A stretch of 64,000 nucleotides of DNA, taken from positions 1,056,001-1,120,000 of the forward strand of contig CBDCFN010000016.1 in the NCBI GenBank assembly GCA_965216315.1, in the 5' to 3' direction. This DNA is from a bacterium. Its GTDB lineage: Bacteria; UBA10199; 2-02-FULL-50-16; JAJFLM01. The translations under genes were made by a program, and so were the position numbers. Within the stretch, counting starts at the first letter, position 1. Every line of letters starts with the position of its first letter. Of this stretch, positions 1 through 64,000 are shown one piece after another. Below the pieces are notes generated by a model. That model was not told the origin of the DNA and did no database searches. It saw only the letters and a list, made by a program, of their open reading frames with translations.

Positions 1-1222
1 CCATGTCGAAGCTCGTCGTGCCCGTCGCCAGGATCTGACCGTTACCGAGCACAAGAATACTGCGCACGTCGTCTTGAGTCCCCTCGTTAAAGTTTAAGCT
101 ACCGCCGCTCGCAAAATTTGCGTCTAAGGCGCCACCGGGATCGAGGCGTGCGACAATAAAATCTGACTCGATCGAGAATGGTGGATTAACCGATCCTCCC
201 ACCACGACGGAGGCATCCCGTTGAATAGCGATGGCGCTGGGACTGAAACTATCCGGGCTTAGGTCGATAGTGGCGATGCCCGAGTCGCCAAAACTCTCGA
301 TAACACCACCGTTGGCATTGAGTCGCAGCACCAGAAGCGCGATGGGCGTATTAATACCATCGTCGTCGCTGAGGCCCGCAACGACGCCAATGCTATCATC
401 AGAATGTACGGTCACGGCCCCCGGAAAGGCTGCCAAGCCTCCGGTAAATTCCGGCGCGAACAGCCCATCACTACCAAAACTTGTATCGGTGCTGCCTTCC
501 GGGCTAAGCTGGGCTACAAAGAGTCCGGTGTCGGAGCTAAAGCCGGTAATAATGATGGCTCCACTGCTTTGTAAAGAAATTCCGCGGGTTACGGTTGCAG
601 TGTCGTTGATTTTCAGAATAACGCTACCGTTGGTCCCGAATTCACTGTCACTGCTGCCATCATTTTGTAGGCGTGTTACATAGGCGGAGTCTCCATCGTC
701 ATCTCCGGTGATAAGGATCTTCCCATCGCTTTGTAGGGCGGCTCCCGTTACAAAAGAATTAGCGATCGGCGGAGTCATGGTCTGCACGCCGTTTGTTCCA
801 AAGCTATCATCTAAAGTGCCATCAGCGTTATATCGCACAAGTGATAGGTCATTGCCGCCAATCAGTAGAATCTTATCATCGGGCAAGATGAGAATGGCGT
901 TCGGAATATCATCGCCGCCAGTTGCGTCAGTAGTGCTGATACCGTTCGTGCCAAAGTTTGTATCCAGTTGGCCGTCGGTATCGAGACGATAGGCCGCATA
1001 GTCGCGGTTGCCGATCGTTCCGGCGGTACTAATGACGATGAGCTTGCCATCACTTTGCAAAGCACCGGCGCCGATAAAATTTTGATTCCCATCGATATCC
1101 TGGATGGCTATGCCGCCCGTCCCGAAATTGCCGTCAAAATCGCCGGGCGCCGCCCAGCTGGTTTTACTACCGCTGACGCACAGGATTGAGAGTAGAAGTA
1201 GTGAATAAAACAGTATTTTCAT
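1..1222 (-). CDS. Secreted delta-60 repeat (beta-propeller) protein, 3' end outside window
   Basis: Translated manually because it is absent from the ORF track. ATG at 1222 follows a GAAGGAG SD. Signal peptide MKILFYSLLLLSILCVSGSKTSWA, then repeats such as GDFDGNFGTGG, LQSDGKLIV, RLDTDGQLDTNFGTNG. Confidence 0.85.
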   Translation of the reverse strand, partial: MKILFYSLLLLSILCVSGSKTSWAAPGDFDGNFGTGGIAIQDIDGNQNFIGAGALQSDGKLIVISTAGTIGNRDYAAYRLDTDGQLDTNFGTNGISTTDATGGDDIPNAILILPDDKILLIGGNDLSLVRYNADGTLDDSFGTNGVQTMTPPIANSFVTGAALQSDGKILITGDDDGDSAYVTRLQNDGSSDSEFGTNGSVILKINDTATVTRGISLQSSGAIIITGFSSDTGLFVAQLSPEGSTDTSFGSDGLFAPEFTGGLAAFPGAVTVHSDDSIGVVAGLSDDDGINTPIALLVLRLNANGGVIESFGDSGIATIDLSPDSFSPSAIAIQRDASVVVGGSVNPPFSIESDFIVARLDPGGALDANFASGGSLNFNEGTQDDVRSILVLGNGQILATGTTSFDM

Positions 1223-1505
1223 GGTTCGTCTCCTTCAGTGAGAATTTTACATCGGATCGCATACAAACTAACATGTTTTGGCTTGAATAAAAATGCATCG
1301 TTTTTAAAGTACTATCAAGACCGGGAGTGCCAAATATGCCGAAAAATACGACAACCTATTGGAATCCGTTGCTAGCGGAAAATGAGGGTCAGAGGAAAAC
1401 GATCGAGGGCGGCTTCATTCGCAAAAAAAACGCTCAAGAGTCATTTTTGAAATTCAGCTGAACACAAGGTCTCCGTCGCATTGCCGTAATTTCCTGAGGA
1501 AGGGT

Positions 1506-3431
1506 TTATGGGATTGTGCCGGGGACCGGAGTCAGGATTTTACTAATCGACTCGTGCTTCAGTCCCAATTGATCGTGATAGATCGCCTTATAGAGCATTA
1601 CTTTTTTGACGTAGCTGCGTGTTTCATTAAAGGGGATGTTTTCAATCCAAATATCGGCATCAAGCGGTTCATTTCCTTGCCATTGACGTGGTCGTCTAGG
1701 CCCGGCGTTATAGGCGGCCGTCGCCATCGCATAGTTGCCACCGAATTTATCGAGCATTTGGCGTAGATAGAAGGTGCCCATCTCAATATTTATATTGGAG
1801 TCGAATAGATCATTGGAACGATATTTCCCATTTTTTTGTTTGCGGGCAATGACGCGGCCCGTGCCCGGCATGATTTGCATCAAGCCAATGGCGCCGGCAG
1901 GGGAGCGCACCTTTTCCATGAAGGCACTTTCCTGGCGCATGATGCCATAGACATAGGCAGGAGGAAGCCGCTTAGCCTTGGCTTCTCTTTTGACAACTTG
2001 TTTGTAAATGACCGGAAAGCGAAGCGCAACATCGTCGTAGTGTTTTGCCCGCGCGGCAGTAAAAATCGCGCGGTCCGTGAATTTCCATTTTTGGGCGAGT
2101 TTAGCCGCTGCAAGTAACTCTTTGTCATTAAGGTTGCGAATGGCCCATTGCCATTGCCGTCGCATCAAGTCGGGTTCGTCAATCTCGGCGAGCTCCTTGG
2201 CAATCTTGAAAGGCCGCGATTGAGCCAGTGCTTTGGTCGAGGCCTTAATGGGCTTATCATTTAACTGATACTTGTTTTCGAGTTTGTCGGCGGCTAGAAA
2301 ACTATAATACTCACGTTGATCGGCAATTTGTTTGTAGATTTTCTTGGCCTGGTTCTTTTTTTTCAGCTTTTCTAAGGCGCGCGCCTGCCAGTAACGCCAG
2401 TCTGGTGAGGCTTTTTCTTCTGCCGTCAGTTTATCGTAGAAGTAGAGAACGTCTTTCCATTTGCCCTCCCGCAATGCGGTGCGGATGGCCCACTGCCGGA
2501 TCTTTTCTTTATCGGCTGGGGCCTTGCGAAGCCATTGAGTCGCGTTGGGTTGATGGTTGATCGCGGCGCGGTACCCAATAACTTCATTGATAGCGGCTTG
2601 GTAGGATCTAAGGAATTTATGTTGTTTGAGGAGCTGCTTGCTAAGCCGGTCGGCTTCGCTCGGATCCTCACGGGCCAGCTCTTCAATGCCCGAAACGACG
2701 AGACGTGCTCCCAGCTCGCTATCGATCGAAAACTGGGGGTTACTTAGTTTTGCTAAGGGATTCTTATGGACGCTGACCCAATGATCCATCCAGTACTGTT
2801 CATCAGCCGGTAAATAAGTCTTGGCCAGCGAGTGCGCCTTTTTCTCCTTGTCTTTGCGCAGCATCATCACAATTCGTTGCCAAAAGAGTTCATCGGTCAG
2901 CTTGCCGGCGCGTTGCCACCTTTTAAAGACGCCGATGCAGCTACTCGGACGTATTATGCGGGTCAACCAGAGTTTTTGAATCCGCGCATCCATCTCTGTT
3001 GAAATACCCTCGGCTCGGATGCGTCTATACAGGTGGTGGCATTCCAGTTCCGTGCTGCTGACGGCATCATCGTAATGCGCGTCAAAGCGTTGCCAATCCT
3101 TTTGCTTGGCGAGCCGTCGCAGCCAAAGTTTCTTCATGGCGCCGCTGACATAGACATCACTATTCTTGACGATAAAATCCTCGATTATCTGCTCATCCAA
3201 GCTGTCGAGCTGAGCTTTGAGATACTCAAACTCGACAACCGGCTTGAGCAGATAATCTTTCATGGCATCAAGGTGAACTTGGTATTCCTCATGGTTTTTC
3301 TCTGCGAGTGCTTGCAGGGCAGCGCGGTAATGACTCAATGAGCTCGCATGTGTGGATGGGGCGAGTAACAGGCAGCAAAAGACGATGAATTGGCTCAAAA
3401 GTACTTTCATAGGGCTAATTAGACGGCGCAT
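1506..3431 (-). CDS. slt: Soluble lytic murein transglycosylase (Slt70-like)
   Basis: C-terminal SLT motifs IMRQESAF, GLMQIMP, AAYNAG and IPFNETRSYV, preceded by a helical region and a signal peptide. Start is ATG 3431 or 3410 rather than the ORF-track start. Confidence 0.9.
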   Translation of the reverse strand: MRRLISPMKVLLSQFIVFCCLLLAPSTHASSLSHYRAALQALAEKNHEEYQVHLDAMKDYLLKPVVEFEYLKAQLDSLDEQIIEDFIVKNSDVYVSGAMKKLWLRRLAKQKDWQRFDAHYDDAVSSTELECHHLYRRIRAEGISTEMDARIQKLWLTRIIRPSSCIGVFKRWQRAGKLTDELFWQRIVMMLRKDKEKKAHSLAKTYLPADEQYWMDHWVSVHKNPLAKLSNPQFSIDSELGARLVVSGIEELAREDPSEADRLSKQLLKQHKFLRSYQAAINEVIGYRAAINHQPNATQWLRKAPADKEKIRQWAIRTALREGKWKDVLYFYDKLTAEEKASPDWRYWQARALEKLKKKNQAKKIYKQIADQREYYSFLAADKLENKYQLNDKPIKASTKALAQSRPFKIAKELAEIDEPDLMRRQWQWAIRNLNDKELLAAAKLAQKWKFTDRAIFTAARAKHYDDVALRFPVIYKQVVKREAKAKRLPPAYVYGIMRQESAFMEKVRSPAGAIGLMQIMPGTGRVIARKQKNGKYRSNDLFDSNINIEMGTFYLRQMLDKFGGNYAMATAAYNAGPRRPRQWQGNEPLDADIWIENIPFNETRSYVKKVMLYKAIYHDQLGLKHESISKILTPVPGTIP

Positions 3432-3432
3432 C

Positions 3433-4125
3433 TTAGCAGCAGGTTTCCGAGGACACCAATAATTTTTCATCTTTAGGGGTTTGCAGGAAGATTTGAGTCT
3501 CACCCCAAGGATAATGTGCGGGAAATTGTCTGATGAGCTTGAAATAAGGTTCCCGCGAAAATTCATTTAGTTCATAGCTGACGGTGATGATCTTGGTTCC
3601 GGGTCGGGTTTTTCGTAGCTTCGCAATCAACGGAGCCAAAAATTCCTCATCAAAACAGGTGCCGTAGAGATAAATCGCCGTTGCTTCAGTATAGTCGATA
3701 TCTCTCAGGTCCGCTTGCCGAAATTCGATATGGTCTAATTGAAAGCGCTGGATGAGATCTTGCGCCCGTTCAACAAATAAAGGTATCTGTTCGATACCGA
3801 TGATGCGGCACCCGATGAAGTTATGCAGCCATAGTGAGGTGCGGCCGGGGCCACAGCCCAAATCGAAGAGGAGGTCGTCCGACGATAGTTCGGCATTCCG
3901 CGCGATCTGCTCAAGCGTCGTGAGAGGCGTTTCACCGTAAGTATAGATGTCGGCAGCGCCGCGTTGCTTTAAAAAATGTTTGCTGATTCGGTAGGGACTT
4001 CTAAGAAAATAGGGGGCTGAGAGGGCCATGTCCAAACGTCGAAATTTTTTATTTGGATAGTAACGCCGGACGACACGGACAAATTCGACAAGAGCTCGCC
4101 ATTGCGAGCGAATTCCTATGCCCAA
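3433..4125 (-). CDS. Class I SAM-dependent methyltransferase (DOT1-like motif set)
   Basis: Motifs YGETP, LFDLGCGPG and IIGIE. Start uncertain; TTG 4125 chosen to avoid overlap with the upstream gene. Confidence 0.75.
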   Translation of the reverse strand: MGIGIRSQWRALVEFVRVVRRYYPNKKFRRLDMALSAPYFLRSPYRISKHFLKQRGAADIYTYGETPLTTLEQIARNAELSSDDLLFDLGCGPGRTSLWLHNFIGCRIIGIEQIPLFVERAQDLIQRFQLDHIEFRQADLRDIDYTEATAIYLYGTCFDEEFLAPLIAKLRKTRPGTKIITVSYELNEFSREPYFKLIRQFPAHYPWGETQIFLQTPKDEKLLVSSETCC

Positions 4126-4162
4126 TAGACAAACTAATTCCCTTGCTGAGCTTAGGATTTGT

Positions 4163-4480
4163 TCAGTGGATCTCAACGGTTTCCTGGATCGACTCGGGAT
4201 TTTCAATGGGGTGTCCCGCGACCACGGTATGCAGGCGCGCAAATTTTTCTTTGAGGTTCCAGCGGTCACTGCCATCAACGTTGATAAGTAGGCTTTTGAT
4301 TTCCGTCGCCAAGTGAATATCCGGGACTAGTTGCGGGAGCTTTTGAATGAAGGGTTCGACGTTGTGCATGCGTGCCGCCAAGATGAGGCGGTTCGATTGA
4401 TCCTGGTTCAGCCGAATACATCTGCCTGCCTGGTCTGAGATCTCTAGTTCGCCGGAGTTGTAGTTAGTAATCTTGAGCAT
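4163..4480 (-). CDS. Hypothetical protein
   Basis: 105-aa ATG ORF filling the gap, co-oriented with the methyltransferase and slt. Confidence 0.55.
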   Translation of the reverse strand: MLKITNYNSGELEISDQAGRCIRLNQDQSNRLILAARMHNVEPFIQKLPQLVPDIHLATEIKSLLINVDGSDRWNLKEKFARLHTVVAGHPIENPESIQETVEIH

Positions 4481-4557
4481 GGCCCAAATTTCTTATATTT
4501 ATTCATCTTCATCGTCAATCGATTCCAGATGCGGACAGAAGGAGCCTGTCACGCTCA

Positions 4558-4580
4558 TCGGCGTGAATGCTGAAAAGTTA
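4558..4580 (-). promoter_or_regulatory. Variant copy of the CAAC-N15-CCGA motif (TAAC-N15-CCGATGAG)
   Basis: Minus strand reads TAAC TTTTCAGCATTCACG CCGA TGAG, with the same spacing as five other copies. It lies about 77 nt from the next ATG. Confidence 0.35.
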
Positions 4581-4651
4581 TCCCGATAAATAGCTTGCGT
4601 CTCTATAGACCGTGCTTTATAGCATAAGTCCTTAAGATTTAAGGACTTACT

Positions 4652-5665
4652 ATGTCAGCTGAAATTTTAGCATATCGTGAAGAACAGGAAGGACTTTCAC
4701 CGGGGGAGGAAAAGTCCTTTTTTAAACATCATCTGTTGCCACAGATTATGTTCTTTACGATTGGCTTTCCTAAGGGATCGTTTATCTCAATCGATGTGAC
4801 GGATCAGTGTAATCTCCGCTGTCAGCATTGTTACTTTTTCGAGCAAGAACAAGAAGGCATACTCGATGCCGATGCATGGGAGCAACGCATCCTTGAGATG
4901 AAAAAATCTCATAAAGTCATGTATAGCTGTACATGGGTGGGGGGAGAACCGTTATTGAGGCGCGGTATTATTGAGCAATGCAAATCGCATTTTTTGCATA
5001 ACTTAATCGTTACGAACGGAACGATGCCGCTGCCGGAATGGCAGGATGTGATGTATCATGTTTCCGTTGATGGGAATGAAGCCGCCCATGACAACATGCG
5101 ACGCCAAAAGGGTCTCTATCAACTGATGAAGAAAAACGTGAGCCGTAAAAACCTTCACGTGACGGCTGCAATGTGTGTCACCTCACTCAACGTCGATACT
5201 ATCGAGGAAGTACTCGAGGACTGGTATACAACGACTTATCTCAAAGGAATCATGTTTGATTTCTATACGCCGATTGAAGGCCTGGACGATGATCTTTGGA
5301 TCGGGTGGGAAAAGCGGGATGCTGTCCTCGATCGCTTAGCCGAGCTAAAACGAGAAAAATATGCTGATTTTATCTCGATGCCGGATCGCGCGATCGAATT
5401 AATGAAATCGCCCAATTCGAAACAAGTGACGGACAACTGCATTTTTGAGAAGAAGGGCTATTCCTTGACGACGACGGGGGCGGTTAAAGAAAAATGCATG
5501 CTCGGACCTAAGGCTGACTGCGATCGCTGCGGTTGCGTTGTGCCATTCTATCTTCATTCGCGAATCGAGAAGAAAGAAATCATCAAGTCAACTTATCAGC
5601 ACGTCCGTAACCGCTTTCGCAATCGCTTTCTAGCGACCACTCGGGCTGAGCCAGTCAGTGAATAA
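4652..5665 (+). CDS. Radical SAM protein
   Basis: CNLRCQHC (CxxxCxxC), GGEP and VTNG motifs; Cys-rich C-terminus CMLGPKADCDRCGC; AAGGA SD. Confidence 0.9.
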   Translation: MSAEILAYREEQEGLSPGEEKSFFKHHLLPQIMFFTIGFPKGSFISIDVTDQCNLRCQHCYFFEQEQEGILDADAWEQRILEMKKSHKVMYSCTWVGGEPLLRRGIIEQCKSHFLHNLIVTNGTMPLPEWQDVMYHVSVDGNEAAHDNMRRQKGLYQLMKKNVSRKNLHVTAAMCVTSLNVDTIEEVLEDWYTTTYLKGIMFDFYTPIEGLDDDLWIGWEKRDAVLDRLAELKREKYADFISMPDRAIELMKSPNSKQVTDNCIFEKKGYSLTTTGAVKEKCMLGPKADCDRCGCVVPFYLHSRIEKKEIIKSTYQHVRNRFRNRFLATTRAEPVSE

Positions 5666-5674
5666 AATCAACGC

Positions 5675-6016
5675 TTAGGCCTTGAGAACATTGGCGGCTT
5701 GAGGTCCGCGATTTCCATCAACGATGGAAAAGGAAACTTCTTGCCCTTCTCGAAGTGTCTTGTAACCGTCACCACCGATTGCCGAGTAGTGCACGAATAC
5801 ATCCGGGCCATCGTCTCTTTCAATAAAGCCATAACCTTTAGCATCATTGAACCATTTAACACGGCCCACTGAATCTCCTGCGGGAGTTTCTGACAATTCG
5901 TTCGGGGTTGATTCCGGTGCTGCTTCCTGAGTTTCAGCAGCGCCTTCTGAAGCCAATTCTGCTTCGACGGGATTTCCAGCTTCTTGTTCAGTTTCCGGGA
6001 CTTCGATATCAGACAT
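5675..6016 (-). CDS. Cold-shock domain protein with acidic N-terminal extension
   Basis: [15 protein letters not shown] and DVFVHYSAI (RNP1/RNP2); AGGAGG SD. Confidence 0.92.
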
Positions 6017-6057
6017 GATTCCTCCTAAAAAAGCGCGGATATTTCAAATTCGGGCCG

Positions 6058-6087
6058 ACGTTAATCGAGGGACTGGCTGCTTGTCAA
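6058..6087 (-). promoter_or_regulatory. Sigma70-type promoter of the csp gene
   Basis: TTGACA-N18-TAACGT on the minus strand. Confidence 0.6.
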
Positions 6088-6131
6088 GCTGGTGATGAGG
6101 CGGCTTGGTGCCGGCTATCGGGGGCTAGCGC

Positions 6132-6440
6132 TTAGCGCTCTTTTTTGCCGACAAAGTAGATGACTTCGTCAGAGCGCAAAAAACCCATTTCCTGGCGGAC
6201 GATGGATTCAAGATATTCTTTGTCTTGGAGCTTCTCGATTTCATGCGTAAGTTCCGCGTTATTGCGCTGTAGATCCTGCAGCATCTCTTCGAGACGCGAC
6301 TCGGTTTTTTGCATATTATGCAGCTTGAGGAGTCCTTGATTGCCGAAGACGGCAAAGAGGGCGAAGGCGCATGCTGCAAGACTGCCCCACTTAAGAATCA
6401 GTGAGGGTCCTAAGGTTTTTTTTACGCCCCTTTTTCGCAT
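6132..6440 (-). CDS. ftsB: Septum formation initiator, FtsB/DivIC family
   Basis: One TM helix, then FGNQG, a coiled coil and YLESIVRQEMGFLRSDE. Start set to ATG 6440. Confidence 0.8.
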   Translation of the reverse strand: MRKRGVKKTLGPSLILKWGSLAACAFALFAVFGNQGLLKLHNMQKTESRLEEMLQDLQRNNAELTHEIEKLQDKEYLESIVRQEMGFLRSDEVIYFVGKKER

Positions 6441-6507
6441 GATTACGTAGTATCTACCACGAATTGTTGATCGTTGCAATTGTAAGTATATGGCTGCAAA
6501 AGAGTTT

Positions 6508-7503
6508 TTATGAGGTCGACCGGCCCAGGTGTTGATAAGCGCTGGGCGATGCGATGCGACCTCGTTGTGTCCGGTCCAACAGGCCGGATTGGATCAGATA
6601 AGGTTCGTAAATGTCCTCAATCGTACTTTTTTCCTCACTGATCGCTGCGGCCAAGGTATCGACGCCCACGGGACCACCGTTAAACTTATCGATGATGGTC
6701 AACAGGATGAGGCGGTCCATGGCATCCAGCCCTTTATCGTCGACTTCCAGGAGTTCCAGGGCTTGGCAAGCCTCTTCCATGTGAATGACGCCGGAACCCC
6801 GCACTTCGGCATAGTCGCGAACGCGTCTCAGCAGGCGATTGACGATCCGCGGCGTGCCGCGCGAGCGCTTGGCGAGCTCGAGAGCCCCCTCATCATCAAT
6901 CTCAATCTCCAATATTTTCGCTGAGCGGCGTGCAATTTGCTGTAATTCGGCGGCTTCGTAGAAATTGAGGCGGAAACTCATGCCGAAACGGTCTCGGAGG
7001 GGTGACGTCAGGAGGCCGGCCCGAGTGGTTGCCCCGACCAGGGTAAATGGGGGCAAATCCAGCTGCAGGGAGCGTGCCGAGGGCCCCTCACCAATTATAA
7101 TATCCAGCTTGCAGTCTTCCATCGCCGGGTAAAGGGTTTCTTCAACAATATGAGATAAGCGATGAATTTCATCGATGAAAAGTACGTCGTTAGCTTCGAG
7201 GTTCGTCAGGAGGGCGGCCAGATCTCCGGCACGTTCCAGGGCGGGCCCCGACGTCGTACGAATATTAACGCCCATCTCGGTGGCAATAATGTGGGCCAGG
7301 GAGGTCTTCCCCAGGCCGGGGGGGCCGTAGAAGAGGACATGATCGAGGCCTTCGTTACGCTGGCGGGCCGCGGTCACGAAAATGTTTAGTTTCTCTTTGA
7401 TACTGCTCTGGCCAATATACTCACCCAGATCGTGGGGCCGAAGGTTCTGGTCCCATTGACGCTCATTTTCGTTAGTACTCGGGAGAGCCGAAAGGTCTTC
7501 CAT
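6508..7503 (-). CDS. ruvB: Holliday junction branch migration ATPase RuvB
   Basis: [34 protein letters not shown] and SRGTPRI motifs. Confidence 0.98.
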
Positions 7504-8126
7504 TAGTGGTTCACTCCACTTCGGGTGGCATTACCCCCCAATTGTTGCAGGGTGAGCCGGATCGCTTCTTGTAGCGGCGTGTCCGCTGCAAAGTTTAATT
7601 CTTGGAGGGCCTTCTCGGCCAGATTGCGTTTGTAACCGAGATTGAGCAGGACCGAGAGCAGATCTTCATGCAGCGGGGCCTGCCGGCTCGGCCCGGCGCC
7701 TCCGTTGCCGTCACCCCCTTGGAGATCCACCAGCTTGTCTTTGAGGTCGAGTATCAATCTTTCTCCGGTTTTTTTGCCGACGCCCGGGATTGACGTTATG
7801 CGGATCAGATCTTCACGGCGCAAGGCATCAATGAGCTGCTCCGCCGAAATGCCAGAGAGTATATTGAGTGCCAATCGCGGTCCGACTCCATTGACCCGAA
7901 TGAGCCGCTTAAATAATTGCTTTTCCCGCACGTTCCAAAATCCGAACAGGACGAGTTCGTCTTCTCTCACATGGGTGTGGATGTGGAGCGATACCGTTTT
8001 TCCCGGCTCGGGTAGACGCTGATAGGTTGCTAAGCTTAATAATACCTCGTAACCAATCCCTTTGACGTCAATAATCAGTGATTGAGGGGTACTTTCGGTG
8101 AGAGTGCCTGTTAATTGTGCAATCAT
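7503..8126 (-). CDS. ruvA: Holliday junction branch migration protein RuvA
   Basis: [16 protein letters not shown] and [12 protein letters not shown] motifs; in operon with ruvB and ruvC. Confidence 0.97.
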
Positions 8127-8635
8127 GAACGCCCTCCGAGATTTGCAGCCAGCGTGCGCCGTTGGTTCAGCCCATAACTCTGTGCATGGCAGATTGCAAC
8201 GGCTAAAGCATCGGCGGCATCCGCTTGCGGGGGCTCGCGCAGGCCCAGAATCATGCAGATCATTTTTTGAACCTGTTCTTTCTGGGCGCGCCCACTCCCG
8301 GTGACGGCCTGCTTGATTTCATTGGGGCTATATTCGGCAAGGGGGAGGGCGGAACGTCCCGCCGTTATCATGATAGCACCGCGACATTGGCCTAGCTTGA
8401 GAGCGGACGCCGCATTCTTGGCAAAAAAAGCCTTTTCCAGGGAGAGCGCGTCCGGTTGAAATTTTGCAAGCAGCTCATCGATGCGCCTTGAGATAAACGT
8501 GAGGCGCGTTACCATTTCATCGCTGGCGCGAGGGACAATGCATCCATTATCCAAATGGCGAAACTGATTTCTCTCCGCTTGGATGACGCCGTAACCCGTG
8601 ATACGTGTCCCCGGATCTATGCCGAGTATTATCAT
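8123..8635 (-). CDS. ruvC: Crossover junction endodeoxyribonuclease RuvC
   Basis: ILGIDPG, G-RAQKEQV and DAADALAVAICH motifs. Confidence 0.97.
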   Translation of the reverse strand: MIILGIDPGTRITGYGVIQAERNQFRHLDNGCIVPRASDEMVTRLTFISRRIDELLAKFQPDALSLEKAFFAKNAASALKLGQCRGAIMITAGRSALPLAEYSPNEIKQAVTGSGRAQKEQVQKMICMILGLREPPQADAADALAVAICHAQSYGLNQRRTLAANLGGRS

Positions 8636-8657
8636 AATTAAGCGACCGACTGACTAG

Positions 8658-9416
8658 TCAAACGATTTGACTAATACGCTGCATCTCATCATCGGAGATG
8701 TCCATGTTGGAATAAACATGTTGTGTATCGTCTTGATCTTCAAGGACATCAAGTAACTTGATCATTTGTTCGGCGTCTTTGCCTGCCAATTTAACGGAAT
8801 TTTTGGGTATCGCCGAGATTTCAGCTTCCATGATCTCGATATTGGCGGCTTTGGTTTTATCGCGGACTTCTTCAAAGCCGGCAGGTTCCGTAATGATCTC
8901 CCAGTAATCACCTTCGTCGCGCAGGTCCTCGGCACCCGCTTCAAGCGCCGATTCCATGAGCGTATCTTCATCCGGTTGGGCTGTCTTGGAGACGCGAATC
9001 AGTCCTTTCTTTTCAAAAATCCATGCGACGCAGCCGGGTTCTCCGAGGCTGCCGCCATTTTTAGACAGACCATGTCGGACTTCGGCCAACGTGCGGTTGC
9101 GATTATCGGTTAAAACTTCCATCAGAATCGCGGTGCCGCCCGGCCCATATCCTTCTAAAGAAAATTCCTCGTACTGAGTTGCATCGGCATCGGCTCCGGA
9201 TCCCTTTTTAATAGCGCGCTCAATGTTATCATTGGGCATGTTGGCGGCCTTGGCGATATCCATGGCCCGGCGTAGTCGTGGGTTTCCGTCGGGGTCGCCT
9301 CCACTGCGCGCGGCGACCGTAATTTCCCGGATTAATTTAGAAAAGAGTTTACCACGTTTGGCATCAGCCGCGCCTTTTTTGCGTTTAATTGTCGACCATT
9401 TGGAGTGTCCCGACAT
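8658..9416 (-). CDS. yebC: YebC/PmpR family protein
   Basis: [14 protein letters not shown] and EGYGPGG; canonical position upstream of ruvCAB. Confidence 0.97.
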
Positions 9417-9459
9417 GGCTATTTCTTAGCACTGGATTTATTTGAATGCAACTGTAGGT

Positions 9460-10974
9460 CTATTTAACGAGAAATGACTTCTTCGCTTCTCCAATCATGT
9501 TGCCGAAGCGGTCACGGATGTGGATCTTGACCTGGTACTGGCCGGTGGCAATTCGCAACGGAAGTAAAAAACTACTGCTCAGTTGCTGGGTACCGGATTC
9601 ATTGAGTGGGAATCGCTTGTTGATAACATTGAGGAGGTCAATAAGGGTTTCATCGTTGGGATCAGTGACCAGGATATCTTGCTGAAGCCAGGCTTCGTTC
9701 TGCTGCGTAATGTATCCCGATACCTCGGCCGTGAGGTAAACGATTTCTCCGGGTGTATATAAAGGTTCGTCGGCTAAGGCGGGGGCTTTGGCCTGGCCAA
9801 AGGTGAATGACGCGACTTTGAGGCGCATTCCCAGATAATATTTCATTTGGCTCGGAAGATCGGGAAGTGTCCAGGGCCCAATTTTAAGGACGCGTTCATT
9901 TCTAATAAAACTATCCTGGTTATGGAGCCCATAATATCCCAGGCCACTAATCATCGCTATCATCATTATCAAGGCAAGAAAGCGCCGTAACGACCAGCCC
10001 ATGCGGATGACAGTCGTTCGGGCCGCGATGTCACCCGGTCTTTGCTTGCATGAGGCGAGCATGGCGCATAAATAGCCCAGCGGATTGTGATCGAGGACTC
10101 TGAACAGATTGCGGAGCAGGGAGCCTGAAACGCCGACGGGTCGAAAATCTTCGCTCACCACGCGAAGCCCGAAAAAAAGTTTCGCGGGAGTTCCTCCGGC
10201 AATGGTTTCACAAAGTATCCAGTAGGCCACAAAGAGTACGGGCCCGGCCAGCAGGAGTTCATTGGTTATGGTCGGACGACTGACGGGTAAAGATAAGAGG
10301 AAAAATAAGCTAGTGACGGCAAAAATAGCCATGTCGATGAATACGGCGATGGTCCGACGGGTCACACTTCCCCATTCAACATCTTTGGCCTGAGTAACGG
10401 CATGGCCTTTGGTGCGGGTTTGTCTTACCGTCGTGCCACCGAGCCAATCACCGAGGCGTTGCCGTCTTTCACTGCCTTCGGCAACACCGAACCCCGCGAT
10501 TGGAAACAAGGCTATATCGATGAAACGAACAATATTTCTGAGTACGACGCCCAAGAGCGAAGGAGGGCCCCCTAAGCGATGCGTTACGCTGAGACCGCAC
10601 ATGAATTTTCCAGGCGTGCGTCCGAGTACGCCCTCAAAGAGGAAAAAATAGGCGAAAATAACGGCTGCGATGCTGCCGAGTAAAGGGAGGCTTTTTAATG
10701 TCGTCCAATCGCTTATATCGATGGCGGGTAGCCGCAATCTCGTCCCGAATAGCCGATAGCCGACGACGAGCAGATAGCCGATGACGGTCGAGTCGATCAG
10801 TAAGGCCGCAAACCGGGCTGAAAACGAGGCATAAGGTTCTTCAACCGGAACTTCCTCAAGCGGTCGGTACTGGGTTTCGGTCCCGCTGTAGTCGCCGGCA
10901 TAGTCATCCGGCGATTTGGGGGGAATTCGCTCCAATTCAGTCGAATCGAGGTCTGCTGATTCGGCTTGGTTCAT
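9460..10974 (-). CDS. Membrane protein with two RDD domains and a C-terminal beta-rich domain
   Basis: Two RDD units: RFAALLID..GRTPGK..QRLGD and RRTIAVFID..GTPAK..QRPGD. Confidence 0.85.
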   Translation of the reverse strand: MNQAESADLDSTELERIPPKSPDDYAGDYSGTETQYRPLEEVPVEEPYASFSARFAALLIDSTVIGYLLVVGYRLFGTRLRLPAIDISDWTTLKSLPLLGSIAAVIFAYFFLFEGVLGRTPGKFMCGLSVTHRLGGPPSLLGVVLRNIVRFIDIALFPIAGFGVAEGSERRQRLGDWLGGTTVRQTRTKGHAVTQAKDVEWGSVTRRTIAVFIDMAIFAVTSLFFLLSLPVSRPTITNELLLAGPVLFVAYWILCETIAGGTPAKLFFGLRVVSEDFRPVGVSGSLLRNLFRVLDHNPLGYLCAMLASCKQRPGDIAARTTVIRMGWSLRRFLALIMMIAMISGLGYYGLHNQDSFIRNERVLKIGPWTLPDLPSQMKYYLGMRLKVASFTFGQAKAPALADEPLYTPGEIVYLTAEVSGYITQQNEAWLQQDILVTDPNDETLIDLLNVINKRFPLNESGTQQLSSSFLLPLRIATGQYQVKIHIRDRFGNMIGEAKKSFLVK

Positions 10975-11714
10975 GAGTTATTTCCTCTCAGTTCTTCAGG
11001 CACGTCAGTGATAATACCATCGACTCCGGCCCGCGTCAGCTCAAGATAAATGGCCGGGTCATTGACCGTCCAGACGTAAATAGCGTAGCCCTCAGCGCGC
11101 CAAGCCTCAATTCGATCCCGAGTGGCCAATTTGAATGGCGGATGGATCGAATGAAGATGCAACCATTTCGATGACCATCCGGGCTTGCCAATCCGGTATT
11201 GAGTCGGATGGATTAGAAAACCCGTTTTAATGGATGATGTCAATTTTTGCAATCGTAGCAGGGGCAGGTGGTAAAAGGACGAGACGAGGACCTGCTCCAT
11301 CATGTCGCGCTGCATGAGGGGCTGTAACAGCGCTGAGTCGAGATAATCCGCTTTCCAATTGGATCCCTTGATTTCGATATTCAGCATTAATTTATGGCGG
11401 GTGAGATCGAGTAGTTCTGATAAAAAAATGGGGCGACCCGTTAGCGGGAGGCCTCCATTAGGGTTTTCGGTATGAAACTGCATGTCGCCTATTTGAGCCG
11501 CGGTTAGACTTGAGACTTTAAGTTTTTTGCCGGTGAGCCTGGCGACGCTTTCATCATGAAAGCAGACGAGCTGCCCGTCTTTGGTGCGCCTCAGGTCAAT
11601 TTCGACGCCTTCCAGTCCTAAGGTGACCGCCTTTTCAATCGCCTCAAAGGAATTTTCAGGGGCATAGGCTGTGGCCCCTCGATGGGCTATGATGAGAGGG
11701 GTTGAGCGTGTCAT
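10971..11714 (-). CDS. Glycerophosphodiester phosphodiesterase
   Basis: IAHRGA, PENS, EIDL, FHD, NIEIK, WTVND and GIITD motifs. ATG 11714 overlaps the upstream stop (ATGA). Confidence 0.93.
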   Translation of the reverse strand: MTRSTPLIIAHRGATAYAPENSFEAIEKAVTLGLEGVEIDLRRTKDGQLVCFHDESVARLTGKKLKVSSLTAAQIGDMQFHTENPNGGLPLTGRPIFLSELLDLTRHKLMLNIEIKGSNWKADYLDSALLQPLMQRDMMEQVLVSSFYHLPLLRLQKLTSSIKTGFLIHPTQYRIGKPGWSSKWLHLHSIHPPFKLATRDRIEAWRAEGYAIYVWTVNDPAIYLELTRAGVDGIITDVPEELRGNNS

Positions 11715-14700
11715 GAAGGAAGCCACCGATAGACCGAGCCTGGAGAAACACCGAGCATTCGGGCGGCATGGTAGGGTCGTTCATCAGAAAGTCTAAAGGC
11801 CAGGGCAAACACTTCTTTTTTGATATCATCAAGCTTCGTTTCATTTTCATAGCTAAATGAAAATCGCTCGTATTCCTGACGTCGACGTTTAAATTTCTCC
11901 TTGCGGAGCCGGTTGTAAAGTGTGGCCTGCCCAACGCCTAACGAGTGGGCCGTGGAGACGACATCAAAATCAAAATGCATCAAAGCTTTCGCCATTATGA
12001 TGGATTCAATATCTTTCCAATGCATTTGTTGTTGCAGCAGGTCCTCAAAAAATGACGGACTGGGTGATTCCGAAGCGCGTGGGGCTGACATCTCGCTAAA
12101 CGGGAACTGCGGTTTGAGCGCCTTGCGATCGGCCTCAGGCAGATCGGCTAATTCGATAGTTTTTCCGTCGGAGAGGGCGCAGGCGACGCGAATACGGTTT
12201 GAAAGCTCGCGAACATTTCCCGGCCATCGATAGTTGATAAAAACTTTCATTAAATCTTGCGAGATGCGTGGTGCTTTTTTGAGATTTTGTTCTTTCATAT
12301 AGTTTTTGATGAAGTGCTGTGCCAGCAGGGGAATGTCATCCTTGCGCTCACGTAACGGAGGCAAATCCAATTGGATCTCTGCGAGTCGATAGAAAAGATC
12401 TTCCCGGAATTCCCCGCTTGCAATTCGTGATTTTAGATCTTGATGGGTTGCACTGACAACGCGTACATTTATTGGGATTGTTTGGGTGTCGCCCAAGCGG
12501 ACAATTTCTCTTTCTTGTAAGGTACGCAATAATTTTACTTGCAGACTTGTATCGAGCTCACCAATTTCATCAAGAAAAATAGTTCCACCGTCGGCTTCTT
12601 CGAGCAGACCTTTTTTGTCACGATTCGCTCCGGTAAAAGCCCCCGCTTTGTAGCCGAATAATTCTGATTCAATGAGGTTGGCCGGGAGTGCGCCGCAATT
12701 GATCGCAATAAACTTTTTTTTGCAACGTGGGCTGTTCTGGTGGAGGGCTCTTGCAATAAGTTCTTTGCCGGTTCCGGACTCACCATGAATCAGCACGGAA
12801 AGATCCGTGGCCGTAATACGATCTAAGAGGTGAAAGACTTTTTCCATCGCGGCACTTTGAGCAATGATCTCGGAGTAGGGGTAGCGTGTCTCGAGGCTTT
12901 TTTCGCGTATAAGTGCTTCGTATCCTTCGATCTTGTCTTCAGCATCGTGTAATTGGCCGGCTAGGAGGCGATTTTGTTCTTCAATTCGATTAATAAGGCG
13001 TGCATTCTCGATCGCCAAGCCCGCTTGATCTGCAAAAGCTTGTACAATGCGCTCCAGCGAATCATCAAAGAGTGAGGTTTGGAAGCGATGTATCAGGTAG
13101 AGGACGCCAATAACCTTGCCCTGGGAGCGAATCGGGACGCAGAATATCGATTTAAGCCCCAACAACATCACGGATCGATATTCTTTAAAGTTTTCGTCCT
13201 CCATCGCGTTGTCTGAACGAAGGGCACGGCCCTCGCGAAGAGTCTGCTTGGCAACATGCTGACTGATTTGAGAAAGGTCTTCGTCGACATCGATGTTTTG
13301 AGATGTTGCGACTGAAAGCTCTCCTTCTGTATTGACGAGCAGAATAAGTCCACTTTCCGCTTTCGATAACTTCAGGGCATATTTGAGAACCAGCGAAAGT
13401 AGGGCGGGCAAATTCCGCTCGGTATTGAGGAATTGGTTAATTTCAAGCACTGCTTCCAACCAATGAAGCGGCTCCTTATCTAGATTGATTTGAGAAACTG
13501 TGGGAGCATCGATTTTCGCAGACTGATCAACTTTTGGTGCGACGGCTTTAAGCTGCGATGATTTAGATCGTGCCGAGGTCGGGTCGAGCGGAGATCGCTT
13601 GCGCAAAAATTCAACCCTCTCTTGTTGTTCCTTCGTTGTCGCGTGATGGAGCAGGTCAGGGTAGAGACTGCTAAAATCCTCATAGTTTTCTTGATCGAGT
13701 GCTAACAGACTCAAGGCTTGGTAGATATAAAAAAGAAAGCCTTCTAATGACTTTTCATTTGTAATGAGGTGGCGTACTTCCGTCAGGAGGTCACGAGCCT
13801 TATCGTATTCATGTTGCTCCCGGGAGATTTCGCCAAGTTCCAGCATGGCCCGCGCTTTCAGTGAAAGTGCATGCGGCGTACCTTCATTGGCCTGTTTCAG
13901 TAGCTTCAATGATAATTCAAGATTTTCCCGTGCGGGAGCAGTGCGACCCAACTCTTTCTCAATGACCCCGATATTTTGCGCAACGGCCGCTGCGGCTAAA
14001 TAATCTTTGAGGTAACGGGCTAAATCGAGGGCGCGATTATAGTGATCAATCGTATCATTGGGTTTATTAAGTTGATTGAAAGCGTTGCCAAGCCCGTTAT
14101 AGGCCCGCAGCAATAAATCCCATTTCCGCAGTTGGCGTGCCCCGGCGGCCGACTCTCTATAATGATGGATCGCATCTTTCCGGTTGGCGTTTTGCAGGTA
14201 ACATTCCCCCAGCAGGTAATGAGTGCGGATTTTGTAGGAAAGATCTCCTAGTCCTTCATGGAAGGCTAAGTACTCTTCAAGTATTTTAATGGCTTCTTCG
14301 TATTGGCCTTTTTGCATCAAGGTAACGCCAAAGTCATTGTTGACGACGAGGGACTTTTCCTCGGCAGATAATTGCTGCCACTGATGATGAGTGTCTCGAA
14401 ATATCTCGATAGCTTGGTCGATATGACCGGATTGATTGAGGGCGTAGGCCTGAAAGTTAAGCAAGCGTAATTGGAGAGGGCGGTCCAATTCTTCCATCTC
14501 TTCCAAGAGAACTTTGGCGGCTTCGATATCACGGCCCGCTTCGCCTAATTTGCCTTCCTGAATACACAGCCAGGCCTTTCGTTCCAGTAGCTCAGCACGC
14601 AATTTGAGGCGGATCTCACTCCCTTTCACCTTCTTGGAGAGCTGGTCCGCTTCTTTGAGTAAATCATCAATGCCCTCATGCTGATTCATTCGAAGTTGAT

Positions 14701-16246
14701 CCCTAACTTTAGTGAGCAAGAGGGTTGTGCGGGCTTGAGGTCGATTTTTCCCAACTTCCGAGAGTAGGTCATCGACGAGTTGTTCAGAGCCCTGCAATGC
14801 CTGAATATCAACAACTCCTTCGCGGAAAAGAGCGAGATTCCAGCGGCCATGATCATCGATTAGTTTGTTGGTCTCACAGAGTGCGCGTAGAAGATTGACC
14901 GTATGGCCCGTATGGCCCGCTGTTTCTTGATGAATAGCCTCAACCAGTGCCTGTGGAGGATTGTCATCATTAGATGACCAAATGATCAGTTGTCGAATGT
15001 CATCTGCAGTTAAGCCGAGGAGGGTACAGCTTTGACTCGCAATTTTTTCCTTTCGGATGAGTTGCTCGACTTTTCTAAAGCTATCAGGAGAAAGTGCCAT
15101 CAGCAGTCCGCGTGCATTTTTACTCAGGCGTTTTAGAAGTTTACTCATGCCTTCTTTGTCATAGCTGGGTAGATCTAAGATAAATGTGACATCTTTGGTG
15201 TTTCCGCTCAGGGTAAGGTCACTCAGCACGCGGACGGAGTGACCTTGTAGCTCCAGTTCATATTTCATTTCTTGAAGCAGGCGTGATTTGCCGAGCCCGG
15301 ATTCCCCTGTAATGATAAAGACCGAGAACTCTTCCAATCCTTCAGCCCATTTACGGATATTTTCAATGCTATCACTTCTTCCGACCCAGCGCTCTGATAC
15401 GATCGGTGCTTTACGTCGTTGCGCTGAGACGCTTCCACGTTCCGTCGATAGCTCGGTCAGGACATCACGTGCACTGGCAAAGCGGTCCCTGGGGTTTTTG
15501 GCCAGGAGTCGAAACAAGATTCTATTAAGGTACGGAGGTATTTGGGGGTTCAAAGATCCCGGAGCCGCTGGCATCAGCGAAGTTTGGGCCTTGAGTCGCT
15601 CGGCCATGGATTCTCGGCGAAAAGGGTTTGTTCCCGTCAGGCATTCATAAAAGGTAACGGCAAGTGAATAGAGATCTGATTTGGCATCAATGACGTCGCG
15701 GAGGACTTTTTCAGGTGCCATATAAGAAGGAGTTCCTGCAGTGGCTTGAAAGCGTGGGTGTGCGACGCCGAGATCGAGAATTTTGACTTGTGCGCCTTCA
15801 CCAGTTGTGCAGATGAATATATTGGAAGGTTTGATGTCTCCGTGGAGGGCATTGGCCTGATGAATGGCGTCAAGCCCCTCAAGGCACTGAACAAAAAGTT
15901 CTTCGGCTTTGACCGGATCGTGATCCTCAAGGAACTGATCCAGCGGCACACCATCGACGAGTTCTTGCGTAAAGTAGAGCCGGTTAAGGTCGCGATCCCA
16001 GCCGAAATCCCCAATTCCAACGACGTGTTCGTGCTGAATATCTTTTAAGAGAGAGAACTCAAATTTAAAGGCTTCAATGAGGCTCTCTTGGTCTTTGGGG
16101 TCCGTTGCCAGCTTCAATAGCTTGAGGGCCCAATCTTCCTTGCCGCGTTTGACATGGTAAACCTCGCCACTCATGCCTTCACCGAGCGGGCTGACGACCG
16201 TATAGTTGTGGTCAATCGTCTTGGGGTTTGATTCTCGTTTTGTCAT
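11711..16246 (-). CDS. Ser/Thr kinase-NTPase-TPR-GAF-sigma54 enhancer-binding protein with tandem HTH
   Basis: Kinase motifs LGEGMSG, HGDIKPSN, DLG and APE. P-loop GESGLGKS, TPR helices and a GAF domain follow. The AAA+ domain has GESGTGKE, GAFTGA, FLDEIGE and WPGNVREL. Two Fis-like HTHs close the protein. Confidence 0.92.
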   Translation of the reverse strand: MTKRESNPKTIDHNYTVVSPLGEGMSGEVYHVKRGKEDWALKLLKLATDPKDQESLIEAFKFEFSLLKDIQHEHVVGIGDFGWDRDLNRLYFTQELVDGVPLDQFLEDHDPVKAEELFVQCLEGLDAIHQANALHGDIKPSNIFICTTGEGAQVKILDLGVAHPRFQATAGTPSYMAPEKVLRDVIDAKSDLYSLAVTFYECLTGTNPFRRESMAERLKAQTSLMPAAPGSLNPQIPPYLNRILFRLLAKNPRDRFASARDVLTELSTERGSVSAQRRKAPIVSERWVGRSDSIENIRKWAEGLEEFSVFIITGESGLGKSRLLQEMKYELELQGHSVRVLSDLTLSGNTKDVTFILDLPSYDKEGMSKLLKRLSKNARGLLMALSPDSFRKVEQLIRKEKIASQSCTLLGLTADDIRQLIIWSSNDDNPPQALVEAIHQETAGHTGHTVNLLRALCETNKLIDDHGRWNLALFREGVVDIQALQGSEQLVDDLLSEVGKNRPQARTTLLLTKVRDQLRMNQHEGIDDLLKEADQLSKKVKGSEIRLKLRAELLERKAWLCIQEGKLGEAGRDIEAAKVLLEEMEELDRPLQLRLLNFQAYALNQSGHIDQAIEIFRDTHHQWQQLSAEEKSLVVNNDFGVTLMQKGQYEEAIKILEEYLAFHEGLGDLSYKIRTHYLLGECYLQNANRKDAIHHYRESAAGARQLRKWDLLLRAYNGLGNAFNQLNKPNDTIDHYNRALDLARYLKDYLAAAAVAQNIGVIEKELGRTAPARENLELSLKLLKQANEGTPHALSLKARAMLELGEISREQHEYDKARDLLTEVRHLITNEKSLEGFLFYIYQALSLLALDQENYEDFSSLYPDLLHHATTKEQQERVEFLRKRSPLDPTSARSKSSQLKAVAPKVDQSAKIDAPTVSQINLDKEPLHWLEAVLEINQFLNTERNLPALLSLVLKYALKLSKAESGLILLVNTEGELSVATSQNIDVDEDLSQISQHVAKQTLREGRALRSDNAMEDENFKEYRSVMLLGLKSIFCVPIRSQGKVIGVLYLIHRFQTSLFDDSLERIVQAFADQAGLAIENARLINRIEEQNRLLAGQLHDAEDKIEGYEALIREKSLETRYPYSEIIAQSAAMEKVFHLLDRITATDLSVLIHGESGTGKELIARALHQNSPRCKKKFIAINCGALPANLIESELFGYKAGAFTGANRDKKGLLEEADGGTIFLDEIGELDTSLQVKLLRTLQEREIVRLGDTQTIPINVRVVSATHQDLKSRIASGEFREDLFYRLAEIQLDLPPLRERKDDIPLLAQHFIKNYMKEQNLKKAPRISQDLMKVFINYRWPGNVRELSNRIRVACALSDGKTIELADLPEADRKALKPQFPFSEMSAPRASESPSPSFFEDLLQQQMHWKDIESIIMAKALMHFDFDVVSTAHSLGVGQATLYNRLRKEKFKRRRQEYERFSFSYENETKLDDIKKEVFALAFRLSDERPYHAARMLGVSPGSVYRWLPS

Positions 16247-16308
16247 GCGCCTGCTGGAATTCTACCTTTTGAATACTTTAGAGATCAATCGGATAATTAT
16301 ACATTAAT

Positions 16309-16321
16309 AATCAAGCATTTA
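16309..16321 (+). promoter_or_regulatory. IHF binding site
   Basis: AATCAAGCATTTA matches WATCAANNNNTTR exactly. Confidence 0.55.
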
Positions 16322-16430
16322 ATACAATTAGCATGCCTAATACCAATAATTGGCAGGATTCTAAAATATTCATTCAATAATGAGAGATCGATGTCGGGCT
16401 ATTATGCAGCCTCTCTAATAATATTAATAA

Positions 16431-16443
16431 TATCAATATGTTA
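16431..16443 (+). promoter_or_regulatory. IHF binding site
   Basis: TATCAATATGTTA matches WATCAANNNNTTR, about 20 nt upstream of the sigma54 -24 box. Confidence 0.7.
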
Positions 16444-16461
16444 AGCTACTTTGGCATCAGC

Positions 16462-16478
16462 TTGGCACAGACCTTGCT
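16462..16478 (+). promoter_or_regulatory. Sigma54 (-24/-12) promoter
   Basis: TTGGCACAGACCTTGCT, i.e. TGGCAC-N5-TTGCT with GG-N10-GC spacing. Confidence 0.88.
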
Positions 16479-16539
16479 CTATGTAGGGGTGAGAGCAAAG
16501 AGCGCCACCGATTATTTCTTCGACGAGTAAGCACCCATC

Positions 16540-16578
16540 GTGATGTGCGGGGATCTCTGCCGGGATCCCTGCCATCAC
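16540..16578 (+). other. 5' UTR stem-loop
   Basis: GTGATG-T-GCGGGGATCTC-TGCC-GGGATCCCTGC-CATCAC forms a 17-bp stem with one bulge and two G-U pairs. Confidence 0.6.
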
Positions 16579-16621
16579 ACTCTTTGCCGTGTGTCATTAA
16601 CCTAATGAAGGAGCGTATGAG

Positions 16622-16915
16622 ATGAAAACAATTATCAACTTACTACTGTTAGTCGCTGTAGCCCATGTGTCTGTCGGATGTGCTTCCATGCCCGACCAGC
16701 TTGAAAATAGCAATGTCGAGGCGACGGCGGATGCGGTTACTGCCGCGATCGAAAACTGCATGGCCGAAGGAAAGACTGAGGAAGAATGTCAGGCAGAACT
16801 CTTCAATACTGCAGAAGAGGAAGCTCAAGAAGAGTACGGCAATGACGATGCAGATGGTTATGAAGTGCCTGTTGATGAAGACGGTGAATTCTCTGATGAA
16901 GAGTTAGGTGAGTAA
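16622..16915 (+). CDS. Small acidic lipoprotein
   Basis: AAGGAG SD; signal peptide ending in VSVG-C; Glu/Asp-rich mature part with a Cys pair (ENC..EECQ). Confidence 0.75.
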   Translation: MKTIINLLLLVAVAHVSVGCASMPDQLENSNVEATADAVTAAIENCMAEGKTEEECQAELFNTAEEEAQEEYGNDDADGYEVPVDEDGEFSDEELGE

Positions 16916-16931
16916 CAAGTAAGCCTCCCAT

Positions 16932-16979
16932 AACGGTTGGTGGGGGCGCCTTAGGGAGCCCCTGCCGACCGTTTCTTTT
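16932..16979 (+). terminator. Intrinsic terminator or attenuating hairpin
   Basis: AACGGTTGGTGGGGGC..GCCCCTGCCGACCGTT stem followed by TCTTTT. Confidence 0.65.
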
Positions 16980-17019
16980 GAGATGAGTGCAGATTAATTT
17001 TTTAAACATGGAGAGCGTC

Positions 17020-18471
17020 ATGAAGAGAAGATTAAGTGCAATGTTGATGTTTGGTATGTTGAGTATGACCGTTGCTTGTTCAAGCAGTATTCCAAATGAG
17101 CTGAATAATGATTCTGCTACGACCAATGATAGCGGCCAGGCAGAAAACGAAAATCCCATTTTCTCAGGCGCGGAAGGGACTAATGAAGAAGAAGCGAACG
17201 AAGAAGAACAGCTTGCATTATGGCCGTTACAGATAGGCGAGAGTTCTGAAGACTTCGGGCAAGAGGTTGTCGTTGATGATGAAGGGAATGTCTACGTCGT
17301 GGGATTTACTAACGGCAATCTCGATCCTGAGCGGCCGCGGCAGACTCTGCCGGGTAATATCAATCATGATATCCTGATCATTAAATTCGATTCTGACGGC
17401 CATGAGTTGTGGCGTCGTCAGACGGGTGGTCGCGGTGATGACTTGGCCACCTCCGCGTCTTTGGATGAAGAAGGCAATTTATACATTGCCGGCACGACGA
17501 GTGACGAATTTGAGGGACGTCCATTCCGTGGTGGTCGGGTGGACCTATTTGTTCAGAAATATTCCCCGGCGGGCGAACTCCTTTGGACCTCGGGCCTGAA
17601 TACGACAGCGACGGATGAATTGGTTGCCATCGAACATTTTAAGGAGTCACTCATTGTACTGGCCAGATCCTTAAGCGATATTACGTTGATTCGGATGAAT
17701 GAGAGCGACGGGCGTTATGATTCGCGCGTCGACCTATTCGAAGACACGGGTTCAAGTGCCGCGGATACAATAACAAATTTGACCATCGATCAGGCGAATG
17801 GAGAAATTTATATCGTCGGTTGGACCCCGGGGGAATTGCCCTGGTATGTGGATGGCCGGGCGCAAGATCTCAATGGTCGTGCCCGTTATTGGCAAAATGT
17901 TAGTGGTGAAGACGCCTTTGTGATGCGCATTGACCCCGATTTTTTCATACTTGATACAGTCACTGTTCCCACGACCAAAACATCTCGACTCTACGACGTC
18001 GCCCTTGACGATGATCGTAATCTTTATGTGGTCGGCGAGACAACAGATGACGGTCTTAATGATCCGGCGAATACGCGTCCGGCGGTTAATAGACATGGTT
18101 TTATCCTAAAGCTCAACGAAAGGTTCGGACGTGAGTGGTTGAGACAGCCGAGCCGGAATCTCTATGAGTTATCCTATCGGGTTGATTTAGCGCCGAATGG
18201 TGACGTCATCGTTGCCGGGTATGAGAGCGATCCTCTCAACAGCGATGTTTCGCTGACACGTTTCGACAGTGAAACGGGGCTGGAAATATTCAATCGTCCC
18301 TTCGGGTCTCCGGTACTCGATAATATTCGTGACCTAGCGATCGATCCAGACGGCAATGTATTCCTTCTCGGTGTGACGCAAGGAACTGTCGTTGAGAACG
18401 GACGTGCCGATACGGCAGCGGACTATGATTGGTTTCTGCTACGCATCGATGAAAATGCGGATCTTATCTAG
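17020..18471 (+). CDS. SBBP-repeat beta-propeller lipoprotein
   Basis: Lipobox TVA-C. Repeats DDEGNVYVVGFT, DEEGNLYIAGTT, DDDRNLYVVGET and DPDGNVFLLGVT. GGAG SD before ATG 17020. Confidence 0.85.
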   Translation: MKRRLSAMLMFGMLSMTVACSSSIPNELNNDSATTNDSGQAENENPIFSGAEGTNEEEANEEEQLALWPLQIGESSEDFGQEVVVDDEGNVYVVGFTNGNLDPERPRQTLPGNINHDILIIKFDSDGHELWRRQTGGRGDDLATSASLDEEGNLYIAGTTSDEFEGRPFRGGRVDLFVQKYSPAGELLWTSGLNTTATDELVAIEHFKESLIVLARSLSDITLIRMNESDGRYDSRVDLFEDTGSSAADTITNLTIDQANGEIYIVGWTPGELPWYVDGRAQDLNGRARYWQNVSGEDAFVMRIDPDFFILDTVTVPTTKTSRLYDVALDDDRNLYVVGETTDDGLNDPANTRPAVNRHGFILKLNERFGREWLRQPSRNLYELSYRVDLAPNGDVIVAGYESDPLNSDVSLTRFDSETGLEIFNRPFGSPVLDNIRDLAIDPDGNVFLLGVTQGTVVENGRADTAADYDWFLLRIDENADLI

Positions 18472-18494
18472 GTTCAAGTGAGGAGGAAGCAGTT

Positions 18495-18866
18495 ATGTTG
18501 TTAGCAAAGGTTATCCTGAAAATTGTCGGTATTGCAGTTCTGTGTCTCTCCGGCGTGAAAATTGCGGCTGCCCAGGTACCCTACATCGATGGGCAGATTG
18601 GTGGGCATGTTAACACTGTTGAAGCCGCTGGTGACATTGTTTTTGTAACTTATGACGGTGCGCTTCAAATCATTGACTGCATAGAATTAGCGAAACCAAC
18701 TCTACTCGGCACGTGGACAACGCTTGGTGGCGCCAATGCGAATGGGGGAGGCTGCGGTTGTAGTGTCCAAGCCGCTCAGCCCAACGCTCAGTGGCAAGAA
18801 GCCATTATAATTGGCTTAGTTATGCTTTTTATGTTAGGTATTCGGTTACGCAGTTCGGGAGAGTAA
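18495..18866 (+). CDS. Small secreted protein with a single LVIVD-like repeat and a MYXO-CTERM-like tail
   Basis: GAGGAGG SD; signal peptide; LQIIDCIELAKPTLLG; tail GGGCGC, TM helix, then GIRLR. Confidence 0.7.
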   Translation: MLLAKVILKIVGIAVLCLSGVKIAAAQVPYIDGQIGGHVNTVEAAGDIVFVTYDGALQIIDCIELAKPTLLGTWTTLGGANANGGGCGCSVQAAQPNAQWQEAIIIGLVMLFMLGIRLRSSGE

Positions 18867-18912
18867 TGAGGACTTGTCAGCTTTGATGCTTTAAGCTTAG
18901 AAAGGGAAGCTC

Positions 18913-20298
18913 ATGGGGACGCAGGCTAGTAAATTTGGACGGATCGTGCGGGTTTTTTGCATGGCCTTGGCATGCGCCGGTTTCTTAGAGGCATGTGGTG
19001 GCGCCGGCGCTTCGCCGCCCGTTTCAATACCTGCTCCCGTAGCGGGATTAATCTCTATTACGAGCCCGAGTGATGCAGGCCAAGTTCGCCTGGCCGGGGC
19101 TGCGGGTGCCGCGCAAGATGGCGCGACCTTAACGGTATCTTTCCCGAGCGGCACGTCTGGGTTCAAGACACAAGATACGGTGACGACGACGGTAGCTACC
19201 AGCAGCGGTTCTTTCGGTGCAGATTTTGGCGCGGGAATCGGGGATACCTTTGAGGTGACACAGACAGTCGGTGGCGAAACGAGTCCTCCGATTACCGTGA
19301 CGGTGATTGAGGGTCGTCCCCTGCTGAGTTCCATTCCGCTCGGGACGGCGACTTCGGAATCTTTCAGTATTGGGTGTGCACTTTTTATTTCCGGTAGCGA
19401 TACAACACTTGGATGTTTCAGCCTTTCGACCTTTGCGGAGGCGGCGGTAACGGTAACGAGTTTTATTGGGAGTGATCTTGCGATCGATGATTTCAGCGGC
19501 GATTTTTATCTGATTGCCAATGCGTCGAGTGAGGCGATTGTTGTTGATGCCTTCGGTACCTTAAAAGGAGGGATTTTAGGGATTCCTTCTCCCTTGGCAG
19601 TCGCTGCGGATCAAGACTTGAATTTTGCTGTAGTCGTTCAGGATGATTCTTTTACCTCGATGACGATGATAGACAATACGGATTTCTTTACACCGGTGCT
19701 TGATGCGACGGCACTGATAACCCACCCTACGGATGGGGGAGCCACTCACGTTCGCTCTATAAGCGTTTCGGCAGATCACGACGGCCTTGATGAGGCGCGA
19801 TTCGCGGTACTCAGTGAATTTGATAATGGAGATACTATTTTTTCATTTGTAACGGCGACGCCTCCGCCGGGAGGCATACTGTCTGTTTCTTCTCAAGTTA
19901 ATTTAGGCTCAGCGCAGTTTGATTCAGTGAATCTCTTTAACGCGGCTACCGAGGCGGTTGTGAGTGATACGACAAATAATCAGATAATCCATTTGTCGGG
20001 ATTAAATTTTGCGACGCAAACTCCCATCAGTGTAGGATTGAATCCGCGTGGAATGGCCATCAGTGAGTCGCTCGCTTTTGCTTTTGTCTGTAACCGCGAT
20101 GATCATACGGTTTCAATAGTAGACTTGCTTTCAGATCAAGTCGTGGGCACGATGACGACGCTAAACGGAGTTGGGCTCGGTCCTACCGACATTGCGGTTA
20201 ATCCGAGTCCATTTATTGGAGTCATTTCAAATCAGACGGACTCAACGGCTACCTTATTCGATATAAATAACGTATTAACGGCTTTAGGCATCATTTGA
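18913..20298 (+). CDS. Lipoprotein with Ig-like and YncE/YVTN-like beta-propeller domains
   Basis: Lipobox LEA-C; repeats VGLNPRGMAI..VCNRDDHTVSIVD and VGLGPTDIAV. Confidence 0.75.
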   Translation: MGTQASKFGRIVRVFCMALACAGFLEACGGAGASPPVSIPAPVAGLISITSPSDAGQVRLAGAAGAAQDGATLTVSFPSGTSGFKTQDTVTTTVATSSGSFGADFGAGIGDTFEVTQTVGGETSPPITVTVIEGRPLLSSIPLGTATSESFSIGCALFISGSDTTLGCFSLSTFAEAAVTVTSFIGSDLAIDDFSGDFYLIANASSEAIVVDAFGTLKGGILGIPSPLAVAADQDLNFAVVVQDDSFTSMTMIDNTDFFTPVLDATALITHPTDGGATHVRSISVSADHDGLDEARFAVLSEFDNGDTIFSFVTATPPPGGILSVSSQVNLGSAQFDSVNLFNAATEAVVSDTTNNQIIHLSGLNFATQTPISVGLNPRGMAISESLAFAFVCNRDDHTVSIVDLLSDQVVGTMTTLNGVGLGPTDIAVNPSPFIGVISNQTDSTATLFDINNVLTALGII

Positions 20299-21197
20299 TG
20301 ACTAATTTTATTGGAGTGGATCTGGGCGGCACCCATTTGCGGGCCGCTCTTTGTGATTCCTCCGGGGTTGTCACTCATCGAATGCAACAAAGTATTGAGA
20401 CGAGTCGGGCGGCGGATGTGGTCGTCAGCAATATTGTGACTTTGCTCGCGGAGCTGGAAGAGAGAAGCGCTGCTGAGGTGGCTGCAATAGGGATTGGAGT
20501 GCCTGGAATTGTGAGCATGAGTGAGGGGACTGTTTATCAGTCACCCCACTTTCCGGATTGGTGTGAATACCCGTTGCGATCCGTATTAGAAGAGAAACTT
20601 ACCAAGCCCCTTTTTATTTCGAATGATGCTAATTGTCATGCTCTGGCTGAGTCGCAGTTTGGGGTGGCTTCGGATGTTGCTAATATGATGATGCTGACGT
20701 TGGGGACAGGAATCGGTGGTGGAATAGTTATCGCAGATGAATTGTTTACGGGTGACAAGGGCTTTGCGGCTGAATTTGGTCATATAGTCGTCGAATCAAG
20801 CGGAGTTCCTTGCAATTGCGGCGGGAAGGGGTGCCTTGAAATGTATGCCAGTGCCACGGGTTTAAGAAAAGAAACCGGGTTTGACCCGGATGTGCTTTAT
20901 GAACGTGCCTCAAGGGGTGATAAGGTTGCGCAAGCTATTTTCGAGAAGATGGGAGCTTATCTGGGCATAGGGATTGCCTCATTAGTGAATGCCTTAGGAA
21001 TTCATACAATTGTAATAGGCGGCGGAGTGAGTGCCGCATGGGATTTTTTCGCCGAAAATATGAATAAGGAGTTTGGAAGTCGCACCTATCACGAGACGGC
21101 GCGAATTACGCAAATTAGAAAGAGTCAATTGGGAGATAATTCCGGAATTCTGGGCGCAGCTTATGGTGCCTCAAGAGTTTTGCGTAAAGCCTCATAG
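20298..21197 (+). CDS. ROK family sugar kinase (glucokinase-like)
   Basis: GVDLGGT, NDAN, TLGTGIGGG, EFGH and CNCGGKGCLE motifs. ATG overlaps the upstream TGA. Confidence 0.92.
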   Translation: MTNFIGVDLGGTHLRAALCDSSGVVTHRMQQSIETSRAADVVVSNIVTLLAELEERSAAEVAAIGIGVPGIVSMSEGTVYQSPHFPDWCEYPLRSVLEEKLTKPLFISNDANCHALAESQFGVASDVANMMMLTLGTGIGGGIVIADELFTGDKGFAAEFGHIVVESSGVPCNCGGKGCLEMYASATGLRKETGFDPDVLYERASRGDKVAQAIFEKMGAYLGIGIASLVNALGIHTIVIGGGVSAAWDFFAENMNKEFGSRTYHETARITQIRKSQLGDNSGILGAAYGASRVLRKAS

Positions 21198-22000
21198 GCA
21201 TTTTGGTTGGGTTTCATAAACCCTTTCATGCGGAGCTCGTGAAGGATTTCTTTTCCTTCTTCATCATTGGGCATTGCCATTAAAAGAGAAACAAACTTAT
21301 CGTGAGGAAAGCCTTTTTTCCAATCCTCAAATAATATCAGTGGAGGTGCAGGTAGTTTAGGGCTACTGGATACTGGCTTGAGTTGCCTTGACCAATCGGT
21401 CTTGATTTTTTCTAGCACTTTAGCTTCGTAGGCGTTGATGAGTATGGCGGCGGCTATTTCACCTTGCCCGATTTTCTTGAGGGTGCGAAGGGCCTGCGGA
21501 GCATACTCGAGCTTAACAGTACTGTGCTGAGGCGTGTTACGGAGAATGATTTTTCTTACAAAATCTTCTGTAAGCGGTTCAGAAAGATATAATTTTTCTA
21601 TCGTTTTGTTGGCTGAGTTTTTTAGGATCGTGTACTGATTGCTGCCGTCTCCTGCAGGTTGCTTGCGCGTCTGAGCCAGCAATGATAGAGAATGCTTAGT
21701 TGATAAGTGGATGTACCCTTCAAGGCTGAGGATGGCGACGGCCGGTTTTATTTTTTTGAGTTTTATATCAGAGGTGATGGCATCATTGTGATAAACAGCC
21801 TCCAGCTTGACGGGAAGGCCACGCTCAGTCAGATAGTTCATCCAGTCTTCAAGCAAAGGAGCTGCTTGTGATGAGGACCCTTCGGCGCCGGGATACCATA
21901 GGAGAAATTTGTAGGTACTCGCCCAAGTAGGCCGAGCGCCCATGATTAATAAGAAGGATATTATGAAGAAGCAGCTACGAATTTTTATCATAGTGGCCAT
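21161..22000 (-). CDS. Secreted PhnD/SsuA-type substrate-binding-like protein
   Basis: Signal peptide (PTWA|S). GEIAAAIL, SSPKLPAPP and EGKEILHELRMKGF resemble the phosphonate-binding family pattern. No ABC permease lies nearby. Confidence 0.6.
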   Translation of the reverse strand: MATMIKIRSCFFIISFLLIMGARPTWASTYKFLLWYPGAEGSSSQAAPLLEDWMNYLTERGLPVKLEAVYHNDAITSDIKLKKIKPAVAILSLEGYIHLSTKHSLSLLAQTRKQPAGDGSNQYTILKNSANKTIEKLYLSEPLTEDFVRKIILRNTPQHSTVKLEYAPQALRTLKKIGQGEIAAAILINAYEAKVLEKIKTDWSRQLKPVSSSPKLPAPPLILFEDWKKGFPHDKFVSLLMAMPNDEEGKEILHELRMKGFMKPNQNAYEALRKTLEAP

Positions 22001-23690
22001 GTTGTTTCTTGATATTGTCTGTCTGTCAAGTCAACTAACGGCTTCAGTTCCAAAATTTCATTCTCAACTTGATGCGGTGGATCAGGCCCTTGCTAAAGGG
22101 TTGATCCGACCCTCTGAAGCCGCCTATCAGAAAACATACTTTTTAACCGCCGATCCCCGTTATGATTCGGCAAAATATGGTCCGCGACCGTCGTCAAATA
22201 ATAATATGGTTTATGACTGTTCGGCAACCATAATGGTGAGGCAACAGGATCAATGGCGTCGCAAAGAGCGGGATCTTGACCCTTATGGTCTGCTTTGGAA
22301 ATCTTGGCTCGAGGAAGCCGATCGTATTCGAAAATTAAGCGATGCACGGATTCGAGGGCAAATTAGTGGTGTACCTATTAAGATTCTTGCACCGCGAGGG
22401 CGGCTGCACGCGAAAGCGGCGCCTTTTAAGCGGATTAGTGCAAGCCTAGCTGGATTTATCGCCCAATTTAACAAACCTTTAAGTGTATGGGCAAAAGATG
22501 TCTTTGGTGATGATAAAATAAAACCATGGACGTCCTCATTAGCCTGGCCGCCGGACTTCCTCCAGGATCGATTGCCTTATCTGCATAGCTATTTTGATTC
22601 ACATCCCGTATTCGATGCAGGCAGGACAAAGCAATGGGGGCGGCCGCTTTCGATGTTTTTAGGAGCGGTTGGGGCTAATAACAAGGATGGTGCTTTCAAA
22701 ACATCGCAGCCAAGCTGGACGTGGGTTGTCTCAGATCGCATTGAGCGGAATGCCTTGCTTTGGGACGGTGAGGGTCGAAGTATATTATTTTTGTCGATGC
22801 CCTGTTTGGATCGCGTGATTCAGTCTCAGTGGATACGCCAGCATACATGGACAAAAGCGCTCAATGAAATGGTATTGCATGAAATTCTACTGACTTATTA
22901 TCTCAATAATCGACCCCAATCGTTCATGCGTGATCCGAATATGGATGCGGTAGTCCAAGGGATTGCGCAGAATTTTCTGCCTCAATCAGGCTTGCAGTAC
23001 AGTCAGGGTCCATTCTTTAAGGCGATGGGGGAATTTAGTCTGTCAAATGATTCTCGTACGGATTACGGACGCTATTGGAGTTCACCTCTATGGAATTTTT
23101 TCTATCGGGTCAATGGCCCCGAATTTGTAAGAGACTATCTGAAGGTTGGGCGTCGACCAGAGCAGTATCTTAAGAGGGCAATGCGACGTAACAATAAGAA
23201 AGGAATCTCCTATCAAAGCTTTATTGCTTGGGCACTAGGTCTTGATGACATGCCGGCATCTCTGCGGGCGAATATTCCTTCGGTACGTTCTGTTGCAGGC
23301 ACTGTTTTGCCCCAAGATATTGAACTAAAGCCTATTGTTCCGCCTAAAGGGACAATAGGTGCGGCGACGTCGCCCTTTAAGGCGCAATCATTCCGACTTT
23401 TTCGAGTGCCAATCAAGAGTTCTAGAAAGGTAGCCGCACTAAATTTAAGGTGGCAGCCCGTGGCACCACAATTAGATGGCCACCTTTTTTTAGTAGATAA
23501 CGCTGATAAACATAATGCAAAATATTTGGCTTACACCTCAGTCAAGCCTGGAACCGTCCAGCAAATTTTTCTAGATCCTGTGCGCCCTCCGACGGAGGCC
23601 TTGTTTGTTGTTGTCAATCCAAGTAGTAAAAACTACCCCGGAAAAGATCTGCAATTGCAGGTGAGTATTGTTGAAGTGCCGGAAAGTTAG
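21963..23690 (+). CDS. Secreted hypothetical protein, possibly a degenerate zinc-peptidase fold
   Basis: Long ORF with a signal-like N-terminus and HEILL where a zincin would have HExxH. Start uncertain (21942, 21963 or 21999). Confidence 0.6.
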   Translation: MKKQLRIFIIVAMLFLDIVCLSSQLTASVPKFHSQLDAVDQALAKGLIRPSEAAYQKTYFLTADPRYDSAKYGPRPSSNNNMVYDCSATIMVRQQDQWRRKERDLDPYGLLWKSWLEEADRIRKLSDARIRGQISGVPIKILAPRGRLHAKAAPFKRISASLAGFIAQFNKPLSVWAKDVFGDDKIKPWTSSLAWPPDFLQDRLPYLHSYFDSHPVFDAGRTKQWGRPLSMFLGAVGANNKDGAFKTSQPSWTWVVSDRIERNALLWDGEGRSILFLSMPCLDRVIQSQWIRQHTWTKALNEMVLHEILLTYYLNNRPQSFMRDPNMDAVVQGIAQNFLPQSGLQYSQGPFFKAMGEFSLSNDSRTDYGRYWSSPLWNFFYRVNGPEFVRDYLKVGRRPEQYLKRAMRRNNKKGISYQSFIAWALGLDDMPASLRANIPSVRSVAGTVLPQDIELKPIVPPKGTIGAATSPFKAQSFRLFRVPIKSSRKVAALNLRWQPVAPQLDGHLFLVDNADKHNAKYLAYTSVKPGTVQQIFLDPVRPPTEALFVVVNPSSKNYPGKDLQLQVSIVEVPES

Positions 23691-26600
23691 CTCTTATAGC
23701 ATATTGCATATAATGAGGGGATCAGCAGTAGCGTGCCGATTGTTGCGACGATGATGCCCGCGGCAAGCGAGAGAACTATCGGAACGATGAACGGTTCATA
23801 TCCTCCAAAGCCATATATCGTTGGAATGAGTCCGGCAACCGTTGTGATAGTTGTAAGGATGACCGGGCGCAAACGCGTAATCGATCCGGATATGAGATCA
23901 TCCCGACTTATTTTTTTACTGCTGCCTCGAAGCGCATTGAGATGCGTGACCATTACCAGTGAATCGTTGACGATAACCCCGATCAGGCCCAATGATCCGA
24001 CGAGTGCAAGAAAGCTCAGCGGAAGACCATGCAGATAGAATCCAAAAATGACTCCTGCTAAGCCAACCGGGATTGAAACCATAATCAGCAGTGGCTGAAA
24101 GAAGGACTCAAGAAGTATGGTTAATAGAAAGTAGATGCCTATCATCGCACAGATGAAGGCCCACAAAAAGCTTTGCATGCTTTCTTGAGTCGCTTTTTCT
24201 TCACCTCCAAAAATCATGCGGAGGCCCGGCTGGGATTGGGCTTTTTTACTAAATTCTTTGCGGAGTAAGGCATTTATTTCAGTGGCCGTTGAAATGCTGG
24301 TATCGACATCACCGGTGATTGTAATCGAACGCCTGCCATTATAATGTTTAATCGATTCAATGCCGTCAGTGGGCACAAGTTTGCTAAAGCTGGCTAGTCG
24401 AATTAATTTTCCATTATCATTGGGAATTTTCAGGTTGAGGAGTATGTCTGTGCTACTGCGTTGCTCCGGAAGCAGTTGAACTCTGAAATCTATTTCTTCG
24501 CCTTCGCGGATGAGGTCCGAGGCGACGACTCCATCATAAGCGGCTCTAATGGTGCTGGCAACTTCACGAACAGTGATGCCCACACTTGCCATTTCGTCGT
24601 AGTCCAGACTTAATCTCAATTCCTCTTTTCCCGGCTTTAGATCTATATCCAGCGATTGGACTCCCTTAACGTCTTGTAAATAAGTAAAAGCCTCCTGGGC
24701 AAACTTTTCCAGAATTTCTTGGTCGTCACTTACGAATGTTAATGTGATCGGTTTGCCTATCGGCGGCCCGTCATAATATTTTTCCAGGTATAGCTTTCTA
24801 AACCCTTTTATTGGTTTAATTTTGGTGTCCAATTCAGCCATAATCGTTTCGCTGGTTCTTTCTCGCTCACCAGCAGGCTTCAGAAATACCTGAATGAGAG
24901 CCCAGTTCTCACGCAGGCCTGCACTTTCACCGTAGACATCCATGTCGTGATGGCCAATGCGAGTGGTAAAATTAACCATTTCCGTCCGTGGAATTTTAGC
25001 AATCAGGTTTTCAACGGGCATAATTTTTTCAGTTGTCCCCTCGATACTGGTACCCTCATCCAGCTCCGCAACGACGTAAAACATATCTATGTCTGTGTAG
25101 GGGAAAAGGACGAATTTCATTCCAAATATATAAAGACAGAGGGCGAGAGCCGGAACGATACTGATGCTCGCTGCTATTTTCTTTGGATGCTTCAATACAA
25201 AATCAAGTACTTTTCGGTAAATGAACTGAATGCGCAATAAGCGGTCATGCGCCTTGCTGAGTCGAAGGGGACTATGGGCTATATGTGAGGGAAGTAAGGT
25301 GATAGCTTCTAGAAGGCTGAGTAGTAGAGCCAAGATAACGATGACCGGTATTTGGCGTACAAACTTTCCAGTAATGCCCACCATAAAAAACATAGGGACA
25401 AACGCAAGTATTGTAGTGGCGACTGTTGTCGTGACGGGCCAAACTAACTCCCGGACGCCTTTGAGCGCGGCCTCACGTCCGGATAATCCGGCTTCACGGT
25501 GACGCGTTATGTTTTCACCGATGACAATGGCGTCATCAACCACGATACCGATGACAATGATCATGGTTATTAATGAGATGAAATTGATATCGATGTCTAA
25601 TAGGGGGAAGAAAATGATCGCACCGAGTATGGAGATGGGGATGCCTGCAGCCACCCATAGTGCAGAGTAGCGATCTAAGGATAGAACCAGGACGAGTAAG
25701 ACAAGAAAAAAACCAATGAGCGCGTTACTCTTAACGATGCCGAGGACATTCTCGGTATAGTGAGAGAAGTCACTGACAATCGAAATGTTAATGTCTTTGG
25801 GGACTGTTTTCTTAAAGTCAGTGATAAGCTGTTTGATAGTGGCGCTGATATCGATAATATCACTGCTGCCGTGGCTGCGCACGAGGAGGTTGATGCTAGT
25901 TTCCCCATTGGTACGTGGTTTGACCTGATAATCTTCGTAAGTGCTCTCTATGCGTCCGATATCTTCGAGTGTAATATGATCCCCTTCAAAATTACTGCGC
26001 ACAATAACCTTGCCCACGTCTAATGGGTTTTCAAACTCTGAAAATGTAACGATCTTCTTTTCTGCGATAAATGATTCCAGGTTGCCACCCGAGACGCGAA
26101 TATTGCGATCTTTGATCGAGCGAATCACTTCATTAAATGAAACATAATTATCGGATAACTTATTGGCATCGACTTGTATTTTGACCTCGCGTTTACGGTA
26201 GCCGACTTTTTCGACTGACATAACGCCTTTGATCGTCTGGATGGCGTCTTCTAGGTCGCGCGAAACCTTGCGTAACATCCTTTCAGGAGCTGCTCCTGAA
26301 ACGGCAAGTTCCAAGACAGGAACATTCGCGGATCGTAGCTCTTCAACTTCCGGTTTTTCCGTAACAGCGGGGGGAAGATCTGTTACTCGGTCGACAGCGC
26401 GCCGAATATCACTCTTTACCTCCTCCATGTCATCAGCATCACTGTCGACGAAGACATAAATGAGAGAAATATTTTCCAATGATGTCGATTTAATTTTTTC
26501 AATGCCATTCACGCTTTCCAGCTCGTCTTCGATTTTTTCAGTGACATTAACCTCGACGTCGCGAGCCGATGCACCGCGATATGTCGTCGTGATTTTAAGG

Positions 26601-26731
26601 ATGTCAAAGTGCACTGTCGGGTAGGTGGCGCGTTTTAGGTTGAAGAGGGTTAATCCGCCAACGAGCAGAATCATGATCATGACAAGGTTGGCAGTAATCG
26701 GTTTGCGGAGGAAATAGTCAGTGAGTTTCAT
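23687..26731 (-). CDS. RND efflux permease (AcrB family)
   Basis: GIVVDDAIVIGENI, RLRPVILTTITT and two 6-TM halves with large periplasmic loops. Confidence 0.93.
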   Translation of the reverse strand: MKLTDYFLRKPITANLVMIMILLVGGLTLFNLKRATYPTVHFDILKITTTYRGASARDVEVNVTEKIEDELESVNGIEKIKSTSLENISLIYVFVDSDADDMEEVKSDIRRAVDRVTDLPPAVTEKPEVEELRSANVPVLELAVSGAAPERMLRKVSRDLEDAIQTIKGVMSVEKVGYRKREVKIQVDANKLSDNYVSFNEVIRSIKDRNIRVSGGNLESFIAEKKIVTFSEFENPLDVGKVIVRSNFEGDHITLEDIGRIESTYEDYQVKPRTNGETSINLLVRSHGSSDIIDISATIKQLITDFKKTVPKDINISIVSDFSHYTENVLGIVKSNALIGFFLVLLVLVLSLDRYSALWVAAGIPISILGAIIFFPLLDIDINFISLITMIIVIGIVVDDAIVIGENITRHREAGLSGREAALKGVRELVWPVTTTVATTILAFVPMFFMVGITGKFVRQIPVIVILALLLSLLEAITLLPSHIAHSPLRLSKAHDRLLRIQFIYRKVLDFVLKHPKKIAASISIVPALALCLYIFGMKFVLFPYTDIDMFYVVAELDEGTSIEGTTEKIMPVENLIAKIPRTEMVNFTTRIGHHDMDVYGESAGLRENWALIQVFLKPAGERERTSETIMAELDTKIKPIKGFRKLYLEKYYDGPPIGKPITLTFVSDDQEILEKFAQEAFTYLQDVKGVQSLDIDLKPGKEELRLSLDYDEMASVGITVREVASTIRAAYDGVVASDLIREGEEIDFRVQLLPEQRSSTDILLNLKIPNDNGKLIRLASFSKLVPTDGIESIKHYNGRRSITITGDVDTSISTATEINALLRKEFSKKAQSQPGLRMIFGGEEKATQESMQSFLWAFICAMIGIYFLLTILLESFFQPLLIMVSIPVGLAGVIFGFYLHGLPLSFLALVGSLGLIGVIVNDSLVMVTHLNALRGSSKKISRDDLISGSITRLRPVILTTITTVAGLIPTIYGFGGYEPFIVPIVLSLAAGIIVATIGTLLLIPSLYAICYKS

Positions 26732-26866
26732 TGGTTAGGCCAAGGTATCAGGCTTAGCAAGGGAGCTCAAGTTGAGTGCACGGGGGAATCATGACAGAGC
26801 TTAAATAAGAAGATCAAAAAATATCAATAATAACATGATGTTATGCCCTTAGTTTTATTGAGTCAT

Positions 26867-26883
26867 CTGGCACCTTTTTTGCT
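26867..26883 (+). promoter_or_regulatory. Sigma54 (-24/-12) promoter
   Basis: CTGGCACCTTTTTTGCT, i.e. TGGCAC-N5-TTGCT, in an AT-rich intergenic region. Confidence 0.82.
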
Positions 26884-26896
26884 AAAATAATAAATT

Positions 26897-29800
26897 GTGA
26901 GTGTGGTGCGACTTGAACTCAGACGGTATCGACGACCTGCCTGGGCCGTTGTTGTTACTGTTATAACATTTTTTCTCTGTGCCCCTGTTTTTGCGGCGAC
27001 CCTTCAAGTCGATATGAAAGATCCTGACTGTGGTCAGGTTAACAAGCCCTATTGTAAAATCGAAAACGCAATCAATAACTCAGCCGCTGGAGATACAATT
27101 GAGATTGCCTCCGGCATCTATATAGAAAACGTCATGGTTGGGCACGATCTGACGATTAACGGCGAAGACCGAGATACAACCATCGTTGACGGGAACAATG
27201 TTACCTATGGCGCTCGTTTTGCCCCTTCAACGACAGTCACTGTCAACAATATGACTTTTCGCAACGGGAAGTATTCGCGTGGTGCGGGGATTTATACGTA
27301 TGCGCAACAATTAACGCTGAATAACGTGGCACTCAAACACAACAGTGCGGACGTCAATGGCGGGGCGATCCAGTTTGAACGAGGCAATCTCACTATCAAT
27401 GATTCCATTATTGAGCGCAATCGTGCCAGCGAATTCGGTGGGGCGATCTATGTCCATCCGGATGCAACATTGCTGACGATCAATAATAGCAAGATTCGGC
27501 ATAACAATGCCGGCGTCGAGGGGGGAGCTATTTTCCATCAGGGTGAGAAAGTTAAGCTAGATAAAGGAACGCGCATTCAGGGCAATAAGGCCATCCAGGA
27601 TGGTGGGGCCCTCTTTGTACATCAAGAGGCGGATGACCTGGAAATTCATGATAGCTCTATTCTATTCAATCGTACTGAAAAGCGCGGTGGGGCGATGTTT
27701 TTACACGGTGGCAATGTGACGATTAAGGGCAGTCATATTAATCATAATACGGCCCTTGGGCAGGGGATCAATCAGAATGGTGGTGGCGCTATTTATGCCA
27801 ATGGAAGTCAGATGAATATAGATAATACGGTAATTAGCGGCAACCGAACCGAAGGTTCCGGTGGAGGAATTTTGCTGCGCGCCAGTGGTGATCTTGTGAT
27901 CACAAATAGTGTCCTAAGCTATAATTATGCCGGATTCAACGGTGGCGGTTTTGATCTCGCCTTGCAAGGAACGACACTTGATGCCCGCAATGTGACGATT
28001 AGCGGGAATGCGGCCAAAAAGCGTGGCGGCGGTCTTTTTAGTAATAATCACGTCCACTCGAAACTTAATAACGTGACGATCACGAAAAATATTGCGGCCG
28101 CAGTCAACGATCCGGATGGGCATGGCGGCGGTATTTACCTCTTTAGTATGCCGAACAATGATAAGCTCGTCTTTGAAATGAGCAATACGATCGTTGCGGG
28201 GAACAAGAGCTTGATCAATAGTGGTAACGATTGTCTGACGGCGGCGACAAAGCTCAAATCGTTGGGACATAACATTGTCGGTGATTTGGGCGCACAATGT
28301 ACGCTTGATCCCGCCGCTGGAGATCCGGCCTCGACGGATCAAACCGGTGTGCCTGATGTCATGTTAGGCGTATTGGCCGACAATGGGGGTCCGACACCAA
28401 CTCACGCACTACTGGAAGGGAGTCCGGCTATCGATAAGGGTAATAATGATAGCTGTGAGTCTGCAGATCAGCGCGGCTATGACCGACCTTTTGATGGTGA
28501 CGAGAATGGGGTGGCAGATTGCGATGTCGGGGCTTATGAATTTGGGGCGGAAGGCGACGGCGAGCCAGATGATGGCGGTGATCCCGGTGACACGCCTGCC
28601 GATGAAGGTGTTTTGCCGGGGCCTGATGGCGGAGCGGGTGACGGCGCAGGAGAAGCGAATGGCGCCAAAGAACTACTTGAGGTTCAAGGTGGCGGTTCTT
28701 GTGGTTGTGATATTCGAGGGGTCCAAGCCGCGCCGACGTGGATGCATGCGTGGCTTGCCTTGATGGGAGCCTTTTTTGCAGTGATAATCGGGCTTCGTTT
28801 TCGGAGGCATAAAGTCAAAGCGAGCTTGTTTCTGGTTGTTCTATCCCTCTTGGTCTGGAGTCAACATGTTGAAGCGGCGAGCACGCTCAAAGTTGACCGA
28901 TCTGACCTGAATTGTCAGGCGGCTGCTGAACCCTATTGCACGATCCAGGCGGCCATTGATGATGCGACGGCAGGGGATACTATCGAGATTGCTGCTGGGC
29001 TTTATTTCGAAAACCTCATCGTGCCTGACAACAAGGAACTTATTATTAAGGGGAAGGGTTATAGCCAAACAATTCTTGATGGACGCAACCTAGGGCCCGT
29101 CATTGAGCTTAAGACTTTTACGGATGTGGAAATTGAGGGTGTCACTCTCCGTCACGGTAAGGCTCCGTTTGGAGGGGGCATTATTACCGTGGGGGATGAT
29201 TTAGAAGTCCGTAATTCCGTGATTGCTTTTAATAGCGCAACCAATGTTTCGGGAGGGGGCATCTATTCGGCAGCGAATCTTGGTCGCTTAAAGCTCGTCA
29301 ATAGTACGGTGCACTACAACGCGGTAACGGGTCCCAATGGAAACGGAGGTGGCATCTATTGGAGCGGCATCGGTGGCGCTTTTCTCGATAAGACCCACGT
29401 TGTTGGGAATTATGGGGACGGAAATGGAGCGGGCGTTCATATCGCCTCCGGCGCTGCGCTGACGATGACTGAAGGCAAGATTGCAGCAAATCGTGCCGGT
29501 GATAATGGCGGGGGGCTCTTTCATGCTTCAACCGGTGAATTAAGCGTTAATAAGACCGTAATTCGGGAAAATCATGCAGGTTTGGCGGGCGCCGGCGTCT
29601 ACATCGGTAATCAAGTGACCGAGAGTAAGATTTTGCAGAGCCAAATCAAAGGCAATCATGTTAGTCAGTCGGATGGCGGCGGCATCCTTCATGGGGGAGG
29701 TAAGCTGACGCTTGTAGATACCGAAGTCAGCGGCAATCGCGCTGCAGAAGGAGCGGGTATTCGCGCCACGGCTAATCTCGATATTGAGAGAAGTACTATG

Positions 29801-30394
29801 AGTTACAATCTTGCGACGGTTGATGGCGGGGGTGTTTCTGCCGAACTTGGCGTTGCACTTAATATGCTCAACAGTACGGTCAGTGGTAACGCCTGTTTCA
29901 AACACGGAGCGGGAATTGATGCCCTAGGCACGAGCCATCTTCACTACGTAACGATTACAGGAAATGTGGCGGATCTAGATGAAGATAACGTTGGTGCCGG
30001 TGGCGGAATGAGTTTCTCGGACAACATGCACATGGAGAATTCACTTCTCGCAATGAATCGAACGTATAGCGGTGATGGTCATGATTGCTCCGGTAAAATT
30101 AAGTCTGATGGTTATAATCTGATTCGTGACTACGATGATACGAATTGCAAGCTGGACCCTGCGGGATACGATCCGGCCTCTAAAGACATCACCGGTCTCA
30201 CCAATGATCCTAAGCTAGGTCTATTGAAAGATAATGGCGGCTCCACTCCGACGCACGCGATTAACGAAGGCAGTGTTGCCATTGATGCGGCTGATCCCAA
30301 TAGTGCTGAAGCAAAGGATCAACGTCAGGCACCGCGCCCTGCCGGGAATCATAATGATATAGGTGCCTTTGAATACAACAGCCAAGCGCCTTAA
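26897..30394 (+). CDS. Tandem beta-helix (GGAI/Pmp-like, choice-of-anchor Q-like) surface protein with an internal sorting signal
   Basis: Two homologous modules, each with GGAI/GGGI repeats and DNGGxTPTHA..GS.AID..DQR..D(V/I)GA(Y/F)E. They are joined by GGSCGC, a TM helix, RFRRHK and a second signal peptide. Confidence 0.85.
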   Translation: MSVVRLELRRYRRPAWAVVVTVITFFLCAPVFAATLQVDMKDPDCGQVNKPYCKIENAINNSAAGDTIEIASGIYIENVMVGHDLTINGEDRDTTIVDGNNVTYGARFAPSTTVTVNNMTFRNGKYSRGAGIYTYAQQLTLNNVALKHNSADVNGGAIQFERGNLTINDSIIERNRASEFGGAIYVHPDATLLTINNSKIRHNNAGVEGGAIFHQGEKVKLDKGTRIQGNKAIQDGGALFVHQEADDLEIHDSSILFNRTEKRGGAMFLHGGNVTIKGSHINHNTALGQGINQNGGGAIYANGSQMNIDNTVISGNRTEGSGGGILLRASGDLVITNSVLSYNYAGFNGGGFDLALQGTTLDARNVTISGNAAKKRGGGLFSNNHVHSKLNNVTITKNIAAAVNDPDGHGGGIYLFSMPNNDKLVFEMSNTIVAGNKSLINSGNDCLTAATKLKSLGHNIVGDLGAQCTLDPAAGDPASTDQTGVPDVMLGVLADNGGPTPTHALLEGSPAIDKGNNDSCESADQRGYDRPFDGDENGVADCDVGAYEFGAEGDGEPDDGGDPGDTPADEGVLPGPDGGAGDGAGEANGAKELLEVQGGGSCGCDIRGVQAAPTWMHAWLALMGAFFAVIIGLRFRRHKVKASLFLVVLSLLVWSQHVEAASTLKVDRSDLNCQAAAEPYCTIQAAIDDATAGDTIEIAAGLYFENLIVPDNKELIIKGKGYSQTILDGRNLGPVIELKTFTDVEIEGVTLRHGKAPFGGGIITVGDDLEVRNSVIAFNSATNVSGGGIYSAANLGRLKLVNSTVHYNAVTGPNGNGGGIYWSGIGGAFLDKTHVVGNYGDGNGAGVHIASGAALTMTEGKIAANRAGDNGGGLFHASTGELSVNKTVIRENHAGLAGAGVYIGNQVTESKILQSQIKGNHVSQSDGGGILHGGGKLTLVDTEVSGNRAAEGAGIRATANLDIERSTMSYNLATVDGGGVSAELGVALNMLNSTVSGNACFKHGAGIDALGTSHLHYVTITGNVADLDEDNVGAGGGMSFSDNMHMENSLLAMNRTYSGDGHDCSGKIKSDGYNLIRDYDDTNCKLDPAGYDPASKDITGLTNDPKLGLLKDNGGSTPTHAINEGSVAIDAADPNSAEAKDQRQAPRPAGNHNDIGAFEYNSQAP

Positions 30395-33324
30395 GGTCGT
30401 CCCAGATTATACACAGGCATGAGTCCGATTTTGCCGATAGTGTCCCGGCGGTAGGGGCGTATCATTTCAGGGTTGCGTGGTTGAGTGTCGTAGGCGGCTC
30501 CAAAAGTCCAAATGAGTTGATCCTTTTCCTGGTCTGTTAATTGATCTAGATCCTTCATGAGTAATTGTTCGATCCGTTTTCTGAACAATCGAAACATGCG
30601 ATCCTGGTGATCCTTGGGAACTTGAAAGAAACGTTCAACATTGCCGACCATGTGATTGATACGGCGGATATCGTGCCCATTTTCATCAACGACGGAGTAG
30701 GGGGAACTGTCCAGCATAGGCTCGGATACAGGAACCGGCTCAGAAGCCTCGCCGATAATGGCGTGAGCCGCTTCACCATGGTCGGGATCTGCATTCCCCC
30801 AGCCCCATTTGCGCAGGTCGACTCCGCGGGTAGGGAGTTTTAATTGGTCAAGCGTGGGTAGGACAGCGCCCGGCATCTCTCGGGTCATAAACTCCAGAGC
30901 GGAGGTCACGTGGATATTGTAGATAGGCAGGTCCGGATCGGGAATCATTCCCACTCGATCGACAAAGCTTCCCCCATTCCTGGTTTCATCCCAGCGCCAC
31001 AGCGGTCCATTGGCATCGTAAGGGACATGGCGCAGCGCGGCTTCTATTCCATGGTTGTTGGCGTAATTGAGTAGGAATCGGTTCCAATCTCCATTCGTAA
31101 TCAGTGGGTGCAGCAAATAGTCTTCGGGTACATGTCGAACATCGTTGTCAGGTATTGCCGCTGAATAAGAACTCTGCCCTGTCCATACCGCTACGGAACC
31201 CGCGGGGATGAGCAGGCTTTTTTTACGTGCCCACTTGGGGATGGTTTTCATCGGATAGGCGGGAACGCGGAAAGTAAAACGACCCGGTCGCGCGGGAAGC
31301 GGCATGGAAACCGGCATATAATCATTGGCTATCAGGGTGAAACGATGGGCACCCCCCCGCTTGAATGAGTTATATCCCTTTGGAATTCCCGCAATGGCCT
31401 GAACCGGATAGTGGAAATTACTCAAATCCCCCCCGATATTTTCAGCATGCGCCAGTATTACCCTTGGCGATGAACTTTTGCTTAAGCGTCCGTCTAATTT
31501 AAATTGGACATCGATATTCTGGGCGACACGCTGATAACGCTCGTCGCTATTGTCTAATTCTCTCAATAGGACCCTGCTCGTCGCTTGGATGAGACGATCA
31601 ATTCCATTTCTGTCAGCATATTCCCAAAGGCGAAAATTGAGCTCGATGATTTTATCTCGGATGGGTGCGAGTTCGTAGCGCCGATAGGCTTCTTCATATT
31701 CACGTAAGGCAGTACTCATCATTTTTTCCCACTGATTTTCGATGCGACGTTGTTCTGCCAGCGCATGTCGACGAGATTCGCGGTAAGTCATAGGGACTTG
31801 ACTATGACGTTGTCGCCGTTTTCCCTGACTGGCGGTATGCTCCAATTCACGTGCCTTATGCGTGACAAAATCCGCTAGCATTTCGGCTGCATCTTGATGG
31901 CGGTCCTCCGGGTCGTGAGAGAGGGCACGCATGATTAATTGATCAAGCCAAACAGGGATCTTTGGATTGAGTTTGCGCGGTCTTTTCGGTGGATCTGTCT
32001 CCATGATGCGGTGGGAGATATAGGACAGGGGAGATTGTCCCGTCGTACGTGGATAGGGTAACTCTCCGGTCAAGAGTTCATAAAGCATGGCCCCGAGTGA
32101 ATAGACATCCTGACGTGGGTCGGGTTTGTAGCCATAGATGGCTTCGTAAGAGGCGTATTCAAGCGTACAGTTAAGGCGAATATCCTCTTTTTTCGGTTCG
32201 ACGTATTCTGAAAGTCGCAGTGCGATACCAAAATCAGCGAGTTTAATCGTTCCATCTTCAAGGACGAGATAATTATCCGGCTTAATGTCGCGATGAACGA
32301 TACCACGGGCATGGCAGGAGGTTGCCACTCTATGAATAAGATCACGCAGGATATTGATCGCTGCTTCCATGCTATGAGCCTTATTGAAAAAATATTGGGT
32401 GAGGGTGCCTTCTTCCGCATATTCCATGGCGAGAAAGGGGGCCCCCGTAGAGGTGTGCCCGGCGCCGTAAATCTGAATGGCACCGGGAGGGTTGTCTTTG
32501 AGCAATCTGACCTCATTCTCAAATCGCGTCATGGCGGCTTGCTGCCGAGAGGCTAAATGAATAATTTTAAGCACGGCGGTTCGTTCCACGTTCCCTATTA
32601 GATGCTGTGTCGCTAAATAGGCATGCCCCTCGCCACCGGATGCTAACCATTTGAGGGTGTGGAAATTAGAAGGGTGCTGTTCGCCTGAATGTTCAGCCAG
32701 GCGCAATAAATAGCCCTTCTCATCGGAGGTGATATCGGCCGAGAAAGGGCCCTCTTTTACTTCTTCAATTCCTTCAACTTCATCTTCACCGCGATCGACG
32801 ATGTAGGTGTCAATGGACTGCTGGATCGCTGCGGCGGGAGCTTCTATGGCCGCCGCCATACCTTGGATGGTTTTTAGGGTCATCTCACGGGTCTGGCGCG
32901 TGTCGATATCATCTTCAACGGCAGGAGTTTCATCAGATTCAATGTGAAATATTTCTCTCGCATGGCGATCAATTTCACTGATGTCATTAGATTTCGGCAG
33001 GGCCAGGGTCGTGATCAGGCTGTCGATGAGCAGCTGACTGCTGAAAAGCTCGCCGGTTTGTTTCATTGATGACTGCTCTAGACCCATAAGCGCTTCGTCT
33101 ATATTGAAAATAAGGAGACGGCGCGCTTCGCGCGGTATAACCTCGAAATTTCGGACCTTCATTCTGAATTCTGTCCCTGTTGCGACAATCTCGCCAAGAT
33201 GCATTTCGGGTTGTTGCTTGCATGTTGTATAGAGAGTCTGGACCATGCCGCGATATTGGGTGAGGGGACCACTGGCCGCGAGGAGCGCAGAGGTTTGAAA
33301 TAATTGGGCCGTATTCATCAACAT
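30391..33324 (-). CDS. Ser/Thr protein kinase with a C-terminal divergent FGE-sulfatase-like domain
   Basis: Kinase motifs HRDIKPDN, DFG and DVYSLG. C-terminus has LPTLDQLKLPTRGVDLRKWGWG, DSSPY and HMVGNV. Confidence 0.82.
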   Translation of the reverse strand: MLMNTAQLFQTSALLAASGPLTQYRGMVQTLYTTCKQQPEMHLGEIVATGTEFRMKVRNFEVIPREARRLLIFNIDEALMGLEQSSMKQTGELFSSQLLIDSLITTLALPKSNDISEIDRHAREIFHIESDETPAVEDDIDTRQTREMTLKTIQGMAAAIEAPAAAIQQSIDTYIVDRGEDEVEGIEEVKEGPFSADITSDEKGYLLRLAEHSGEQHPSNFHTLKWLASGGEGHAYLATQHLIGNVERTAVLKIIHLASRQQAAMTRFENEVRLLKDNPPGAIQIYGAGHTSTGAPFLAMEYAEEGTLTQYFFNKAHSMEAAINILRDLIHRVATSCHARGIVHRDIKPDNYLVLEDGTIKLADFGIALRLSEYVEPKKEDIRLNCTLEYASYEAIYGYKPDPRQDVYSLGAMLYELLTGELPYPRTTGQSPLSYISHRIMETDPPKRPRKLNPKIPVWLDQLIMRALSHDPEDRHQDAAEMLADFVTHKARELEHTASQGKRRQRHSQVPMTYRESRRHALAEQRRIENQWEKMMSTALREYEEAYRRYELAPIRDKIIELNFRLWEYADRNGIDRLIQATSRVLLRELDNSDERYQRVAQNIDVQFKLDGRLSKSSSPRVILAHAENIGGDLSNFHYPVQAIAGIPKGYNSFKRGGAHRFTLIANDYMPVSMPLPARPGRFTFRVPAYPMKTIPKWARKKSLLIPAGSVAVWTGQSSYSAAIPDNDVRHVPEDYLLHPLITNGDWNRFLLNYANNHGIEAALRHVPYDANGPLWRWDETRNGGSFVDRVGMIPDPDLPIYNIHVTSALEFMTREMPGAVLPTLDQLKLPTRGVDLRKWGWGNADPDHGEAAHAIIGEASEPVPVSEPMLDSSPYSVVDENGHDIRRINHMVGNVERFFQVPKDHQDRMFRLFRKRIEQLLMKDLDQLTDQEKDQLIWTFGAAYDTQPRNPEMIRPYRRDTIGKIGLMPVYNLGRP

Positions 33325-33328
33325 GAGC

Positions 33329-36292
33329 TTACCGAGTCAAGGTGGATACCATGGGTGTGGGGACGGCACCCTGTTCCGCGGTTCTTAATTTGATAACGGG
33401 GTTAAATCCTACCAAGGCTAAGGCTGAGGTGTCATGGACGGGGATGGGTTGAGCTATCTCCAAGTCTTTAGGCGTGAAACTATTGTAAGGAGCTCCTGCC
33501 GTAAAATACCAGTGATCAAATGGATTGTCTGTTTTGACGTACTCAAGCCCTGAATAATCGAGTAACATGTTAGCGGCAGAGCTGCCATCGACTCGCAATA
33601 GAGTCCTAACCCCGCTCACCATAAAGCGGACGGCTTGTTCCGGTCCCATTTCTCCCATGATTGAAAAGGGCGAAAAGTCGAGCATGGGATAGTTGTCAAA
33701 AAAACCGTCAAAATCGTTGGTCGGGATGCGCGCCGGAACCTTAAAGCCGGGAAATCGCCAGACGGCGATCCCTCTCCGTGTATCATCCCCCCAGGGATAA
33801 ATGCGGCGATCATTGCCGCGCATCGCGCGTTTCCATTCATTGAGGTCCGCCGGAAGGACGGTGTAGCCGTATTTTTTGATAAAATCACTGTAGGCATATC
33901 TTAAATAATGGACGGCATGCGCATAGCCGACGCCGGTTACGGCCGCATTTTCGATGAGTGGTCGATCATTCCTGTCTCTTAAAGTTAATGATTGATTAAA
34001 TTGGCCATTCAATAAGGCCATGTGAACATCTTCGTGCCAATGAGCGGGGATTGCATTGGCGAAGGCTGCCAGTGCTTGTTGCCGATTTTTTCGTTTACGC
34101 CGATTAATGAGGCGTCGTGTTGCAATCAAAAACTTTAGATAATCCTTGTTTGTTACCTTTGGCCCAAGCCAGTAATCGTAAGGAACGATTCGCAAATCTT
34201 TCTTGGGGATCTTTTCACTGAAACGACTCCTGAAATCACGGACGGCAACGGGACCAGCGGGAACGACAATGCCATCGAGTGGTAATGATTCACGATGATA
34301 ACGCGGTATTCGCAGAGTATGTGGTGATGAAGAAGGTCGTGCCGGTACGGGAACCCCAATTGGATGATAAAGCGGGTGATCAACCATGAGGTAATGGGAG
34401 TTGCCACGTGGAACTTTAATGATATTCTGAGGGATGCCGCGCGTTGTCTCCTGATAACCTTGCCACTTCAGTACGCCGTGAACATCCTGAGAGTGGCCGA
34501 TGGAAACTGTATAGTTGCTGTCATTGGGGTCCGCACCATCGAAGTCGAGTTGTATGCTGATGCGCCGGCTAAGCATGGGGAGCTGCATGCTCTTGGGTTC
34601 ATATCTCTCCCATTCCCTAATGAGACTCTGCCGTTCGCCTTCATTGCCGCGCATGTCGGCCCATTTAACCAGGTCGGAGATTCGATTGACGATCTCTTGT
34701 AAAATTGCGCCTTTAGGGTAGAGTTTGTAGGCATCCTTATATTCTTGCAGGGCCCTTTGTTGGTGATGTTTCCACTCCAGTTTGTGTTCAGCCGCAAGCT
34801 CCTTGTCAGGTTCTTTTCTTCGGAGGATCTTAAGGTATTCAGTCTCTGCTTGAGCGGCCGCTTGTTCATGGGCACGTGCTTTGTAGGTGCTCAAATCGAC
34901 GAGCAGGGCCTCAGCATTGGGGTAGCGTGCATCAATGTCTCGGGACATCGCCTTAAGCACAATGCGATCAAGTTCTGCCGGAATTTCTCGATCGGGAGAA
35001 ACTTGGCTGGGTCGAGGGGGGTCAATCTGTGACTTATCGAGATATTGACTGATATGATTCTTGCGGTGATCATAGGGGAGCTGGCCTGTGAGTAATTCAA
35101 AGAGTAGGACGCCGAGGGAATAGACGTCGCGCGTGTAATCATCTGGGTGCTGTTCGAGCCAGGCCTCCATGGGCATGTAGGGTGGTGTCCCTTGAACATT
35201 TTTTGTTTTCTGCTGTGATATCTGTTCAATGGTTTGGGCAATGCCGAAATCTCCAAATTTCAAAGAGCGCGCTTCTTTCGAGCGTACCATGAAGAAATTT
35301 TCCGGCTTAATGTCCTTATGGACAATGCCAATCGTGTGTGCTTCGTCAACGGCAGCGGTCGCTTGCAAGGCAAGTGTAATAATCGTTTCAAGGTCGAATT
35401 CAATTTGACCATCATTTATCTCTTCAATATGCTCCATGAGATTACCGTGCATGCGTTCCATGATGATGAACGGTTCGCCGGCTTCACTTTTTCCCGTGTC
35501 ATGGATAACAACGATGCGACGATTTTCATCTTCCATGCGTCCTTGAAGTCGGGCTTCGTTGCGAAAGTATTCCATATGCTCCGCGGCATTCTCTCCGGTC
35601 TTATTGATGACTTTGATCGCAACGAAACGGTCCATTTTGACGTCATATGCTTCATAGACGAGGCCTCCACCGCCTTCTCCAAGCACGTCGGTAAGCTGGT
35701 ATTGAATTTCATCGCGTCCACTGATGCGAAAGGGGATGGGATCCTCACGGGTTGGAATTTCTTGAGACGTGTCATCCGAGCTGATGACAACTTGCTCAGG
35801 TTCAGTGGCTTCAACTTCCGTACGAGTCTTGCCGAAACGAATTCCTTTGCGGGAGCGCAAATGGCCTATTCCGACTAAGGTACTGTGCCGAAGTTGCTGC
35901 CAGGGAGGGCTCCAGAGTTTTGTTTGGCGAAAGAGCCGGTCTAAGGCTTCCTCGGCGGGCTCATTTTGCCGCGGCAGGAGTTCGTACAGATAAAGATCGT
36001 TGAGGAAGGTGTTGAGCGCAATCTGTGTGGCCGGATTCGTGGTGTAGGCCAATAATAAATTGTCGCGTATCATTTCGGCGTTCTTGATCACGTCCTCAGG
36101 CATGTTCATTTCAATGAGACCATTGGTTAGCTGACTCATCGGGGGGACGAGTTGTTGAACGCCGATCGCGTCGTGTGCGGCGCCGAGCGCATGAACTTGC
36201 GTGACAGCTTCAATATAGAGCTGGCTAGCCGTTGTGCCGCTGGATGCCAAGAGAGATGAAGCACCCAAACTCGTGACCGGTGAGAAGAGCAT
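33329..36292 (-). CDS. Ser/Thr protein kinase with a C-terminal divergent FGE-sulfatase-like domain (paralogue)
   Basis: Kinase motifs LGEGGGG, VAIK, HKDIKPEN, DFG and GTPPYM. C-terminus has EWKRAMRGNDRRIYPWGD and DFSPF. Start at ATG 36292 (alternative 36313). Confidence 0.85.
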   Translation of the reverse strand: MLFSPVTSLGASSLLASSGTTASQLYIEAVTQVHALGAAHDAIGVQQLVPPMSQLTNGLIEMNMPEDVIKNAEMIRDNLLLAYTTNPATQIALNTFLNDLYLYELLPRQNEPAEEALDRLFRQTKLWSPPWQQLRHSTLVGIGHLRSRKGIRFGKTRTEVEATEPEQVVISSDDTSQEIPTREDPIPFRISGRDEIQYQLTDVLGEGGGGLVYEAYDVKMDRFVAIKVINKTGENAAEHMEYFRNEARLQGRMEDENRRIVVIHDTGKSEAGEPFIIMERMHGNLMEHIEEINDGQIEFDLETIITLALQATAAVDEAHTIGIVHKDIKPENFFMVRSKEARSLKFGDFGIAQTIEQISQQKTKNVQGTPPYMPMEAWLEQHPDDYTRDVYSLGVLLFELLTGQLPYDHRKNHISQYLDKSQIDPPRPSQVSPDREIPAELDRIVLKAMSRDIDARYPNAEALLVDLSTYKARAHEQAAAQAETEYLKILRRKEPDKELAAEHKLEWKHHQQRALQEYKDAYKLYPKGAILQEIVNRISDLVKWADMRGNEGERQSLIREWERYEPKSMQLPMLSRRISIQLDFDGADPNDSNYTVSIGHSQDVHGVLKWQGYQETTRGIPQNIIKVPRGNSHYLMVDHPLYHPIGVPVPARPSSSPHTLRIPRYHRESLPLDGIVVPAGPVAVRDFRSRFSEKIPKKDLRIVPYDYWLGPKVTNKDYLKFLIATRRLINRRKRKNRQQALAAFANAIPAHWHEDVHMALLNGQFNQSLTLRDRNDRPLIENAAVTGVGYAHAVHYLRYAYSDFIKKYGYTVLPADLNEWKRAMRGNDRRIYPWGDDTRRGIAVWRFPGFKVPARIPTNDFDGFFDNYPMLDFSPFSIMGEMGPEQAVRFMVSGVRTLLRVDGSSAANMLLDYSGLEYVKTDNPFDHWYFTAGAPYNSFTPKDLEIAQPIPVHDTSALALVGFNPVIKLRTAEQGAVPTPMVSTLTR

Positions 36293-36302
36293 CGCTCCTT
36301 TT

Positions 36303-36328
36303 TCGCCAATCATCTTCGATAGTTGTGT
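36303..36328 (-). promoter_or_regulatory. Alternative-sigma promoter-like motif ACACAAC-N15-GCGA
   Basis: Minus strand reads ACACAAC TATCGAAGATGATTG GCGA AAAAGGAGCG ATG. Confidence 0.55.
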
Positions 36329-36370
36329 AATTTTTCAGATAGGAACGAAGGCCGCTAAGTCCCAATAAAC

Positions 36371-36396
36371 ACGCAACAAATTGGCTCAAGAACCGA
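36371..36396 (+). promoter_or_regulatory. Alternative-sigma promoter-like motif ACGCAAC-N15-CCGA
   Basis: ACGCAAC AAATTGGCTCAAGAA CCGA, upstream of the GGAGG SD and GTG 36435. Confidence 0.62.
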
Positions 36397-36434
36397 AGGT
36401 TCAGCTGGGGCGTAGGCTTTGGAGGGAGATAGGA

Positions 36435-38273
36435 GTGAGCCTGGCAGTATCTCAGCTCGGTTTTTCGTCGAGTTTTGTCGGGATGGGTGCAATCTGCGCA
36501 TCTTTGCCGGCGCGCCCGATTAATCTCGGTCGAGTGCCAGCCCTCGATCACTTCATATCCCAGCCCCCCTCTAACGACCAAATTCGACCTAGTTGGAGCA
36601 GCCAACGTTCTACGGGTTCCCGGCATATTCTGGCCGCCGCACCGACGCGGGGTGGCGTGTCAACCGCGACAACCGTGGGTCCCGGCGGGCTCCGTGGCAG
36701 TGGCGGAGGTGGTCCCATTCAGCCAGGACACGTCTTTAAGCTGCCGAGAGGCGGCATGATTGTTTATACCTCTGCAGGGTGGCTTCAGATTGGTGTGCCC
36801 ATGTGGACCAACAAAGATGCGCGTTGGCTCTACGATCTAGCGGATGGCAGTCAGGCGAGTCCGGAGCAAATTCCTCACATCATGCCCACAATCTATATCT
36901 TTGATCTCGATTATGTGCCTGCAACGGACGGGCTTATTCCTGCTGATTTTCTGCAGTATATGAATTTTGTTACGCGAACCGCGCATAACCCGAAAGGAAT
37001 TACCTTTGAAATGATCGCGCCGGATAATGCGACGGCACGTCGGCTGGAAGACTATCTCAACTTAGTTTTCTTAGGCCCCGATGATCCTGATTTGTCCGAG
37101 CGCGTTCGCCAAGAGTATCCTCCGGGCGCGACCGGAGTGCCTGATTTGCTGGCTGAGATGCATCAGGGATTTCCGGCGGCAGCTCCTGACGTATTGCGCC
37201 GGATACACGCTATGGACGCAAACAATGGTTTCGCCACCGGTCAGGTGACTGTGCGCAAGATTGGTTCTCAACTCTATGAGGTGCAGGATGGGACTGATAT
37301 CACTCAGGTGGATCTGGCGCAGGCTCCGATCCGCGGAGTGAACTTAGCTCAAAGCCTTCCCTCATGGGAATCGCCCGCCCATGAAGATGTCTGGAATGGC
37401 GTGGTGAAACAACAGCGTCCAGGCATTTGGCCGATAGGGACGGGCCATGGGTTTACTGCGGATAAAGAAACCAGCGGATTTATTATTTTTAATGGGGGCC
37501 GTGCCTTATTGGTGGATCCACCCTCAAATACAGATGAATTTCTGGTGACCAACCAAATCCCGCTGGCCATGGTGCATGGTGCACTGCTGACGCACGGTCA
37601 TACGGACCATTATGGCAATGCGATTCCCAAGCTGATTTCAATGTTGCCGAGTCTTAAGCTCTACACGACGCCGACTATCTATGACATGTTGCAGGAGCAG
37701 TATGCGTTATCATTAGGCGCCAACTTTTCAGGCGGGCTGGGTCGCTGGACATTCGATCCGATAGCGCCGCAGGAGTTTAAACAGATTATTGGCATGCATT
37801 TTCGGCCCGAGTATACTTTTCATAGCATTCCGACTTTAGGTTTCGATATTTATCGTCGCCCCGTGCAGGATCGCGGTGAGCGTATCGTCATGTTTACAGG
37901 CGATACAAACGCCGATCATGAGCGCATTTTCGATCACACGCAGACGGCTAAGGATGGAACGCCCCCCCTGATGAGCTATGAGCGCGCTCAAAATATTATC
38001 CGCCACGTCGATGGAGTGCTAATGCCCCCCCGGGGTGCACGACCGCCTGTTGTCCTGATCGATAACGGGATTGAGCCCTTACACACGCCCCCGGCGGCGA
38101 CGCAAAAGCTTCTTGTCGAGGCGATTCAGCGTGGTATCGATGTCTCCCGGATACGGGTCTATCATATTGACAGTAAGGAGGCCCGTCGTCATGGCTTGCC
38201 GGAATGGCTGGAAGGGTGGCGCGGCTTTATCGACCTTTCTCAGTATTTTCAGAGGTTTAGAAGCAGCCCCTGA
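36435..38273 (+). CDS. MBL-fold metallohydrolase, putative cyclic-nucleotide phosphodiesterase
   Basis: THGHTDH (HxHxDH), HSIPT and FTGDT. LPRGG..LQIGVP and GHGF..TSGFIIFNGG..VDPP are motifs I recall from PdeD-like MBL phosphodiesterases. Gly/Ser/Pro-rich N-terminal extension. Confidence 0.75.
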   Translation: MSLAVSQLGFSSSFVGMGAICASLPARPINLGRVPALDHFISQPPSNDQIRPSWSSQRSTGSRHILAAAPTRGGVSTATTVGPGGLRGSGGGGPIQPGHVFKLPRGGMIVYTSAGWLQIGVPMWTNKDARWLYDLADGSQASPEQIPHIMPTIYIFDLDYVPATDGLIPADFLQYMNFVTRTAHNPKGITFEMIAPDNATARRLEDYLNLVFLGPDDPDLSERVRQEYPPGATGVPDLLAEMHQGFPAAAPDVLRRIHAMDANNGFATGQVTVRKIGSQLYEVQDGTDITQVDLAQAPIRGVNLAQSLPSWESPAHEDVWNGVVKQQRPGIWPIGTGHGFTADKETSGFIIFNGGRALLVDPPSNTDEFLVTNQIPLAMVHGALLTHGHTDHYGNAIPKLISMLPSLKLYTTPTIYDMLQEQYALSLGANFSGGLGRWTFDPIAPQEFKQIIGMHFRPEYTFHSIPTLGFDIYRRPVQDRGERIVMFTGDTNADHERIFDHTQTAKDGTPPLMSYERAQNIIRHVDGVLMPPRGARPPVVLIDNGIEPLHTPPAATQKLLVEAIQRGIDVSRIRVYHIDSKEARRHGLPEWLEGWRGFIDLSQYFQRFRSSP

Positions 38274-38290
38274 AGTGAAATCTTGAATAA

Positions 38291-38316
38291 AAACAACAAT
38301 TTTGCCCCCCGGCCGA
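38291..38316 (+). promoter_or_regulatory. Alternative-sigma promoter-like motif AAACAAC-N15-CCGA
   Basis: AAACAAC AATTTTGCCCCCCGG CCGA AGAAG, 18 nt before ATG 38335. Confidence 0.6.
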
Positions 38317-38334
38317 AGAAGCGGGGAAGCTGTG

Positions 38335-41300
38335 ATGTTAGGACTCAACGCACAATATAGCCTCACCCAGGCGGGTGTGATGGCCGCTGTTTCTACGGCG
38401 GGTCTACGCCATATCTATGGGATAGCCGGGACGCTTGAGAATAACCTGCGCCTTAATATCCCGATGGAGAGTATTGCCGAAACGTTGGCCCCGCAAGTGG
38501 CTCAGCTTGAATGGGATCAGAAGGGTAAACAGCCGCAGCTCATACACCAAAATCGCATGCTCGAGCGTATTGTCGCCGGCACAGTCTATCCCGATGCCGA
38601 CGGTAGAAAAACCGACGCGCATGTCGTTTTGGGATCCATTTACCATGCGATTGAGCGGATCAATCCGCAGCTCTATCAGGAACTGTCCGGTTTTGCGGGC
38701 AAACTCACTTTGCCGCCGCCATCGATGTCATCTCGACGGAGGACGACAGGACATTATTCAAGCGCCGCGCCACCGGCTGCGACTGTCGTGCCGAAACATC
38801 GTGAAGGCCAAATTGAATGCCTGCATTGTCAGAGTTGGAATCCCGTTAGTAAGAGTTTCTGCGGTGACTGCGGAGAAGACATTTCGGATGATTCTCAATA
38901 TGTGCCGCGGGCGCAAAACATGCGCGGAACAATCTTGTTTACAGACTTTCAAGGATTTACCGATATGAGTCAGTCAATGCCGGCAGAAGTATTGTTCGGG
39001 TGGCTCAATAGACAGTTCAATCTATTGGGAGCCGAGATCATGCGGCAAGGGGGATGGTTCGTTAAAAACATCGGCGATGCGATCATGGTGGTCTTTAATC
39101 AACACGAAGATCATGCCCGGCGTGGAGTCAGTACAGCGGTTCGCATGTTGCAGATTCTTGAGCAGGTCAACCCGCAGCTCAAGGGCATGGGCCTTCCGGC
39201 CTTGCAAATGAGGATTGGCGTGCACACAGGGAATATTGCAGTTGGCTATCTCGGTGGGCCTGGTTCAAAACGAGCGGATGCGATAGGCCGTGCCGTTAAT
39301 TTGGCTTCACGGCTGGAGAGTTTCAAATTGGAAAAGGGAGCTCGAACCATAAATGTTCCTGACGGAAACCGCGTCCTTGTCTCCGGTGCGACCCTGTCAG
39401 AACTAGCCGGAGGCTTTGAACATAGCTTCATTGATAAAGTAGCTTTCAAGGGAGTTGAGCAGCCGGTTGAAGTTTATCACATTCAAGGTGAGTTGCCGGG
39501 GGCCAGTGTCGCCGACCGCTATGCAGGTTCCCAAAGCCAGTTTCGGGGGCGTCGGCGAGAAATGGATCAATTGCAAGCGACCTTTGTTCAAGCGATGCAG
39601 GGACAGCCTCAGTTGGCACTTATCTCCGGCGAGGCGGGCCAGGGAAAGAGTCGACTCGCGCTTGAATTCTTGAATTCAATGAAGGGGCCGCGGGAACGTC
39701 ATATCAAAGTCATAGCCGCACGTGGGGTTGATAGGGATTATCATCCTCCCTATGCCTTGATGAGCGATGCCCTGACGCACTTGGCCGGTATCGAAGCCGA
39801 TGATGAGTTGGAAGAGATTGAGGTCAAAATTCGGAGTCTGGTTTGGTTGTCAAAAGGTCTTGGAGCTGAAGAGCAAGAACAGATGGCGCAGTTGCTGGGA
39901 CGCTTGATGGGGATTCCCTTTCGAACGGAGTTTTCCCCGCAGGAACGGCTGAAGCGCGAGACGATAGAAATGCGCCAAAGAGTCTTCGATAATATTGAAT
40001 CAATGGCTTCAGACCAAAATGTCTTGCGTATGGCAATTCATCGCGCTGTCATTCAATTCTTTCAAGAACATTCCCGCTATTTTTCCCTAATACTTTCTCT
40101 GGAAGATGTGCATTGGTCCGACCAGGAATCATTGGAGCTGTTGCACGAAGTATTCGCATCGCTTGAAGACCGACCGGTAATGGTTGTGGGGACCATGAGG
40201 CCCGAATTTGATACGGGACCCGGTTTTCAGCTCGAAGATATTTTTGCAGGGGATTATAAGGCCGAGCCGATACAGCTCCGTGAGTTATCGATGACGGACA
40301 TGCGCTCCATTGTACAAGACATACTTGGTGAAAGCTCTCAAACGGATCCGGAAGTGGTTAATTACGTCATCTGGCAAGCGGCCGGTAATGTTTTTTTACT
40401 GCATGAAATGGCCCAGGCGGTTAAGGATGGTTGGTTGCAACGCGGAGAGACACCTGAAGAGTGGCGTTTGGTGGGTGCGCATGATGAGCGTCGCACCGTC
40501 GGTGCCGATAATTTTTTACAGACGCGCCTCGAACGATTATCTCCGGCCGAACGCAGTGTCGTTGACTATGCGGCGGTAATTTCCGATGCCTTTGATTTAC
40601 AGTTAATACAAGAATTGGGGATCCCCAATGCGGGCGTTCATTTAGGGCAACTGGTTCAAAAACAGATCCTTCATCAAGACCGACAAGGTAAGTACCGCTT
40701 TCGCCATGATATGATGCGTGCAAAGGCCTATGCGATGATGAGTCATGAAACGCGCCGTGACCTGCATCGCGACATGGCGGAGTTGCTGGTTGAGCATGAA
40801 GTAGAGGACAAAGCTCTTATAGCGTATCATTTGGATAAGGGAGAACAGACGGTAGCGGCGGCCCGCTATTATTTGGATGGCGCCGAACAAGCGCAAGAAC
40901 GCGCACTCTACCGGCAGGCGCTTAGATATTACGATCGTGTCTTTGCCTTGGGTCGCGAAGAAGATAATCAATTGGCTTTGCGGGGTTTGTTGGGGGGGAA
41001 TGAAGTCGCTCTGGATATGCGCGATACCGAATCGGCCTATGCGCGTATCGAATTGGCAGCAGATCTCTTGCAGTCAGGTATTGAACGTGAAGTCAGATCT
41101 CAGTATTTTTATCGCCTCGCCCATACGTTGCAAGTTGACCGTAATGATGAAATCAAAGCGAATTTGTTCGCTGCTGAGCAGGCCGTAAAAAACGCACTAA
41201 AGCGATACGATGACGTCGAAGTATCACCTATGAAAGCGCAATTGTTGGCGACGTTGGGACGGATTTACGCGGAACGCAGGGACTTTCAGGTGGGGCAAAC

Positions 41301-42804
41301 CTATATTCGTCAGGCGATTGTTACGGCCAAAGCGGCTCATGATGATGATGTGGTTGCGGAAACCTATCTCCACCAGATGTATATGGACCTGCAGTATGGA
41401 GACTATGGGTCGGTTATCAAGTTAGGCAATGATGTCGATGCCTTGCTCAAATCCCCTAAGTTTGCCAAGCGCCGGATTGCCCGAAACGTGAATGTAGGAG
41501 GCGCGCACATCAATCTGGGTAATTACGAGGAGGCGCTGCGCATTTATCAAGTGACGGAGACGCTGTCGCGTGAAAAATTTGCAGGGACCTACCTTCCCAA
41601 TATCGTTCCTAACGTCGGGACCTGTTTGCGTCTCCTGGGTCGATCGGAATTGGCGCTCCAACATCTCGATCGTGCGATTGAACTCTTTAGCCACCAACCC
41701 AACGCCTTTATGGCGGGGGTGACGCAACTCTATCGTGCGCTGACTCTCCTCGACCTTAAGCGCTATGACGAGGCCGACGAGGCGGCGACCCGAGTCTATG
41801 CCGTTTCACAGGCGGGGAATGAGCCCGATCCAAAATTAGAGGCGATGGCGCACATGGCTCATGCCCAGATCCAATTAGCTCAAGATCAACTGCAAGCGGC
41901 CGAACAAAGTAGCGCTGAAGCCTATCGATTGTTGTTGGCATCTGAGTGGCATATTGAGGAGTTTGATTTAGAGATTGCGCTGACACATGCGCGCATCCTG
42001 TGGAAGCAGGGTAAGAGCGAGGAGGCGTGGCAGGTCCTTCATGGAACCGAGCAGGTCAAGGGGGCCAGGCAGGAGCTTGTGCTACGGGCAGAGAAACTCG
42101 ACTTGGCGTTGCAGGCGAATTTCTATCATCGGAATCGGGTCAATGCGGCGATCGTTCAGATGTGGGAAGCTATTCAGTTAGAGAGGTTGCGAAGTAATAG
42201 TAACGCTAGCCTGGGGGCTATCGTGCAGGAAGCGCTTACGCGAGTTCAGCCGGGCATGTTGACGCCTGATATTGAGGCTTATGCGCAGCAGGAGCCAGGG
42301 AAGCTGTCGGCGCTGAGAGAAGTCGGTAATCATCAGCTGGTTGGGGTTCTACTTAACTCACCATATATAGTCACGCTGGGAACAGTACTATCAAGGAAAT
42401 TAGAAGAGATGGGGGCTGCAGAAACGATGGAAGCCGGACTTTCATTGACCCGTGCCGTGTGGCGCCCTTCGTTTAATGAAGATGGCAGGCCCATTGTTTA
42501 TTGGGATTTTGATCTTGATTCCGACAATGTGCAGATCTTAAGTGCTTTAAACACCATTGGAAATGTTAGGCGTCACATTCATGCGACGTATGAAGGAGAT
42601 GTGAGCTACAGTGATGGAGTCATTAAAGTTACCTTCAACTTAACGCAAGAAACGGAGACCTTCACGACGGACCAATTTGGAGCTATCGAGTTACTCATTG
42701 GCGCGACCACCGATGGGCGCTCCGTTTTGGCGCTGCGCGCTGAAAAGGGTGCCTTTACAGCGCGACCGGATATCTTACTCCAGGACTTAGCCGAAGGTCT
42801 CTAA
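38335..42804 (+). CDS. Zn-ribbon / class III adenylate cyclase / P-loop NTPase / TPR protein
   Basis: Zn ribbon CLHC..FCGDCG. Cyclase motifs FTDFQGFT, KNIGDA, RIGVHTG and DAIGRAVNLASRLE. Walker A GEAGQGKS and Walker B LEDVHW. TPR region. Start set to ATG 38335. Confidence 0.9.
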   Translation: MLGLNAQYSLTQAGVMAAVSTAGLRHIYGIAGTLENNLRLNIPMESIAETLAPQVAQLEWDQKGKQPQLIHQNRMLERIVAGTVYPDADGRKTDAHVVLGSIYHAIERINPQLYQELSGFAGKLTLPPPSMSSRRRTTGHYSSAAPPAATVVPKHREGQIECLHCQSWNPVSKSFCGDCGEDISDDSQYVPRAQNMRGTILFTDFQGFTDMSQSMPAEVLFGWLNRQFNLLGAEIMRQGGWFVKNIGDAIMVVFNQHEDHARRGVSTAVRMLQILEQVNPQLKGMGLPALQMRIGVHTGNIAVGYLGGPGSKRADAIGRAVNLASRLESFKLEKGARTINVPDGNRVLVSGATLSELAGGFEHSFIDKVAFKGVEQPVEVYHIQGELPGASVADRYAGSQSQFRGRRREMDQLQATFVQAMQGQPQLALISGEAGQGKSRLALEFLNSMKGPRERHIKVIAARGVDRDYHPPYALMSDALTHLAGIEADDELEEIEVKIRSLVWLSKGLGAEEQEQMAQLLGRLMGIPFRTEFSPQERLKRETIEMRQRVFDNIESMASDQNVLRMAIHRAVIQFFQEHSRYFSLILSLEDVHWSDQESLELLHEVFASLEDRPVMVVGTMRPEFDTGPGFQLEDIFAGDYKAEPIQLRELSMTDMRSIVQDILGESSQTDPEVVNYVIWQAAGNVFLLHEMAQAVKDGWLQRGETPEEWRLVGAHDERRTVGADNFLQTRLERLSPAERSVVDYAAVISDAFDLQLIQELGIPNAGVHLGQLVQKQILHQDRQGKYRFRHDMMRAKAYAMMSHETRRDLHRDMAELLVEHEVEDKALIAYHLDKGEQTVAAARYYLDGAEQAQERALYRQALRYYDRVFALGREEDNQLALRGLLGGNEVALDMRDTESAYARIELAADLLQSGIEREVRSQYFYRLAHTLQVDRNDEIKANLFAAEQAVKNALKRYDDVEVSPMKAQLLATLGRIYAERRDFQVGQTYIRQAIVTAKAAHDDDVVAETYLHQMYMDLQYGDYGSVIKLGNDVDALLKSPKFAKRRIARNVNVGGAHINLGNYEEALRIYQVTETLSREKFAGTYLPNIVPNVGTCLRLLGRSELALQHLDRAIELFSHQPNAFMAGVTQLYRALTLLDLKRYDEADEAATRVYAVSQAGNEPDPKLEAMAHMAHAQIQLAQDQLQAAEQSSAEAYRLLLASEWHIEEFDLEIALTHARILWKQGKSEEAWQVLHGTEQVKGARQELVLRAEKLDLALQANFYHRNRVNAAIVQMWEAIQLERLRSNSNASLGAIVQEALTRVQPGMLTPDIEAYAQQEPGKLSALREVGNHQLVGVLLNSPYIVTLGTVLSRKLEEMGAAETMEAGLSLTRAVWRPSFNEDGRPIVYWDFDLDSDNVQILSALNTIGNVRRHIHATYEGDVSYSDGVIKVTFNLTQETETFTTDQFGAIELLIGATTDGRSVLALRAEKGAFTARPDILLQDLAEGL

Positions 42805-44177
42805 TTTACCGTAAAGATCAGTGAAGCTGTTCCTCCCGTGATAGTACTCATCGTTATTAAGTATTGCTGTCCCACACTTAAGGCAGGGGATGGGTTGGAA
42901 GCCGCGCCAAACGGGACGGCATCGGCAATGTTGTAGTTCCCATAAGTCACGGGTGATTGCAGTGGAATCAGATTGTCATTTTCATCCTGGCCACTCACGA
43001 TGCCATAAATCGTGCTCCCAGTACCGGCAGTTGATACCAGGAGGGTTGCCGCTTGCCCGAAAGGCCAGCTGATCGTCGGAAAGCTGCCGCTACCGGACAA
43101 CTGGATGTCGGCATCCGCGCCGTTTGATCCAATCGTGCCATCGATATTGCTGAAGCCGTCGATACTGAAGGAACCGGATCCGGTATTGTCATCATCTTCG
43201 GTTGCATCGTCCAACTCGTCTAGGGAATGCATGACGACGGATTGAAAATTAGACCCTTCCGAGATAGTTACATTTTCCATGACGCCGCGGATGTAGCCGT
43301 CTTGAAAGACGACAAAGTCCCAAAGTCCGACAGGGACGTTACTAAAATTATTGTCTCCGGCGGCTCCCATGTAGATCGGGCTTAAGTTGGTGCTCTGACT
43401 CTTGACTAGGTTCGAAGTATTATCCTTCTTGGCACCGACCAGGTGACTATTTTTCTTAATGTCGATTAAATTGCCGACAGCATCCTTCATCTCGACCAGG
43501 ATGCGCCCGGTTTTGCTTAGGGCAGACTTAATAAAGCCGGTGCCTTCATTATTCTCGGCTATGAAGATGCTCAAATCCAGCCTATGCTCGTCGAATTCCT
43601 TTTTCATGGTTCCGGAGTTTTCATTCCAGGCTTCAGCCGGGCTCTTCCCGGAATCAATTGATTTTTGAATGCCGTCTTCAATCCTTTTGACGCGCGCTTT
43701 GGTGTTAAGTCCAAAATTAAGCAGTGGCAGTGCCATTGCGGTCAGGATAGCGGCGGCCCCGAGGATCTGAAGCACAATTCCGGCCTGCAAATCCGGGGAG
43801 TCTTCGTCGAGTGTGAAGGCGACCGTGCCGCCATTGGTCGTGATAAAGTTGACCAGGGCGGTTTCATCGGCCTGAAGTTGTTGTAGGTCAGCGAGGGCCT
43901 CATCGAGCTGGGGAACAGCCTTATCCTTAAAGTAATTGAGTACCTTGTTGCCGGAATTTTCATCGAAGACGGTGATATCGCCAAATTCATCATTGATTTT
44001 GTCAAAGTCGCTGATGAGTTCACTGATCGTATTTGTTAATTGTTCCGAGGAGTCGTTTTGGCTGGATGCCGTTGATTGACCTGTGTTGCCACCACCGCCG
44101 CCGCAGCCAATGAAACTCATGCTCACGACGAGAGACGGGACTAGAATATTCCGGATTAGAAAGGACTTGATGGACAT
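42801..44177 (-). CDS. Hypothetical lipoprotein
   Basis: Signal ending in FIG-C then GGGGG; helical N-half with an internal hydrophobic segment; beta-rich C-half. Confidence 0.72.
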   Translation of the reverse strand: MSIKSFLIRNILVPSLVVSMSFIGCGGGGGNTGQSTASSQNDSSEQLTNTISELISDFDKINDEFGDITVFDENSGNKVLNYFKDKAVPQLDEALADLQQLQADETALVNFITTNGGTVAFTLDEDSPDLQAGIVLQILGAAAILTAMALPLLNFGLNTKARVKRIEDGIQKSIDSGKSPAEAWNENSGTMKKEFDEHRLDLSIFIAENNEGTGFIKSALSKTGRILVEMKDAVGNLIDIKKNSHLVGAKKDNTSNLVKSQSTNLSPIYMGAAGDNNFSNVPVGLWDFVVFQDGYIRGVMENVTISEGSNFQSVVMHSLDELDDATEDDDNTGSGSFSIDGFSNIDGTIGSNGADADIQLSGSGSFPTISWPFGQAATLLVSTAGTGSTIYGIVSGQDENDNLIPLQSPVTYGNYNIADAVPFGAASNPSPALSVGQQYLITMSTITGGTASLIFTVN

Positions 44178-44238
44178 CACGAAACCCCCTTTTCTTTGCT
44201 TTCTAGCCCTAAATAGCTTAAATTTCCATCACTTATTC

Positions 44239-44730
44239 ATGATTATCGAAAATTCTTCAGCGAAGCGGAATAGATCCTTCATTTTTAGTATCCTGGCCTT
44301 GGCGGTTGTCGGGGGGGTTGCCGCCCTCTGGCTTCGCAATCCCCAATTATTTCCAGCTAAATCGGCGGTTGCGCCGAGTGGTGATCAGCTTGAGTTAGAT
44401 GAGCGTTGTGCGATGTATCGGGTTTCCATTGAAAAAAAGATCGGAGAGCAGCGCTTTTATGCCAAGCGCGCCAGGACGAGTGCCAATTATACTTTGAAAC
44501 GAATTTTTTATAGCCCGCGCACGCAATCGTGTCTCTATGTGGCGATGACAACCGTTTTTAAGTCGGCGGAGATTGAAGCGATTATTCTTAATCTTGCCAA
44601 TGCTTCCGATCATGAGACGATTCATAGTGCTTGGCTCTATTGGGGCACGGACGAATTTGCGGCCGAGAAAGGTCGCTTCGAGCATGTCGTTGCTCAGTAT
44701 CAACGGGTTGAAGTGACGGAGGCGCCGTAA
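44239..44730 (+). CDS. Hypothetical membrane-anchored protein
   Basis: ATG 44239; N-terminal TM helix FIFSILALAVVGGVAALW; Cys pair (ERC..IFYSPRTQSCLY). Confidence 0.6.
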   Translation: MIIENSSAKRNRSFIFSILALAVVGGVAALWLRNPQLFPAKSAVAPSGDQLELDERCAMYRVSIEKKIGEQRFYAKRARTSANYTLKRIFYSPRTQSCLYVAMTTVFKSAEIEAIILNLANASDHETIHSAWLYWGTDEFAAEKGRFEHVVAQYQRVEVTEAP

Positions 44731-44745
44731 GCGTGCTTTATGCGA

Positions 44746-44775
44746 TTGACATGTCTCCAGACCAAGCCTTAGAAT
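44746..44775 (+). promoter_or_regulatory. Sigma70-type promoter of the nfeD-SPFH operon
   Basis: TTGACA-N18-TAGAAT followed by a GGAGG SD. Confidence 0.7.
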
Positions 44776-44799
44776 TACGTTCCTGTTGGGAGGACTGAG

Positions 44800-45261
44800 A
44801 TGGATTCTTTAAATTTTTGGACGCAGCCGCCTTTGCTTTGGTTCCTCATCGGTTTGGTTTTGATGCTTATCGAATTCGTGAGTGCCGGGGTTGTCATCCT
44901 TTTTTTTGGGGTGGGCGCATGGATTGTCGCGTTAATCACGTTGCTTGTTCCGGTCTCTTTAACCGGACAGCTGATTATTTTTCTCCTTACCTCCGTCTTA
45001 ATGCTGGTTACCTTGCGTAAATGGTTGAAAGGGATGCTAAGCGGTAAATTATCGTGGTTTAGAGGGAGGGAGGGCGAAATAGAAGAGTTTGTTGGTAAAC
45101 GCGCCACGGTTGAAGCGGCCATTTCGCCTCATGTCCGTGGTAAAGTGTCTTTTCATGGGAGCCTATGGGACGCCCAATCAGATGTCGACATTAAGGCAGG
45201 GTCCACTGTCGAAATTGTCGCCAGCGATAGCATTACCTTAATAGTAAAGCCAATATCATAA
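44800..45261 (+). CDS. NfeD family membrane protein
   Basis: TM helices plus an OB-fold tail GKVSFHGSLWDAQS; adjacent to an SPFH gene. Confidence 0.9.
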   Translation: MDSLNFWTQPPLLWFLIGLVLMLIEFVSAGVVILFFGVGAWIVALITLLVPVSLTGQLIIFLLTSVLMLVTLRKWLKGMLSGKLSWFRGREGEIEEFVGKRATVEAAISPHVRGKVSFHGSLWDAQSDVDIKAGSTVEIVASDSITLIVKPIS

Positions 45262-45272
45262 GAGAGGATTTA

Positions 45273-46232
45273 ATGATGATCTTAAATATCATGCTCATTG
45301 GGCTGGTCATATTTGCCTTAGTCACTTTTTATAAAACGATCCGGGTGGTTCCGCAGAAAACCGCATTCATTATCGAGCGGTTGGGAAAGTACAGTAATAC
45401 ACTGACGGCAGGGCTTCATATACTGGTCCCTTTTATTGATAAGGTATCCTATAAGCATACGCTAAAAGAGCAGGCCCTCGATGTGCCCTCACAGATTTGT
45501 ATCACTAGGGATAATATTGCCGTAGAGGTCGATGGAATTATTTATCTGCAGGTTATTGATGCGGCAAAAGCATCTTATGGAATAACGAATTACCAGTTTG
45601 CTTCAACTCAGCTCGCGCAAACAACGATGCGTAGTATTATTGGTAAGCTAGACCTCGATAAAACCTTTGAAGAACGCGAAACGATTAACGGAGCTATTGT
45701 TGAGGCAGTCGATAAGGCGTCTGAGCCTTGGGGTGTCAAGGTCACTCGTTATGAGGTTAAAAATATTATTCCTCCGCAGAGCATCAAAGATGCAATGGAA
45801 AAACAGATGCGTGCTGAGCGTGAGAAGCGGGCCGTCATCGCCGAATCAGAAGGTGATAAGCAGGCCAAGATCAATCGGGCCCAAGGTGAAAAACAGGAGA
45901 CGATCTCTGTTTCCGAAGGTGAGATGCAGCGCCGCATCAATGAAGCGGAAGGGCGTGCCCAGGAGATTGAGCGCGTGGCGAATGCGACCGCCAAGGGAAT
46001 TAGAGAAGTTGCTCTGGCCATCAATGATGAGGGTGGGCTTGATGCCGTTAATATGCGGATCGCGGAGCAATATCTCGATGAATTCGGGAACTTGGCGCGC
46101 ACGAATAATACGCTCATTATTCCTTCCAATGTTTCTGATATTGCCGGAATGGTCGCTTCGGCGATGACGGTGATCAAGGGCGAGAGTAATGGGAAGGGTA
46201 AGGTCCGCGGCAAGGTGAAAGTCGCTGAGTAA
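45273..46232 (+). CDS. SPFH/stomatin-like (QmcA/paraslipin) protein
   Basis: IIERLGKY, ITRDN, AQTTMRS and QMRAEREKRA motifs. Confidence 0.93.
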   Translation: MMILNIMLIGLVIFALVTFYKTIRVVPQKTAFIIERLGKYSNTLTAGLHILVPFIDKVSYKHTLKEQALDVPSQICITRDNIAVEVDGIIYLQVIDAAKASYGITNYQFASTQLAQTTMRSIIGKLDLDKTFEERETINGAIVEAVDKASEPWGVKVTRYEVKNIIPPQSIKDAMEKQMRAEREKRAVIAESEGDKQAKINRAQGEKQETISVSEGEMQRRINEAEGRAQEIERVANATAKGIREVALAINDEGGLDAVNMRIAEQYLDEFGNLARTNNTLIIPSNVSDIAGMVASAMTVIKGESNGKGKVRGKVKVAE

Positions 46233-46233
46233 A

Positions 46234-46758
46234 ATGAAAACGACCATCTTTACAGTATTGTTATTAGTTCTATCATCGGGGGCGCAGGCCCGGACGGTTT
46301 CGCCGGAGAAAAGTCCGTCAAAAAAGCCGCCTTTGGAGGTGTTTATTCCATCCGGTTGGCAGATGGAGGCGCCGTGGTCAATAGAGTATTCCTATTCCGC
46401 GAAAGCAGCCCTGCTGGCCCCCGGGGCGGATCCGAATGTCCAGTGTCGCGTCAAGTTCCGGGAGGAAACGACTCCGGAATTTCGGCAAAGTAACTACCAA
46501 GCAAGGATTCTGAACGAAGTGCGAACTTCTCGTAGTAACTTCAATGTCTTAAATCAGTCAGCGTTTCCCATTGAAGGTCGCGAAGCAACGCGCGTGACAG
46601 CATCCTGGAATGAGGGTGGCCGACTTGTAAAAGGGGTTTTTTATTTCCTCTCCAAGGCGCAACGCAAAGTTGTCATGGAATGTGTCGGTCCCTCTAAGGA
46701 TCATGAGCGGCTCGTATCCGGTTTCGATCAAATCGCGCAACGGCTCAAAATTCATTAG
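46234..46758 (+). CDS. Secreted hypothetical protein (PsbP/DcrB-like)
   Basis: Signal peptide AQA|R; IPSGW, IEGREA and FDQIAQRLKI pattern. Confidence 0.55.
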   Translation: MKTTIFTVLLLVLSSGAQARTVSPEKSPSKKPPLEVFIPSGWQMEAPWSIEYSYSAKAALLAPGADPNVQCRVKFREETTPEFRQSNYQARILNEVRTSRSNFNVLNQSAFPIEGREATRVTASWNEGGRLVKGVFYFLSKAQRKVVMECVGPSKDHERLVSGFDQIAQRLKIH

Positions 46759-46792
46759 CCAAAAGTCACCACGACATTATAAAGAGTCCTTA

Positions 46793-47125
46793 ATGGACAA
46801 GACGCAGGCTCCTAAAAACATCGCTGTCGCCAAGGGCCCGCCGGGACTCATGATTGAATGGGAAGATGGATTGAAAAGGAAGATTCCTTTTATCACGCTT
46901 CGCAAAGAGTGTCCCTGCGCCGAATGTCGGGGGGAAAGAACGCCATTGGATCTGGCTCCGGATGAGTTGCCGACGGCACGACCCCTGAGCGATAAAGCGG
47001 CAATTTGCCAGAATATGTATAAAATCGGGGGATATGCTGTCGGTTTTGTCTGGGGGGACGGTCATGACAGCGGCATCTACAGCTGGGAGTATTTAAGAGC
47101 GCTTGCGGAGGGTATTGATGACTGA
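46793..47125 (+). CDS. DUF971 / gamma-butyrobetaine hydroxylase-like N-terminal domain protein
   Basis: LRKECPCAEC, IGGYA and WGDGHDSGIYSWEYL motifs. Confidence 0.88.
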   Translation: MDKTQAPKNIAVAKGPPGLMIEWEDGLKRKIPFITLRKECPCAECRGERTPLDLAPDELPTARPLSDKAAICQNMYKIGGYAVGFVWGDGHDSGIYSWEYLRALAEGIDD

Positions 47126-47561
47126 GCAGCCCGCCCGCGGCACTGTCCAGACCGTTTGTGAAGTTCGCTTCTCTGATACGGATGCCATGGGGCACGTCAA
47201 TAATGCCCGGTTTTTTAGCTACATGGAGCAGGCGCGGGTGGCCTATATCGCCCGCCTCATGCTGGATGTAGATTATAAAGAGGGTGTTCGCTCTTTCCCT
47301 TTTATTCTAGCCGATATCCAGTGTGCCTTTAAATCTCCTTTGTATGTAGGTGAAGTTGTGACGGTTTTTATTTCCGTTGCCTCAATTGGGACCAAGAGCT
47401 TTGTCTTCGAGTATTCCCTGATGGAGCAGGGATCCGGTCGGTTGGTAGCGACGGGTCGGAGTGTCCAGGTTCTCTATGATTACAAGCAGGAAGCGAGTTA
47501 CCCCATGCCGGACGAGATGAGGCGCAGTATTGAGGCCTTGGAGGGGCGCTCCTTCGCGTAA
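47118..47561 (+). CDS. Acyl-CoA thioesterase (4HBT/YbgC family)
   Basis: VRFSDTDAMGHVNNARF; GGAGG SD before ATG 47118. Confidence 0.9.
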   Translation: MTEQPARGTVQTVCEVRFSDTDAMGHVNNARFFSYMEQARVAYIARLMLDVDYKEGVRSFPFILADIQCAFKSPLYVGEVVTVFISVASIGTKSFVFEYSLMEQGSGRLVATGRSVQVLYDYKQEASYPMPDEMRRSIEALEGRSFA

Positions 47562-47565
47562 TTCT

Positions 47566-47591
47566 ACGCAACTTCTATTATGAGGGCCCGA
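47566..47591 (+). promoter_or_regulatory. Alternative-sigma promoter-like motif ACGCAAC-N15-CCGA
   Basis: ACGCAAC TTCTATTATGAGGGC CCGA TGAGCGTAT ATG, with no SD. Confidence 0.65.
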
Positions 47592-47600
47592 TGAGCGTAT

Positions 47601-49229
47601 ATGGGGTTCGGGTTTGCACTTACATCGACGCATACTCCGACGGCGGCACTAGCTGCCGCGGGTGTAACTTTCAACCGAGCGACTTTCTTTGATGATGTGC
47701 TCCAAACTCAAGGGCTACGCCAAGTCTACCCCATTCGCGACCCTGCAGTTATTACGGAAGCCTTTGCTGCCTATCAAGGGAGTGACGCAGATCTCTTCAG
47801 TTTAGCGGGGACCGAACAAAGTCTCGATGTTGACAGCGGCACTGTTCCACTAACCTATTTGGATAGCACGGCTTCGACCAAGATGATTCCCCACGTGGAG
47901 GCGGCCGAAGCCAATGCCAATCGACATTACGCCAACAGCCATTCGGTTGCTCACAATCCTGCCATGATCTCTACTATCGATTTTAAGAATGCTCATCGCC
48001 GCGCACTTGATTTTGTGGGGGCTAATCCAACCACGCATGTTGCAGTTTTTGATGGCTCTGGTGCAACAGGTCCACTCAATCGAGTGGCAAGAAACCTTTT
48101 TGTCCATGGACGTGATGAAAAAAGGAACACAGTTCTCTTTACGGGCAAAGAGCATCATGCCAACCAGTTACCTTGGCAACGTTATGCCGGTAAGCTGCAT
48201 TGTCATGGTATTCCCGTAGATGGCGTTACAGGTTGTGTTGATATACCTGCCTATCGTCAGTTGCTTCAAGATCATAGTGAACGACTTCGTTTGGTCGCGG
48301 TCAATGGAGTGTCTAATGTGACCGGTGTGGTAGAGCCGGAATTGGAGCTGATGGCTCATTTGGCCCATGAGGTGGGTGCTCTGTTGTTGGTAGATTATGC
48401 TCAGGGCTTGGCTCATAGGGCGATCAGTATGCAAGAGCTGGGTATCGATTTTCTGGTTGCCTCAGGACATAAGACCTATGCACCCGGATCACCCGGCCTT
48501 CTAGTAATGCCACGAGACAGCACACCTCAGTATCCCGACAACGTGGGCGGTGGCATTGTTGAGTCCGTCGATATTGATGATTTTCAACTAAGCAGTAAAT
48601 TGCCCGATCGGGAAGAAGCAGGAACGCCAGATATTATCGGTGGAATTAAGTTTGCGGCGGCATTGGAGGCGCTAGCTTGGGTCGGTATGGATCGAGTTTG
48701 GCAGCACGAGTTGGAATTGACAGAGCAATTGGTGTCAGGATTGATGGCAATATCAGGCGTTGAGGTTTATGGTGATACAGATTTGGCCAGAACACCGCGT
48801 GCCGGTGTAGTAACATTCAATATTGATGGTCTCCATCATGCGATTCTGAGTCAGGCCTTATCGGATTATTTTAATATTGCAACCCGGAATGAGTGCTTTT
48901 GTGCTCAGCCGTATGTGAAATCGCTCTTTCATATGACGCCGGATCAATTGCGACGATTTAAGCACCAGCTTGCAGAGGGTGATCGGAGTAAGGCTCCCGG
49001 GATGGTAAGAGCCAGCTTGGGTATTTACAATACAACCAATGACATCCATCGATTGTTGGTAGCCGTGGCATGGATTAGCGCGAATAAGGATCGTTTGGTT
49101 CAGGAATACTATGTCGATACTAATGGCAATGCCTATCGTCATGACAAATGGCGGGTTGATGCCAATAGGTACAGTTCATTACCCTCTAGCAATGGTGACT
49201 CCCTTTATTTCCCATCGGTCGACAGCTGA
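47601..49229 (+). CDS. Cysteine desulfurase-like class V PLP enzyme (SufS-type) with an N-terminal extension
   Basis: YLDSTAST, EHHAN, SNVTG, VDYAQ, ASGHK (PLP lysine), EAGTP and RNECFCAQP motifs. Confidence 0.88.
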   Translation: MGFGFALTSTHTPTAALAAAGVTFNRATFFDDVLQTQGLRQVYPIRDPAVITEAFAAYQGSDADLFSLAGTEQSLDVDSGTVPLTYLDSTASTKMIPHVEAAEANANRHYANSHSVAHNPAMISTIDFKNAHRRALDFVGANPTTHVAVFDGSGATGPLNRVARNLFVHGRDEKRNTVLFTGKEHHANQLPWQRYAGKLHCHGIPVDGVTGCVDIPAYRQLLQDHSERLRLVAVNGVSNVTGVVEPELELMAHLAHEVGALLLVDYAQGLAHRAISMQELGIDFLVASGHKTYAPGSPGLLVMPRDSTPQYPDNVGGGIVESVDIDDFQLSSKLPDREEAGTPDIIGGIKFAAALEALAWVGMDRVWQHELELTEQLVSGLMAISGVEVYGDTDLARTPRAGVVTFNIDGLHHAILSQALSDYFNIATRNECFCAQPYVKSLFHMTPDQLRRFKHQLAEGDRSKAPGMVRASLGIYNTTNDIHRLLVAVAWISANKDRLVQEYYVDTNGNAYRHDKWRVDANRYSSLPSSNGDSLYFPSVDS

Positions 49230-49246
49230 ATCTGCATAGACCCCAG

Positions 49247-49272
49247 ACGCAACTTTTAGACCTAGCGGCCGA
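49247..49272 (+). promoter_or_regulatory. Alternative-sigma promoter-like motif ACGCAAC-N15-CCGA
   Basis: ACGCAAC TTTTAGACCTAGCGG CCGA AAAG, 13 nt before ATG 49286. Confidence 0.65.
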
Positions 49273-49285
49273 AAAGGGCCTTCTC

Positions 49286-50092
49286 ATGTTGGCCCTATCC
49301 ACTAACGTACTTGCACTGGCTCCAGCGCTTCTCGCCACTACCAATAGTAATGTGCCTCATATCGTCCGTCCTTCGCGCGCTGTCGGCGTCTCGATGTATC
49401 GGAGTCTTGAACGCTTTGCCAATCGACATGAGGGGACGGTCAGAGGGCAGGACGTGTTGAGGCAACTACGTCGTCTACCGAGTCGCTCTGAGTTGGGACT
49501 CGATCATGTGCGACAGTTGCAGGACTTACTCGACTTTCCGTGGTTCTTTGACGCGATTTTACCTAATCCGCTGCTTCTTGATGGCCTGATGCGGGCACTG
49601 GGGCTTAAGGATGATCGTTTTGAGCCGATGGCTGAATTGCTGCTTGCCGGCGGGATCAGGTCCCTGGCGAATCGTGTGAGGGCGCGCAATTTTCGGATAA
49701 AAGACGTTCCTCCCAGTTTTGTGACCTTTCATCCACGGACGGCGGCTCGTAACTGGTTGTGGTGGCAGCCTGAATATGACGTGCTTCTGCTCTGTCATCG
49801 ACCGGGAAGTGTTCAACCGATTCATACTCACGGCGGGGCGGTCGGGGTCGATTACGTGCTTTCGGGGACCATGAGGGAAGAACGCTTCTTGCCTTATCAA
49901 GAAGATACACTTCTGTTTGTGGGATCTCGGATCTACCAGCAGGGCGAGGCATTGGTCGTCAATGATGAAGGCATTCATCGTATCTCCAATGCGTCGGACA
50001 CGGAGAGTCTTTTGACGCTACATTTCTATACGCCGCCGATTCCTGTTTCCAAGGTGGAGACCTGGTATGAAAGTGATGTGGTCAATGCTTGA
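49286..50092 (+). CDS. Cysteine dioxygenase-like cupin with an N-terminal extension
   Basis: PIHTHGG, GIHRISN and TLHFYTPP give the 3-His CDO pattern. Confidence 0.8.
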   Translation: MLALSTNVLALAPALLATTNSNVPHIVRPSRAVGVSMYRSLERFANRHEGTVRGQDVLRQLRRLPSRSELGLDHVRQLQDLLDFPWFFDAILPNPLLLDGLMRALGLKDDRFEPMAELLLAGGIRSLANRVRARNFRIKDVPPSFVTFHPRTAARNWLWWQPEYDVLLLCHRPGSVQPIHTHGGAVGVDYVLSGTMREERFLPYQEDTLLFVGSRIYQQGEALVVNDEGIHRISNASDTESLLTLHFYTPPIPVSKVETWYESDVVNA

Positions 50093-50314
50093 CCGTACCG
50101 ATATGACCACTTAGGACCAAGTGGTAATTTGTACTCTACAATCAGACATTTAGCACGCCTGCCTTGAAGTACACCTGAATCAAGAGAAGTCCTTATTGCG
50201 CCGCGTTATTATTAGTTGCGAATTAATTACGAGCGCGCTTGGGCATGGCGAAGGTGATTTCATTGACAGGGGGCCACTTTTGGGCGAACTTCCAATTCTT
50301 TTAAGGATTACAGC

Positions 50315-52705
50315 ATGTTTCGACGGTTTACTGAAAAATACCTCAACTTGAGTCTCCGCTTTTGGATCGTCGTCTTGGTCGTCGCCGGGGCGGTGGCGGT
50401 GCCTTCGTTTCAGCGGACCATCGGGATGTTTAAGAACATCGACACTGATCTGGCCAATTTGCTGCCCGAGTCCTATCCGAGTGTCCAACTCATCGAGAAG
50501 GTCCGCGATAAATTGGCGAGTTCGGGGAATCTGTGGGTTATTCTCGAGGGACCTGACCGGGAAGTGATTCTGCCATTCCTGCGTGAAGTCGTCCAACAGT
50601 TGCAACAGCATCCGCAAATCCATGATGTCGAGTATCAAAAACCCGGCTTTGACTTTTTTGACGAGCACAAGCTGCTCTATGTCTCCTTGGATGATCTCAA
50701 GGACATAAAGGTGAGCATCGATCGTAAGATCCAGCGCGAAAAACTCGGGGGCTTTTACATCAGCTTTGAGGATGAGCAGGAGGCGCCGAAGAGTTTTGAT
50801 GATCTGATTGCTAAATATAAAGGCGAGTATTCGAGCGGTGTACGGAGTCCGTATTATGAGAGTGACGATGGAAAGGTATTTCTGATTAATGTGAAGCCGA
50901 CCGGGAAGTCCAGTGATTTTAAATTTGCCAAGCAGTTCTATAAAAGCGTGCGTGAGCAGTTGGCCGACTTTCGGCCGGAATCGCGCCACAAAGACATTGT
51001 CATCTATTACGCAGGATCGATTCGAACCCGTGTCGATGAGTACGGGTCCCTGATGGGAGATCTTGCGACTGCCGGATATGTTGCGGGTATCGGGATGTTG
51101 TTATTGCTGATGTTGGTATTTCGAGGGATACGCCCGATTCTTTTAGTGTTGATCCCATTATGTCTCAGCATACTTTATACCTTTGGGATTGCCTCGTTCT
51201 TTGTCAAAGGGTTCAACACCGTGACGGCCTTTATGTTTGCCATCATGATGGGGCTTGGAATTGATTTTGGTATTCATATGGTGTCCCGATATCTGGAGGC
51301 GCGTAGTCTCGGTGCTGAACGACGGGATGGTTTATTTCAGGTGCTCTATTATGTCGGGCGGGCTTCTTGGACGTCGGCTGTGACGACGGCGACGGCCTTT
51401 TTTCTGCTGCTCATCGTCGACTTCAAGGGCTTTGCGGAGTTCGGTTTGATCGCCGGTATTGGCATTATCACTTCTTTTGTTACTTATTGGCTTTTGCTTC
51501 CGGCGTGGACTCGCTGCTTGGAATTGTTCGGGCCGATGCGGCGTGCGCCGGTGCCATTTTTGAAATTTTTGACACGCTTTGCGACGTTTCCGCGGCCAAA
51601 ACTCATCTTTGGGGTGACCATGGGTATAACGGCATTGAGCATTGCGGCTTTTCCGTGGGTGGGCTTCGAATACGATTACGGCAAACTAAGATCTCATTTG
51701 CCTAAGGCGGAGAAGGCGCGGAGCATGGAGCAGCGGGTACGACAACGTCGTCCGAATCCGGCCGTTGTGTTTATTAATGGTCAGGAAGATGCCGATGCGC
51801 TCGAGCTTGCAGTTAATGAAATAAAACAGAAAGAAGGTTCTCTCATCGATAAGTTCGCATCGATGTATTCACTTGTTCCGGAACAGCAAAGTGAAAAGCA
51901 AGTGGTCATGAGTGAAATCGACGAGTTGCTCCAGGATGATGTGATCGAGAAATTAGTTAAGGATAAAGATAAAAAGGAGATTGAAGATTTTCGGCGGTCA
52001 TTAAAGGTAGATAATGTGACCCTGGAAGATGTGCCGGAGATGACAAAGGCTAAATTTATCGGGGATGAAACCATTCCCGGTACGGTTGGGCTCATTGTTC
52101 CAAAGGCGGGAATCGAACTCCATGATGGGCGCCATGCGATTAAATTTGCGAATGAGATCCAGGTTATTGAAACATCGCGGGGAAAGTTTGATGCTTCGAG
52201 CGACGCCATTATCTTTGCTAACGTACTATCGGTTATGCTCGAGGAGACGCGTATCGCTATTCCGCTAGCTTTTTTGGGCGTATTTCTCTTTCTTGTCTTG
52301 GATTTTAGAAACCCCAAAAAAGTAATTGCTGTACTTGTGCCGTGGATTTCAGGAGTACTGTGGATGTCGGGGGCTATGGTGCTGATGGGAATACGCTTGA
52401 ATTTTTACAACGTATTTATACCTGCCGCGGTGTTTGGTATGGGTATTGACTATTCGGTCCATATTTTTCACCGCTTTTTGGAAAAGACTTCGGATGTGCC
52501 GGCAGCTGTCGCCTCGGCAGGTCGGGCGGTTATTATTGCCGGATTAACCACGATGATTGGTTTCTCTGGGTTGGCTTTGGCCAATCATCGTGGTTTGCAG
52601 TCAATGGGTTGGCTGGCGATTGTAGGGATTTTTTCGAGTATGGTGTGTTCTCTGACGATGCTGCCGGCAGCCCTGGAAATATGGAGAAAGAAGCCACGTT
52701 CATGA
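50315..52705 (+). CDS. MMPL/RND family transporter
   Basis: GLGIDFGIH and GMGIDYSVH repeats; two TM halves. Confidence 0.9.
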   Translation: MFRRFTEKYLNLSLRFWIVVLVVAGAVAVPSFQRTIGMFKNIDTDLANLLPESYPSVQLIEKVRDKLASSGNLWVILEGPDREVILPFLREVVQQLQQHPQIHDVEYQKPGFDFFDEHKLLYVSLDDLKDIKVSIDRKIQREKLGGFYISFEDEQEAPKSFDDLIAKYKGEYSSGVRSPYYESDDGKVFLINVKPTGKSSDFKFAKQFYKSVREQLADFRPESRHKDIVIYYAGSIRTRVDEYGSLMGDLATAGYVAGIGMLLLLMLVFRGIRPILLVLIPLCLSILYTFGIASFFVKGFNTVTAFMFAIMMGLGIDFGIHMVSRYLEARSLGAERRDGLFQVLYYVGRASWTSAVTTATAFFLLLIVDFKGFAEFGLIAGIGIITSFVTYWLLLPAWTRCLELFGPMRRAPVPFLKFLTRFATFPRPKLIFGVTMGITALSIAAFPWVGFEYDYGKLRSHLPKAEKARSMEQRVRQRRPNPAVVFINGQEDADALELAVNEIKQKEGSLIDKFASMYSLVPEQQSEKQVVMSEIDELLQDDVIEKLVKDKDKKEIEDFRRSLKVDNVTLEDVPEMTKAKFIGDETIPGTVGLIVPKAGIELHDGRHAIKFANEIQVIETSRGKFDASSDAIIFANVLSVMLEETRIAIPLAFLGVFLFLVLDFRNPKKVIAVLVPWISGVLWMSGAMVLMGIRLNFYNVFIPAAVFGMGIDYSVHIFHRFLEKTSDVPAAVASAGRAVIIAGLTTMIGFSGLALANHRGLQSMGWLAIVGIFSSMVCSLTMLPAALEIWRKKPRS

Positions 52706-54177
52706 TTACGCTTCAGAAATTTAAAAAACTGGCTGAATCGCACAATCTTATCGTGTTGGATGAAGAAATTATTGCGGATACGGAGACACCTGTCTCCGTT
52801 TTTCAGCGTTTTCGCGATGAACCCTATAGTTTTTTATTGGAGAGTGTCGAGGGTCAAGAACGCTGGGCCCAGTATAGCTTTATTGGTTTTCAACCGCTGG
52901 AACTCTTTCGGAGTTACGGCCATAATATAGAGATAAAGGGAAGGCGCGGGGAATGGAAGGCTAAAAAAGTTGATGATCCCCTAGCGGAGTTAGGGAAGAT
53001 TTTGAAGAAATATAAGGTCCCGGATCTTCCCGGCTTACCGCGTTTCTCGAGTGGTGCTGTCGGCTATCTGGGCTATGATGTGGTGCGTTTTATCGAGAAA
53101 ATGCCTCGGGTAAAGCAAGAGGCGACCGATCCATGGGACTGCTTCTTTATGGTTCCGCAGGTATTATTGGTTTTTGATAATCGTGAACATTCACTGCATG
53201 TACTCTATCATGTGCCGATACCGAAGCGGGCTGATCTCAAGGATCTCTATGAAAAGGCTCGGACCGAGCTCCGCGAATTAGTGGTACGACTTCGGCAATC
53301 TAGTTTAGGCGTGGTTAAAAAACCTTTACCGGAAGCAGGCAAGCCCAACTTTAGGGCGCTGTGGAAAAAAGAGTCTTTCATTAAAGCGGTACGTCAGACC
53401 CAGGAGTATATCCGAGCGGGTGATTGTATCCAGACGGTCTTGAGTCTGCGCTTTCGAGCTCCCTATAAAGGAGACAGCTTTAATATTTATCGCGCTTTGC
53501 GCCGTGTAAATCCGTCTCCGTATTTGTATTACCTGCATATGGAGGATCATGATGTCGTCGGTGCGTCACCGGAGACAATGGTGCGACTCGAGGCAGGAAT
53601 GCTGACTTTGAGGCCGATTGCTGGAACGCGTCCGCGGGGCAAAACAGAAGCGGAAGATAAGGCTTACGAAGCCGATTTGTTGGCTGACCCTAAGGAGTGT
53701 GCTGAGCATATCATGCTTGTTGACTTGGGTCGTAATGACTTAGGTCGCGTTGGTAAGAGCGGAAGTGTCGAGGTTAATGAGTTTATGGTTATCGAACGCT
53801 ACTCGCATGTGATGCATATTGTGTCCAATGTGCGTGCTGAGTTAAAGAAACAGAAATCAGCGCTGGATGTGCTGCGCGCCACTTTTCCGGCCGGGACGCT
53901 TTCCGGTGCTCCTAAGGTGCGGGCCATGGAGATTATTTACGAATTCGAACCGACACGCAGGGGTGTCTATGGCGGTTGCATCGGGTATATCGATTTTTCA
54001 GGGAATATGGATACAGCCATAGCCATACGCACGGCAATTGTTCATAAGGGTCAAGTTGAGGTTCAGGCGGGTGCCGGTATAGTCGTCGATTCAAGGCCTG
54101 AGAATGAATACGATGAGTGTATGAACAAGGCAAAGGCCATTATGCATGCTGTCGAGATGGCACAGAAGGATTACTAA
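52702..54177 (+). CDS. trpE: Anthranilate synthase component I
   Basis: [19 protein letters not shown] and [12 protein letters not shown] motifs. ATG 52702 overlaps the MMPL stop. Confidence 0.96.
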
Positions 54178-54752
54178 TGCTGTTGATGATCGATAACTAC
54201 GATTCGTTTACCTATAATTTAGTCCAGTATTTTATGGAGCTGGGGGAGGATGTGCAAGTTTATCGTAATGATGCCATTACGCTTAAAAAAATTACTGCGC
54301 TTAATCCTCGAAAAATTGTCGTTTCTCCCGGACCTTGTACGCCGAACGAGGCGGGAATTTCTCTTGCACTTATCAAGGCCTTTGCGGGAAAAATTCCTAT
54401 ATTAGGTGTCTGTCTGGGGCATCAGTCGATCGCGCAGGCCTTTGGGGGCGAAATTATCCGGGCCTATCGAATCATGCATGGTAAGACTTCGCAGGTGTAC
54501 CATGATGGTAAGACCTTATTTAAAGATATCGACCAACCCTTTGAGGCGACGAGATACCACTCGTTGCTTGTTAATCGAGAAGCGTTGCCTGATTGTTTTG
54601 AGATCAGTGCTTGGACACGCGAACAGGAAATTATGGGGTTAAGGCATAAGGAACTTTTTGTGGAAGGTATTCAATTTCATCCCGAATCTATTCTGACGAA
54701 AGCAGGTAAGTCCCTGCTGAACAATTTCCTGGTAAGATGTTCACAGACGTAA
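54177..54752 (+). CDS. trpG: Anthranilate synthase component II
   Basis: [22 protein letters not shown] and QFHPES motifs. Confidence 0.95.
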
Positions 54753-55750
54753 TTGAAAAGCTCCGACAAGGCAATTCCCTGGACGAGGCGAGCATGGAGT
54801 CCGTTATGGAAGAGATCATGACGGGTGAAGTTGCACAGGGTGATCTTGCTGCTTTTTTAATCGCATTGCGTGATAAAGGCGAGAGTATTGAGGAGATCAG
54901 CGCAGCGGCGCGCGTGATGCGTCGTCATGCGATACAATGCCGTGGAATACCCGAAGGAGTTGTCGATACATGTGGGACCGGGGGGGATAATAAAGGAACG
55001 TTTAACATATCGACAGCGGCGGCCTTCGTTGTGGCGGGTGCCGGAGTTCCGGTCGCTAAGCATGGTAATCGTTCTGTGAGCTCGAAATCAGGAAGTGCTG
55101 ACGTCCTTGAGGCTCTTGGGGTGACTATCGAATTAGGCCCTGAACAAGTTGAGAAATGTCTTCAAGAAGTCGGGATCGCTTTCTTTTTCGCGAGGAGATT
55201 TCATCCGGCGATGAAACACGTCGCTGCGGCACGTCAAGAGGTCGGCACGCGGACGATCTTTAATCTGTTGGGCCCGTTGACAAATCCGGCCGGGGCAAAG
55301 CGCCAGTTGATCGGTGTTTTTGATGAAAAATGGTGCCAACCATTAGCTCAGGTGCTGGCTAATTTAGGTTCTGAACATGTCATGGTTGTTCATGGTATGG
55401 ACGGACTCGATGAGGTCAGCTTGACGACAAAGACCATCTTTGCAGAGTATAAGGAGGGTCTCGTTGAGGTTGGAGAAATTGACCCTGAATCGCTTGGTTT
55501 GACGCTTTGTAAGCCTGAGGATCTATTGGGAGGGGATGCGGCGCATAACGCGCATTTATTACGCGGTTTGCTCGAAGGCTATGAGTCGCCATTACGTGAT
55601 GCGGTGTTGTTGAATGCGGCCGCAGCACTTGTCGTAGCCGGACGCGCCGCTGATATTCACGATGGGATTAGCATTGCCTCTAAATCACTCGCGCAAGGCA
55701 AGGCCTTAAGTAAATTAAGGGAGCTCATTGAAGTAAGTCGATCAGTATAG
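54737..55750 (+). CDS. trpD: Anthranilate phosphoribosyltransferase
   Basis: DTCGTGGD and [15 protein letters not shown] motifs. Confidence 0.97.
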
Positions 55751-55752
55751 AG

Positions 55753-56565
55753 ATGAATTATTTAGATAAAATCTGTAGTTATAAAAAGGAAGAGCTTGAG
55801 AGTGCCCAGAGGAAACGTCCACTCGCAGATCTTCGTGCGCGTGCCAATGACGTCGAGCCAGCGCGTGATTTCTATGCGGCATTGACGTCTGGTGGAAGTG
55901 AACGCCTATTTATTATAGCTGAAATTAAGAAGGCCTCGCCCTCGCGTGGGATTATTGTTGAGGACTTTGACCCGCTGCGCATAGCTCATATGTATGAAGA
56001 AAACGGAGCTGCAGCCATATCCGTGTTGACAGACGAACATTTTTTTCAAGGTAACCTGGCTTATCTTAAGCAAATTCGTCAGCATGTAAAACTCCCCTTA
56101 TTGAGAAAAGATTTTACCCTCAACGAGTACCATATATATGAAGCGCGTGCAGCAGAGGCCGATGCCGTTTTATTGATTGCACGCATCTTAGAGCCCAGTC
56201 AGTTGTGGGATTACCGTGATTTGGCTCAAGAACTGGGAATGAGTGTGCTCATCGAAGTCCATAGTCAGGATGAAGTGGATGAAGTGCTGGTGGGTCAGTC
56301 GGAGGCCTGTTTTCGTGCTTCGCTGCTAGGAGTCAACAACCGGAACCTAACGACCTTTGAGACGGATTTAGCGGCTTCGGAGCAGCTTGCGGCCCATTTA
56401 TCAATGAAACTTCCCTTGGTTGCTGAAAGTGGTATTCATAAGCGAGAAGATATTGAACGGTTGGAGAAGGCCGGTATCAGGATTTTCTTGATAGGGGAGT
56501 CCCTCTTGGCGGCTTCTGATCCGGCTCATAAATTGCGAGAATTATTGGGACATGGCGCTCGTTAA
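55753..56565 (+). CDS. trpC: Indole-3-glycerol-phosphate synthase
   Basis: AEIKKASPS, LRKDF, GVNNRNL and AESGI motifs. Confidence 0.96.
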   Translation: MNYLDKICSYKKEELESAQRKRPLADLRARANDVEPARDFYAALTSGGSERLFIIAEIKKASPSRGIIVEDFDPLRIAHMYEENGAAAISVLTDEHFFQGNLAYLKQIRQHVKLPLLRKDFTLNEYHIYEARAAEADAVLLIARILEPSQLWDYRDLAQELGMSVLIEVHSQDEVDEVLVGQSEACFRASLLGVNNRNLTTFETDLAASEQLAAHLSMKLPLVAESGIHKREDIERLEKAGIRIFLIGESLLAASDPAHKLRELLGHGAR

Positions 56566-57184
56566 GATCTGCGGCATTACGAATGAAGAAGACGCACTGG
56601 CCGCGATCGAAGCAGGGGCCGATGCTTTGGGCTTTAATTTCTATTCGAAGAGTCCTCGTTATATTGATATTGAAACAGCGCGCGAGATTAGTTTGGCGAT
56701 GCCGGAGTCAATTCTGAAGGTCGGTGTTTTTGTTGATGCCCCCGAAGAGCAAGTGCGTGTCCATTCTCAGGTAGCGGCACTTGATTACCTCCAATTTCAC
56801 GGAGATGAAACACCGTATTATTGTGAGCAATTTGCGACGCCCTATTGGAAAGCATTTCGCTTGCGTGACGAGAAGACGTTGGCATTGATGGAAAAGTTTG
56901 AACCTTATGCCTATCTGGTTGATGCTTATCAAGAAGGGATGTTAGGAGGGACCGGTACAGTCGCTGATTGGGACCTGGCAGTTAAAGCGGGTCAGTTAGG
57001 TCGCCTCGTTCTCGCCGGGGGGCTGAGCCCGGATAACGTCGAAATGGCACTTGCGACGGTGCGTCCATGGTGTATTGATGTCTGTAGCGGGATTGAAACG
57101 CGGCCGGGAATCAAAGACCCTGTAGCGATGATAGAATTTATTAAACGTGTAAAGGAATTCAACGAAGGTGAAACGACAACCTGA
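56552..57184 (+). CDS. trpF: Phosphoribosylanthranilate isomerase
   Basis: VKICGIT, QFHGDE, GGTG and LAGGL motifs. Confidence 0.96.
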
Positions 57185-58361
57185 CAAGCGAGGTCATTTT
57201 GGTGATTTTGGCGGTATGTATGTCGCTGAAACCCTGATGTATCCATTACAAGAGCTCGAAGAGGCCTACCGGACTATAGTCCAGCGACCTGCCTTTCGTG
57301 AAGAATTAGCTGATTATGCCAGGCGTTATGTGGGGCGGCCGACTCCGCTTTATTATGCCAAGCGGCTCAGTGAAAGAATTGGCGGTGCGCGCATTTATCT
57401 CAAGCGCGAAGATCTCTGTCATACGGGCGCCCACAAAGTAAACAATACCTTGGGGCAATGTTTGCTTGCTCAAAAAATGGGTAAGCAGCGAATAATCGCC
57501 GAGACGGGAGCGGGACAACACGGAGTGGCAACGGCGACAATGACGGCACTCTTGGGGCAAGAATGTGAAGTTTATATGGGTGACGAGGATATCCATCGCC
57601 AACAGCCCAATTTTTTTCGCATGCGTTTGCTGGGAGCCAAGGTGATTCCAGTGCATTCAGGCTCAAAAACGCTTAAGGACGCTCTGAATGAGGCTTTGCG
57701 AGACTGGATCACCAATGTGGCGACAACACATTATTGTATCGGGACGGTGGCGGGACCTCATCCTTACCCCGAGATGGTTCGAGATTTTCAGGCAGTGATT
57801 GGGGAGGAAACGAAAAAGCAATTTCGTGAATTCTCAAAACGACCTCCTGACTATTTAGTGGCCTGTATTGGTGGTGGGTCTAATGCGATTGGACTTTTTT
57901 ATCCGTTTTTAAAAAATAAGCGAGTTGGGATCTATGGAGTGGAAGCGGCAGGTGAGGGGCTGAAGACAGGGCGTCATGCGGCCTCATTGCTTAAAGGAGA
58001 TATTGGCATCCTGCATGGCTCAAAATCCTACGTTGTGCAAACAGGTGAAGGTCAAATTATTCCGACTCATTCAATTTCAGCAGGCCTTGATTACCCGGGT
58101 GTCGGTCCGGAACACAGTTACTTGAAAGATACGGGTCGTGTTCAGTATGTTGCTGCGACGGATAAAGACGCCATGAATGCCTTTGAAGTTCTTTCAAAGA
58201 CGGAAGGAATCATTCCCGCGCTGGAGAGTGCGCATGCGGTCGCTTATGCCATGAAGCTGGCACGCAAACTGGCTAAGAGTAAGCGCATTGTTGTTAACTT
58301 ATCGGGGCGGGGAGATAAAGATCTCAATACGGCGGCCGAATGGTTTGGAGTTAAGTTATAA
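57168..58361 (+). CDS. trpB: Tryptophan synthase beta subunit
   Basis: [18 protein letters not shown] and [11 protein letters not shown] motifs. Confidence 0.98.
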
Positions 58362-59143
58362 TGTCACGAATTGATGCAACATTTGCGACTCTAAAGAAGC
58401 GGGGGCAAAAAGCCCTTATTCCTTTCATTACGGCAGGTGATCCATCACTGGCAAAGACAAAAGCCTACGTCAAAGCCTTGGTTGATGGAGGGGCTGATAT
58501 TATTGAGCTCGGTATGCCATTCAGTGATCCGATGGCGGACGGACCCGTTATCCAGGAGGCGGATGAAAGGGCGCTTAAGCATGGAACTAACTTAACGGGA
58601 ATATTGCGTCTTGTTAGCGAATTGAGGCGTCAGGTCTCCGTGCCGATTGTTTTGATGGGTTATTATAATCCCGTGTATCGCTATGGGATTAAAAAATTTT
58701 CACGGGATGCGCAGCGTGCAGGCGTAGATGGATGTCTTTTGGCTGATTTGCCATTAGAAGAATCAGATGAAGTTTTGGGGGCTTTCAACGCACGGGATAT
58801 TGATTTTATCTATCTTTTAGCCCCGACCAGTAACGTGAAGCGCGTCAAAGGGATTGCCAAAAAAGCGAGTGGGTATTTGTATTATGTTTCTATGACCGGA
58901 ATCACGGGGGCGCAGTTGAACCAGCTAAAGGGCGTGCAGCAAAAAGTAAGGACGATTCGTCGGTATGCGAAGCAGCCACTTGCTGTTGGTTTTGGCATTT
59001 CGAAGCCGGCGCAGGCGCGTGCGGTTGCAAAGTTTGCCGATGGTGTTGTGGTGGGAAGCGCCTTTGTTAAGCAAATAGGCAAGGGTGTGCCACCAAAGGA
59101 AATCAAGCGAATGGCGGCTAGTTTTAAGAAGGCAATGAACTGA
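58361..59143 (+). CDS. trpA: Tryptophan synthase alpha subunit
   Basis: [17 protein letters not shown] and VGFGIS motifs. Confidence 0.97.
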
Positions 59144-61593
59144 TGGAATCAAAGTACCATCCCCAAATTATCGAGAAGAAATGGCAGCAACGCTGGGAAG
59201 AAGCGAAGGCCTTTGTAGCCAGGGAAGGTGATCCTGAGCATAAGTATTATTGTCTGGAGATGTTTCCCTATCCATCGGGGCGTATCCATATGGGGCACGT
59301 TCGCAACTACTCAATAGGTGATGCGGTAGCACGCTATAAGAGCTTGCAGGGCTTCGACGTGCTTCATCCGATGGGTTGGGATGCGTTCGGATTGCCGGCG
59401 GAAAACGCGGCGATTGCTAATAAAGTTCATCCTATCCAGTGGACCCAGCAGAATATCAAGACAATGACCCAGCAATTGACCCGTATGGGGTTCTCTTACG
59501 ATTGGGATCGAGAGCTGGCGACTTGTGATCCGAATTATTATAAATGGGAGCAGCTGGTCTTTTTGCGTATGTATGAGAAGGGCCTGGCTTATCGGAAACA
59601 TTCATTAGTCAATTGGTGTCCGGGTTGTGAAACGGTATTGGCAAACGAGCAGGTTGAGCAAGGTCGTTGCTGGCGTTGTGAGTCAGAAGTGTCGCAAAAA
59701 CCATTAGAGCAGTGGTTTCTTAAGATAACGGATTACGCGGAGGAGTTGCACGACGATCTCGGACGACTTATAGGCTGGCCCGACAGAGTGCGAACCATGC
59801 AACGAGAATGGATTGGCCGTAGCGAAGGCGCCAAAATACGTTTTGCGCTCGAAGGGCATAGTGAAGACTTCATCGAGGTTTTTACAACGCGTCCGGATAC
59901 TTTGTTTGGTGTGACTTTCATGTCGCTTGCGCCTGAACATCATTTGGTGCGTTCGCTGGCAAATGCAGGAGGGCAAAAGGCTGAGGTTGAATCATTCTTA
60001 GAGCGCGTTGCCCATATTAGTCGCGAACAACGCTTAGCCGGTAGTTACGAGAAGGAAGGGGTGTTTACGGGGAGTTACTGTCAACATCCCATGACCGGAC
60101 AGGATATCCCCATCTATGTCGCTAACTTCGTATTGATGGAATACGGCACCGGTGCCGTCATGGCGGTGCCCGCGCACGATCAAAGGGATTATGAGTTTGC
60201 GCGCAAATATCGTCTGCCTATTCGTGTGGTTATACAGCCTGAGGATCGCCATCTGGAATCAGAAGAAATTGAAGCCGCCTATGAAGATCCGGGAATTATG
60301 GATAATTCTCCGGGCTTCAATGGAGAACCAAGCGGGGCTGGAAAGAAAAAGATAACCGCTGCCTTGGAGAAAAAGGGCTTAGGTGAAACGTCCATTCATT
60401 ACCGGTTGCGTGATTGGGGGGTGAGTCGTCAGCGATACTGGGGGGCTCCGATCCCGATTATTTATTGTGAGGTTTGTGGTGTTGTTCCCGTACCGGTAGA
60501 GCAGCTGCCGGTCACTTTGCCGGAGGATGCTCCGTTGGGTGGAGAAGGGGGCTCGCCATTGGCGCAGGTAGACCATTGGGTGCATACGGAATGCCCCAAG
60601 TGCCAAGGTGAAGCGCGTCGTGAAACGGATACCTTTGATACGTTTTTTGAGTCGTCCTGGTATTTTGCGCGTTATTGTTCACCGCATGAAGATAAGGATG
60701 TCGTGAATAAGGCAGCTGTTGAACATTGGATGCCCGTAGATCAGTACATCGGAGGGGTTGAGCATGCTGTCTTGCATCTGCTTTATGCACGATTCTTTAC
60801 GAAAGTACTCCGTGATTTCGGTTGGCTGAGTTGGGATGAACCCTTTAGGAATTTGCTTACGCAGGGGATGGTCATCAAGGGTGGTGCGAAAATGAGTAAA
60901 TCCAAGGGTAACGTCGTTGATCCTGACGAACTTATCGAGAAATATGGAGCTGATACGGCACGCCTGTTTTCTTTATTTGCAGCGCCGCCCGAAAAAGATC
61001 TGGATTGGAATGAGCAAGGCGTCGAAGGGATGTACCGTTTCTTGAAACGGCTCTGGAATACCGCTTTTGAGTTCATTAATAGCGAGTCGGAGGCGGCGAC
61101 ACAAGGTGAAGCTCTTCAACAAAAAATTCATCAGACAATTAAGAAAATGACGGATGACATGGAGCGCTTTCATTTTAATACGGCGATTTCGGCCATGATG
61201 GAACTGCTTAACGCCATTCCGCGTGCTGAAAATAAACAAGTTGTTGCATCGCCGATGGTTCGATCCGCTCTTGAGACGATCGTGGTTTGTCTTTGGCCAA
61301 TTGCTCCGCATATTTGCGAAGAAATTTGGGAGGCGCTGGGGCATCAGGAGGGCTTGTGGAAGCAGGTGTGGCCGGTTTACGATGAAGCCTATCTGAAAAG
61401 CGATGTGACTACGATTGTCGTGCAAGTCAACGGCAAGTTGAGAGCACGATTAGATCTTCCAGCTGATATTGATGAAGAGGGAGCGAAAGAGGCAGCGCTT
61501 GCAGAAGAAAAAGTAAGTAAACATGTTGCCGGCAAGACAATACGGAAGATAATTTTTGTAAAAGGAAAGTTGCTCAATATCGTCGCGACTTGA
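59143..61593 (+). CDS. leuS: Leucine--tRNA ligase
   Basis: MFPYPSG, HMGH, KMSKS and the editing-domain motif [12 protein letters not shown]. Confidence 0.98.
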
Positions 61594-62540
61594 ATCAAAT
61601 GATCTATTTAGCAGTAGGCGACATTCCATTTCTGCAGGATCGTGCGCTGGCTCGGATCCGTAAAGAGCAGGGCGGGCGCCAGCCGGATAGTTTCTTTGGC
61701 CCCGAACTCAATGTTAAGTCCCTCCAAGAGGTCTGTTGTAATCTTTCTCTCTTAGGCGATACGCCCTTTATAATCGTGCGTTCCGCTGAGCGGATCGCTA
61801 AAAAGTCGCAGACTTTGCTTTTAGATTTTCTGCCCGCTGTTCCCGATGATGTCTGTCTTGTATTTGTTGCCGAGAAAATTGATAAGCGCCTCAAGTTCTG
61901 GCAGCGACTTGTTAAGTTGGCTGAACTTATCTCATGCGAGGCCCCCCCGCCGCGAGAACGGCGTCAGTGGCTTGAAAAAGAAGCCAGGCGTCGCGGTCTT
62001 GAAGTCGCTGCCGATGCGCGCAGTATCTTGATTGAAGTCGGGCAGGCTGATTTCAGTCAGGCTCTACTGCTTTTAGATAAGCTTGCCATTTATCTTGGTG
62101 ATTCGAAGCGGGTCGATCGTGAGGCGATCGAAGCCTGTTGCATCGGAGGGTCTCCGGTCAAGATATTCGAGTGGGCCGATGCTGTCGGGGCGGCGGACTG
62201 GAAGAAGGCATTAATGATACTGCAGGGTTTGTGGATCAACCAAGAGGCGCCGTTGGCGGTACTGGCCTTGTTGGTTAGGCACTATCGCATTCTACTGCGT
62301 GCCGTCGAAAACAGGGCGTTATGGGGACGCCCACAAGAGATGGCCCGTGTCCTCGGTGTTCCGCCATTTACGGTTGATCGTTATCTGCAGCAGGCCCGTC
62401 ACTATCGTCGCGAGGATCTCATCGGTTTGTGGCAAGAACTTCAGTCTTGCGATCGCCAGCTAAAATCCAGCCCTGGCAAGAAAGAGTTGGAAGTCGAAAA
62501 ACTTTTTCTGAATATTCGTAGATTAAGAAAGGCAAGTTAG
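61590..62540 (+). CDS. holA: DNA polymerase III delta subunit
   Basis: Size, position between leuS and rpsT, and the motifs SLLGD, DKRLK and DRQLKSS. Start is TTG 61590 or ATG 61599. Confidence 0.85.
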
Positions 62541-62550
62541 CCGTTAGGCC

Positions 62551-62847
62551 CTATGAAAGCCTGTCAAGGCGGCTATTGAGACGGGAGATCTTCCGGTGTC
62601 CGGTTTTGACGTTGATCAGACCTTTTTTGATGGCGCGATCTGTCAGGGATTGAGTCTTAATGAAGAGTTCTTGCGCCGCCTTCTTATCAACGCCTTCGAT
62701 GGCTTGAATAAGCTTTTTGGTGACGGTTCGAACCGTCGACAAGGCGGGCTTATTCGACTCTTTGCGCCTTTCGCTCTGGCGATGGCGCTTGATGACGCTT
62801 AAGTGCCTTCCCGAGCCTAATTTCTTTTTCTTTCCGTCTGTGGCCAT
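62551..62847 (-). CDS. rpsT: 30S ribosomal protein S20
   Basis: SVIKRHRQSERR..N, KKGLI..RKISRL; holA-rpsT-murJ synteny; ATG 62847. Confidence 0.9.
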   Translation of the reverse strand: MATDGKKKKLGSGRHLSVIKRHRQSERRKESNKPALSTVRTVTKKLIQAIEGVDKKAAQELFIKTQSLTDRAIKKGLINVKTGHRKISRLNSRLDRLS

Positions 62848-62929
62848 TGGACGGAATGTGGTAGCACCGAGCCTCCAGCGTGTCAATTCTATTCTTGCCA
62901 AGTGCGGGCGGACCGGTTAGCGAAGGTTT

Positions 62930-64000
62930 ATGGTGGAAAAAGGCAAGATCATGCGACGCACGGGCACCGTAGCGGGTCTGACCCTGATTTCACGCATTTT
63001 CGGCCTCATCCGTGACATGGCCATTGCCTATGCCTTTGGAGCGCACCGGTCAGCGGATGCTTTTTTTGTCGCCTTTCGCATCCCTAATCTGCTCCGCCGT
63101 TTCTTTGCCGAAGGCGCCCTGACCATCAGTTTTGTCCCCGTGTTTACGGATTATCTGCGGAAAGACAAAAGAGAGGCGCACCATGTCGTCAACGTATCTT
63201 TTACCTTGCTCAGCCTCGTTCTCTTAGGAGTCGTGGCGATAGGTGTGCTGGCGGCTCCCTGGATTGTCAAGGCCATTGCCTATGGCTTCACTGAGAACCC
63301 GGATAAGTTTGCAACGACAGTGCTGCTCACGCGCATCATGTTCCCTTTTATATTACTCGTGAGTCTGGCTGGGTTGGGCATGGGTGTCCTCAATTCCCTG
63401 AAGCATTTTGGGGCGCCGGCAGCCGCGCCGATATTATTAAATTGCGGGATTATTCTCGGTGCCATCGTGATCTCGCATTATGTGGATCCTCCCGTGATGG
63501 GCCTGGCGATCGGTGTGCTTATTGGTGGTTTGTTCCAATTCGGAATTCATCTACCTTTTATGATTCGTTATGGGATGGGGCCGCGCTTTGAATTTAACTT
63601 CAAGCATCCGGCGGTTAAAAAAATACTCCCAATGATGGGGGCTTCGGCCTATGGCGCGGCTGTTTACCAGATCAATGTCGTCGTGATTACTTTCTTGGCT
63701 TCGTTTTTAGCCGAAGGGAGCGTGTCCTGGCTTTGGTATGCGGATCGCATTATGGAATTTCCCTTAGGGATTTTTGGCATTTCCATGGCAACCGTCCTGT
63801 TGCCGACGATGTCTGACCATGCATCCGACGAGGATCATGAGAAGATGCGTGAAACGTTGAATTACGGTTTGCGCATGACCTTTTTCTTTACGGTGCCGGC
63901 GATGATTGGCTTGATTATTCTTTCCGAGCCCATCATGCGCGTCATCTTTCAGCACGGAAGCTTTACGGCGACATCGGCAGCGGCCTCGGCCCAAGCGTTG
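62930..64000 (+). CDS. murJ: Lipid II flippase MurJ (MviN), 3' end outside window
   Basis: Manual translation from ATG 62930 gives TLISRIFGLIRD, ADAFFVAFRIPNLLRRFFAEGA and LWYADRIMEFPLGIFG. Confidence 0.95.
   Translation, partial: MVEKGKIMRRTGTVAGLTLISRIFGLIRDMAIAYAFGAHRSADAFFVAFRIPNLLRRFFAEGALTISFVPVFTDYLRKDKREAHHVVNVSFTLLSLVLLGVVAIGVLAAPWIVKAIAYGFTENPDKFATTVLLTRIMFPFILLVSLAGLGMGVLNSLKHFGAPAAAPILLNCGIILGAIVISHYVDPPVMGLAIGVLIGGLFQFGIHLPFMIRYGMGPRFEFNFKHPAVKKILPMMGASAYGAAVYQINVVVITFLASFLAEGSVSWLWYADRIMEFPLGIFGISMATVLLPTMSDHASDEDHEKMRETLNYGLRMTFFFTVPAMIGLIILSEPIMRVIFQHGSFTATSAAASAQAL

Follow-up and report, generated by a model that had tools for sequence, protein, structure and literature searches.

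A sigma-28-type promoter and an uncharged N-terminal leader mark a candidate type III secretion cargo regulon in an uncultured bacterium

The class-3 genes of flagellar systems are under the control of sigma-28. This factor, whose gene accompanies those of the export apparatus, activates late substrates carrying uncleaved N-terminal signals. In Campylobacter the sigma-28-dependent Feds and Cia proteins are non-flagellar and yet are exported through the flagellar type III secretion system (T3SS). Promoters cognate to sigma-28 have the −10 element GCCGATAA, with the −35 element about 11 bases upstream; that of E. coli reads TAAAGTTT-N11-GCCGATAA. Signals for type III secretion are usually less stereotyped than the leader described below.

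A T3SS-tied alternative sigma factor, HrpL, is found in Pseudomonas syringae, where one promoter type, the hrp box, stands before scattered effector genes (PMC4149516, PMC2957411). The effector inventory of this organism has been defined by promoter together with an N-terminal composition high in Ser and low in Asp (PMC4149516, PMC2957411, PMC3877298), and the published secretion signal occupies the first ~30 residues, with the same bias (PMC3877298). In Bdellovibrio bacteriovorus the FliA consensus is TTAAG-N16-CCGATA, and 92 of 140 mapped attack-phase promoters have the motif (PMC3627812). The predatory 'deltaproteobacterium' Myxococcus xanthus possesses a 'needleless' T3SS*, comprising a basal body and sorting platform with no recognisable secretin, needle or translocon, the effectors of which are unknown (PMC12075869). 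A literature search on T3SS, sigma-28, effectors and leaderless mRNA listed no description of a system such as that reported here, and the name UBA10199 occurred in no title or abstract of the papers found by a full-text search for it. The source organism is uncultured.

Six window genes with a common promoter and leader

The window, the whole stretch of 64,000 nucleotides that was analysed, contains six genes that a first-pass annotation had grouped together in spite of their unrelated enzyme families (Table 1). Pfam assigns the families as claimed (Pkinase twice, Lactamase_B, Guanylate_cyc with AAA_16 and TPR, Aminotran_5 and CDO_I). The motif CAAC-N15-(C/G)CGA lies upstream of five of the six. 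Kinase 1 has no copy of its own, but its ATG is placed 4 nt past the stop codon of kinase 2 and we therefore regard it as a member of the kinase operon. The promoters of this operon and of the metallo-β-lactamase (MBL)-fold gene are divergent and 48 bp apart. Kinase 2 starts 10 nt past the CGA of its promoter, with corresponding distances of 9 nt for the desulfurase ATG and 13 nt for the ATG of the cysteine dioxygenase (CDO)-like gene; the MBL-fold gene has a GGAG-type ribosome site and a start 38 nt downstream of its promoter. The CDO promoter has the top score among the 226 listed sites of at least 14 bits with an ORF behind them.

Table 1. Features of the six genes, with positions given within the window
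Feature	Position	Strand	Remarks
Ser/Thr kinase 1, 977 aa	30391..33324	−	Pkinase at residues 222-480; second gene of kinase operon
Kinase 1 leader	33250-33324	−	also matched by leader profile
Ser/Thr kinase 2, 987 aa from ATG 36292	33329..36292	−	Pkinase (Pfam)
Kinase 2 leader	36218-36292	−	
Sigma-28-like promoter, kinase operon	36303..36325	−	pattern match; matrix 23.3 bits
Sigma-28-like promoter, MBL-fold gene	36374..36396	+	pattern match; matrix 15.2 bits
MBL-fold protein, 612 aa from GTG 36435	36435..38273	+	Lactamase_B; leader alignment
MBL-fold protein leader	36435-36509	+	
Sigma-28-like promoter, cyclase gene	38294..38316	+	pattern match; matrix 22.7 bits
Adenylate/guanylate cyclase + AAA_16 + TPR protein, ~1490 aa	38335..42804	+	Pfam Guanylate_cyc, AAA_16, TPR
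Cyclase protein leader	38335-38409	+	
Sigma-28-like promoter, class-V aminotransferase gene	47569..47591	+	pattern match; matrix 21.7 bits
Cysteine desulfurase-like class-V aminotransferase, 542 aa	47601..49229	+	Aminotran_5
Desulfurase leader	47601-47675	+	
Sigma-28-like promoter, CDO-like gene	49250..49272	+	pattern match; matrix 30.0 bits
CDO type I-like protein, 268 aa	49286..50092	+	CDO_I at residues 146-254
CDO-like protein leader	49286-49360	+	

For kinase 2, the MBL-fold protein and the cyclase the starts of the longest ORFs (36313, 36381 and 38302, respectively) overlap the motif, and the true starts are likely to be ATG 36292, GTG 36435 and ATG 38335. Once these are corrected the six N-termini align without a gap, and all six proteins have the leader that had been described. 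The first-pass annotation had allowed for true starts downstream of the leader; the promoter immediately precedes the start codon of the leader and leaves no room for a start further upstream. The genes in between (encoding a 459 aa lipoprotein-like protein, NfeD, SPFH, a Sec-type protein of 174 aa, GBBH-like_N and a thioesterase) have neither motif nor leader. This agrees with the first-pass annotation, which spoke of these intervening genes, but genome-wide the promoter also serves Sec and lipoprotein genes.

The desulfurase is informative with regard to the origin of the two marks. Of the extension that had been proposed ahead of its catalytic domain, the first ~25 residues are indeed an addition, but the rest of the 85 are mostly conserved family sequence. 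Its orthologues in G001 and G002, which belong to the same family of organisms, have both promoter and leader, the latter conserved in character and not in sequence, while both marks are missing from the orthologue in G010 and from homologues in other phyla. Promoter and leader appear from these sequences to have been gained together. A paralogue of the cyclase on contig C15 likewise has both. No CDO orthologue adjoins a desulfurase orthologue, and with this query none was found in 40 relatives.

Promoter and leader across the genome

The genome-wide consensus of the promoter, cGCAACTTTT-N10-gCCGATAAG, is of the sigma-28 type. It resembles sigma-28 promoters in its −10 element, gCCGATAAG, and in its spacing; the −35 element is CAACTTTT with a spacer of 10 bases, compared with TTAAG-N16-CCGATA in Bdellovibrio and TAAAGTTT-N11-GCCGATAA in E. 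coli. The loose pattern CAAC-N15-[CG]CGA occurs 675 times, compared with ~279 occurrences expected from base composition; CAAC-N16-CGATAA occurs 90 times, compared with 7-31 for other spacings and two for the reversed pattern. A matrix scan gave 260 sites of at least 14 bits and 195 of at least 16 bits, the values for a Markov-1 simulated genome being 36 and 15, respectively. We estimate a regulon of about 190 promoters.

Genes behind the promoter are strongly enriched for the leader, which extends the association seen in the window to the whole genome. Residues 2-20 are free of Asp, Glu, Lys and Arg in 115 of 186 promoter genes, compared with 222 of the 2365 remaining genes (odds ratio 15.6, p 9e-61); after removal of the 57 sites on which the matrix was trained, the proportion is 69/140 (odds ratio 9.4, p 1e-30). 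The other 71 of the 186 lack the leader and include Sec and lipoprotein genes, which retain ordinary charged n-regions. The regulon encodes about 120-140 leader proteins.

The leader comprises 20-28 uncharged residues, of which the first half is rich in Ser and Thr and the second in Leu and Ala, and it often terminates in small residues. We characterized a set of 120, picked for zero charge at residues 2-20; independent of this selection are only the Ser/Thr/Ala/Leu enrichment and the length of the uncharged stretch. At residues 2-22 the set has 16% Ser and 0.2% Asp plus Glu, in agreement with the Ser-rich, acidic-poor composition published for type III signals, the absence of charge having been selected for. 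The first charged residue has a median position of 29 and the first basic residue one of 38. Hydropathy is moderate, with a median of 1.47 for the best 12-residue Kyte-Doolittle window. Sec and lipoprotein signals combine a basic n-region and a strongly hydrophobic h-region with passengers active outside the cytoplasm; the leaders of this set differ, with no Lys or Arg before position 21 (by selection), only moderate hydropathy, and passengers that are enzymes requiring ATP, PLP, NAD or biotin. Nucleotide bias in the leader is limited to codon position 2, position 3 being as in the gene body, so that the leader is a signal at the level of the peptide. A profile of the 120 leaders gave no match at E 0.01 or better; it is too weak for E-values and was used solely for ranking.

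The distance from CGA to start codon peaks at 9-14 nt. It is no more than 15 nt in 66 of the 120 leader genes, while 46 have a 5′ UTR of 25-100 nt. In over half of the leader genes transcription therefore probably starts at or beside the ATG, so that many of the mRNAs would be leaderless.

Pfam recognizes no family in 80 of the 120 leader proteins. The families found in the remainder include kinases, cyclases, GGDEF, RelA/SpoT, DAG kinase, Macro, GNAT and similar, with hybrid histidine kinases and a response regulator among them; two proteins are very large (2588 and 3856 aa). For each of the leader-bearing phosphofructokinase (PFK), carboxyltransferase, GDH and RtcB, the genome also encodes a canonical paralogue whose N-terminus is charged.

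A type III secretion locus and its sigma factor

A search for secretion loci in this genome (G000) located a non-flagellar T3SS on contig C16 at 339-360 kb, with a FliA/WhiG-like sigma gene inside it at C16:350511-351410. SctV scores 806 bits against an equivalog cut-off of 692, and the FlhA model remains below its own cut-off. Pfam and NCBIfam recognize SctD-like, SctJ, SctL, SctN, SctO, SctP-like, SctQ-like and SctR/S/T components and an LcrH-like chaperone, and FliG/FliM/FliO-like parts are also present; SctU is encoded outside the locus. Immediately behind sctT are two genes with promoter and leader, one encoding an HExxH protein of 717 aa and the other a product of 491 aa.

SctC was not found. 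The genome has two Secretin matches, one an 852 aa protein that is GspD (521 bits, compared with 132 for SctC) and the other a borderline match of 253 aa among housekeeping genes. No needle or translocon family was recognized in the genome. The locus nevertheless encodes an SctI-like rod protein and four large paralogues that share a C-terminal helical region, and an outer part may therefore exist. The SctI-like and SctP-like proteins, which are early substrates, have charged N-termini without the leader, which therefore does not mark the substrates of this T3SS in general. Markers for T6SS (VipB), T4SS (VirB4) and contractile or phage sheaths were not found in the genome, nor was a Flagellin_N match (98.3% completeness). 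For a 183 aa protein of the locus a PDB sequence search gave only a chance match (E 4.7), and sigma-54 promoters were uninformative, with two strict matches in the locus, one of them 84 nt before a 460 aa gene, and 139 genome-wide.

The best NCBIfam match of the sigma factor is TIGR02479 FliA_WhiG (133 bits, E 1.3e-38), below the cut-off of 189.6, and its best PDB matches are WhiG and FliA chains (E 4e-24 to 3e-13), with SigF ranking behind them. Among sigma groups, FliA/WhiG, SigB/F/G and RpoH match it best, and only a generic sigma-70/ECF superfamily model exceeds its cut-off; an ECF-group factor of the HrpL type was excluded on the basis of these matches. Judged by location and family, this sigma factor most likely reads the promoter of the regulon. 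The 162 aa gene behind it was considered as an anti-sigma factor, an idea that was abandoned because its orthologues belong to the inner-rod family: 16 of 23 match PF17001, although the G000 copy does not. The AlphaFold model of the gene after sigma is too poor for a fold search (mean pLDDT 52.7).

Each of the 41 genomes of the class, G000 plus 40 relatives, contains the sigma factor, SctV and the promoter. Flagellin occurs in only five of the 41, in which there is also another FHIPEP protein and another sigma match, weaker than the first. By an identical procedure, an uncharged N-terminus was seen behind the promoter in 23 of 73 ORFs in G000 and seven of 12 in G001, and in none of 12 in G003, of the same order, and ~1 of 19 (by eye) in G023. 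The stereotyped leader was seen only within the family, to which three of the 41 genomes belong, whereas the T3SS, sigma factor and promoter are class-wide. Small genomes and a universal T3SS point to an obligately host- or prey-dependent life for the class.

Proposed function, alternatives and comparison with known systems

The reading towards which we lean is that these genes form a T3SS cargo regulon, with sigma-28-type promoters and the leader as export signal. The six window genes would belong to a regulon of ~190 promoters read by the FliA/WhiG-like factor of the T3SS locus, and the leader would be the N-terminal signal of late (cargo) substrates. Such a hierarchy would mirror the flagellar one, with apparatus genes outside the regulon and cargo inside. 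Besides the link of promoter and leader, the promoter type, the position of the sigma gene, the two leader genes behind sctT, the leader composition and the failure to find markers of other machines, this reading is favoured by the cargo-like content of the leader set, by the canonical paralogues of several leader-bearing enzymes and by the joint gain of both marks in the desulfurase. A more specific version is tentative: a stereotyped address label, evolved within the family for a flagellum-like, secretin-less T3SS and working alongside leaderless transcripts and a dedicated paralogue of FliA, may send well over 100 proteins into prey or host. The delivered set would include signalling enzymes of bacterial type and two proteins of megasynthase size. 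Alternatively, the label may address a wholly unrecognized targeting route.

The sequence-based checks proposed with the first-pass annotation all turned out in its favour. Its exported cargo regulon stands as regards the regulon, the association of this with the leader, and a T3SS that has a sigma factor of its own; it is weakened by the failure to find SctC, by early substrates that do not carry the leader and by a promoter that is not exclusive. We also counted against T3SS cargo the bacterial-type signalling proteins and the very large proteins in the leader set, a leader more stereotyped than type III signals usually are, the score of the sigma factor below the FliA_WhiG cut-off, and the confinement of the leader to one family when the T3SS is class-wide.

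An unlikely alternative, although the best of those considered, would assign the regulon to one stage of the life cycle, after the manner of the FliA attack phase of Bdellovibrio. The leader would then be an intracellular degradation or localization tag, carried by cytoplasmic isoenzymes and signalling proteins that are specific to that stage. The Bdellovibrio precedent of 140 attack-phase promoters, 92 with the FliA motif, favours it. So does a promoter that also serves Sec/lipoprotein genes and regulators, making the regulon wider than one cargo class, as do the bacterial-type PFK, GDH, RtcB, carboxyltransferase, histidine kinases, GGDEF and RelA/SpoT proteins, many with canonical paralogues, that would fit stage-specific isoforms, and the absence of the leader from early T3SS substrates. 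However, 80 of the 120 leader proteins are orphans, the sigma gene lies inside the T3SS locus with leader genes immediately behind sctT, and the leader composition fits type III signal features. It also counts against this explanation that we know of no degradation or localization signal of such a form.

Less probable still is export by another route, whether by an atypical Sec-type signal that lacks the basic n-region and leads to a type II system, by vesicle loading or by an unrecognized family-specific machine. Such a route would account for a family-restricted leader beside a class-wide T3SS, for GspD in a genome where SctC was not found and for the Leu/Ala-rich second half of the leader with its small terminal residues. 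Against it are the moderate hydropathy and the lack of basic residues (by the selection rule), the charged n-regions kept by the true Sec and lipoprotein genes of the regulon, and the missing T6SS, T4SS and sheath markers; moreover, passengers dependent on ATP, PLP, NAD or biotin could not function in the periplasm. Finally, it is very improbable that the leader is without function, a by-product of the 5′-end needs of leaderless mRNAs or of misassigned start codons, as the short CGA-to-start distances might suggest, since the bias at codon position 2 contradicts this, peptide composition is identical in the 66 leaderless and 46 UTR-bearing genes, the regulon includes genes 8-14 nt from the promoter whose products have normal Sec signals with charged residues, leader character is maintained in the G001 and G002 orthologues and the promoter leaves no space for an upstream start.

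Promoter and leader together nominate some 120-140 candidate effectors in a single genome, which makes the question of T3SS cargo testable. If the cargo reading is correct, they would provide the first substrate code and list for a T3SS of the myxobacterial, 'needleless' type. A sigma-28 paralogue would have been retained with a non-flagellar T3SS throughout the class, and the flagellar order, in which cargo follows the apparatus, would have outlived the loss of the flagellum. Many of the transcripts are probably leaderless, which behind one alternative-sigma promoter would be unusual in a Gram-negative lineage.

The system shares FliG/FliM/FliO-like parts and the lack of a recognized SctC with the T3SS* of M. 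xanthus, from which it differs in its SctI-like rod gene and its four large paralogues; the main text of PMC12075869 does not mention a sigma factor. In common with flagellar class-3 genes and the Campylobacter proteins there is a sigma-28-family factor encoded with an export apparatus and, as predicted here, late substrates. In our case there is no flagellum, the candidate substrates are enzymes and orphans, and the gene behind sigma is SctI-like, with no FlgM-like anti-sigma factor identified.

The Bdellovibrio FliA regulon, as excerpted from PMC3627812, has the same −10 element and likewise controls many non-flagellar genes in a 'deltaproteobacterial' organism whose genome is small; the excerpt mentions no common protein leader. 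In Bdellovibrio, which has a flagellum, the factor is the flagellar FliA, whereas the present organism has no flagellin and its sigma gene is located in a non-flagellar T3SS locus, the flagellated relatives having a second, separate FliA-like gene. The −35 element also differs (CAAC here), and the spacer here has one base fewer. With the HrpL regulon, as described in the papers cited above, the likeness extends to a T3SS-linked sigma factor, one promoter type, scattered genes and, from sequence, a shared N-terminal composition. HrpL is an ECF factor and that described here is FliA/WhiG-like; many transcripts here look leaderless and SctC was not found. Compared with the HrpL regulon, the present one is several-fold larger and its leader is more stereotyped.

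Promoter and leader in the window and across the genome

The first-pass annotation had picked out six genes in the window, encoding two Ser/Thr kinases, an MBL-fold protein, a cyclase-AAA_16-TPR protein, a desulfurase and a cysteine dioxygenase (CDO), as a candidate cargo regulon of an export system. The six families are all matched by Pfam, and a pattern search places CAAC-N15-[CG]CGA upstream of five of the six genes. Kinase 1, the one gene lacking it, begins 4 nt past the kinase 2 stop and does not require a promoter of its own. The longest-ORF starts of the kinase 2, MBL-fold and cyclase genes lie within the motif or ahead of it. With the starts revised, a gapless alignment from residue 1 bears out the proposed common uncharged leader, Ser/Thr-rich in its first half and with a Leu/Ala-rich stretch at about residues 12–19. 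By Pfam, pattern search and N-termini both marks are absent, as had been claimed, from the intervening genes (lipoprotein-like, NfeD, SPFH, Sec-type, GBBH-like_N and thioesterase). The promoters of the kinase operon and the MBL-fold gene are divergent and form a compact pair of the same type, with 48 bp between the CAAC ends. Neither promoter nor leader is seen on a 1165-residue beta-helix surface protein that begins in Sec-type fashion and matches Chlam_PMP and Pectinesterase-like families.

A search of the whole genome (2.96 Mb, 16 contigs) with the loose pattern gives 675 matches, where about 279 would be expected. The start codon lies 9–14 nt past the CGA in 105 of the 430 ORF-followed matches, and residues 2–20 are uncharged in 57 of these 105 ORFs, compared with 2/39, 14/64, 22/124 and 7/98 in the other distance classes. 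A scan matrix was derived from the sites of these 57, whose consensus is c(G/A)CAAC(T)TTT-N10-g(C)CGA(T)AAGgg. At 14 bits or more the matrix finds 260 sites, a count slightly inflated by repeat copies, compared with 36 in a genome simulated under a Markov-1 model; with the threshold raised to 16 bits the figures are 195 and 15. The spacing is specific, CAAC-N16-CGATAA occurring 90 times compared with 7–31 times at five alternative spacings and twice for the reversed pattern. The motif is established as the promoter of a large regulon, and its –10 element and architecture are, judged from the sequence, those of a putative sigma-28-type promoter. Only 6–10 nt separate the end of CCGATAA from the ATG, from which transcription of many of the genes is predicted to begin at or adjacent to the start codon.

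Eleven matches (14.4–14.7 bits) were rejected as promoters: they are repeat copies in repetitive DNA on the strand opposite a gene for over 2000 residues, and their distances are multiples of 99 bp, being 198 or 297 bp inside clusters and at least 1089 bp between them. Contig C15 (488 kb, 16% of the genome) holds about 50 of the 226 ORF-followed promoter sites (14 bits or more). Leader genes are clustered in several places on it, one of them 334–361 kb.

The predicted enrichment of motif-bearing genes for the leader is pronounced. Among 2551 crude gene calls, with a promoter defined as a site of at least 14 bits 6–100 nt upstream, 115 of 186 promoter genes have uncharged N-termini compared with 222 of 2365 others (odds ratio 15.6, p = 9e-61), even though any start in the first 40 codons was admitted, which favours the null. 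With the genes that follow the 57 training sites set aside, 69 of the remaining 140 have such N-termini (odds ratio 9.4, p = 1e-30). The other 71 promoter genes include ordinary Sec/lipoprotein genes with charged n-regions, some of them 8–14 nt from the promoter. A profile built from the six window proteins alone recovers three further N-termini in the genome, two with the exact motif upstream. A weak profile of a fixed set of 120 leaders ranks 49 more N-termini; 18 of these, including kinase 1, start no more than 30 nt after a gene on the same strand, and some of the 49 look by eye like membrane or Rossmann-type starts, from which we estimate 120–140 leader proteins.

The leader as a peptide signal and its putative cargo

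Residues 2–22 of the leaders are enriched 1.7–2.6-fold over the gene body in Ser (16.0%), Ala (16.6%), Leu (17.3%) and Thr (9.5%), and charged residues are almost missing. The first charge falls at a median position of 29 (quartiles 26–35), where selection of the set demanded only position 21 or later, and hydropathy in the best window of 12 residues reaches a median of 1.47. At the nucleotide level only codon position 2 is biased (C 0.41 versus 0.24, A 0.10 versus 0.29), position 3 being as in the gene body, and composition is the same whether the start lies within 15 nt (66 genes) or behind at least 25 nt of leader RNA (46 genes); an artefact of RNA or of leaderless translation is thereby excluded. 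The leader is established as a peptide-level signal.

No Pfam family is matched at E 1e-5 or better by 80 of the 120 leader proteins (54/85 and 26/35). The remainder include signalling proteins (hybrid histidine kinases, response regulator, GGDEF), a Ser/Thr kinase, two cyclase-AAA_16-TPR proteins, RelA/SpoT, AMP-binding enzymes, PFK, malic enzyme, GDH, RtcB and DAG kinase, Macro, GNAT, glycosyltransferase, FGE-sulfatase-like, LamG, Exo_endo_phos, HAD and helicase families. The PFK, carboxyltransferase, GDH and RtcB each have a canonical, higher-scoring paralogue elsewhere with a charged N-terminus. The set may contain one or more false positives, a GatA-type amidase being one candidate. Two giant proteins, together with leader-bearing acyl-CoA synthetases, an acyltransferase and the DAG kinase, give the putative cargo a lipid-metabolism theme. 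At least three tandem LamG paralogues have the promoter (14.7–21.1 bits) and an uncharged leader-type N-terminus with no lipobox cysteine.

Features of the window, with revised starts, and of contigs C15 and C16
Feature	Coordinates	Locus	Details
Sec-type protein	window 26897–30394		1165 residues
Kinase 2, revised start	window 36292		ATG, next in-frame start
Divergent promoters	window 36303–36396		kinase operon and MBL-fold gene
MBL-fold gene, revised start	window 36435		GTG, next in-frame start
Cyclase gene, revised start	window 38335		ATG, next in-frame start
T3SS, apparatus	C16:339–360 kb		SctJ, SctL, SctN, SctO, SctR, SctS, SctT
T3SS, SctD-like	C16:339–360 kb		FHA and PEGA protein
T3SS, chaperone	C16:339–360 kb		LcrH/SycD-like
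T3SS, SctQ parts	C16:339–360 kb		FliM-like, FliN-like
T3SS, other parts	C16:339–360 kb		TPR proteins, FliG_C-like, FliK/HpaP-like, FliO-like, sigma factor
Helical-region proteins	C16:362938–370038	L004:2938–10038	four proteins
Sigma-54 activator, PEGA kinase	C16:372422–376496	L004:12422–16496	
LamG paralogues	C16:445474–456134	L140	tandem
Rejected matrix matches	C16:684963–691002		repeat copies
Giant leader proteins (pair of loci)	C16:1632111–1641907, C15:369991–381568	L155, L128	2588 residues, multidomain acetyl-CoA carboxylase with ACC_central and biotin ligase domains; 3856 residues, acyltransferase and MaoC domains

The type III secretion locus and its sigma factor

The machinery that the first-pass annotation proposed to look for outside the window, a system for type III secretion (T3SS) with a FliA/WhiG-like sigma factor, is present on contig C16. 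The single FHIPEP gene of the genome is SctV (806 bits against an equivalog cut-off of 692, with FlhA under its own cut-off), and SctU is encoded away from the locus. FliA_WhiG is the best match of the sigma factor (133 bits, under the cut-off of 189.6), and its best solved relatives are WhiG and FliA chains. The gene following the sigma gene is probably an inner-rod (SctI) family member; of its 23 orthologues 16 match PF17001, the copy in this genome giving no match. The genes immediately following sctT encode five large proteins, none of which matches a Pfam family. The first (717 residues, with an HExxH motif) and the second (491 residues) have both promoter and leader, and four of the five (491, 460, 624 and 601 residues) share a C-terminal helical region and could be outer or axial T3SS parts.

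The DNA beside the locus encodes an FHA-domain sigma-54 activator and a Ser/Thr kinase that carries five PEGA domains, both of which may be upstream regulators of the apparatus genes. The SctD-like protein has PEGA too, as does a kinase encoded next to sctU.

Searches of the genome found no flagellin, no SctC secretin (an 852-residue secretin is GspD), no needle or translocon families and no T6SS or sheath markers. The T4SS that had also been suggested left no marker in it.

Distribution in the class and interpretation

The sigma factor has a match in all 40 relatives (52–81% identity), which with the source genome make 41 genomes of 1.5–3.7 Mb from 21 families of one class. The gene also occurs in metagenome-assembled genomes filed as Deltaproteobacteria, Myxococcota or 'bacterium', some with the isolate label UBA10199. 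SctV is present in 41 of the 41 genomes and above cut-off in 40. Five of the 41 have flagellin, and in these five there is an additional FHIPEP gene as well as an additional sigma match of lower score. CAAC-N16-CGATAA occurs 23–101 times per relative, compared with 0–8 for the reversed pattern and 0–18 at N20 spacing. The leader is distributed more narrowly than sigma factor, SctV and promoter. When one simple procedure is applied throughout, the ORF behind the promoter has an uncharged N-terminus in 23 of 73 ORFs of the source genome and 7 of 12 in G001 (same family), but in none of 12 in G003 (same order) and, by eye, about one of 19 in G023. Comparison of N-termini shows that desulfurase homologues in other phyla have charged starts and begin 12–17 residues before the conserved GLRTxYP block. 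Orthologues in the relatives G001 and G002 have promoter and leader, and that in G010 abuts the preceding gene and has neither, a pattern which shows promoter and leader apparently arriving together. No CDO orthologue was found in the 40 relatives with the window CDO as query.

We think it somewhat probable that the leader is an export signal for a cargo class of this T3SS. This reading draws on the location of the sigma factor, the leader genes within the T3SS locus, a leader composition like that of type III signals (PMC3877298), a gene set rich in orphans and changing fast, additional copies of enzymes dependent on a cytosol, and searches for VipB, VirB4 and sheath markers that gave no alternative injection machine. 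Against it stand the missing secretin, early substrates without a leader, the unusually stereotyped leader and its restriction to a family when the T3SS is class-wide. The main rival, a stage-specific cytoplasmic proteome carrying an N-terminal tag, modelled on Bdellovibrio, would be an unlikely explanation.

Literature searches on type III secretion, sigma-28, effectors and leaderless mRNA, and on UBA10199, found no description of such a system, and the latter search did not find that name in titles or abstracts. In the flagellar hierarchy the apparatus comes first and late substrates are under sigma-28. Ahead of the apparatus genes at the T3SS locus there is no ORF-followed matrix site of 14 bits or more, so that the layout would, by analogy, resemble that hierarchy. 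For Bdellovibrio, PMC3627812 gives a mapped FliA attack-phase consensus of TTAAG-N16-CCGATA.

What the first reader, a model, noticed from the sequence alone, without database searches (positions are those of the whole stretch)
33265..49345. Shared uncharged N-terminal leader (..AxLAAsG-like) on six unrelated proteins
Seen: MLMNTAQLFQTSALLAASG (33324), MLFSPVTSLGASSLLASSG (36292), MSLAVSQLGFSSSFVGMGAICAS (36435), MLGLNAQYSLTQAGVMAAVS (38335), MGFGFALTSTHTPTAALAAAG (47601) and MLALSTNVLALAPALLATT (49286). The first ~19-23 residues have no Lys, Arg, Asp or Glu and end in a small-hydrophobic-hydrophobic-Ala-small core at about positions 13-23. There is no positive n-region, lipobox or twin-Arg, unlike the real signal peptides elsewhere in the window. 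Inference: a lineage-specific export or targeting signal.
Basis: partly seen in the sequence, partly recalled or inferred. Interest (0 to 1): 0.78.

Follow-up and report, generated by a model that had tools for sequence, protein, structure and literature searches.

The report
Shared address tag on ~80 proteins
An uncultured bacterium puts the same short uncharged tag on the front of about 80 otherwise unrelated proteins, including spare copies of core metabolic enzymes, and switches their genes on together through a control factor encoded inside its needle-type secretion machine, which suggests that the tag is that machine's shipping label.

Summary
All six N-termini are real. A profile or rule built from them finds about 78-88 of 2,488 open reading frames genome-wide, 14-20 times the rate at internal control positions. 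The tag is M, then about 14 Ser/Thr/Ala/Leu/Gly-rich residues, then a core like LLAAS(G). The first charged residue comes at about position 29. Codon usage shows it is selected as protein, not DNA. Orthologs in the same family of genomes carry it; orthologs in other families do not.

Carriers include kinases, cyclases and second copies of phosphofructokinase, malic enzyme, glutamate dehydrogenase, and giant acetyl-CoA carboxylase and fatty-acid-synthase-like proteins.

Forty-four of 78 genes have a sigma-28-type promoter at fixed spacing, often so close to the ATG that the mRNA must be leaderless. The only FliA-like sigma factor lies inside the genome's single non-flagellar type III secretion locus, and two genes in that locus share the promoter and the tag.

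My best reading, at about 50%, is a lineage-specific, unusually stereotyped type III export signal. Export itself is not shown.

The scan noted other uncharged leaders in other genomes, but not this motif.

The parts
30391..33324 (-). Ser/Thr kinase, 977 aa. Leader = 33253-33324 (24 uncharged residues, core ALLAASG). It starts 4 nt after the upstream kinase gene and is probably co-transcribed with it.
33329..36292 (-). Ser/Thr kinase paralog, 987 aa from the ATG at 36292. Leader = 36212-36292 (27 uncharged residues, core SLLASSG).
36300..36325 (-). Sigma-28-type promoter (CAACT-N15-CGA...) 33 nt before the ATG at 36292. It implies a leaderless mRNA and rules out the ATG at 36313 as the start.
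   Evidence: PWM 24.7
36374..36399 (+). Sigma-28-type promoter of the MBL gene, 61 nt before the GTG start. A GGAGGGAG ribosome-binding site follows.
   Evidence: PWM 15.8
36435..38273 (+). MBL-fold hydrolase, 612 aa, GTG start. Its relatives are fused to cNMP-binding domains. Leader = 36435-36512 (26 uncharged residues).
38294..38319 (+). Sigma-28-type promoter of the cyclase gene, 41 nt before the ATG at 38335.
   Evidence: PWM 25.5
38335..42804 (+). Adenylate/guanylate cyclase with AAA_16 and TPR domains, 1,489 aa. Leader = 38335-38406 (24 uncharged residues).
47569..47594 (+). Sigma-28-type promoter 32 nt before the ATG at 47601 (leaderless).
   Evidence: PWM 20.2
47601..49229 (+). Class-V aminotransferase (cysteine-desulfurase-like), 542 aa, an extra paralog of SufS. 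Leader = 47601-47675 (25 uncharged residues, core ALAAAG).
49250..49275 (+). Sigma-28-type promoter 36 nt before the ATG at 49286. This is the best-scoring site in the genome.
   Evidence: PWM 30.2
49286..50092 (+). Cysteine-dioxygenase-type cupin, 268 aa. Leader = 49286-49366 (27 uncharged residues, core ALLATT).

Best explanation
The segment is a translated, lineage-specific N-terminal address tag. Its form is Met, then about 14 Ser/Thr/Ala/Leu/Gly-rich residues, then a core h-L-A-[AS]-[SGA](G), then an uncharged linker. It marks about 80 proteins as late substrates of the organism's single non-flagellar type III secretion system (T3SS).

The genes form a regulon driven by a FliA (sigma-28) paralog encoded inside the T3SS locus, so substrates would be made only when the sigma factor is active. 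By analogy with flagella, that would be when the machine is complete. Many are transcribed as leaderless mRNAs. The cargo is signalling enzymes plus a second set of metabolic enzymes, which would act outside the cell, in a host, in prey or in a shared compartment.

Shown: the tag, its spread, its protein-level selection, its lineage restriction, the promoter, the T3SS locus and its sigma gene, and the extra-paralog status of the cargo.

Inferred: that this sigma reads this promoter, that the mRNAs are leaderless, that the tag is read by the T3SS, and where the cargo goes.
For: 1. Form. The tag is N-terminal. Ser plus Thr make up 29.5% against 11.5% in the proteome, there is no KRDE until a median position of 29, and the longest hydrophobic run has a median of 4. 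These are the general properties I recall for T3SS signals.

2. Machines present. One T3SS locus holds SctV, an FHA-type SctD, an LcrH/SycD-like TPR protein, SctJ, L, N, O, a FliK-like protein, SctQ/FliM-FliN-like proteins, FliO, and SctR, S and T. SctU and a secretin lie elsewhere. Flagellin, rod/hook proteins, TssC, VirB4, BMC shell proteins and encapsulin were not found, although the controls rang.

3. Co-regulation. GCAACTT occurs upstream of 24 of 78 leader genes against 67 of 2,207 other genes (p 1.7e-16). The pattern CAAC[TA]-N15-CGA is found in 44 of 78, against 0-1 at other spacings. Genome-wide there are 529 sites at N15 against 180-326 at neighbouring spacings. The -10 element resembles the sigma-28 -10 that I recall.

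4. The sigma factor. The sigma gene in the T3SS locus is best matched by FliA/WhiG (E 1.3e-38) and has no paralog by blastp. Orthologs are present in 41 of 41 genomes of the class, usually near SctV. Flagellated relatives carry a separate second FliA beside their flagellar FlhA.

5. Tagged genes in the locus. The two genes right after sctT (717 aa and 491 aa) have the promoter and uncharged N-termini. The only homolog of the 717-aa protein starts M-S-I-LLASG.

6. Cargo. The tagged enzymes are extra copies: untagged AccC, BirA, malic enzyme, SufS, GDH and PFK also exist. The tagged acetyl-CoA carboxylase is fused to its own biotin ligase.

7. Precedent. Chlamydia secretes glycogen-metabolism enzymes and phosphoglucomutase by T3SS (PMC4829429 and PMC9251005; I saw only the search listing and the start of each abstract).
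Against: - Described T3SS signals have no sequence consensus (recalled). This tag has one.
- The T3SS and its sigma factor are class-wide (41 of 41), but the stereotyped tag was seen only in family f1. Orthologs in G031 and about 20 MBL homologs start with charged residues.
- Expected early substrates in the locus, such as the FliK-like protein, lack the tag.
- Cargo of 2,588 and 3,854 aa would have to be unfolded and refolded.
- No needle, translocon or CesT-type chaperone was recognised, though those three searches had no positive control.
- No host is known, and no ADP/ATP translocase was found (no control).
- The same promoter also drives ordinary signal-peptide proteins and lipoproteins, so the regulon is wider than the tag.
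- T1SS and T2SS were not examined.
Confidence: 0.5

Rival explanations
1. The tag is an intracellular address or a stage-specific handle, not an export signal. It would gather a co-expressed set of signalling and lipid or central-metabolism enzymes at a membrane patch, pole or condensate. Alternatively it marks them for timed proteolysis when the sigma-28-type programme ends.
For: - The cargo forms a coherent cytoplasmic-type set needing ATP, NAD(P)H, CoA or biotin: PFK, malic enzyme, GDH, ACC plus biotin ligase, an FAS-like protein, a PlsC-type acyltransferase, DAG kinase and a GT28 glycosyltransferase.
- These are extra paralogs under one promoter type.
- A short conserved linear core suggests a dedicated binding partner.
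Against: - No BMC shell or family-1 encapsulin was found, with controls ringing.
- Some cargo has extracellular-type domains, such as Laminin_G_3.
- Two tagged genes sit in the T3SS locus.
- No candidate receptor or protease was identified.
Confidence: 0.2
2. The tag is an unusual signal for another export route. One option is a weak Sec-type signal without a charged n-region, cut after the small-residue core. Another is a signal for an undescribed or untested exporter such as T1SS or T2SS.
For: - The core A-[AS]-[SGA] resembles the small -3/-1 residues of a signal-peptidase site (for the residue columns; the -3/-1 rule is recalled).
- Some carriers have extracellular-type domains.
- T1SS and T2SS were not examined.
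Against: - The longest hydrophobic run is 3-4 residues in 58 of 78 leaders and never exceeds 7. From what I recall, that is too short for a Sec h-region.
- Classical signal peptides and lipoboxes coexist in the same genome and window.
- Much of the cargo is large ATP- or cofactor-dependent cytoplasmic-type enzyme.
Confidence: 0.15
3. The similarity is a by-product of nucleotide-level constraints at the 5' end of leaderless mRNAs, or the segment is an untranslated 5' region with the true start downstream.
For: - Eighty of the 172 promoter-linked ORFs start 30-38 nt after the -35 core, so they have no room for a ribosome-binding site.
- Avoiding K, R, D and E also avoids purine-rich codons.
Against: - Codons at the core follow genome-wide usage, with all six Leu codons, all four Ala codons and both Ser codon families.
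- The tag is also present on genes with 5' regions of 40-110 nt.
- Twenty-eight of the 80 leaderless-type genes have ordinary charged N-termini.
- The frame stays open from the ATG into the catalytic domain in all carriers.
- The peptide motif is kept in orthologs with different DNA.
Confidence: 0.03

Closest known systems
N-terminal type III secretion signals of effectors (for example the Ser-rich, acid-poor N-termini described for plant-pathogen effectors; recalled, no paper read)
   Same: Both lie in the first 20-30 residues, are Ser/Thr-rich, lack acidic residues, are not hydrophobic enough for Sec, sit on unrelated cargo, and occur in an organism with a T3SS.
   Different: This tag has a recognisable sequence core (h-L-A-[AS]-[SGA]) at a roughly fixed distance from Met1, and it has no Lys or Arg either. 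It is restricted to one family although the T3SS is class-wide. Export has not been tested.
Translocation motif (TrM) of Xanthomonas effectors, read through the general chaperone HpaB (PMC6638074, abstract read)
   Same: Both are a conserved short motif in the N-terminal region of many unrelated T3SS effectors that sets how they are handled for export.
   Different: TrM is proline/arginine-rich and binds cardiolipin through its arginines. The tag here is strictly uncharged, and no HpaB-like partner was identified.
Flagellar class-3 regulon: FliA (sigma-28) drives late export substrates once the export machine is complete (recalled)
   Same: Both have a FliA-family sigma gene among the export-apparatus genes, a two-block promoter with fixed spacing and a CGA-containing -10, and late substrates with uncharged N-termini.
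   Different: There is no flagellin, rod or hook in this genome. The regulon has about 170 members, including enzymes. The sigma scores below NCBIfam's FliA cut-off (133 bits against 189.6). No FlgM-like anti-sigma was identified.
T3SS-secreted metabolic enzymes of Chlamydia trachomatis: glycogen enzymes and phosphoglucomutase CT295 (PMC4829429, PMC9251005; search listing and start of abstracts only)
   Same: Ordinary metabolic enzymes carry N-terminal T3S signals and work outside the bacterium.
   Different: In Chlamydia only a handful of enzymes do so, and they share no motif. Here there are dozens, including giant lipid-synthesis enzymes, with one stereotyped tag.
Sec/SPI signal peptides and chloroplast transit peptides (recalled)
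   Same: Like both, the tag is N-terminal. It has small residues near a possible cut site, as in Sec signals. It is hydroxyl-rich, uncharged and poorly hydrophobic, as in transit peptides.
   Different: It has no n-region charge and no h-region. There is no plastid-type import machinery to be expected in a bacterium.

Membership tests
Type III secretion N-terminal signal | Located within the first ~20-30 residues of the substrate | tested here: met
   The core starts at a median residue 16 (IQR 14-18), n=78.
Type III secretion N-terminal signal | Polar or Ser/Thr-rich, poor in acidic residues, not hydrophobic enough for Sec | tested here: met
   S 18.6%, T 10.9%. No KRDE before a median position of 29. 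Longest hydrophobic run has a median of 4.
Type III secretion N-terminal signal | The organism encodes a T3SS export apparatus | tested here: met
   SctV, D, J, L, N, O, Q, R, S and T in one locus, with SctU elsewhere.
Type III secretion N-terminal signal | Necessary and sufficient for T3SS-dependent export of a reporter | not testable with these tools
   This needs secretion assays. No RNA or proteome data were available (one search listed no RNA run).
Type III secretion N-terminal signal | Present on the system's own secreted components | tested here: inconclusive
   The two genes after sctT have uncharged N-termini and the promoter, and homolog P0031 starts with LLASG. The FliK-like protein and other small locus proteins do not.
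Sec / signal peptidase I signal peptide | Positively charged n-region | tested here: not met
   There is no K or R in the first 18 or more residues by construction. The six window leaders have none in their first 24-27 residues.
Sec / signal peptidase I signal peptide | Hydrophobic h-region of about 7-15 residues | tested here: not met
   The longest run of LAVIFMWC is 3-4 in 58 of 78 leaders, with a maximum of 7. The set was pre-filtered for low hydrophobicity.
Sec / signal peptidase I signal peptide | Small residues at -3 and -1 of a cleavage site | tested here: inconclusive
   The core A-[AS]-[SGA] would fit. Cleavage was not tested.
Tat signal / lipoprotein signal | Twin-arginine motif, or a lipobox ending in Cys | tested here: not met
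   There is no Arg in the leaders. Cys appears only at the second core position, in 9 of 78, and not after the small residues.
Sigma-28 (FliA) promoter and regulon | Two-block promoter with fixed spacing and a CGA-containing -10 | tested here: met
   CAAC[TA]-N15-CGA occurs in 44 of 78 leader genes against 0-1 at other spacings. Genome-wide there are 529 sites against 180-326. Likeness to the canonical consensus is recalled.
Sigma-28 (FliA) promoter and regulon | A FliA-family sigma factor is present | tested here: inconclusive
   The best hit is TIGR02479 FliA_WhiG at 133 bits, below the 189.6 cut-off. That this sigma reads this promoter is inferred.
Encapsulin or microcompartment targeting peptide | A shell protein gene in the genome | tested here: not met
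   PF00936 and PF04454 were not found in a 98%-complete genome, with controls ringing. Family-2 encapsulins were not searched separately.

The most novel reading that the evidence does not exclude
A flagellum-derived injection machine in an uncultured bacterial family uses a sequence-defined, portable N-terminal tag to ship a whole auxiliary metabolism into another cell. The exported set would include phosphofructokinase, malic enzyme, glutamate dehydrogenase, a self-biotinylating acetyl-CoA carboxylase, a type-I-like fatty acid synthase and acyltransferases, together with kinases and cAMP enzymes. Host or prey cytoplasm would in effect be turned into the bacterium's lipid factory. The tag would be the first type III signal that can be read directly from sequence.
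Probability: 0.25. Interest if true: 0.92.

Novelty: new variant of a known kind. Interest (0 to 1): 0.8.

Why it matters
Type III secretion signals are hard to recognise from sequence, and effector lists usually rest on weak statistical predictors. If this tag is such a signal, one could read a complete substrate list of about 80-90 proteins directly from a genome. It would also give a minimal, testable recognition motif.

The cargo would then matter too. Spare copies of central and lipid metabolism enzymes, one fused to its own biotin ligase, would mean metabolic enzymes are exported on a scale not described in the papers I searched.

The regulatory part stands whatever the tag turns out to do. 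A dedicated FliA paralog sits inside a non-flagellar T3SS locus in 41 of 41 genomes of the class. It goes with a conserved promoter and many leaderless mRNAs. This shows flagellar-style late-gene logic kept in an injectisome-like system.

If the tag is instead an intracellular address or a degron, it would be a new bacterial sorting code.

Tried and rejected
- **Profile search across relatives (A1, 76 leaders).** This was too insensitive to map the tag. It recovered only 29 hits at E<=10, or 15 at E<=2, in the source genome, 2 in G001 and 0 in G002. Hits in other genomes lay in open frames of 17-59 aa.
- **Orthologs of the cupin.** None were found in G001, G002, G003, G031 or G006.
- **RNA evidence for the start sites.** No RNA holder was listed.
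- **AlphaFold2 of the 268-aa cupin without an alignment.** Mean pLDDT was 39.3, which is uninformative.
- **Pfam searches without a positive control.** TLC (ADP/ATP translocase), the T3SS needle protein and CesT chaperones were not found, but these three results carry no weight.
- **Homologs of the 717-aa locus protein.** Only one turned up, so no alignment-based fold was attempted.
- **Literature.** Four searches found no description of such a tag, of a FliA-driven non-flagellar T3SS regulon, or of T3SS in that candidate group.
- **Upstream regions of the G023 genes with uncharged N-termini.** A script for this did not run. Only a promoter-matrix scan was done there.
- **Complex prediction.** I did not use it because no specific receptor could be named.
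- **Neighbours of leader genes.** A Pfam scan of 116 neighbouring ORFs was prepared but not run.
Full report
**1. The observation**

The six genes and their N-termini are as described. Pfam names them as follows:
- two Ser/Thr kinases (30391-33324 and 33329-36292, minus strand);
- an MBL-fold hydrolase (36435-38273, GTG start);
- a cyclase with AAA_16 and TPR domains (38335-42804);
- a class-V aminotransferase (47601-49229);
- a cysteine-dioxygenase-type cupin (49286-50092).

Their first 24-27 residues contain no K, R, D or E. The two kinases are paralogs, so there are five independent families, not six. Classical signal peptides and lipoboxes occur on other proteins of the window.

**2. It is proteome-wide**

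The window lies in a 2.96-Mb, 98%-complete genome. I called 2,488 non-overlapping ORFs crudely. As a null I compared every candidate start near ORF 5' ends with start-like codons deep inside ORFs.
- An HMM of the six leaders scored >=8 bits in 41 of 11,411 N-terminal peptides against 5 of 28,298 internal ones. Twelve of the top hits are the training genes.
- A rule (uncharged run >=18, low hydrophobicity, core motif) fits 88 ORFs: 153 of 11,411 peptides against 26 of 28,298.
- I set aside 10 of the 88 by judgement. Five had starts inside a Pfam domain and five looked atypical; one of the latter later looked genuine.

In the remaining 78:
- the core starts at a median residue 16;
- the first charged residue is at a median position 29;
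- composition is S 18.6, A 18.3, L 17.9, T 10.9 and G 7.4%;
- the longest hydrophobic run has a median of 4 and a maximum of 7.

**3. It is selected as protein**

At the core columns all six Leu codons, all four Ala codons and both Ser codon families are used, in about genome-wide proportions. The reading frame runs from the ATG into the catalytic domains.

**4. It is lineage-specific**

Orthologs in the two other genomes of the same family carry the tag, although the adjacent linker is not conserved:
- PFK in G001 and G002;
- the aminotransferase in G001, G002 and one further MAG;
- an MBL ortholog, P0012;
- three kinases and two cyclases in G001.

Orthologs at 31-40% identity in another family (G031) start with charged residues, and so do about 20 longer MBL homologs. 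The sister family G003 lacks these genes. Public names of the relatives are only 'Deltaproteobacteria bacterium' and the like.

**5. The cargo**

Of 84 carriers scanned, 59 have no Pfam family. The rest include:
- phosphofructokinase, malic enzyme, a PALP enzyme and glutamate dehydrogenase;
- a 2,588-aa single-chain acetyl-CoA carboxylase fused to a biotin ligase;
- a 3,854-aa protein with acyltransferase, MaoC and short-chain-dehydrogenase domains;
- a PlsC-type acyltransferase, a DAG kinase and a GT28 glycosyltransferase;
- a helicase, a hybrid histidine kinase, a second cyclase and a 2,444-aa kinase;
- FGE-sulfatase, pentapeptide, HEAT and Laminin_G_3 proteins.

Untagged copies of AccC, BirA, malic enzyme, SufS, GDH and PFK exist as well. 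The tagged enzymes are therefore a second set.

**6. A shared promoter**

GCAACTT is enriched upstream of tagged genes: 24 of 78 against 67 of 2,207. Aligned, it is a two-block element, CAAC[TA]-N15-CGA(W)(A)(A). It is present at exactly that spacing in 44 of 78 genes, against 0-1 at other spacings. Genome-wide there are 529 sites at N15 against 180-326 at neighbouring spacings.

Of 195 sites scoring >=14 with a position matrix, 172 precede an ORF of >=80 aa. Eighty of these ORFs start 30-38 nt after the -35 core, which leaves 6-11 nt after the -10 element. I infer leaderless or near-leaderless mRNAs. Fifty-two of those 80 ORFs, and 87 of all 172, have uncharged N-termini of >=15 residues.

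Five of the six window genes have their own site. The sixth follows its paralog by 4 nt. The site before 36292 overlaps the alternative upstream ATG and so settles that start. The promoter is conserved upstream of the orthologs.

Earlier notes of this scan, on a distant window of the same genome, had called similar promoters FliA-like. I derived the motif here independently.

**7. The link to type III secretion**

The genome has one FHIPEP gene, and it lies in a T3SS locus. The locus holds, in order:
- an FHA/YscD-type protein and a small LcrH/SycD-like TPR protein;
- SctJ, then a sigma factor;
- SctL, SctN, a YscO-like protein and a FliK-like protein;
- FliM/FliN-like proteins, FliO, and SctR, S and T.

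SctU and a 989-aa secretin are encoded elsewhere. Flagellin and rod/hook proteins were not found although the controls rang.

The sigma factor's best family is FliA/WhiG, below the curated cut-off, and it has no paralog by blastp. Its ortholog, at 52-81% identity, is in 41 of 41 genomes of the class, commonly 10-18 kb from SctV. Flagellated relatives have a separate second FliA beside their flagellar FlhA. Their flagellin genes carry a related promoter.

The two genes just after sctT (717 and 491 aa, no known family) have the promoter and uncharged N-termini. The one homolog found for the 717-aa protein begins M-S-I-LLASG.

TssC, VirB4, BMC shell proteins and encapsulin were not found, with controls ringing.

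**8. Beyond the family**

I examined 400 kb of G023, a genome from another family.
- The same promoter matrix gives 31 hits, against about 38 per 400 kb in G000.
- Five or six of the downstream ORFs there have uncharged Ser/Thr/Ala-rich N-termini, but without the LLAAS core.
- Enrichment of uncharged N-termini is weak: 1.28% against 0.79% at internal positions. In G000 it is 3.55% against 1.07%.

The regulon therefore looks class-wide, while the stereotyped core is a family innovation.

**9. Reading**

The tag's form, the absence of other tested machines, the regulon logic and the tagged locus genes together favour a T3SS export signal (about 0.5).

The main objections are these:
- known T3SS signals have no consensus (recalled);
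- the tag is narrower in distribution than the T3SS;
- some locus substrates lack it;
- the same promoter also drives Sec-type proteins;
- some of the cargo is very large.

Rival readings are intracellular targeting or a degron (0.2), another export route (0.15) and an mRNA-level artefact (0.03). Export, cleavage, destination and any host remain untested.

**10. Known relatives of the idea**

The closest known cases are:
- T3SS signals in general;
- the Xanthomonas TrM/HpaB motif (PMC6638074, abstract read);
- the flagellar sigma-28 late regulon (recalled);
- Chlamydia's T3SS-secreted metabolic enzymes (PMC4829429 and PMC9251005, listing only).

Four literature searches found no description of this tag or of this regulon.

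Noticed in passing
G000:C16:339083-371707 (loci L078, L079; outside the window): This is a non-flagellar T3SS locus that keeps flagellar-type parts (FliO, FliM/FliN-like and FliK-like proteins, and a FliA-type sigma). The genome has no flagellin, rod or hook, and no recognisable needle. FHIPEP and the sigma are present in 41 of 41 genomes of the class.
   Followed up: partly
L034 (G000:C16:1632124-1639887) and L012:1-11562 (G000:C15:370007-381568): Two giant tagged enzymes. One is a 2,588-aa single-chain acetyl-CoA carboxylase with an ACC_central domain, fused to a biotin-protein ligase. The other is a 3,854-aa protein with acyltransferase, MaoC dehydratase and short-chain-dehydrogenase domains, like a type-I fatty acid synthase.
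   Followed up: no
window 30391-42804: The four clustered tagged genes look like a cyclic-nucleotide and phosphorylation toolkit: two kinases, a cyclase-STAND protein and an MBL hydrolase. Most homologs of the MBL hydrolase are about 900 aa and fused to cNMP-binding domains (PF00027). One source names such a homolog a phosphodiesterase. The arrangement is syntenic in G001 contig C472.
   Followed up: partly
G000:C16:444000-456200 (the LamG paralog array noted earlier by the scan): At least three of the tandem LamG paralogs start with the uncharged tag, and two of them have the sigma-28-type promoter.
   Followed up: partly
G000:C16:2164000-2206000: A group of genes under the same promoter encodes proteins that begin with a Met-Gly-Cys-(Asp/Glu)-Leu-Tyr-Gly-Ala-Ser-type N-terminus. 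This is a different shared start from the tag studied here.
   Followed up: no
G000:C16:684566-689912: Seven near-identical promoter-matrix hits (all 14.1) lie inside a long repetitive gene (2,376-aa frame with Asp/Gly-rich repeats). They are most likely chance matches carried by the repeat unit.
   Followed up: no
window 26897-30394: This is a 1,165-aa protein made of two similar halves. The second half starts after an internal hydrophobic segment. It has weak Chlamydia-PMP-repeat and pectinesterase-like matches, so it is probably a beta-helix surface protein.
   Followed up: no
L178-L197 (G023:C3:1-400000): A genome of another family (59% GC) keeps the same promoter consensus almost letter for letter. 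It lies upstream of lipoproteins, unknown proteins and a few proteins with uncharged N-termini.
   Followed up: partly

Follow-up and report, generated by a model that had tools for sequence, protein, structure and literature searches.

A GCAAC-type promoter class and its probable reader, a sigma-28 paralogue of a non-flagellar type III secretion locus, in a UBA10199 bacterium

Five copies of a CAAC-N15-(C/G)CGA motif in the 64,000-nucleotide stretch of a UBA10199 genome analyzed here (the window) are, judging from sequence, members of a promoter set numbering roughly 280. The motif is very probably recognized by a sigma-28 (FliA/WhiG) paralogue whose gene lies inside a non-flagellar, Myxococcales-type type III secretion system (T3SS) locus.

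The motif in the window and across the genome

The five sites and a TAAC variant described in an earlier note were all recovered with the same coordinates and strands, as was the distance of 9 to 38 nt from CCGA to the next start (10, 38, 15 or 18, 9, and 13 nt for the five sites). The note had also placed all five between genes, which holds outright for two; the other three depend on start choice and count as intergenic only provided that translation does not begin at the farthest-upstream starts given by the ORF finder (36313, 36381, and 38302). The spacers, which had been called unrelated, do share only 1 to 7 of 15 positions in pairwise comparison, but their first four positions tend to T and are part of the motif. 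The sites and their position weight matrix (PWM) scores are as follows:

36300..36328, minus strand: promoter, N15 class, ACACAAC...GGCGAAAA; 19.9 bits; back-to-back with the 36371 promoter
36371..36399, plus strand: promoter, N15 class; 14.7 bits
38291..38319, plus strand: promoter, N15 class; 18.4 bits
47566..47594, plus strand: promoter, N15 class; 21.6 bits
49247..49275, plus strand: promoter, N15 class, best site of the window; 25.5 bits
4555..4583, minus strand: variant promoter (TAAC); 14.6 bits; 77 nt before ATG 4480
26926..26954, minus strand: possible further, weaker site; 12.4 bits; ~195 nt upstream of an RND transporter gene (23687-26731)

The window holds 10 CAAC-N15-SCGA matches in total, five of them inside ORFs, and this raw number is not unusual (10 matches at spacing 11 and 9 at spacing 9). 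Upstream of genes, in contrast, the motif occurred in 5 of 33 window regions versus a mean of 0.06 (maximum, 2) in 2,000 doublet shuffles, the excess over background that the earlier note had anticipated, so that position rather than raw count is the nonrandom feature. A genome-wide intergenic scan agreed, with 129 sense matches at spacing 15 within 150 nt before a start, compared to 24 at spacing 16, 20 at 17, 10 at 18, and 2 to 6 at spacings 11 to 14, 19, and 20. Sense matches outnumbered antisense matches by 150 to 60, the latter coming partly from divergent pairs.

At a threshold of ≥13 bits, 277 intergenic sites were found (218 N15, 32 N16, 26 N17, and 1 N14), and the intergenic consensus from ~280 sites was (c)GCAACtttt-N11-gCCGATAA. 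An 8-bp box, 11-bp gap, 8-bp box layout was present in 218 of the 277, with a minority at +1 and +2. The logo reaches past the core to include GCCGATAA and a TTT after the -35 box. Its right box, g-C-C-G-A-T-A-A, is the sigma-28 -10 element GCCGATAA, while the sigma-28 -35 element TAAAG is absent and GCAAC stands in its place. The sigma-28-like geometry suggested at the outset was therefore borne out: the logo equals the Escherichia coli sigma-28 consensus, TAAAGTTT-n11-GCCGATAA in the available passages of PMC2859248, except for the first five bases. Across 285 sites, 81 in-frame ATGs lay 9 to 13 nt after CCGA, compared to 11 other ATGs, a peak that fits a predicted transcription start ~10 nt after CCGA.

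Individual sites are also kept among relatives. Of nine homologous kinase loci inspected for the site at 36300..36328, eight retain an N15 site, in six of them 9 to 12 nt before the ATG. The 47566 promoter was kept, with a diverged spacer, in the orthologues of genomes G023 and G024; no counterpart was found at the G049 orthologue.

The candidate sigma factor and rival readers

One FliA/WhiG-like sigma factor is encoded in the genome (G000), outside the window at G000:C16:350583-351410, and its gene sits inside the non-flagellar, Myxococcales-type T3SS locus. TIGR02479 is its best family, although the score of 133 bits is below the cut-off of 189.6, and FliA and WhiG are among its best relatives with a solved structure. 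In FliA, residues R74, A78, D81, R84, and R91 (region 2.4/3.0) read the -10 element, and all five are identical between the candidate and Salmonella FliA. The region 4.2 recognition helix, in contrast, reads SKSWTSRLH versus GESRVSQLH in FliA (E218K, R220W, V221T, and Q223R in Salmonella FliA numbering), a change common across the family: of 142 representatives, 133 have W220 and 137 have R223. Regions 2.4/3.0 would accordingly be expected to read the unchanged -10 box, and the altered region 4.2 helix to read GCAAC instead of TAAAG. Some relatives carry a flagellar FliA beside the T3SS-locus sigma factor, and the -35 change may keep the T3SS program apart from it; nine flagellar FliA/SigD sequences formed a clade (100/100) that excluded the T3SS-locus sigma factor under midpoint rooting. 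G000 itself gave no match to flagellin, rod proteins, or FlgM.

Within the T3SS, SctV, J, L, N, Q, R, S, T, and U are all present, several scoring under cut-offs, with SctU located away from the locus at C16:805005. The only strong secretin match belongs to a type II secretion locus; the small proteins of the T3SS locus match no family and may include a divergent needle. No match to a type VI secretion sheath or to Flp pilin was found in the genome, and a Kil/Tad partner was not found for want of the latter. Across T3SS loci, 41 of 48 sense motif matches had the N17 spacing. Judging from position, 17-bp-spacer promoters serve genes of the T3SS locus, including the run leading into the sigma factor gene, and other envelope genes; sctD, sctU, and the sigma factor gene itself have no site immediately before them. 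Double spacing of 15 and 17 bp is unusual for one sigma factor and may call for an unknown cofactor.

The pattern RCAAC-N15-SCGATAA was present in all 87 phylum genomes (8 to 89 copies versus 0 to 5 for the reversed pattern). Its TAAAG version was near background (0 to 14 versus 0 to 5), with counts highest or joint second in G081 and G077 (14 and 9) and not raised in other flagellated genomes. The sigma factor was likewise found in 87 of 87 genomes, flagellin in only 10; the upstream regions of 19 flagellin-family genes carried neither the motif nor a clear TAAAG-type promoter. The sigma factor gene adjoined SctJ/K/L/N in 46 of 46 related loci, and SctV matched in 64 of 65. These genomes are kin rather than independent observations, and since motif and sigma factor are both universal among them, their co-occurrence cannot separate the candidate from RpoD.

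A primary sigma factor RpoD, or an RpoH, that has changed its specificity is nonetheless a very improbable reader of the motif. RpoD was present in each of the five reduced genomes inspected, and presence or absence therefore cannot exclude it, but its region 2.4 and 4.2 sequences are canonical, and a separate TTGAC-17-TAnnnT class was detected at 33 of 1,010 unit heads (2 to 11 at other spacings). The motif was found at 0 of 37 tRNA/tmRNA upstream regions (a strict sigma-70 scan found only 2 of 37 at tRNA loci) and was absent before the housekeeping copies of phosphofructokinase (PFK), glutamate dehydrogenase (GDH), malic enzyme, biotin carboxylase, and SufS. RpoH was not found in G072, a genome that is 97% complete. 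A bipartite transcription factor site, which the predicted start sites would still allow, is likewise very improbable: the motif is asymmetric and strand specific, its -10 box is identical to that of sigma-28, and ATGs cluster where a sigma factor promoter would initiate.

The earlier note had left the choice between a divergent FliA/WhiG-like factor and an extracytoplasmic function (ECF) sigma factor; the first branch stands on the -10 match and the single such sigma factor in the genome, and the second falls, since four genomes without an ECF sigma factor retain the motif. A spacing of 16 bp between AAC and CGA is typical of ECF promoters, the motif has that spacing (AAC-N16-CG geometry), and the genome has two ECF genes, yet an ECF reader is scarcely credible given the full sigma-28 -10 octamer, the lack of a motif site before either ECF gene, and the lack of an ECF-type region 4 match (E value of 1e-8) in 23 of 87 genomes. 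Among five ECF-less genomes checked further, four had no additional sigma factor and the motif was still abundant: G001, G008, and G013 encode three sigma-70-family proteins only (RpoD-sized, RpoH-sized, and the T3SS-locus sigma factor) with 39, 30, and 28 exact sites, and G072 encodes two only, yet has 59.

The preferred reader, the T3SS-locus sigma-28 paralogue, was also followed into a distant set of 67 nonredundant metagenomic loci (sigma factor 33 to 45% identical; GC content, 48 to 75%; one cluster labeled Polyangia). The motif stood at the end of the sigma factor gene in 19 of 67 loci versus 0.44 in shuffles; the opposite strand and six alternative spacings gave none, and the strict pattern was absent from the remaining 48. 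A T3SS neighbor was seen at 36 of 80 distant loci and at 27 of 39 among those of at least 4 kb. A word-index homologue search with the sigma factor returned only close relatives.

Genes behind the promoters and the N-terminal tag

As judged from gene positions, the 15-bp promoters drive a large group of cargo genes, often with near-leaderless transcripts. The window genes behind the sites are as follows:

33329..36292, minus strand: Ser/Thr kinase gene (Pfam Pkinase); near-leaderless (10 nt, ATG 36292); N-terminal tag MLFSPVTSLGASSLLASS
30391..33324, minus strand: second Ser/Thr kinase, following the first after 4 nt; no promoter of its own; tag MLMNTAQLFQTSALLAAS
36435..38273, plus strand: metallo-beta-lactamase-fold protein (Pfam Lactamase_B, weak); GTG start at CCGA+38 nt
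38335..42804, plus strand: adenylate/guanylate cyclase-AAA-TPR protein; uncharged tag-like N terminus
47601..49229, plus strand: class V aminotransferase (SufS-like); near-leaderless (9 nt, ATG 47601); tag MGFGFALTSTHTPTAALAAA
49286..50092, plus strand: cysteine-dioxygenase-like cupin (Pfam CDO_I); near-leaderless (13 nt, ATG 49286); tag MLALSTNVLALAPALLATT
4163-4480, minus strand: 105-amino-acid ORF behind the TAAC variant promoter; without a tag

The GTG at 36435 is preceded by a Shine-Dalgarno-like GGAG run, and its product has an uncharged tag-like N terminus (tag score, 10.1). The cyclase gene may start at GTG 38332 (CCGA+15) or ATG 38335 (CCGA+18). The aminotransferase is a divergent extra copy, with two paralogues without the tag also present. 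The cupin carries a long N-terminal extension; in a word-index homologue search among proteins of similar length, it matched only itself.

An uncharged, S/T/A/L-rich tag, ending roughly in LLA(S/A)S, opens ~80 to 115 proteins in the genome, five of them in the window. The tagged proteins are mostly orphans, together with kinases and second copies of cytosolic enzymes; simple patterns found neither kinases nor lipoproteins enriched among the regulon genes, the kinase pattern being too narrow. Genes directly behind a promoter made up 67 of 82 tagged versus 218 of 2,225 untagged genes, an association whose P value overstates it because the tag rule was written after inspecting promoter-linked proteins. 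The tag followed 84 of 222 N15, 2 of 29 N16, and 0 of 29 N17 promoters, and residues 2 to 21 were free of D, E, K, and R in 66 of 105 near-leaderless proteins versus 65 of 1,942 others. The LLA(S/A)S core was clear only in the genome's own family (G023 and G024). A search of the ESM Atlas with a tagged N terminus gave a best score of 0.88 and no family, and the tagged acetyl-CoA carboxylase had a match in only 1 of 86 other genomes at an E value of 1e-90. An RNA-level reading of the tag was rejected, as synonymous codons vary freely.

The most likely role of the tag is routing proteins through the T3SS, a separate and weaker claim than the promoter reading, to which we give slightly less than an even chance; the small substrate-like proteins of the T3SS locus itself are without the tag. 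A real contender, though also short of even, is that the tag is an atypical Sec-type signal leading to type II secretion, or that it directs proteins to a compartment inside the cell or to a structure of resting cells, with the promoter reading holding in either case. The LLA(S/A)S end looks like a signal peptidase site, the genome has a type II secretion locus, and tag-like starts occur on four LamG-domain proteins, usually an extracellular fold; the lipid synthesis enzymes among the cargo could serve the cell itself. Against a Sec-type signal, tag-type N termini are without the basic n-region or strongly hydrophobic h-region of Sec and lipoprotein signals (peak hydropathy of 1.49 versus 2.67 for 88 lipoprotein signals), and cytosolic enzymes that depend on ATP, NAD, and CoA are found among the cargo. 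Moreover, in four proteins the tag stands before a second, lipobox- or RR-type signal.

Comparison with known systems

As in E. coli and Salmonella FliA promoters, the motif has the -10 octamer, a TTT after the -35 box, and an 11-bp gap, but it differs from those described in the available passages of PMC2859248 in its GCAAC rather than TAAAG box, its ~280 sites, and its second, 17-bp class. In the attack phase of Bdellovibrio bacteriovorus HD100, TTAAG-N16-CCGATA was reported in 92 of 140 promoters, so that there too a sigma-28-type promoter is part of a global lifestyle program with many non-flagellar, uncharacterized genes; in HD100, however, the reader is the FliA of the flagellar system and the -35 box is near canonical, according to the sections of PMC3627812 available to us, whereas here a separate paralogue is linked to a T3SS of the non-flagellar kind. 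In Myxococcus xanthus, the needleless T3SS* (mxan_2434-2464) is required for prey lysis, its effectors being only proposed, and like the locus here it combines an export apparatus with a sorting platform; it has neither a dedicated secretin nor a recognizable needle, which may also hold here; the myxobacterial passages available (PMC3459982, PMC12075869) name no sigma factor or promoter, unlike the present locus. Our limited literature search, which does not establish absence from print, found no description of a GCAAC-type promoter and no paper joining UBA10199 to type III secretion.

The HrpL-type ECF sigma factor controls the T3SS and effectors of plant pathogens, and it resembles the present case as a dedicated sigma factor that coregulates a T3SS with scattered cargo genes, although HrpL is an ECF factor with another box. 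Chlamydial sigma-28, like the factor here, works without flagella, but it keeps the TAAAG box and has a very small regulon, compared to GCAAC and ~280 sites. If the tag does route proteins through the T3SS, one sigma factor would turn on both the secretion machinery and the proteins it exports, as a program for contact with host or prey.

A broader proposition, which we consider rather unlikely, is that from an uncultured phylum to Myxococcota a -35-rewired sigma-28 paralogue is the dedicated regulator of a secretin-less T3SS and that its promoter marks >100 tagged substrates delivered into host or prey. If so, kinases and a cyclase would be delivered together with a duplicate set of cytosolic metabolic enzymes (acetyl-CoA carboxylase, a type I fatty acid synthase-like protein, PFK, malic enzyme, GDH, and a cysteine desulfurase-like protein) that reprogram the recipient's metabolism. 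The motif would then directly list unknown effectors of the needleless T3SS in predatory myxobacteria, where, in the available part of PMC12075869, substrates are still only proposed. 

Since both this type of sigma factor and the motif extend to Myxococcota, the genomes of predatory myxobacteria could be scanned for the motif. The M. xanthus T3SS* cluster presumably holds a FliA/WhiG gene as well. The tag offers a simple, testable candidate consensus for an export signal. In a phylum for which we know of no cultured model, the analysis yields a promoter, a candidate sigma factor, and a gene list for a lifestyle program covering more than one-tenth of genes, together with a natural example of a sigma-28 factor whose -35 specificity appears to have been shifted by a few helix residues.

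An altered sigma-28-kind promoter

The five motif copies of the form CAAC-N15-(C/G)CGA (N15, 15-bp spacer) and the TAAC variant that the earlier note had described were all located, each in the sense orientation relative to the next gene:

36328, minus strand, motif copy
36371, plus strand, motif copy
38291, plus strand, motif copy
47566, plus strand, motif copy
49247, plus strand, motif copy
near 4580, minus strand, TAAC variant

The sites at 36328 and 36371 form divergent promoters back to back, with their -35 ends 42 bp apart. A total of 10 matches, five of them inside ORFs, were found in the window, a count that is unremarkable by itself. The frequency of the motif before genes, which the note had set against a shuffled background, was far above it (5/33 upstream regions in the window versus 0.06 in shuffles). 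Across the 2.96-Mb genome, ACGCAAC-Nx-CCGA occurred 15 times at spacing 15, 8 times at 16, and 4 times at 17, with 0 to 3 occurrences at each remaining spacing between 8 and 25, and intergenic sense matches to CAAC-N15-SCGA numbered 129. The genome-wide intergenic scan that the note had proposed, an iterated weight matrix over simple gene calls made for this analysis, recovered the consensus cgCAACtttt-N10-gcCGAtaa at 277 gene-linked sites of at least 13 bits. This consensus can also be read as GCAACTTT-n11-GCCGATAA and is the same as the Escherichia coli sigma-28 consensus given in PMC2859248, TAAAGTTT-n11-GCCGATAA, except for three changed bases in the -35 box. The motif is a real, sigma-28-kind promoter of altered form; a literature search without access to several key papers found no description of a GCAAC-type promoter.

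Among 285 sites, in-frame ATGs 9 to 13 nt past CCGA outnumbered other ATGs by 81 to 11. From sigma-28 geometry, we infer a leader of 0 to 4 nt for these mRNAs, and this near-leaderless class includes three genes of the window. Genome-wide, a sigma-54-type TGGYA-N7-TGC pattern stood at 84/1010 unit heads unlinked to the motif (a raw count without control), and the window encodes a 1,511-aa fusion of kinase, AAA, TPR, GAF, and sigma-54 activator domains (11711-16246, minus strand).

The sigma factor of the type III secretion locus

Five sigma-70-family factors were found in the source genome: RpoD, an RpoH-like factor, two ECFs, and one FliA/WhiG-like factor. The gene for the last (G000:C16:350583-351410) sits between sctJ and the sctL-sctN-sctQ-sctRST run of a nonflagellar type III secretion system (T3SS). 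In this genome, which is 98% complete, no match to the flagellin, rod, or FlgM families was obtained, and the sole strong secretin belongs to a type II secretion locus, as in the secretin layout described for Myxococcales T3SS in PMC3459982.

The note had ascribed the motif to either a divergent FliA/WhiG-like or an ECF sigma factor. Among 87 phylum genomes, each at least 80% complete, the T3SS-locus sigma was present in all 87, as was RCAAC-N15-SCGATAA (8 to 89 copies versus 0 to 5 for a reversed control), and the canonical TAAAG form was near background. T3SS genes adjoined the sigma gene in 46/46 fetched loci (47 were fetched, and one partial distant match was dropped). The ECF attribution fell, since 23/87 genomes had no ECF-type match and the motif was kept in all five of these that were checked (three with only 3 sigma-70 proteins, one with 2, and one with a fourth weak match). 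RpoD of the source genome is canonical, with a promoter class of its own, and none of 37 regions upstream of tRNA/tmRNA genes carried the motif.

In FliA, residues R74, A78, D81, R84, and R91 read the -10 box, and the region-4.2 helix reads the -35 box. All five Salmonella FliA residues are retained in the T3SS-locus sigma, and the helix is changed from GESRVSQLH to SKSWTSRLH, so this factor is the expected match for a promoter with an unchanged -10 box and an altered -35 box; the FliA/WhiG-like attribution is supported. Very probably, this one sigma, housed in the T3SS locus, transcribes both the secretion machinery and a scattered cargo regulon, which would resemble in its working the Bdellovibrio FliA attack-phase regulon (PMC3627812). 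Within relatives' T3SS loci, 41/48 sense matches had a 17-bp spacer (N17), most of them preceding a pair of small conserved genes that lie upstream of the sigma gene, an arrangement that would allow autoregulation. The N17 pattern occurred in 51/51 genomes, exceeding the control in most but not all.

Tagged proteins and their possible delivery

Many of the proteins behind the N15 promoters begin with an S/T/A/L-rich, uncharged tag of 11 to 27 residues that frequently ends in (L/V/A)-L-A-(S/A)-(S/G/A/T). Positions 2 to 21 lacked any charged residue in 66/105 near-leaderless proteins versus 65/1942 others. A promoter-independent tag rule, composed after promoter-linked proteins had been viewed, picked 82/2307 genes, 67 directly behind a promoter and 6 operonically; a looser score picked 117, tied to N15 (84/222) and not to N17 (0/29) promoters. 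Tag codons vary synonymously. Promoter, short leader, and tag of the window SufS-like gene are kept in the G023 and G024 orthologues, and no promoter was found before the G049 orthologue. The promoter is kept at 8/9 kinase-homologue loci, and low-charge starts extend to further families, but the LLA(S/A)S core is clear only in the source genome's own family.

Of the set of 111 tagged proteins, 73 were scanned against Pfam, and 56 of these had no match at E 1e-6. Matched proteins include PFK, diacylglycerol kinase, a type I fatty acid synthase-like protein (3,854 aa), a multidomain acetyl-CoA carboxylase (2,588 aa, with ACC_central and biotin-ligase domains), glutamate dehydrogenase, malic enzyme, a macro domain, and a helicase. 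The tagged PFK, carboxylase, dehydrogenase, malic enzyme, and SufS share 24 to 35% identity with copies in the same genome that lack both tag and promoter. Since orphans, kinases, and spare cytosolic enzymes carry an N-terminal peptide of non-Sec kind and fall under a T3SS-housed sigma, we tentatively predict that they may be substrates for delivery to another cell, similar to the effector delivery proposed in prey lysis for the needleless T3SS* of Myxococcus xanthus (PMC12075869). About as likely, the tag marks an atypical Sec/type II route or is an internal address. Tag hydrophobicity is far below that of lipoprotein signals, in four proteins the tag precedes a second signal of lipobox or RR type, and no Flp pilin match was found in the source genome.

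The giant tagged lipid-synthesis genes (G000:C16:1626042-1641915 and C15:370007-387967) each lie amid other tagged genes, and in G060 the promoter and an uncharged start recur at a homologue of the carboxylase. In a LamG-domain paralogue cluster (L165, G000:C16:444170-456124), tag-like starts either merge into lipoprotein signals or take their place. At G000:C16:2159180-2199359, about 15 consecutive genes stand behind individual strong N15 promoters, many scoring 23 to 27 bits. Several of these genes are paralogues whose start is of the MGC(D/E)LYGAS type, and the tag is absent from the row.

Distant loci and flagellar relatives

A profile from 36 distant representatives was used to select the best 80 of 590 metagenomic loci. 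All 80 encode the S(K/R)SW helix, and 36 have a T3SS neighbor. Enough flank was available for 78 of these best 80, 67 of them nonredundant. In 19/67 the motif fell within an interval running from 70 bp ahead of the sigma stop codon to 90 bp past it, compared with 0.44 expected from 300 shuffles; the other 48 lacked the strict pattern there. None was found near the stop on the opposite strand or at six alternative spacings. The sites precede a gene of 98 to 162 aa wherever a full ORF was found, with the ATG 9 to 10 nt past CCGA in 11/19. One motif-linked sigma clusters with Polyangia-labelled proteins, and two distant representatives cluster with Acidobacteriota.

Flagellar FliA was rejected as the identity of the T3SS-locus sigma on four counts: the -35 box of its promoters, its helix, a score under the family cut-off, and its gene context. 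Flagellated genomes (10/87) carry a second, canonical FliA, located in the flhA-flhF operon at the seven such loci that were fetched, and flagellar FliA/SigD forms a supported clade with the SKSW-helix group outside it. In the phylum's flagellar FliA (L057-L063), A78 is replaced by S or Q, and regions upstream of flagellin have no clear sigma-28 box. Additional SKSW-type paralogues lie away from T3SS loci (L055, G080:C2; L056, G078:C241; L064, G083:C5); residues of regions 2 and 3 are altered in two, and the G083 copy has a frameshift-like split.
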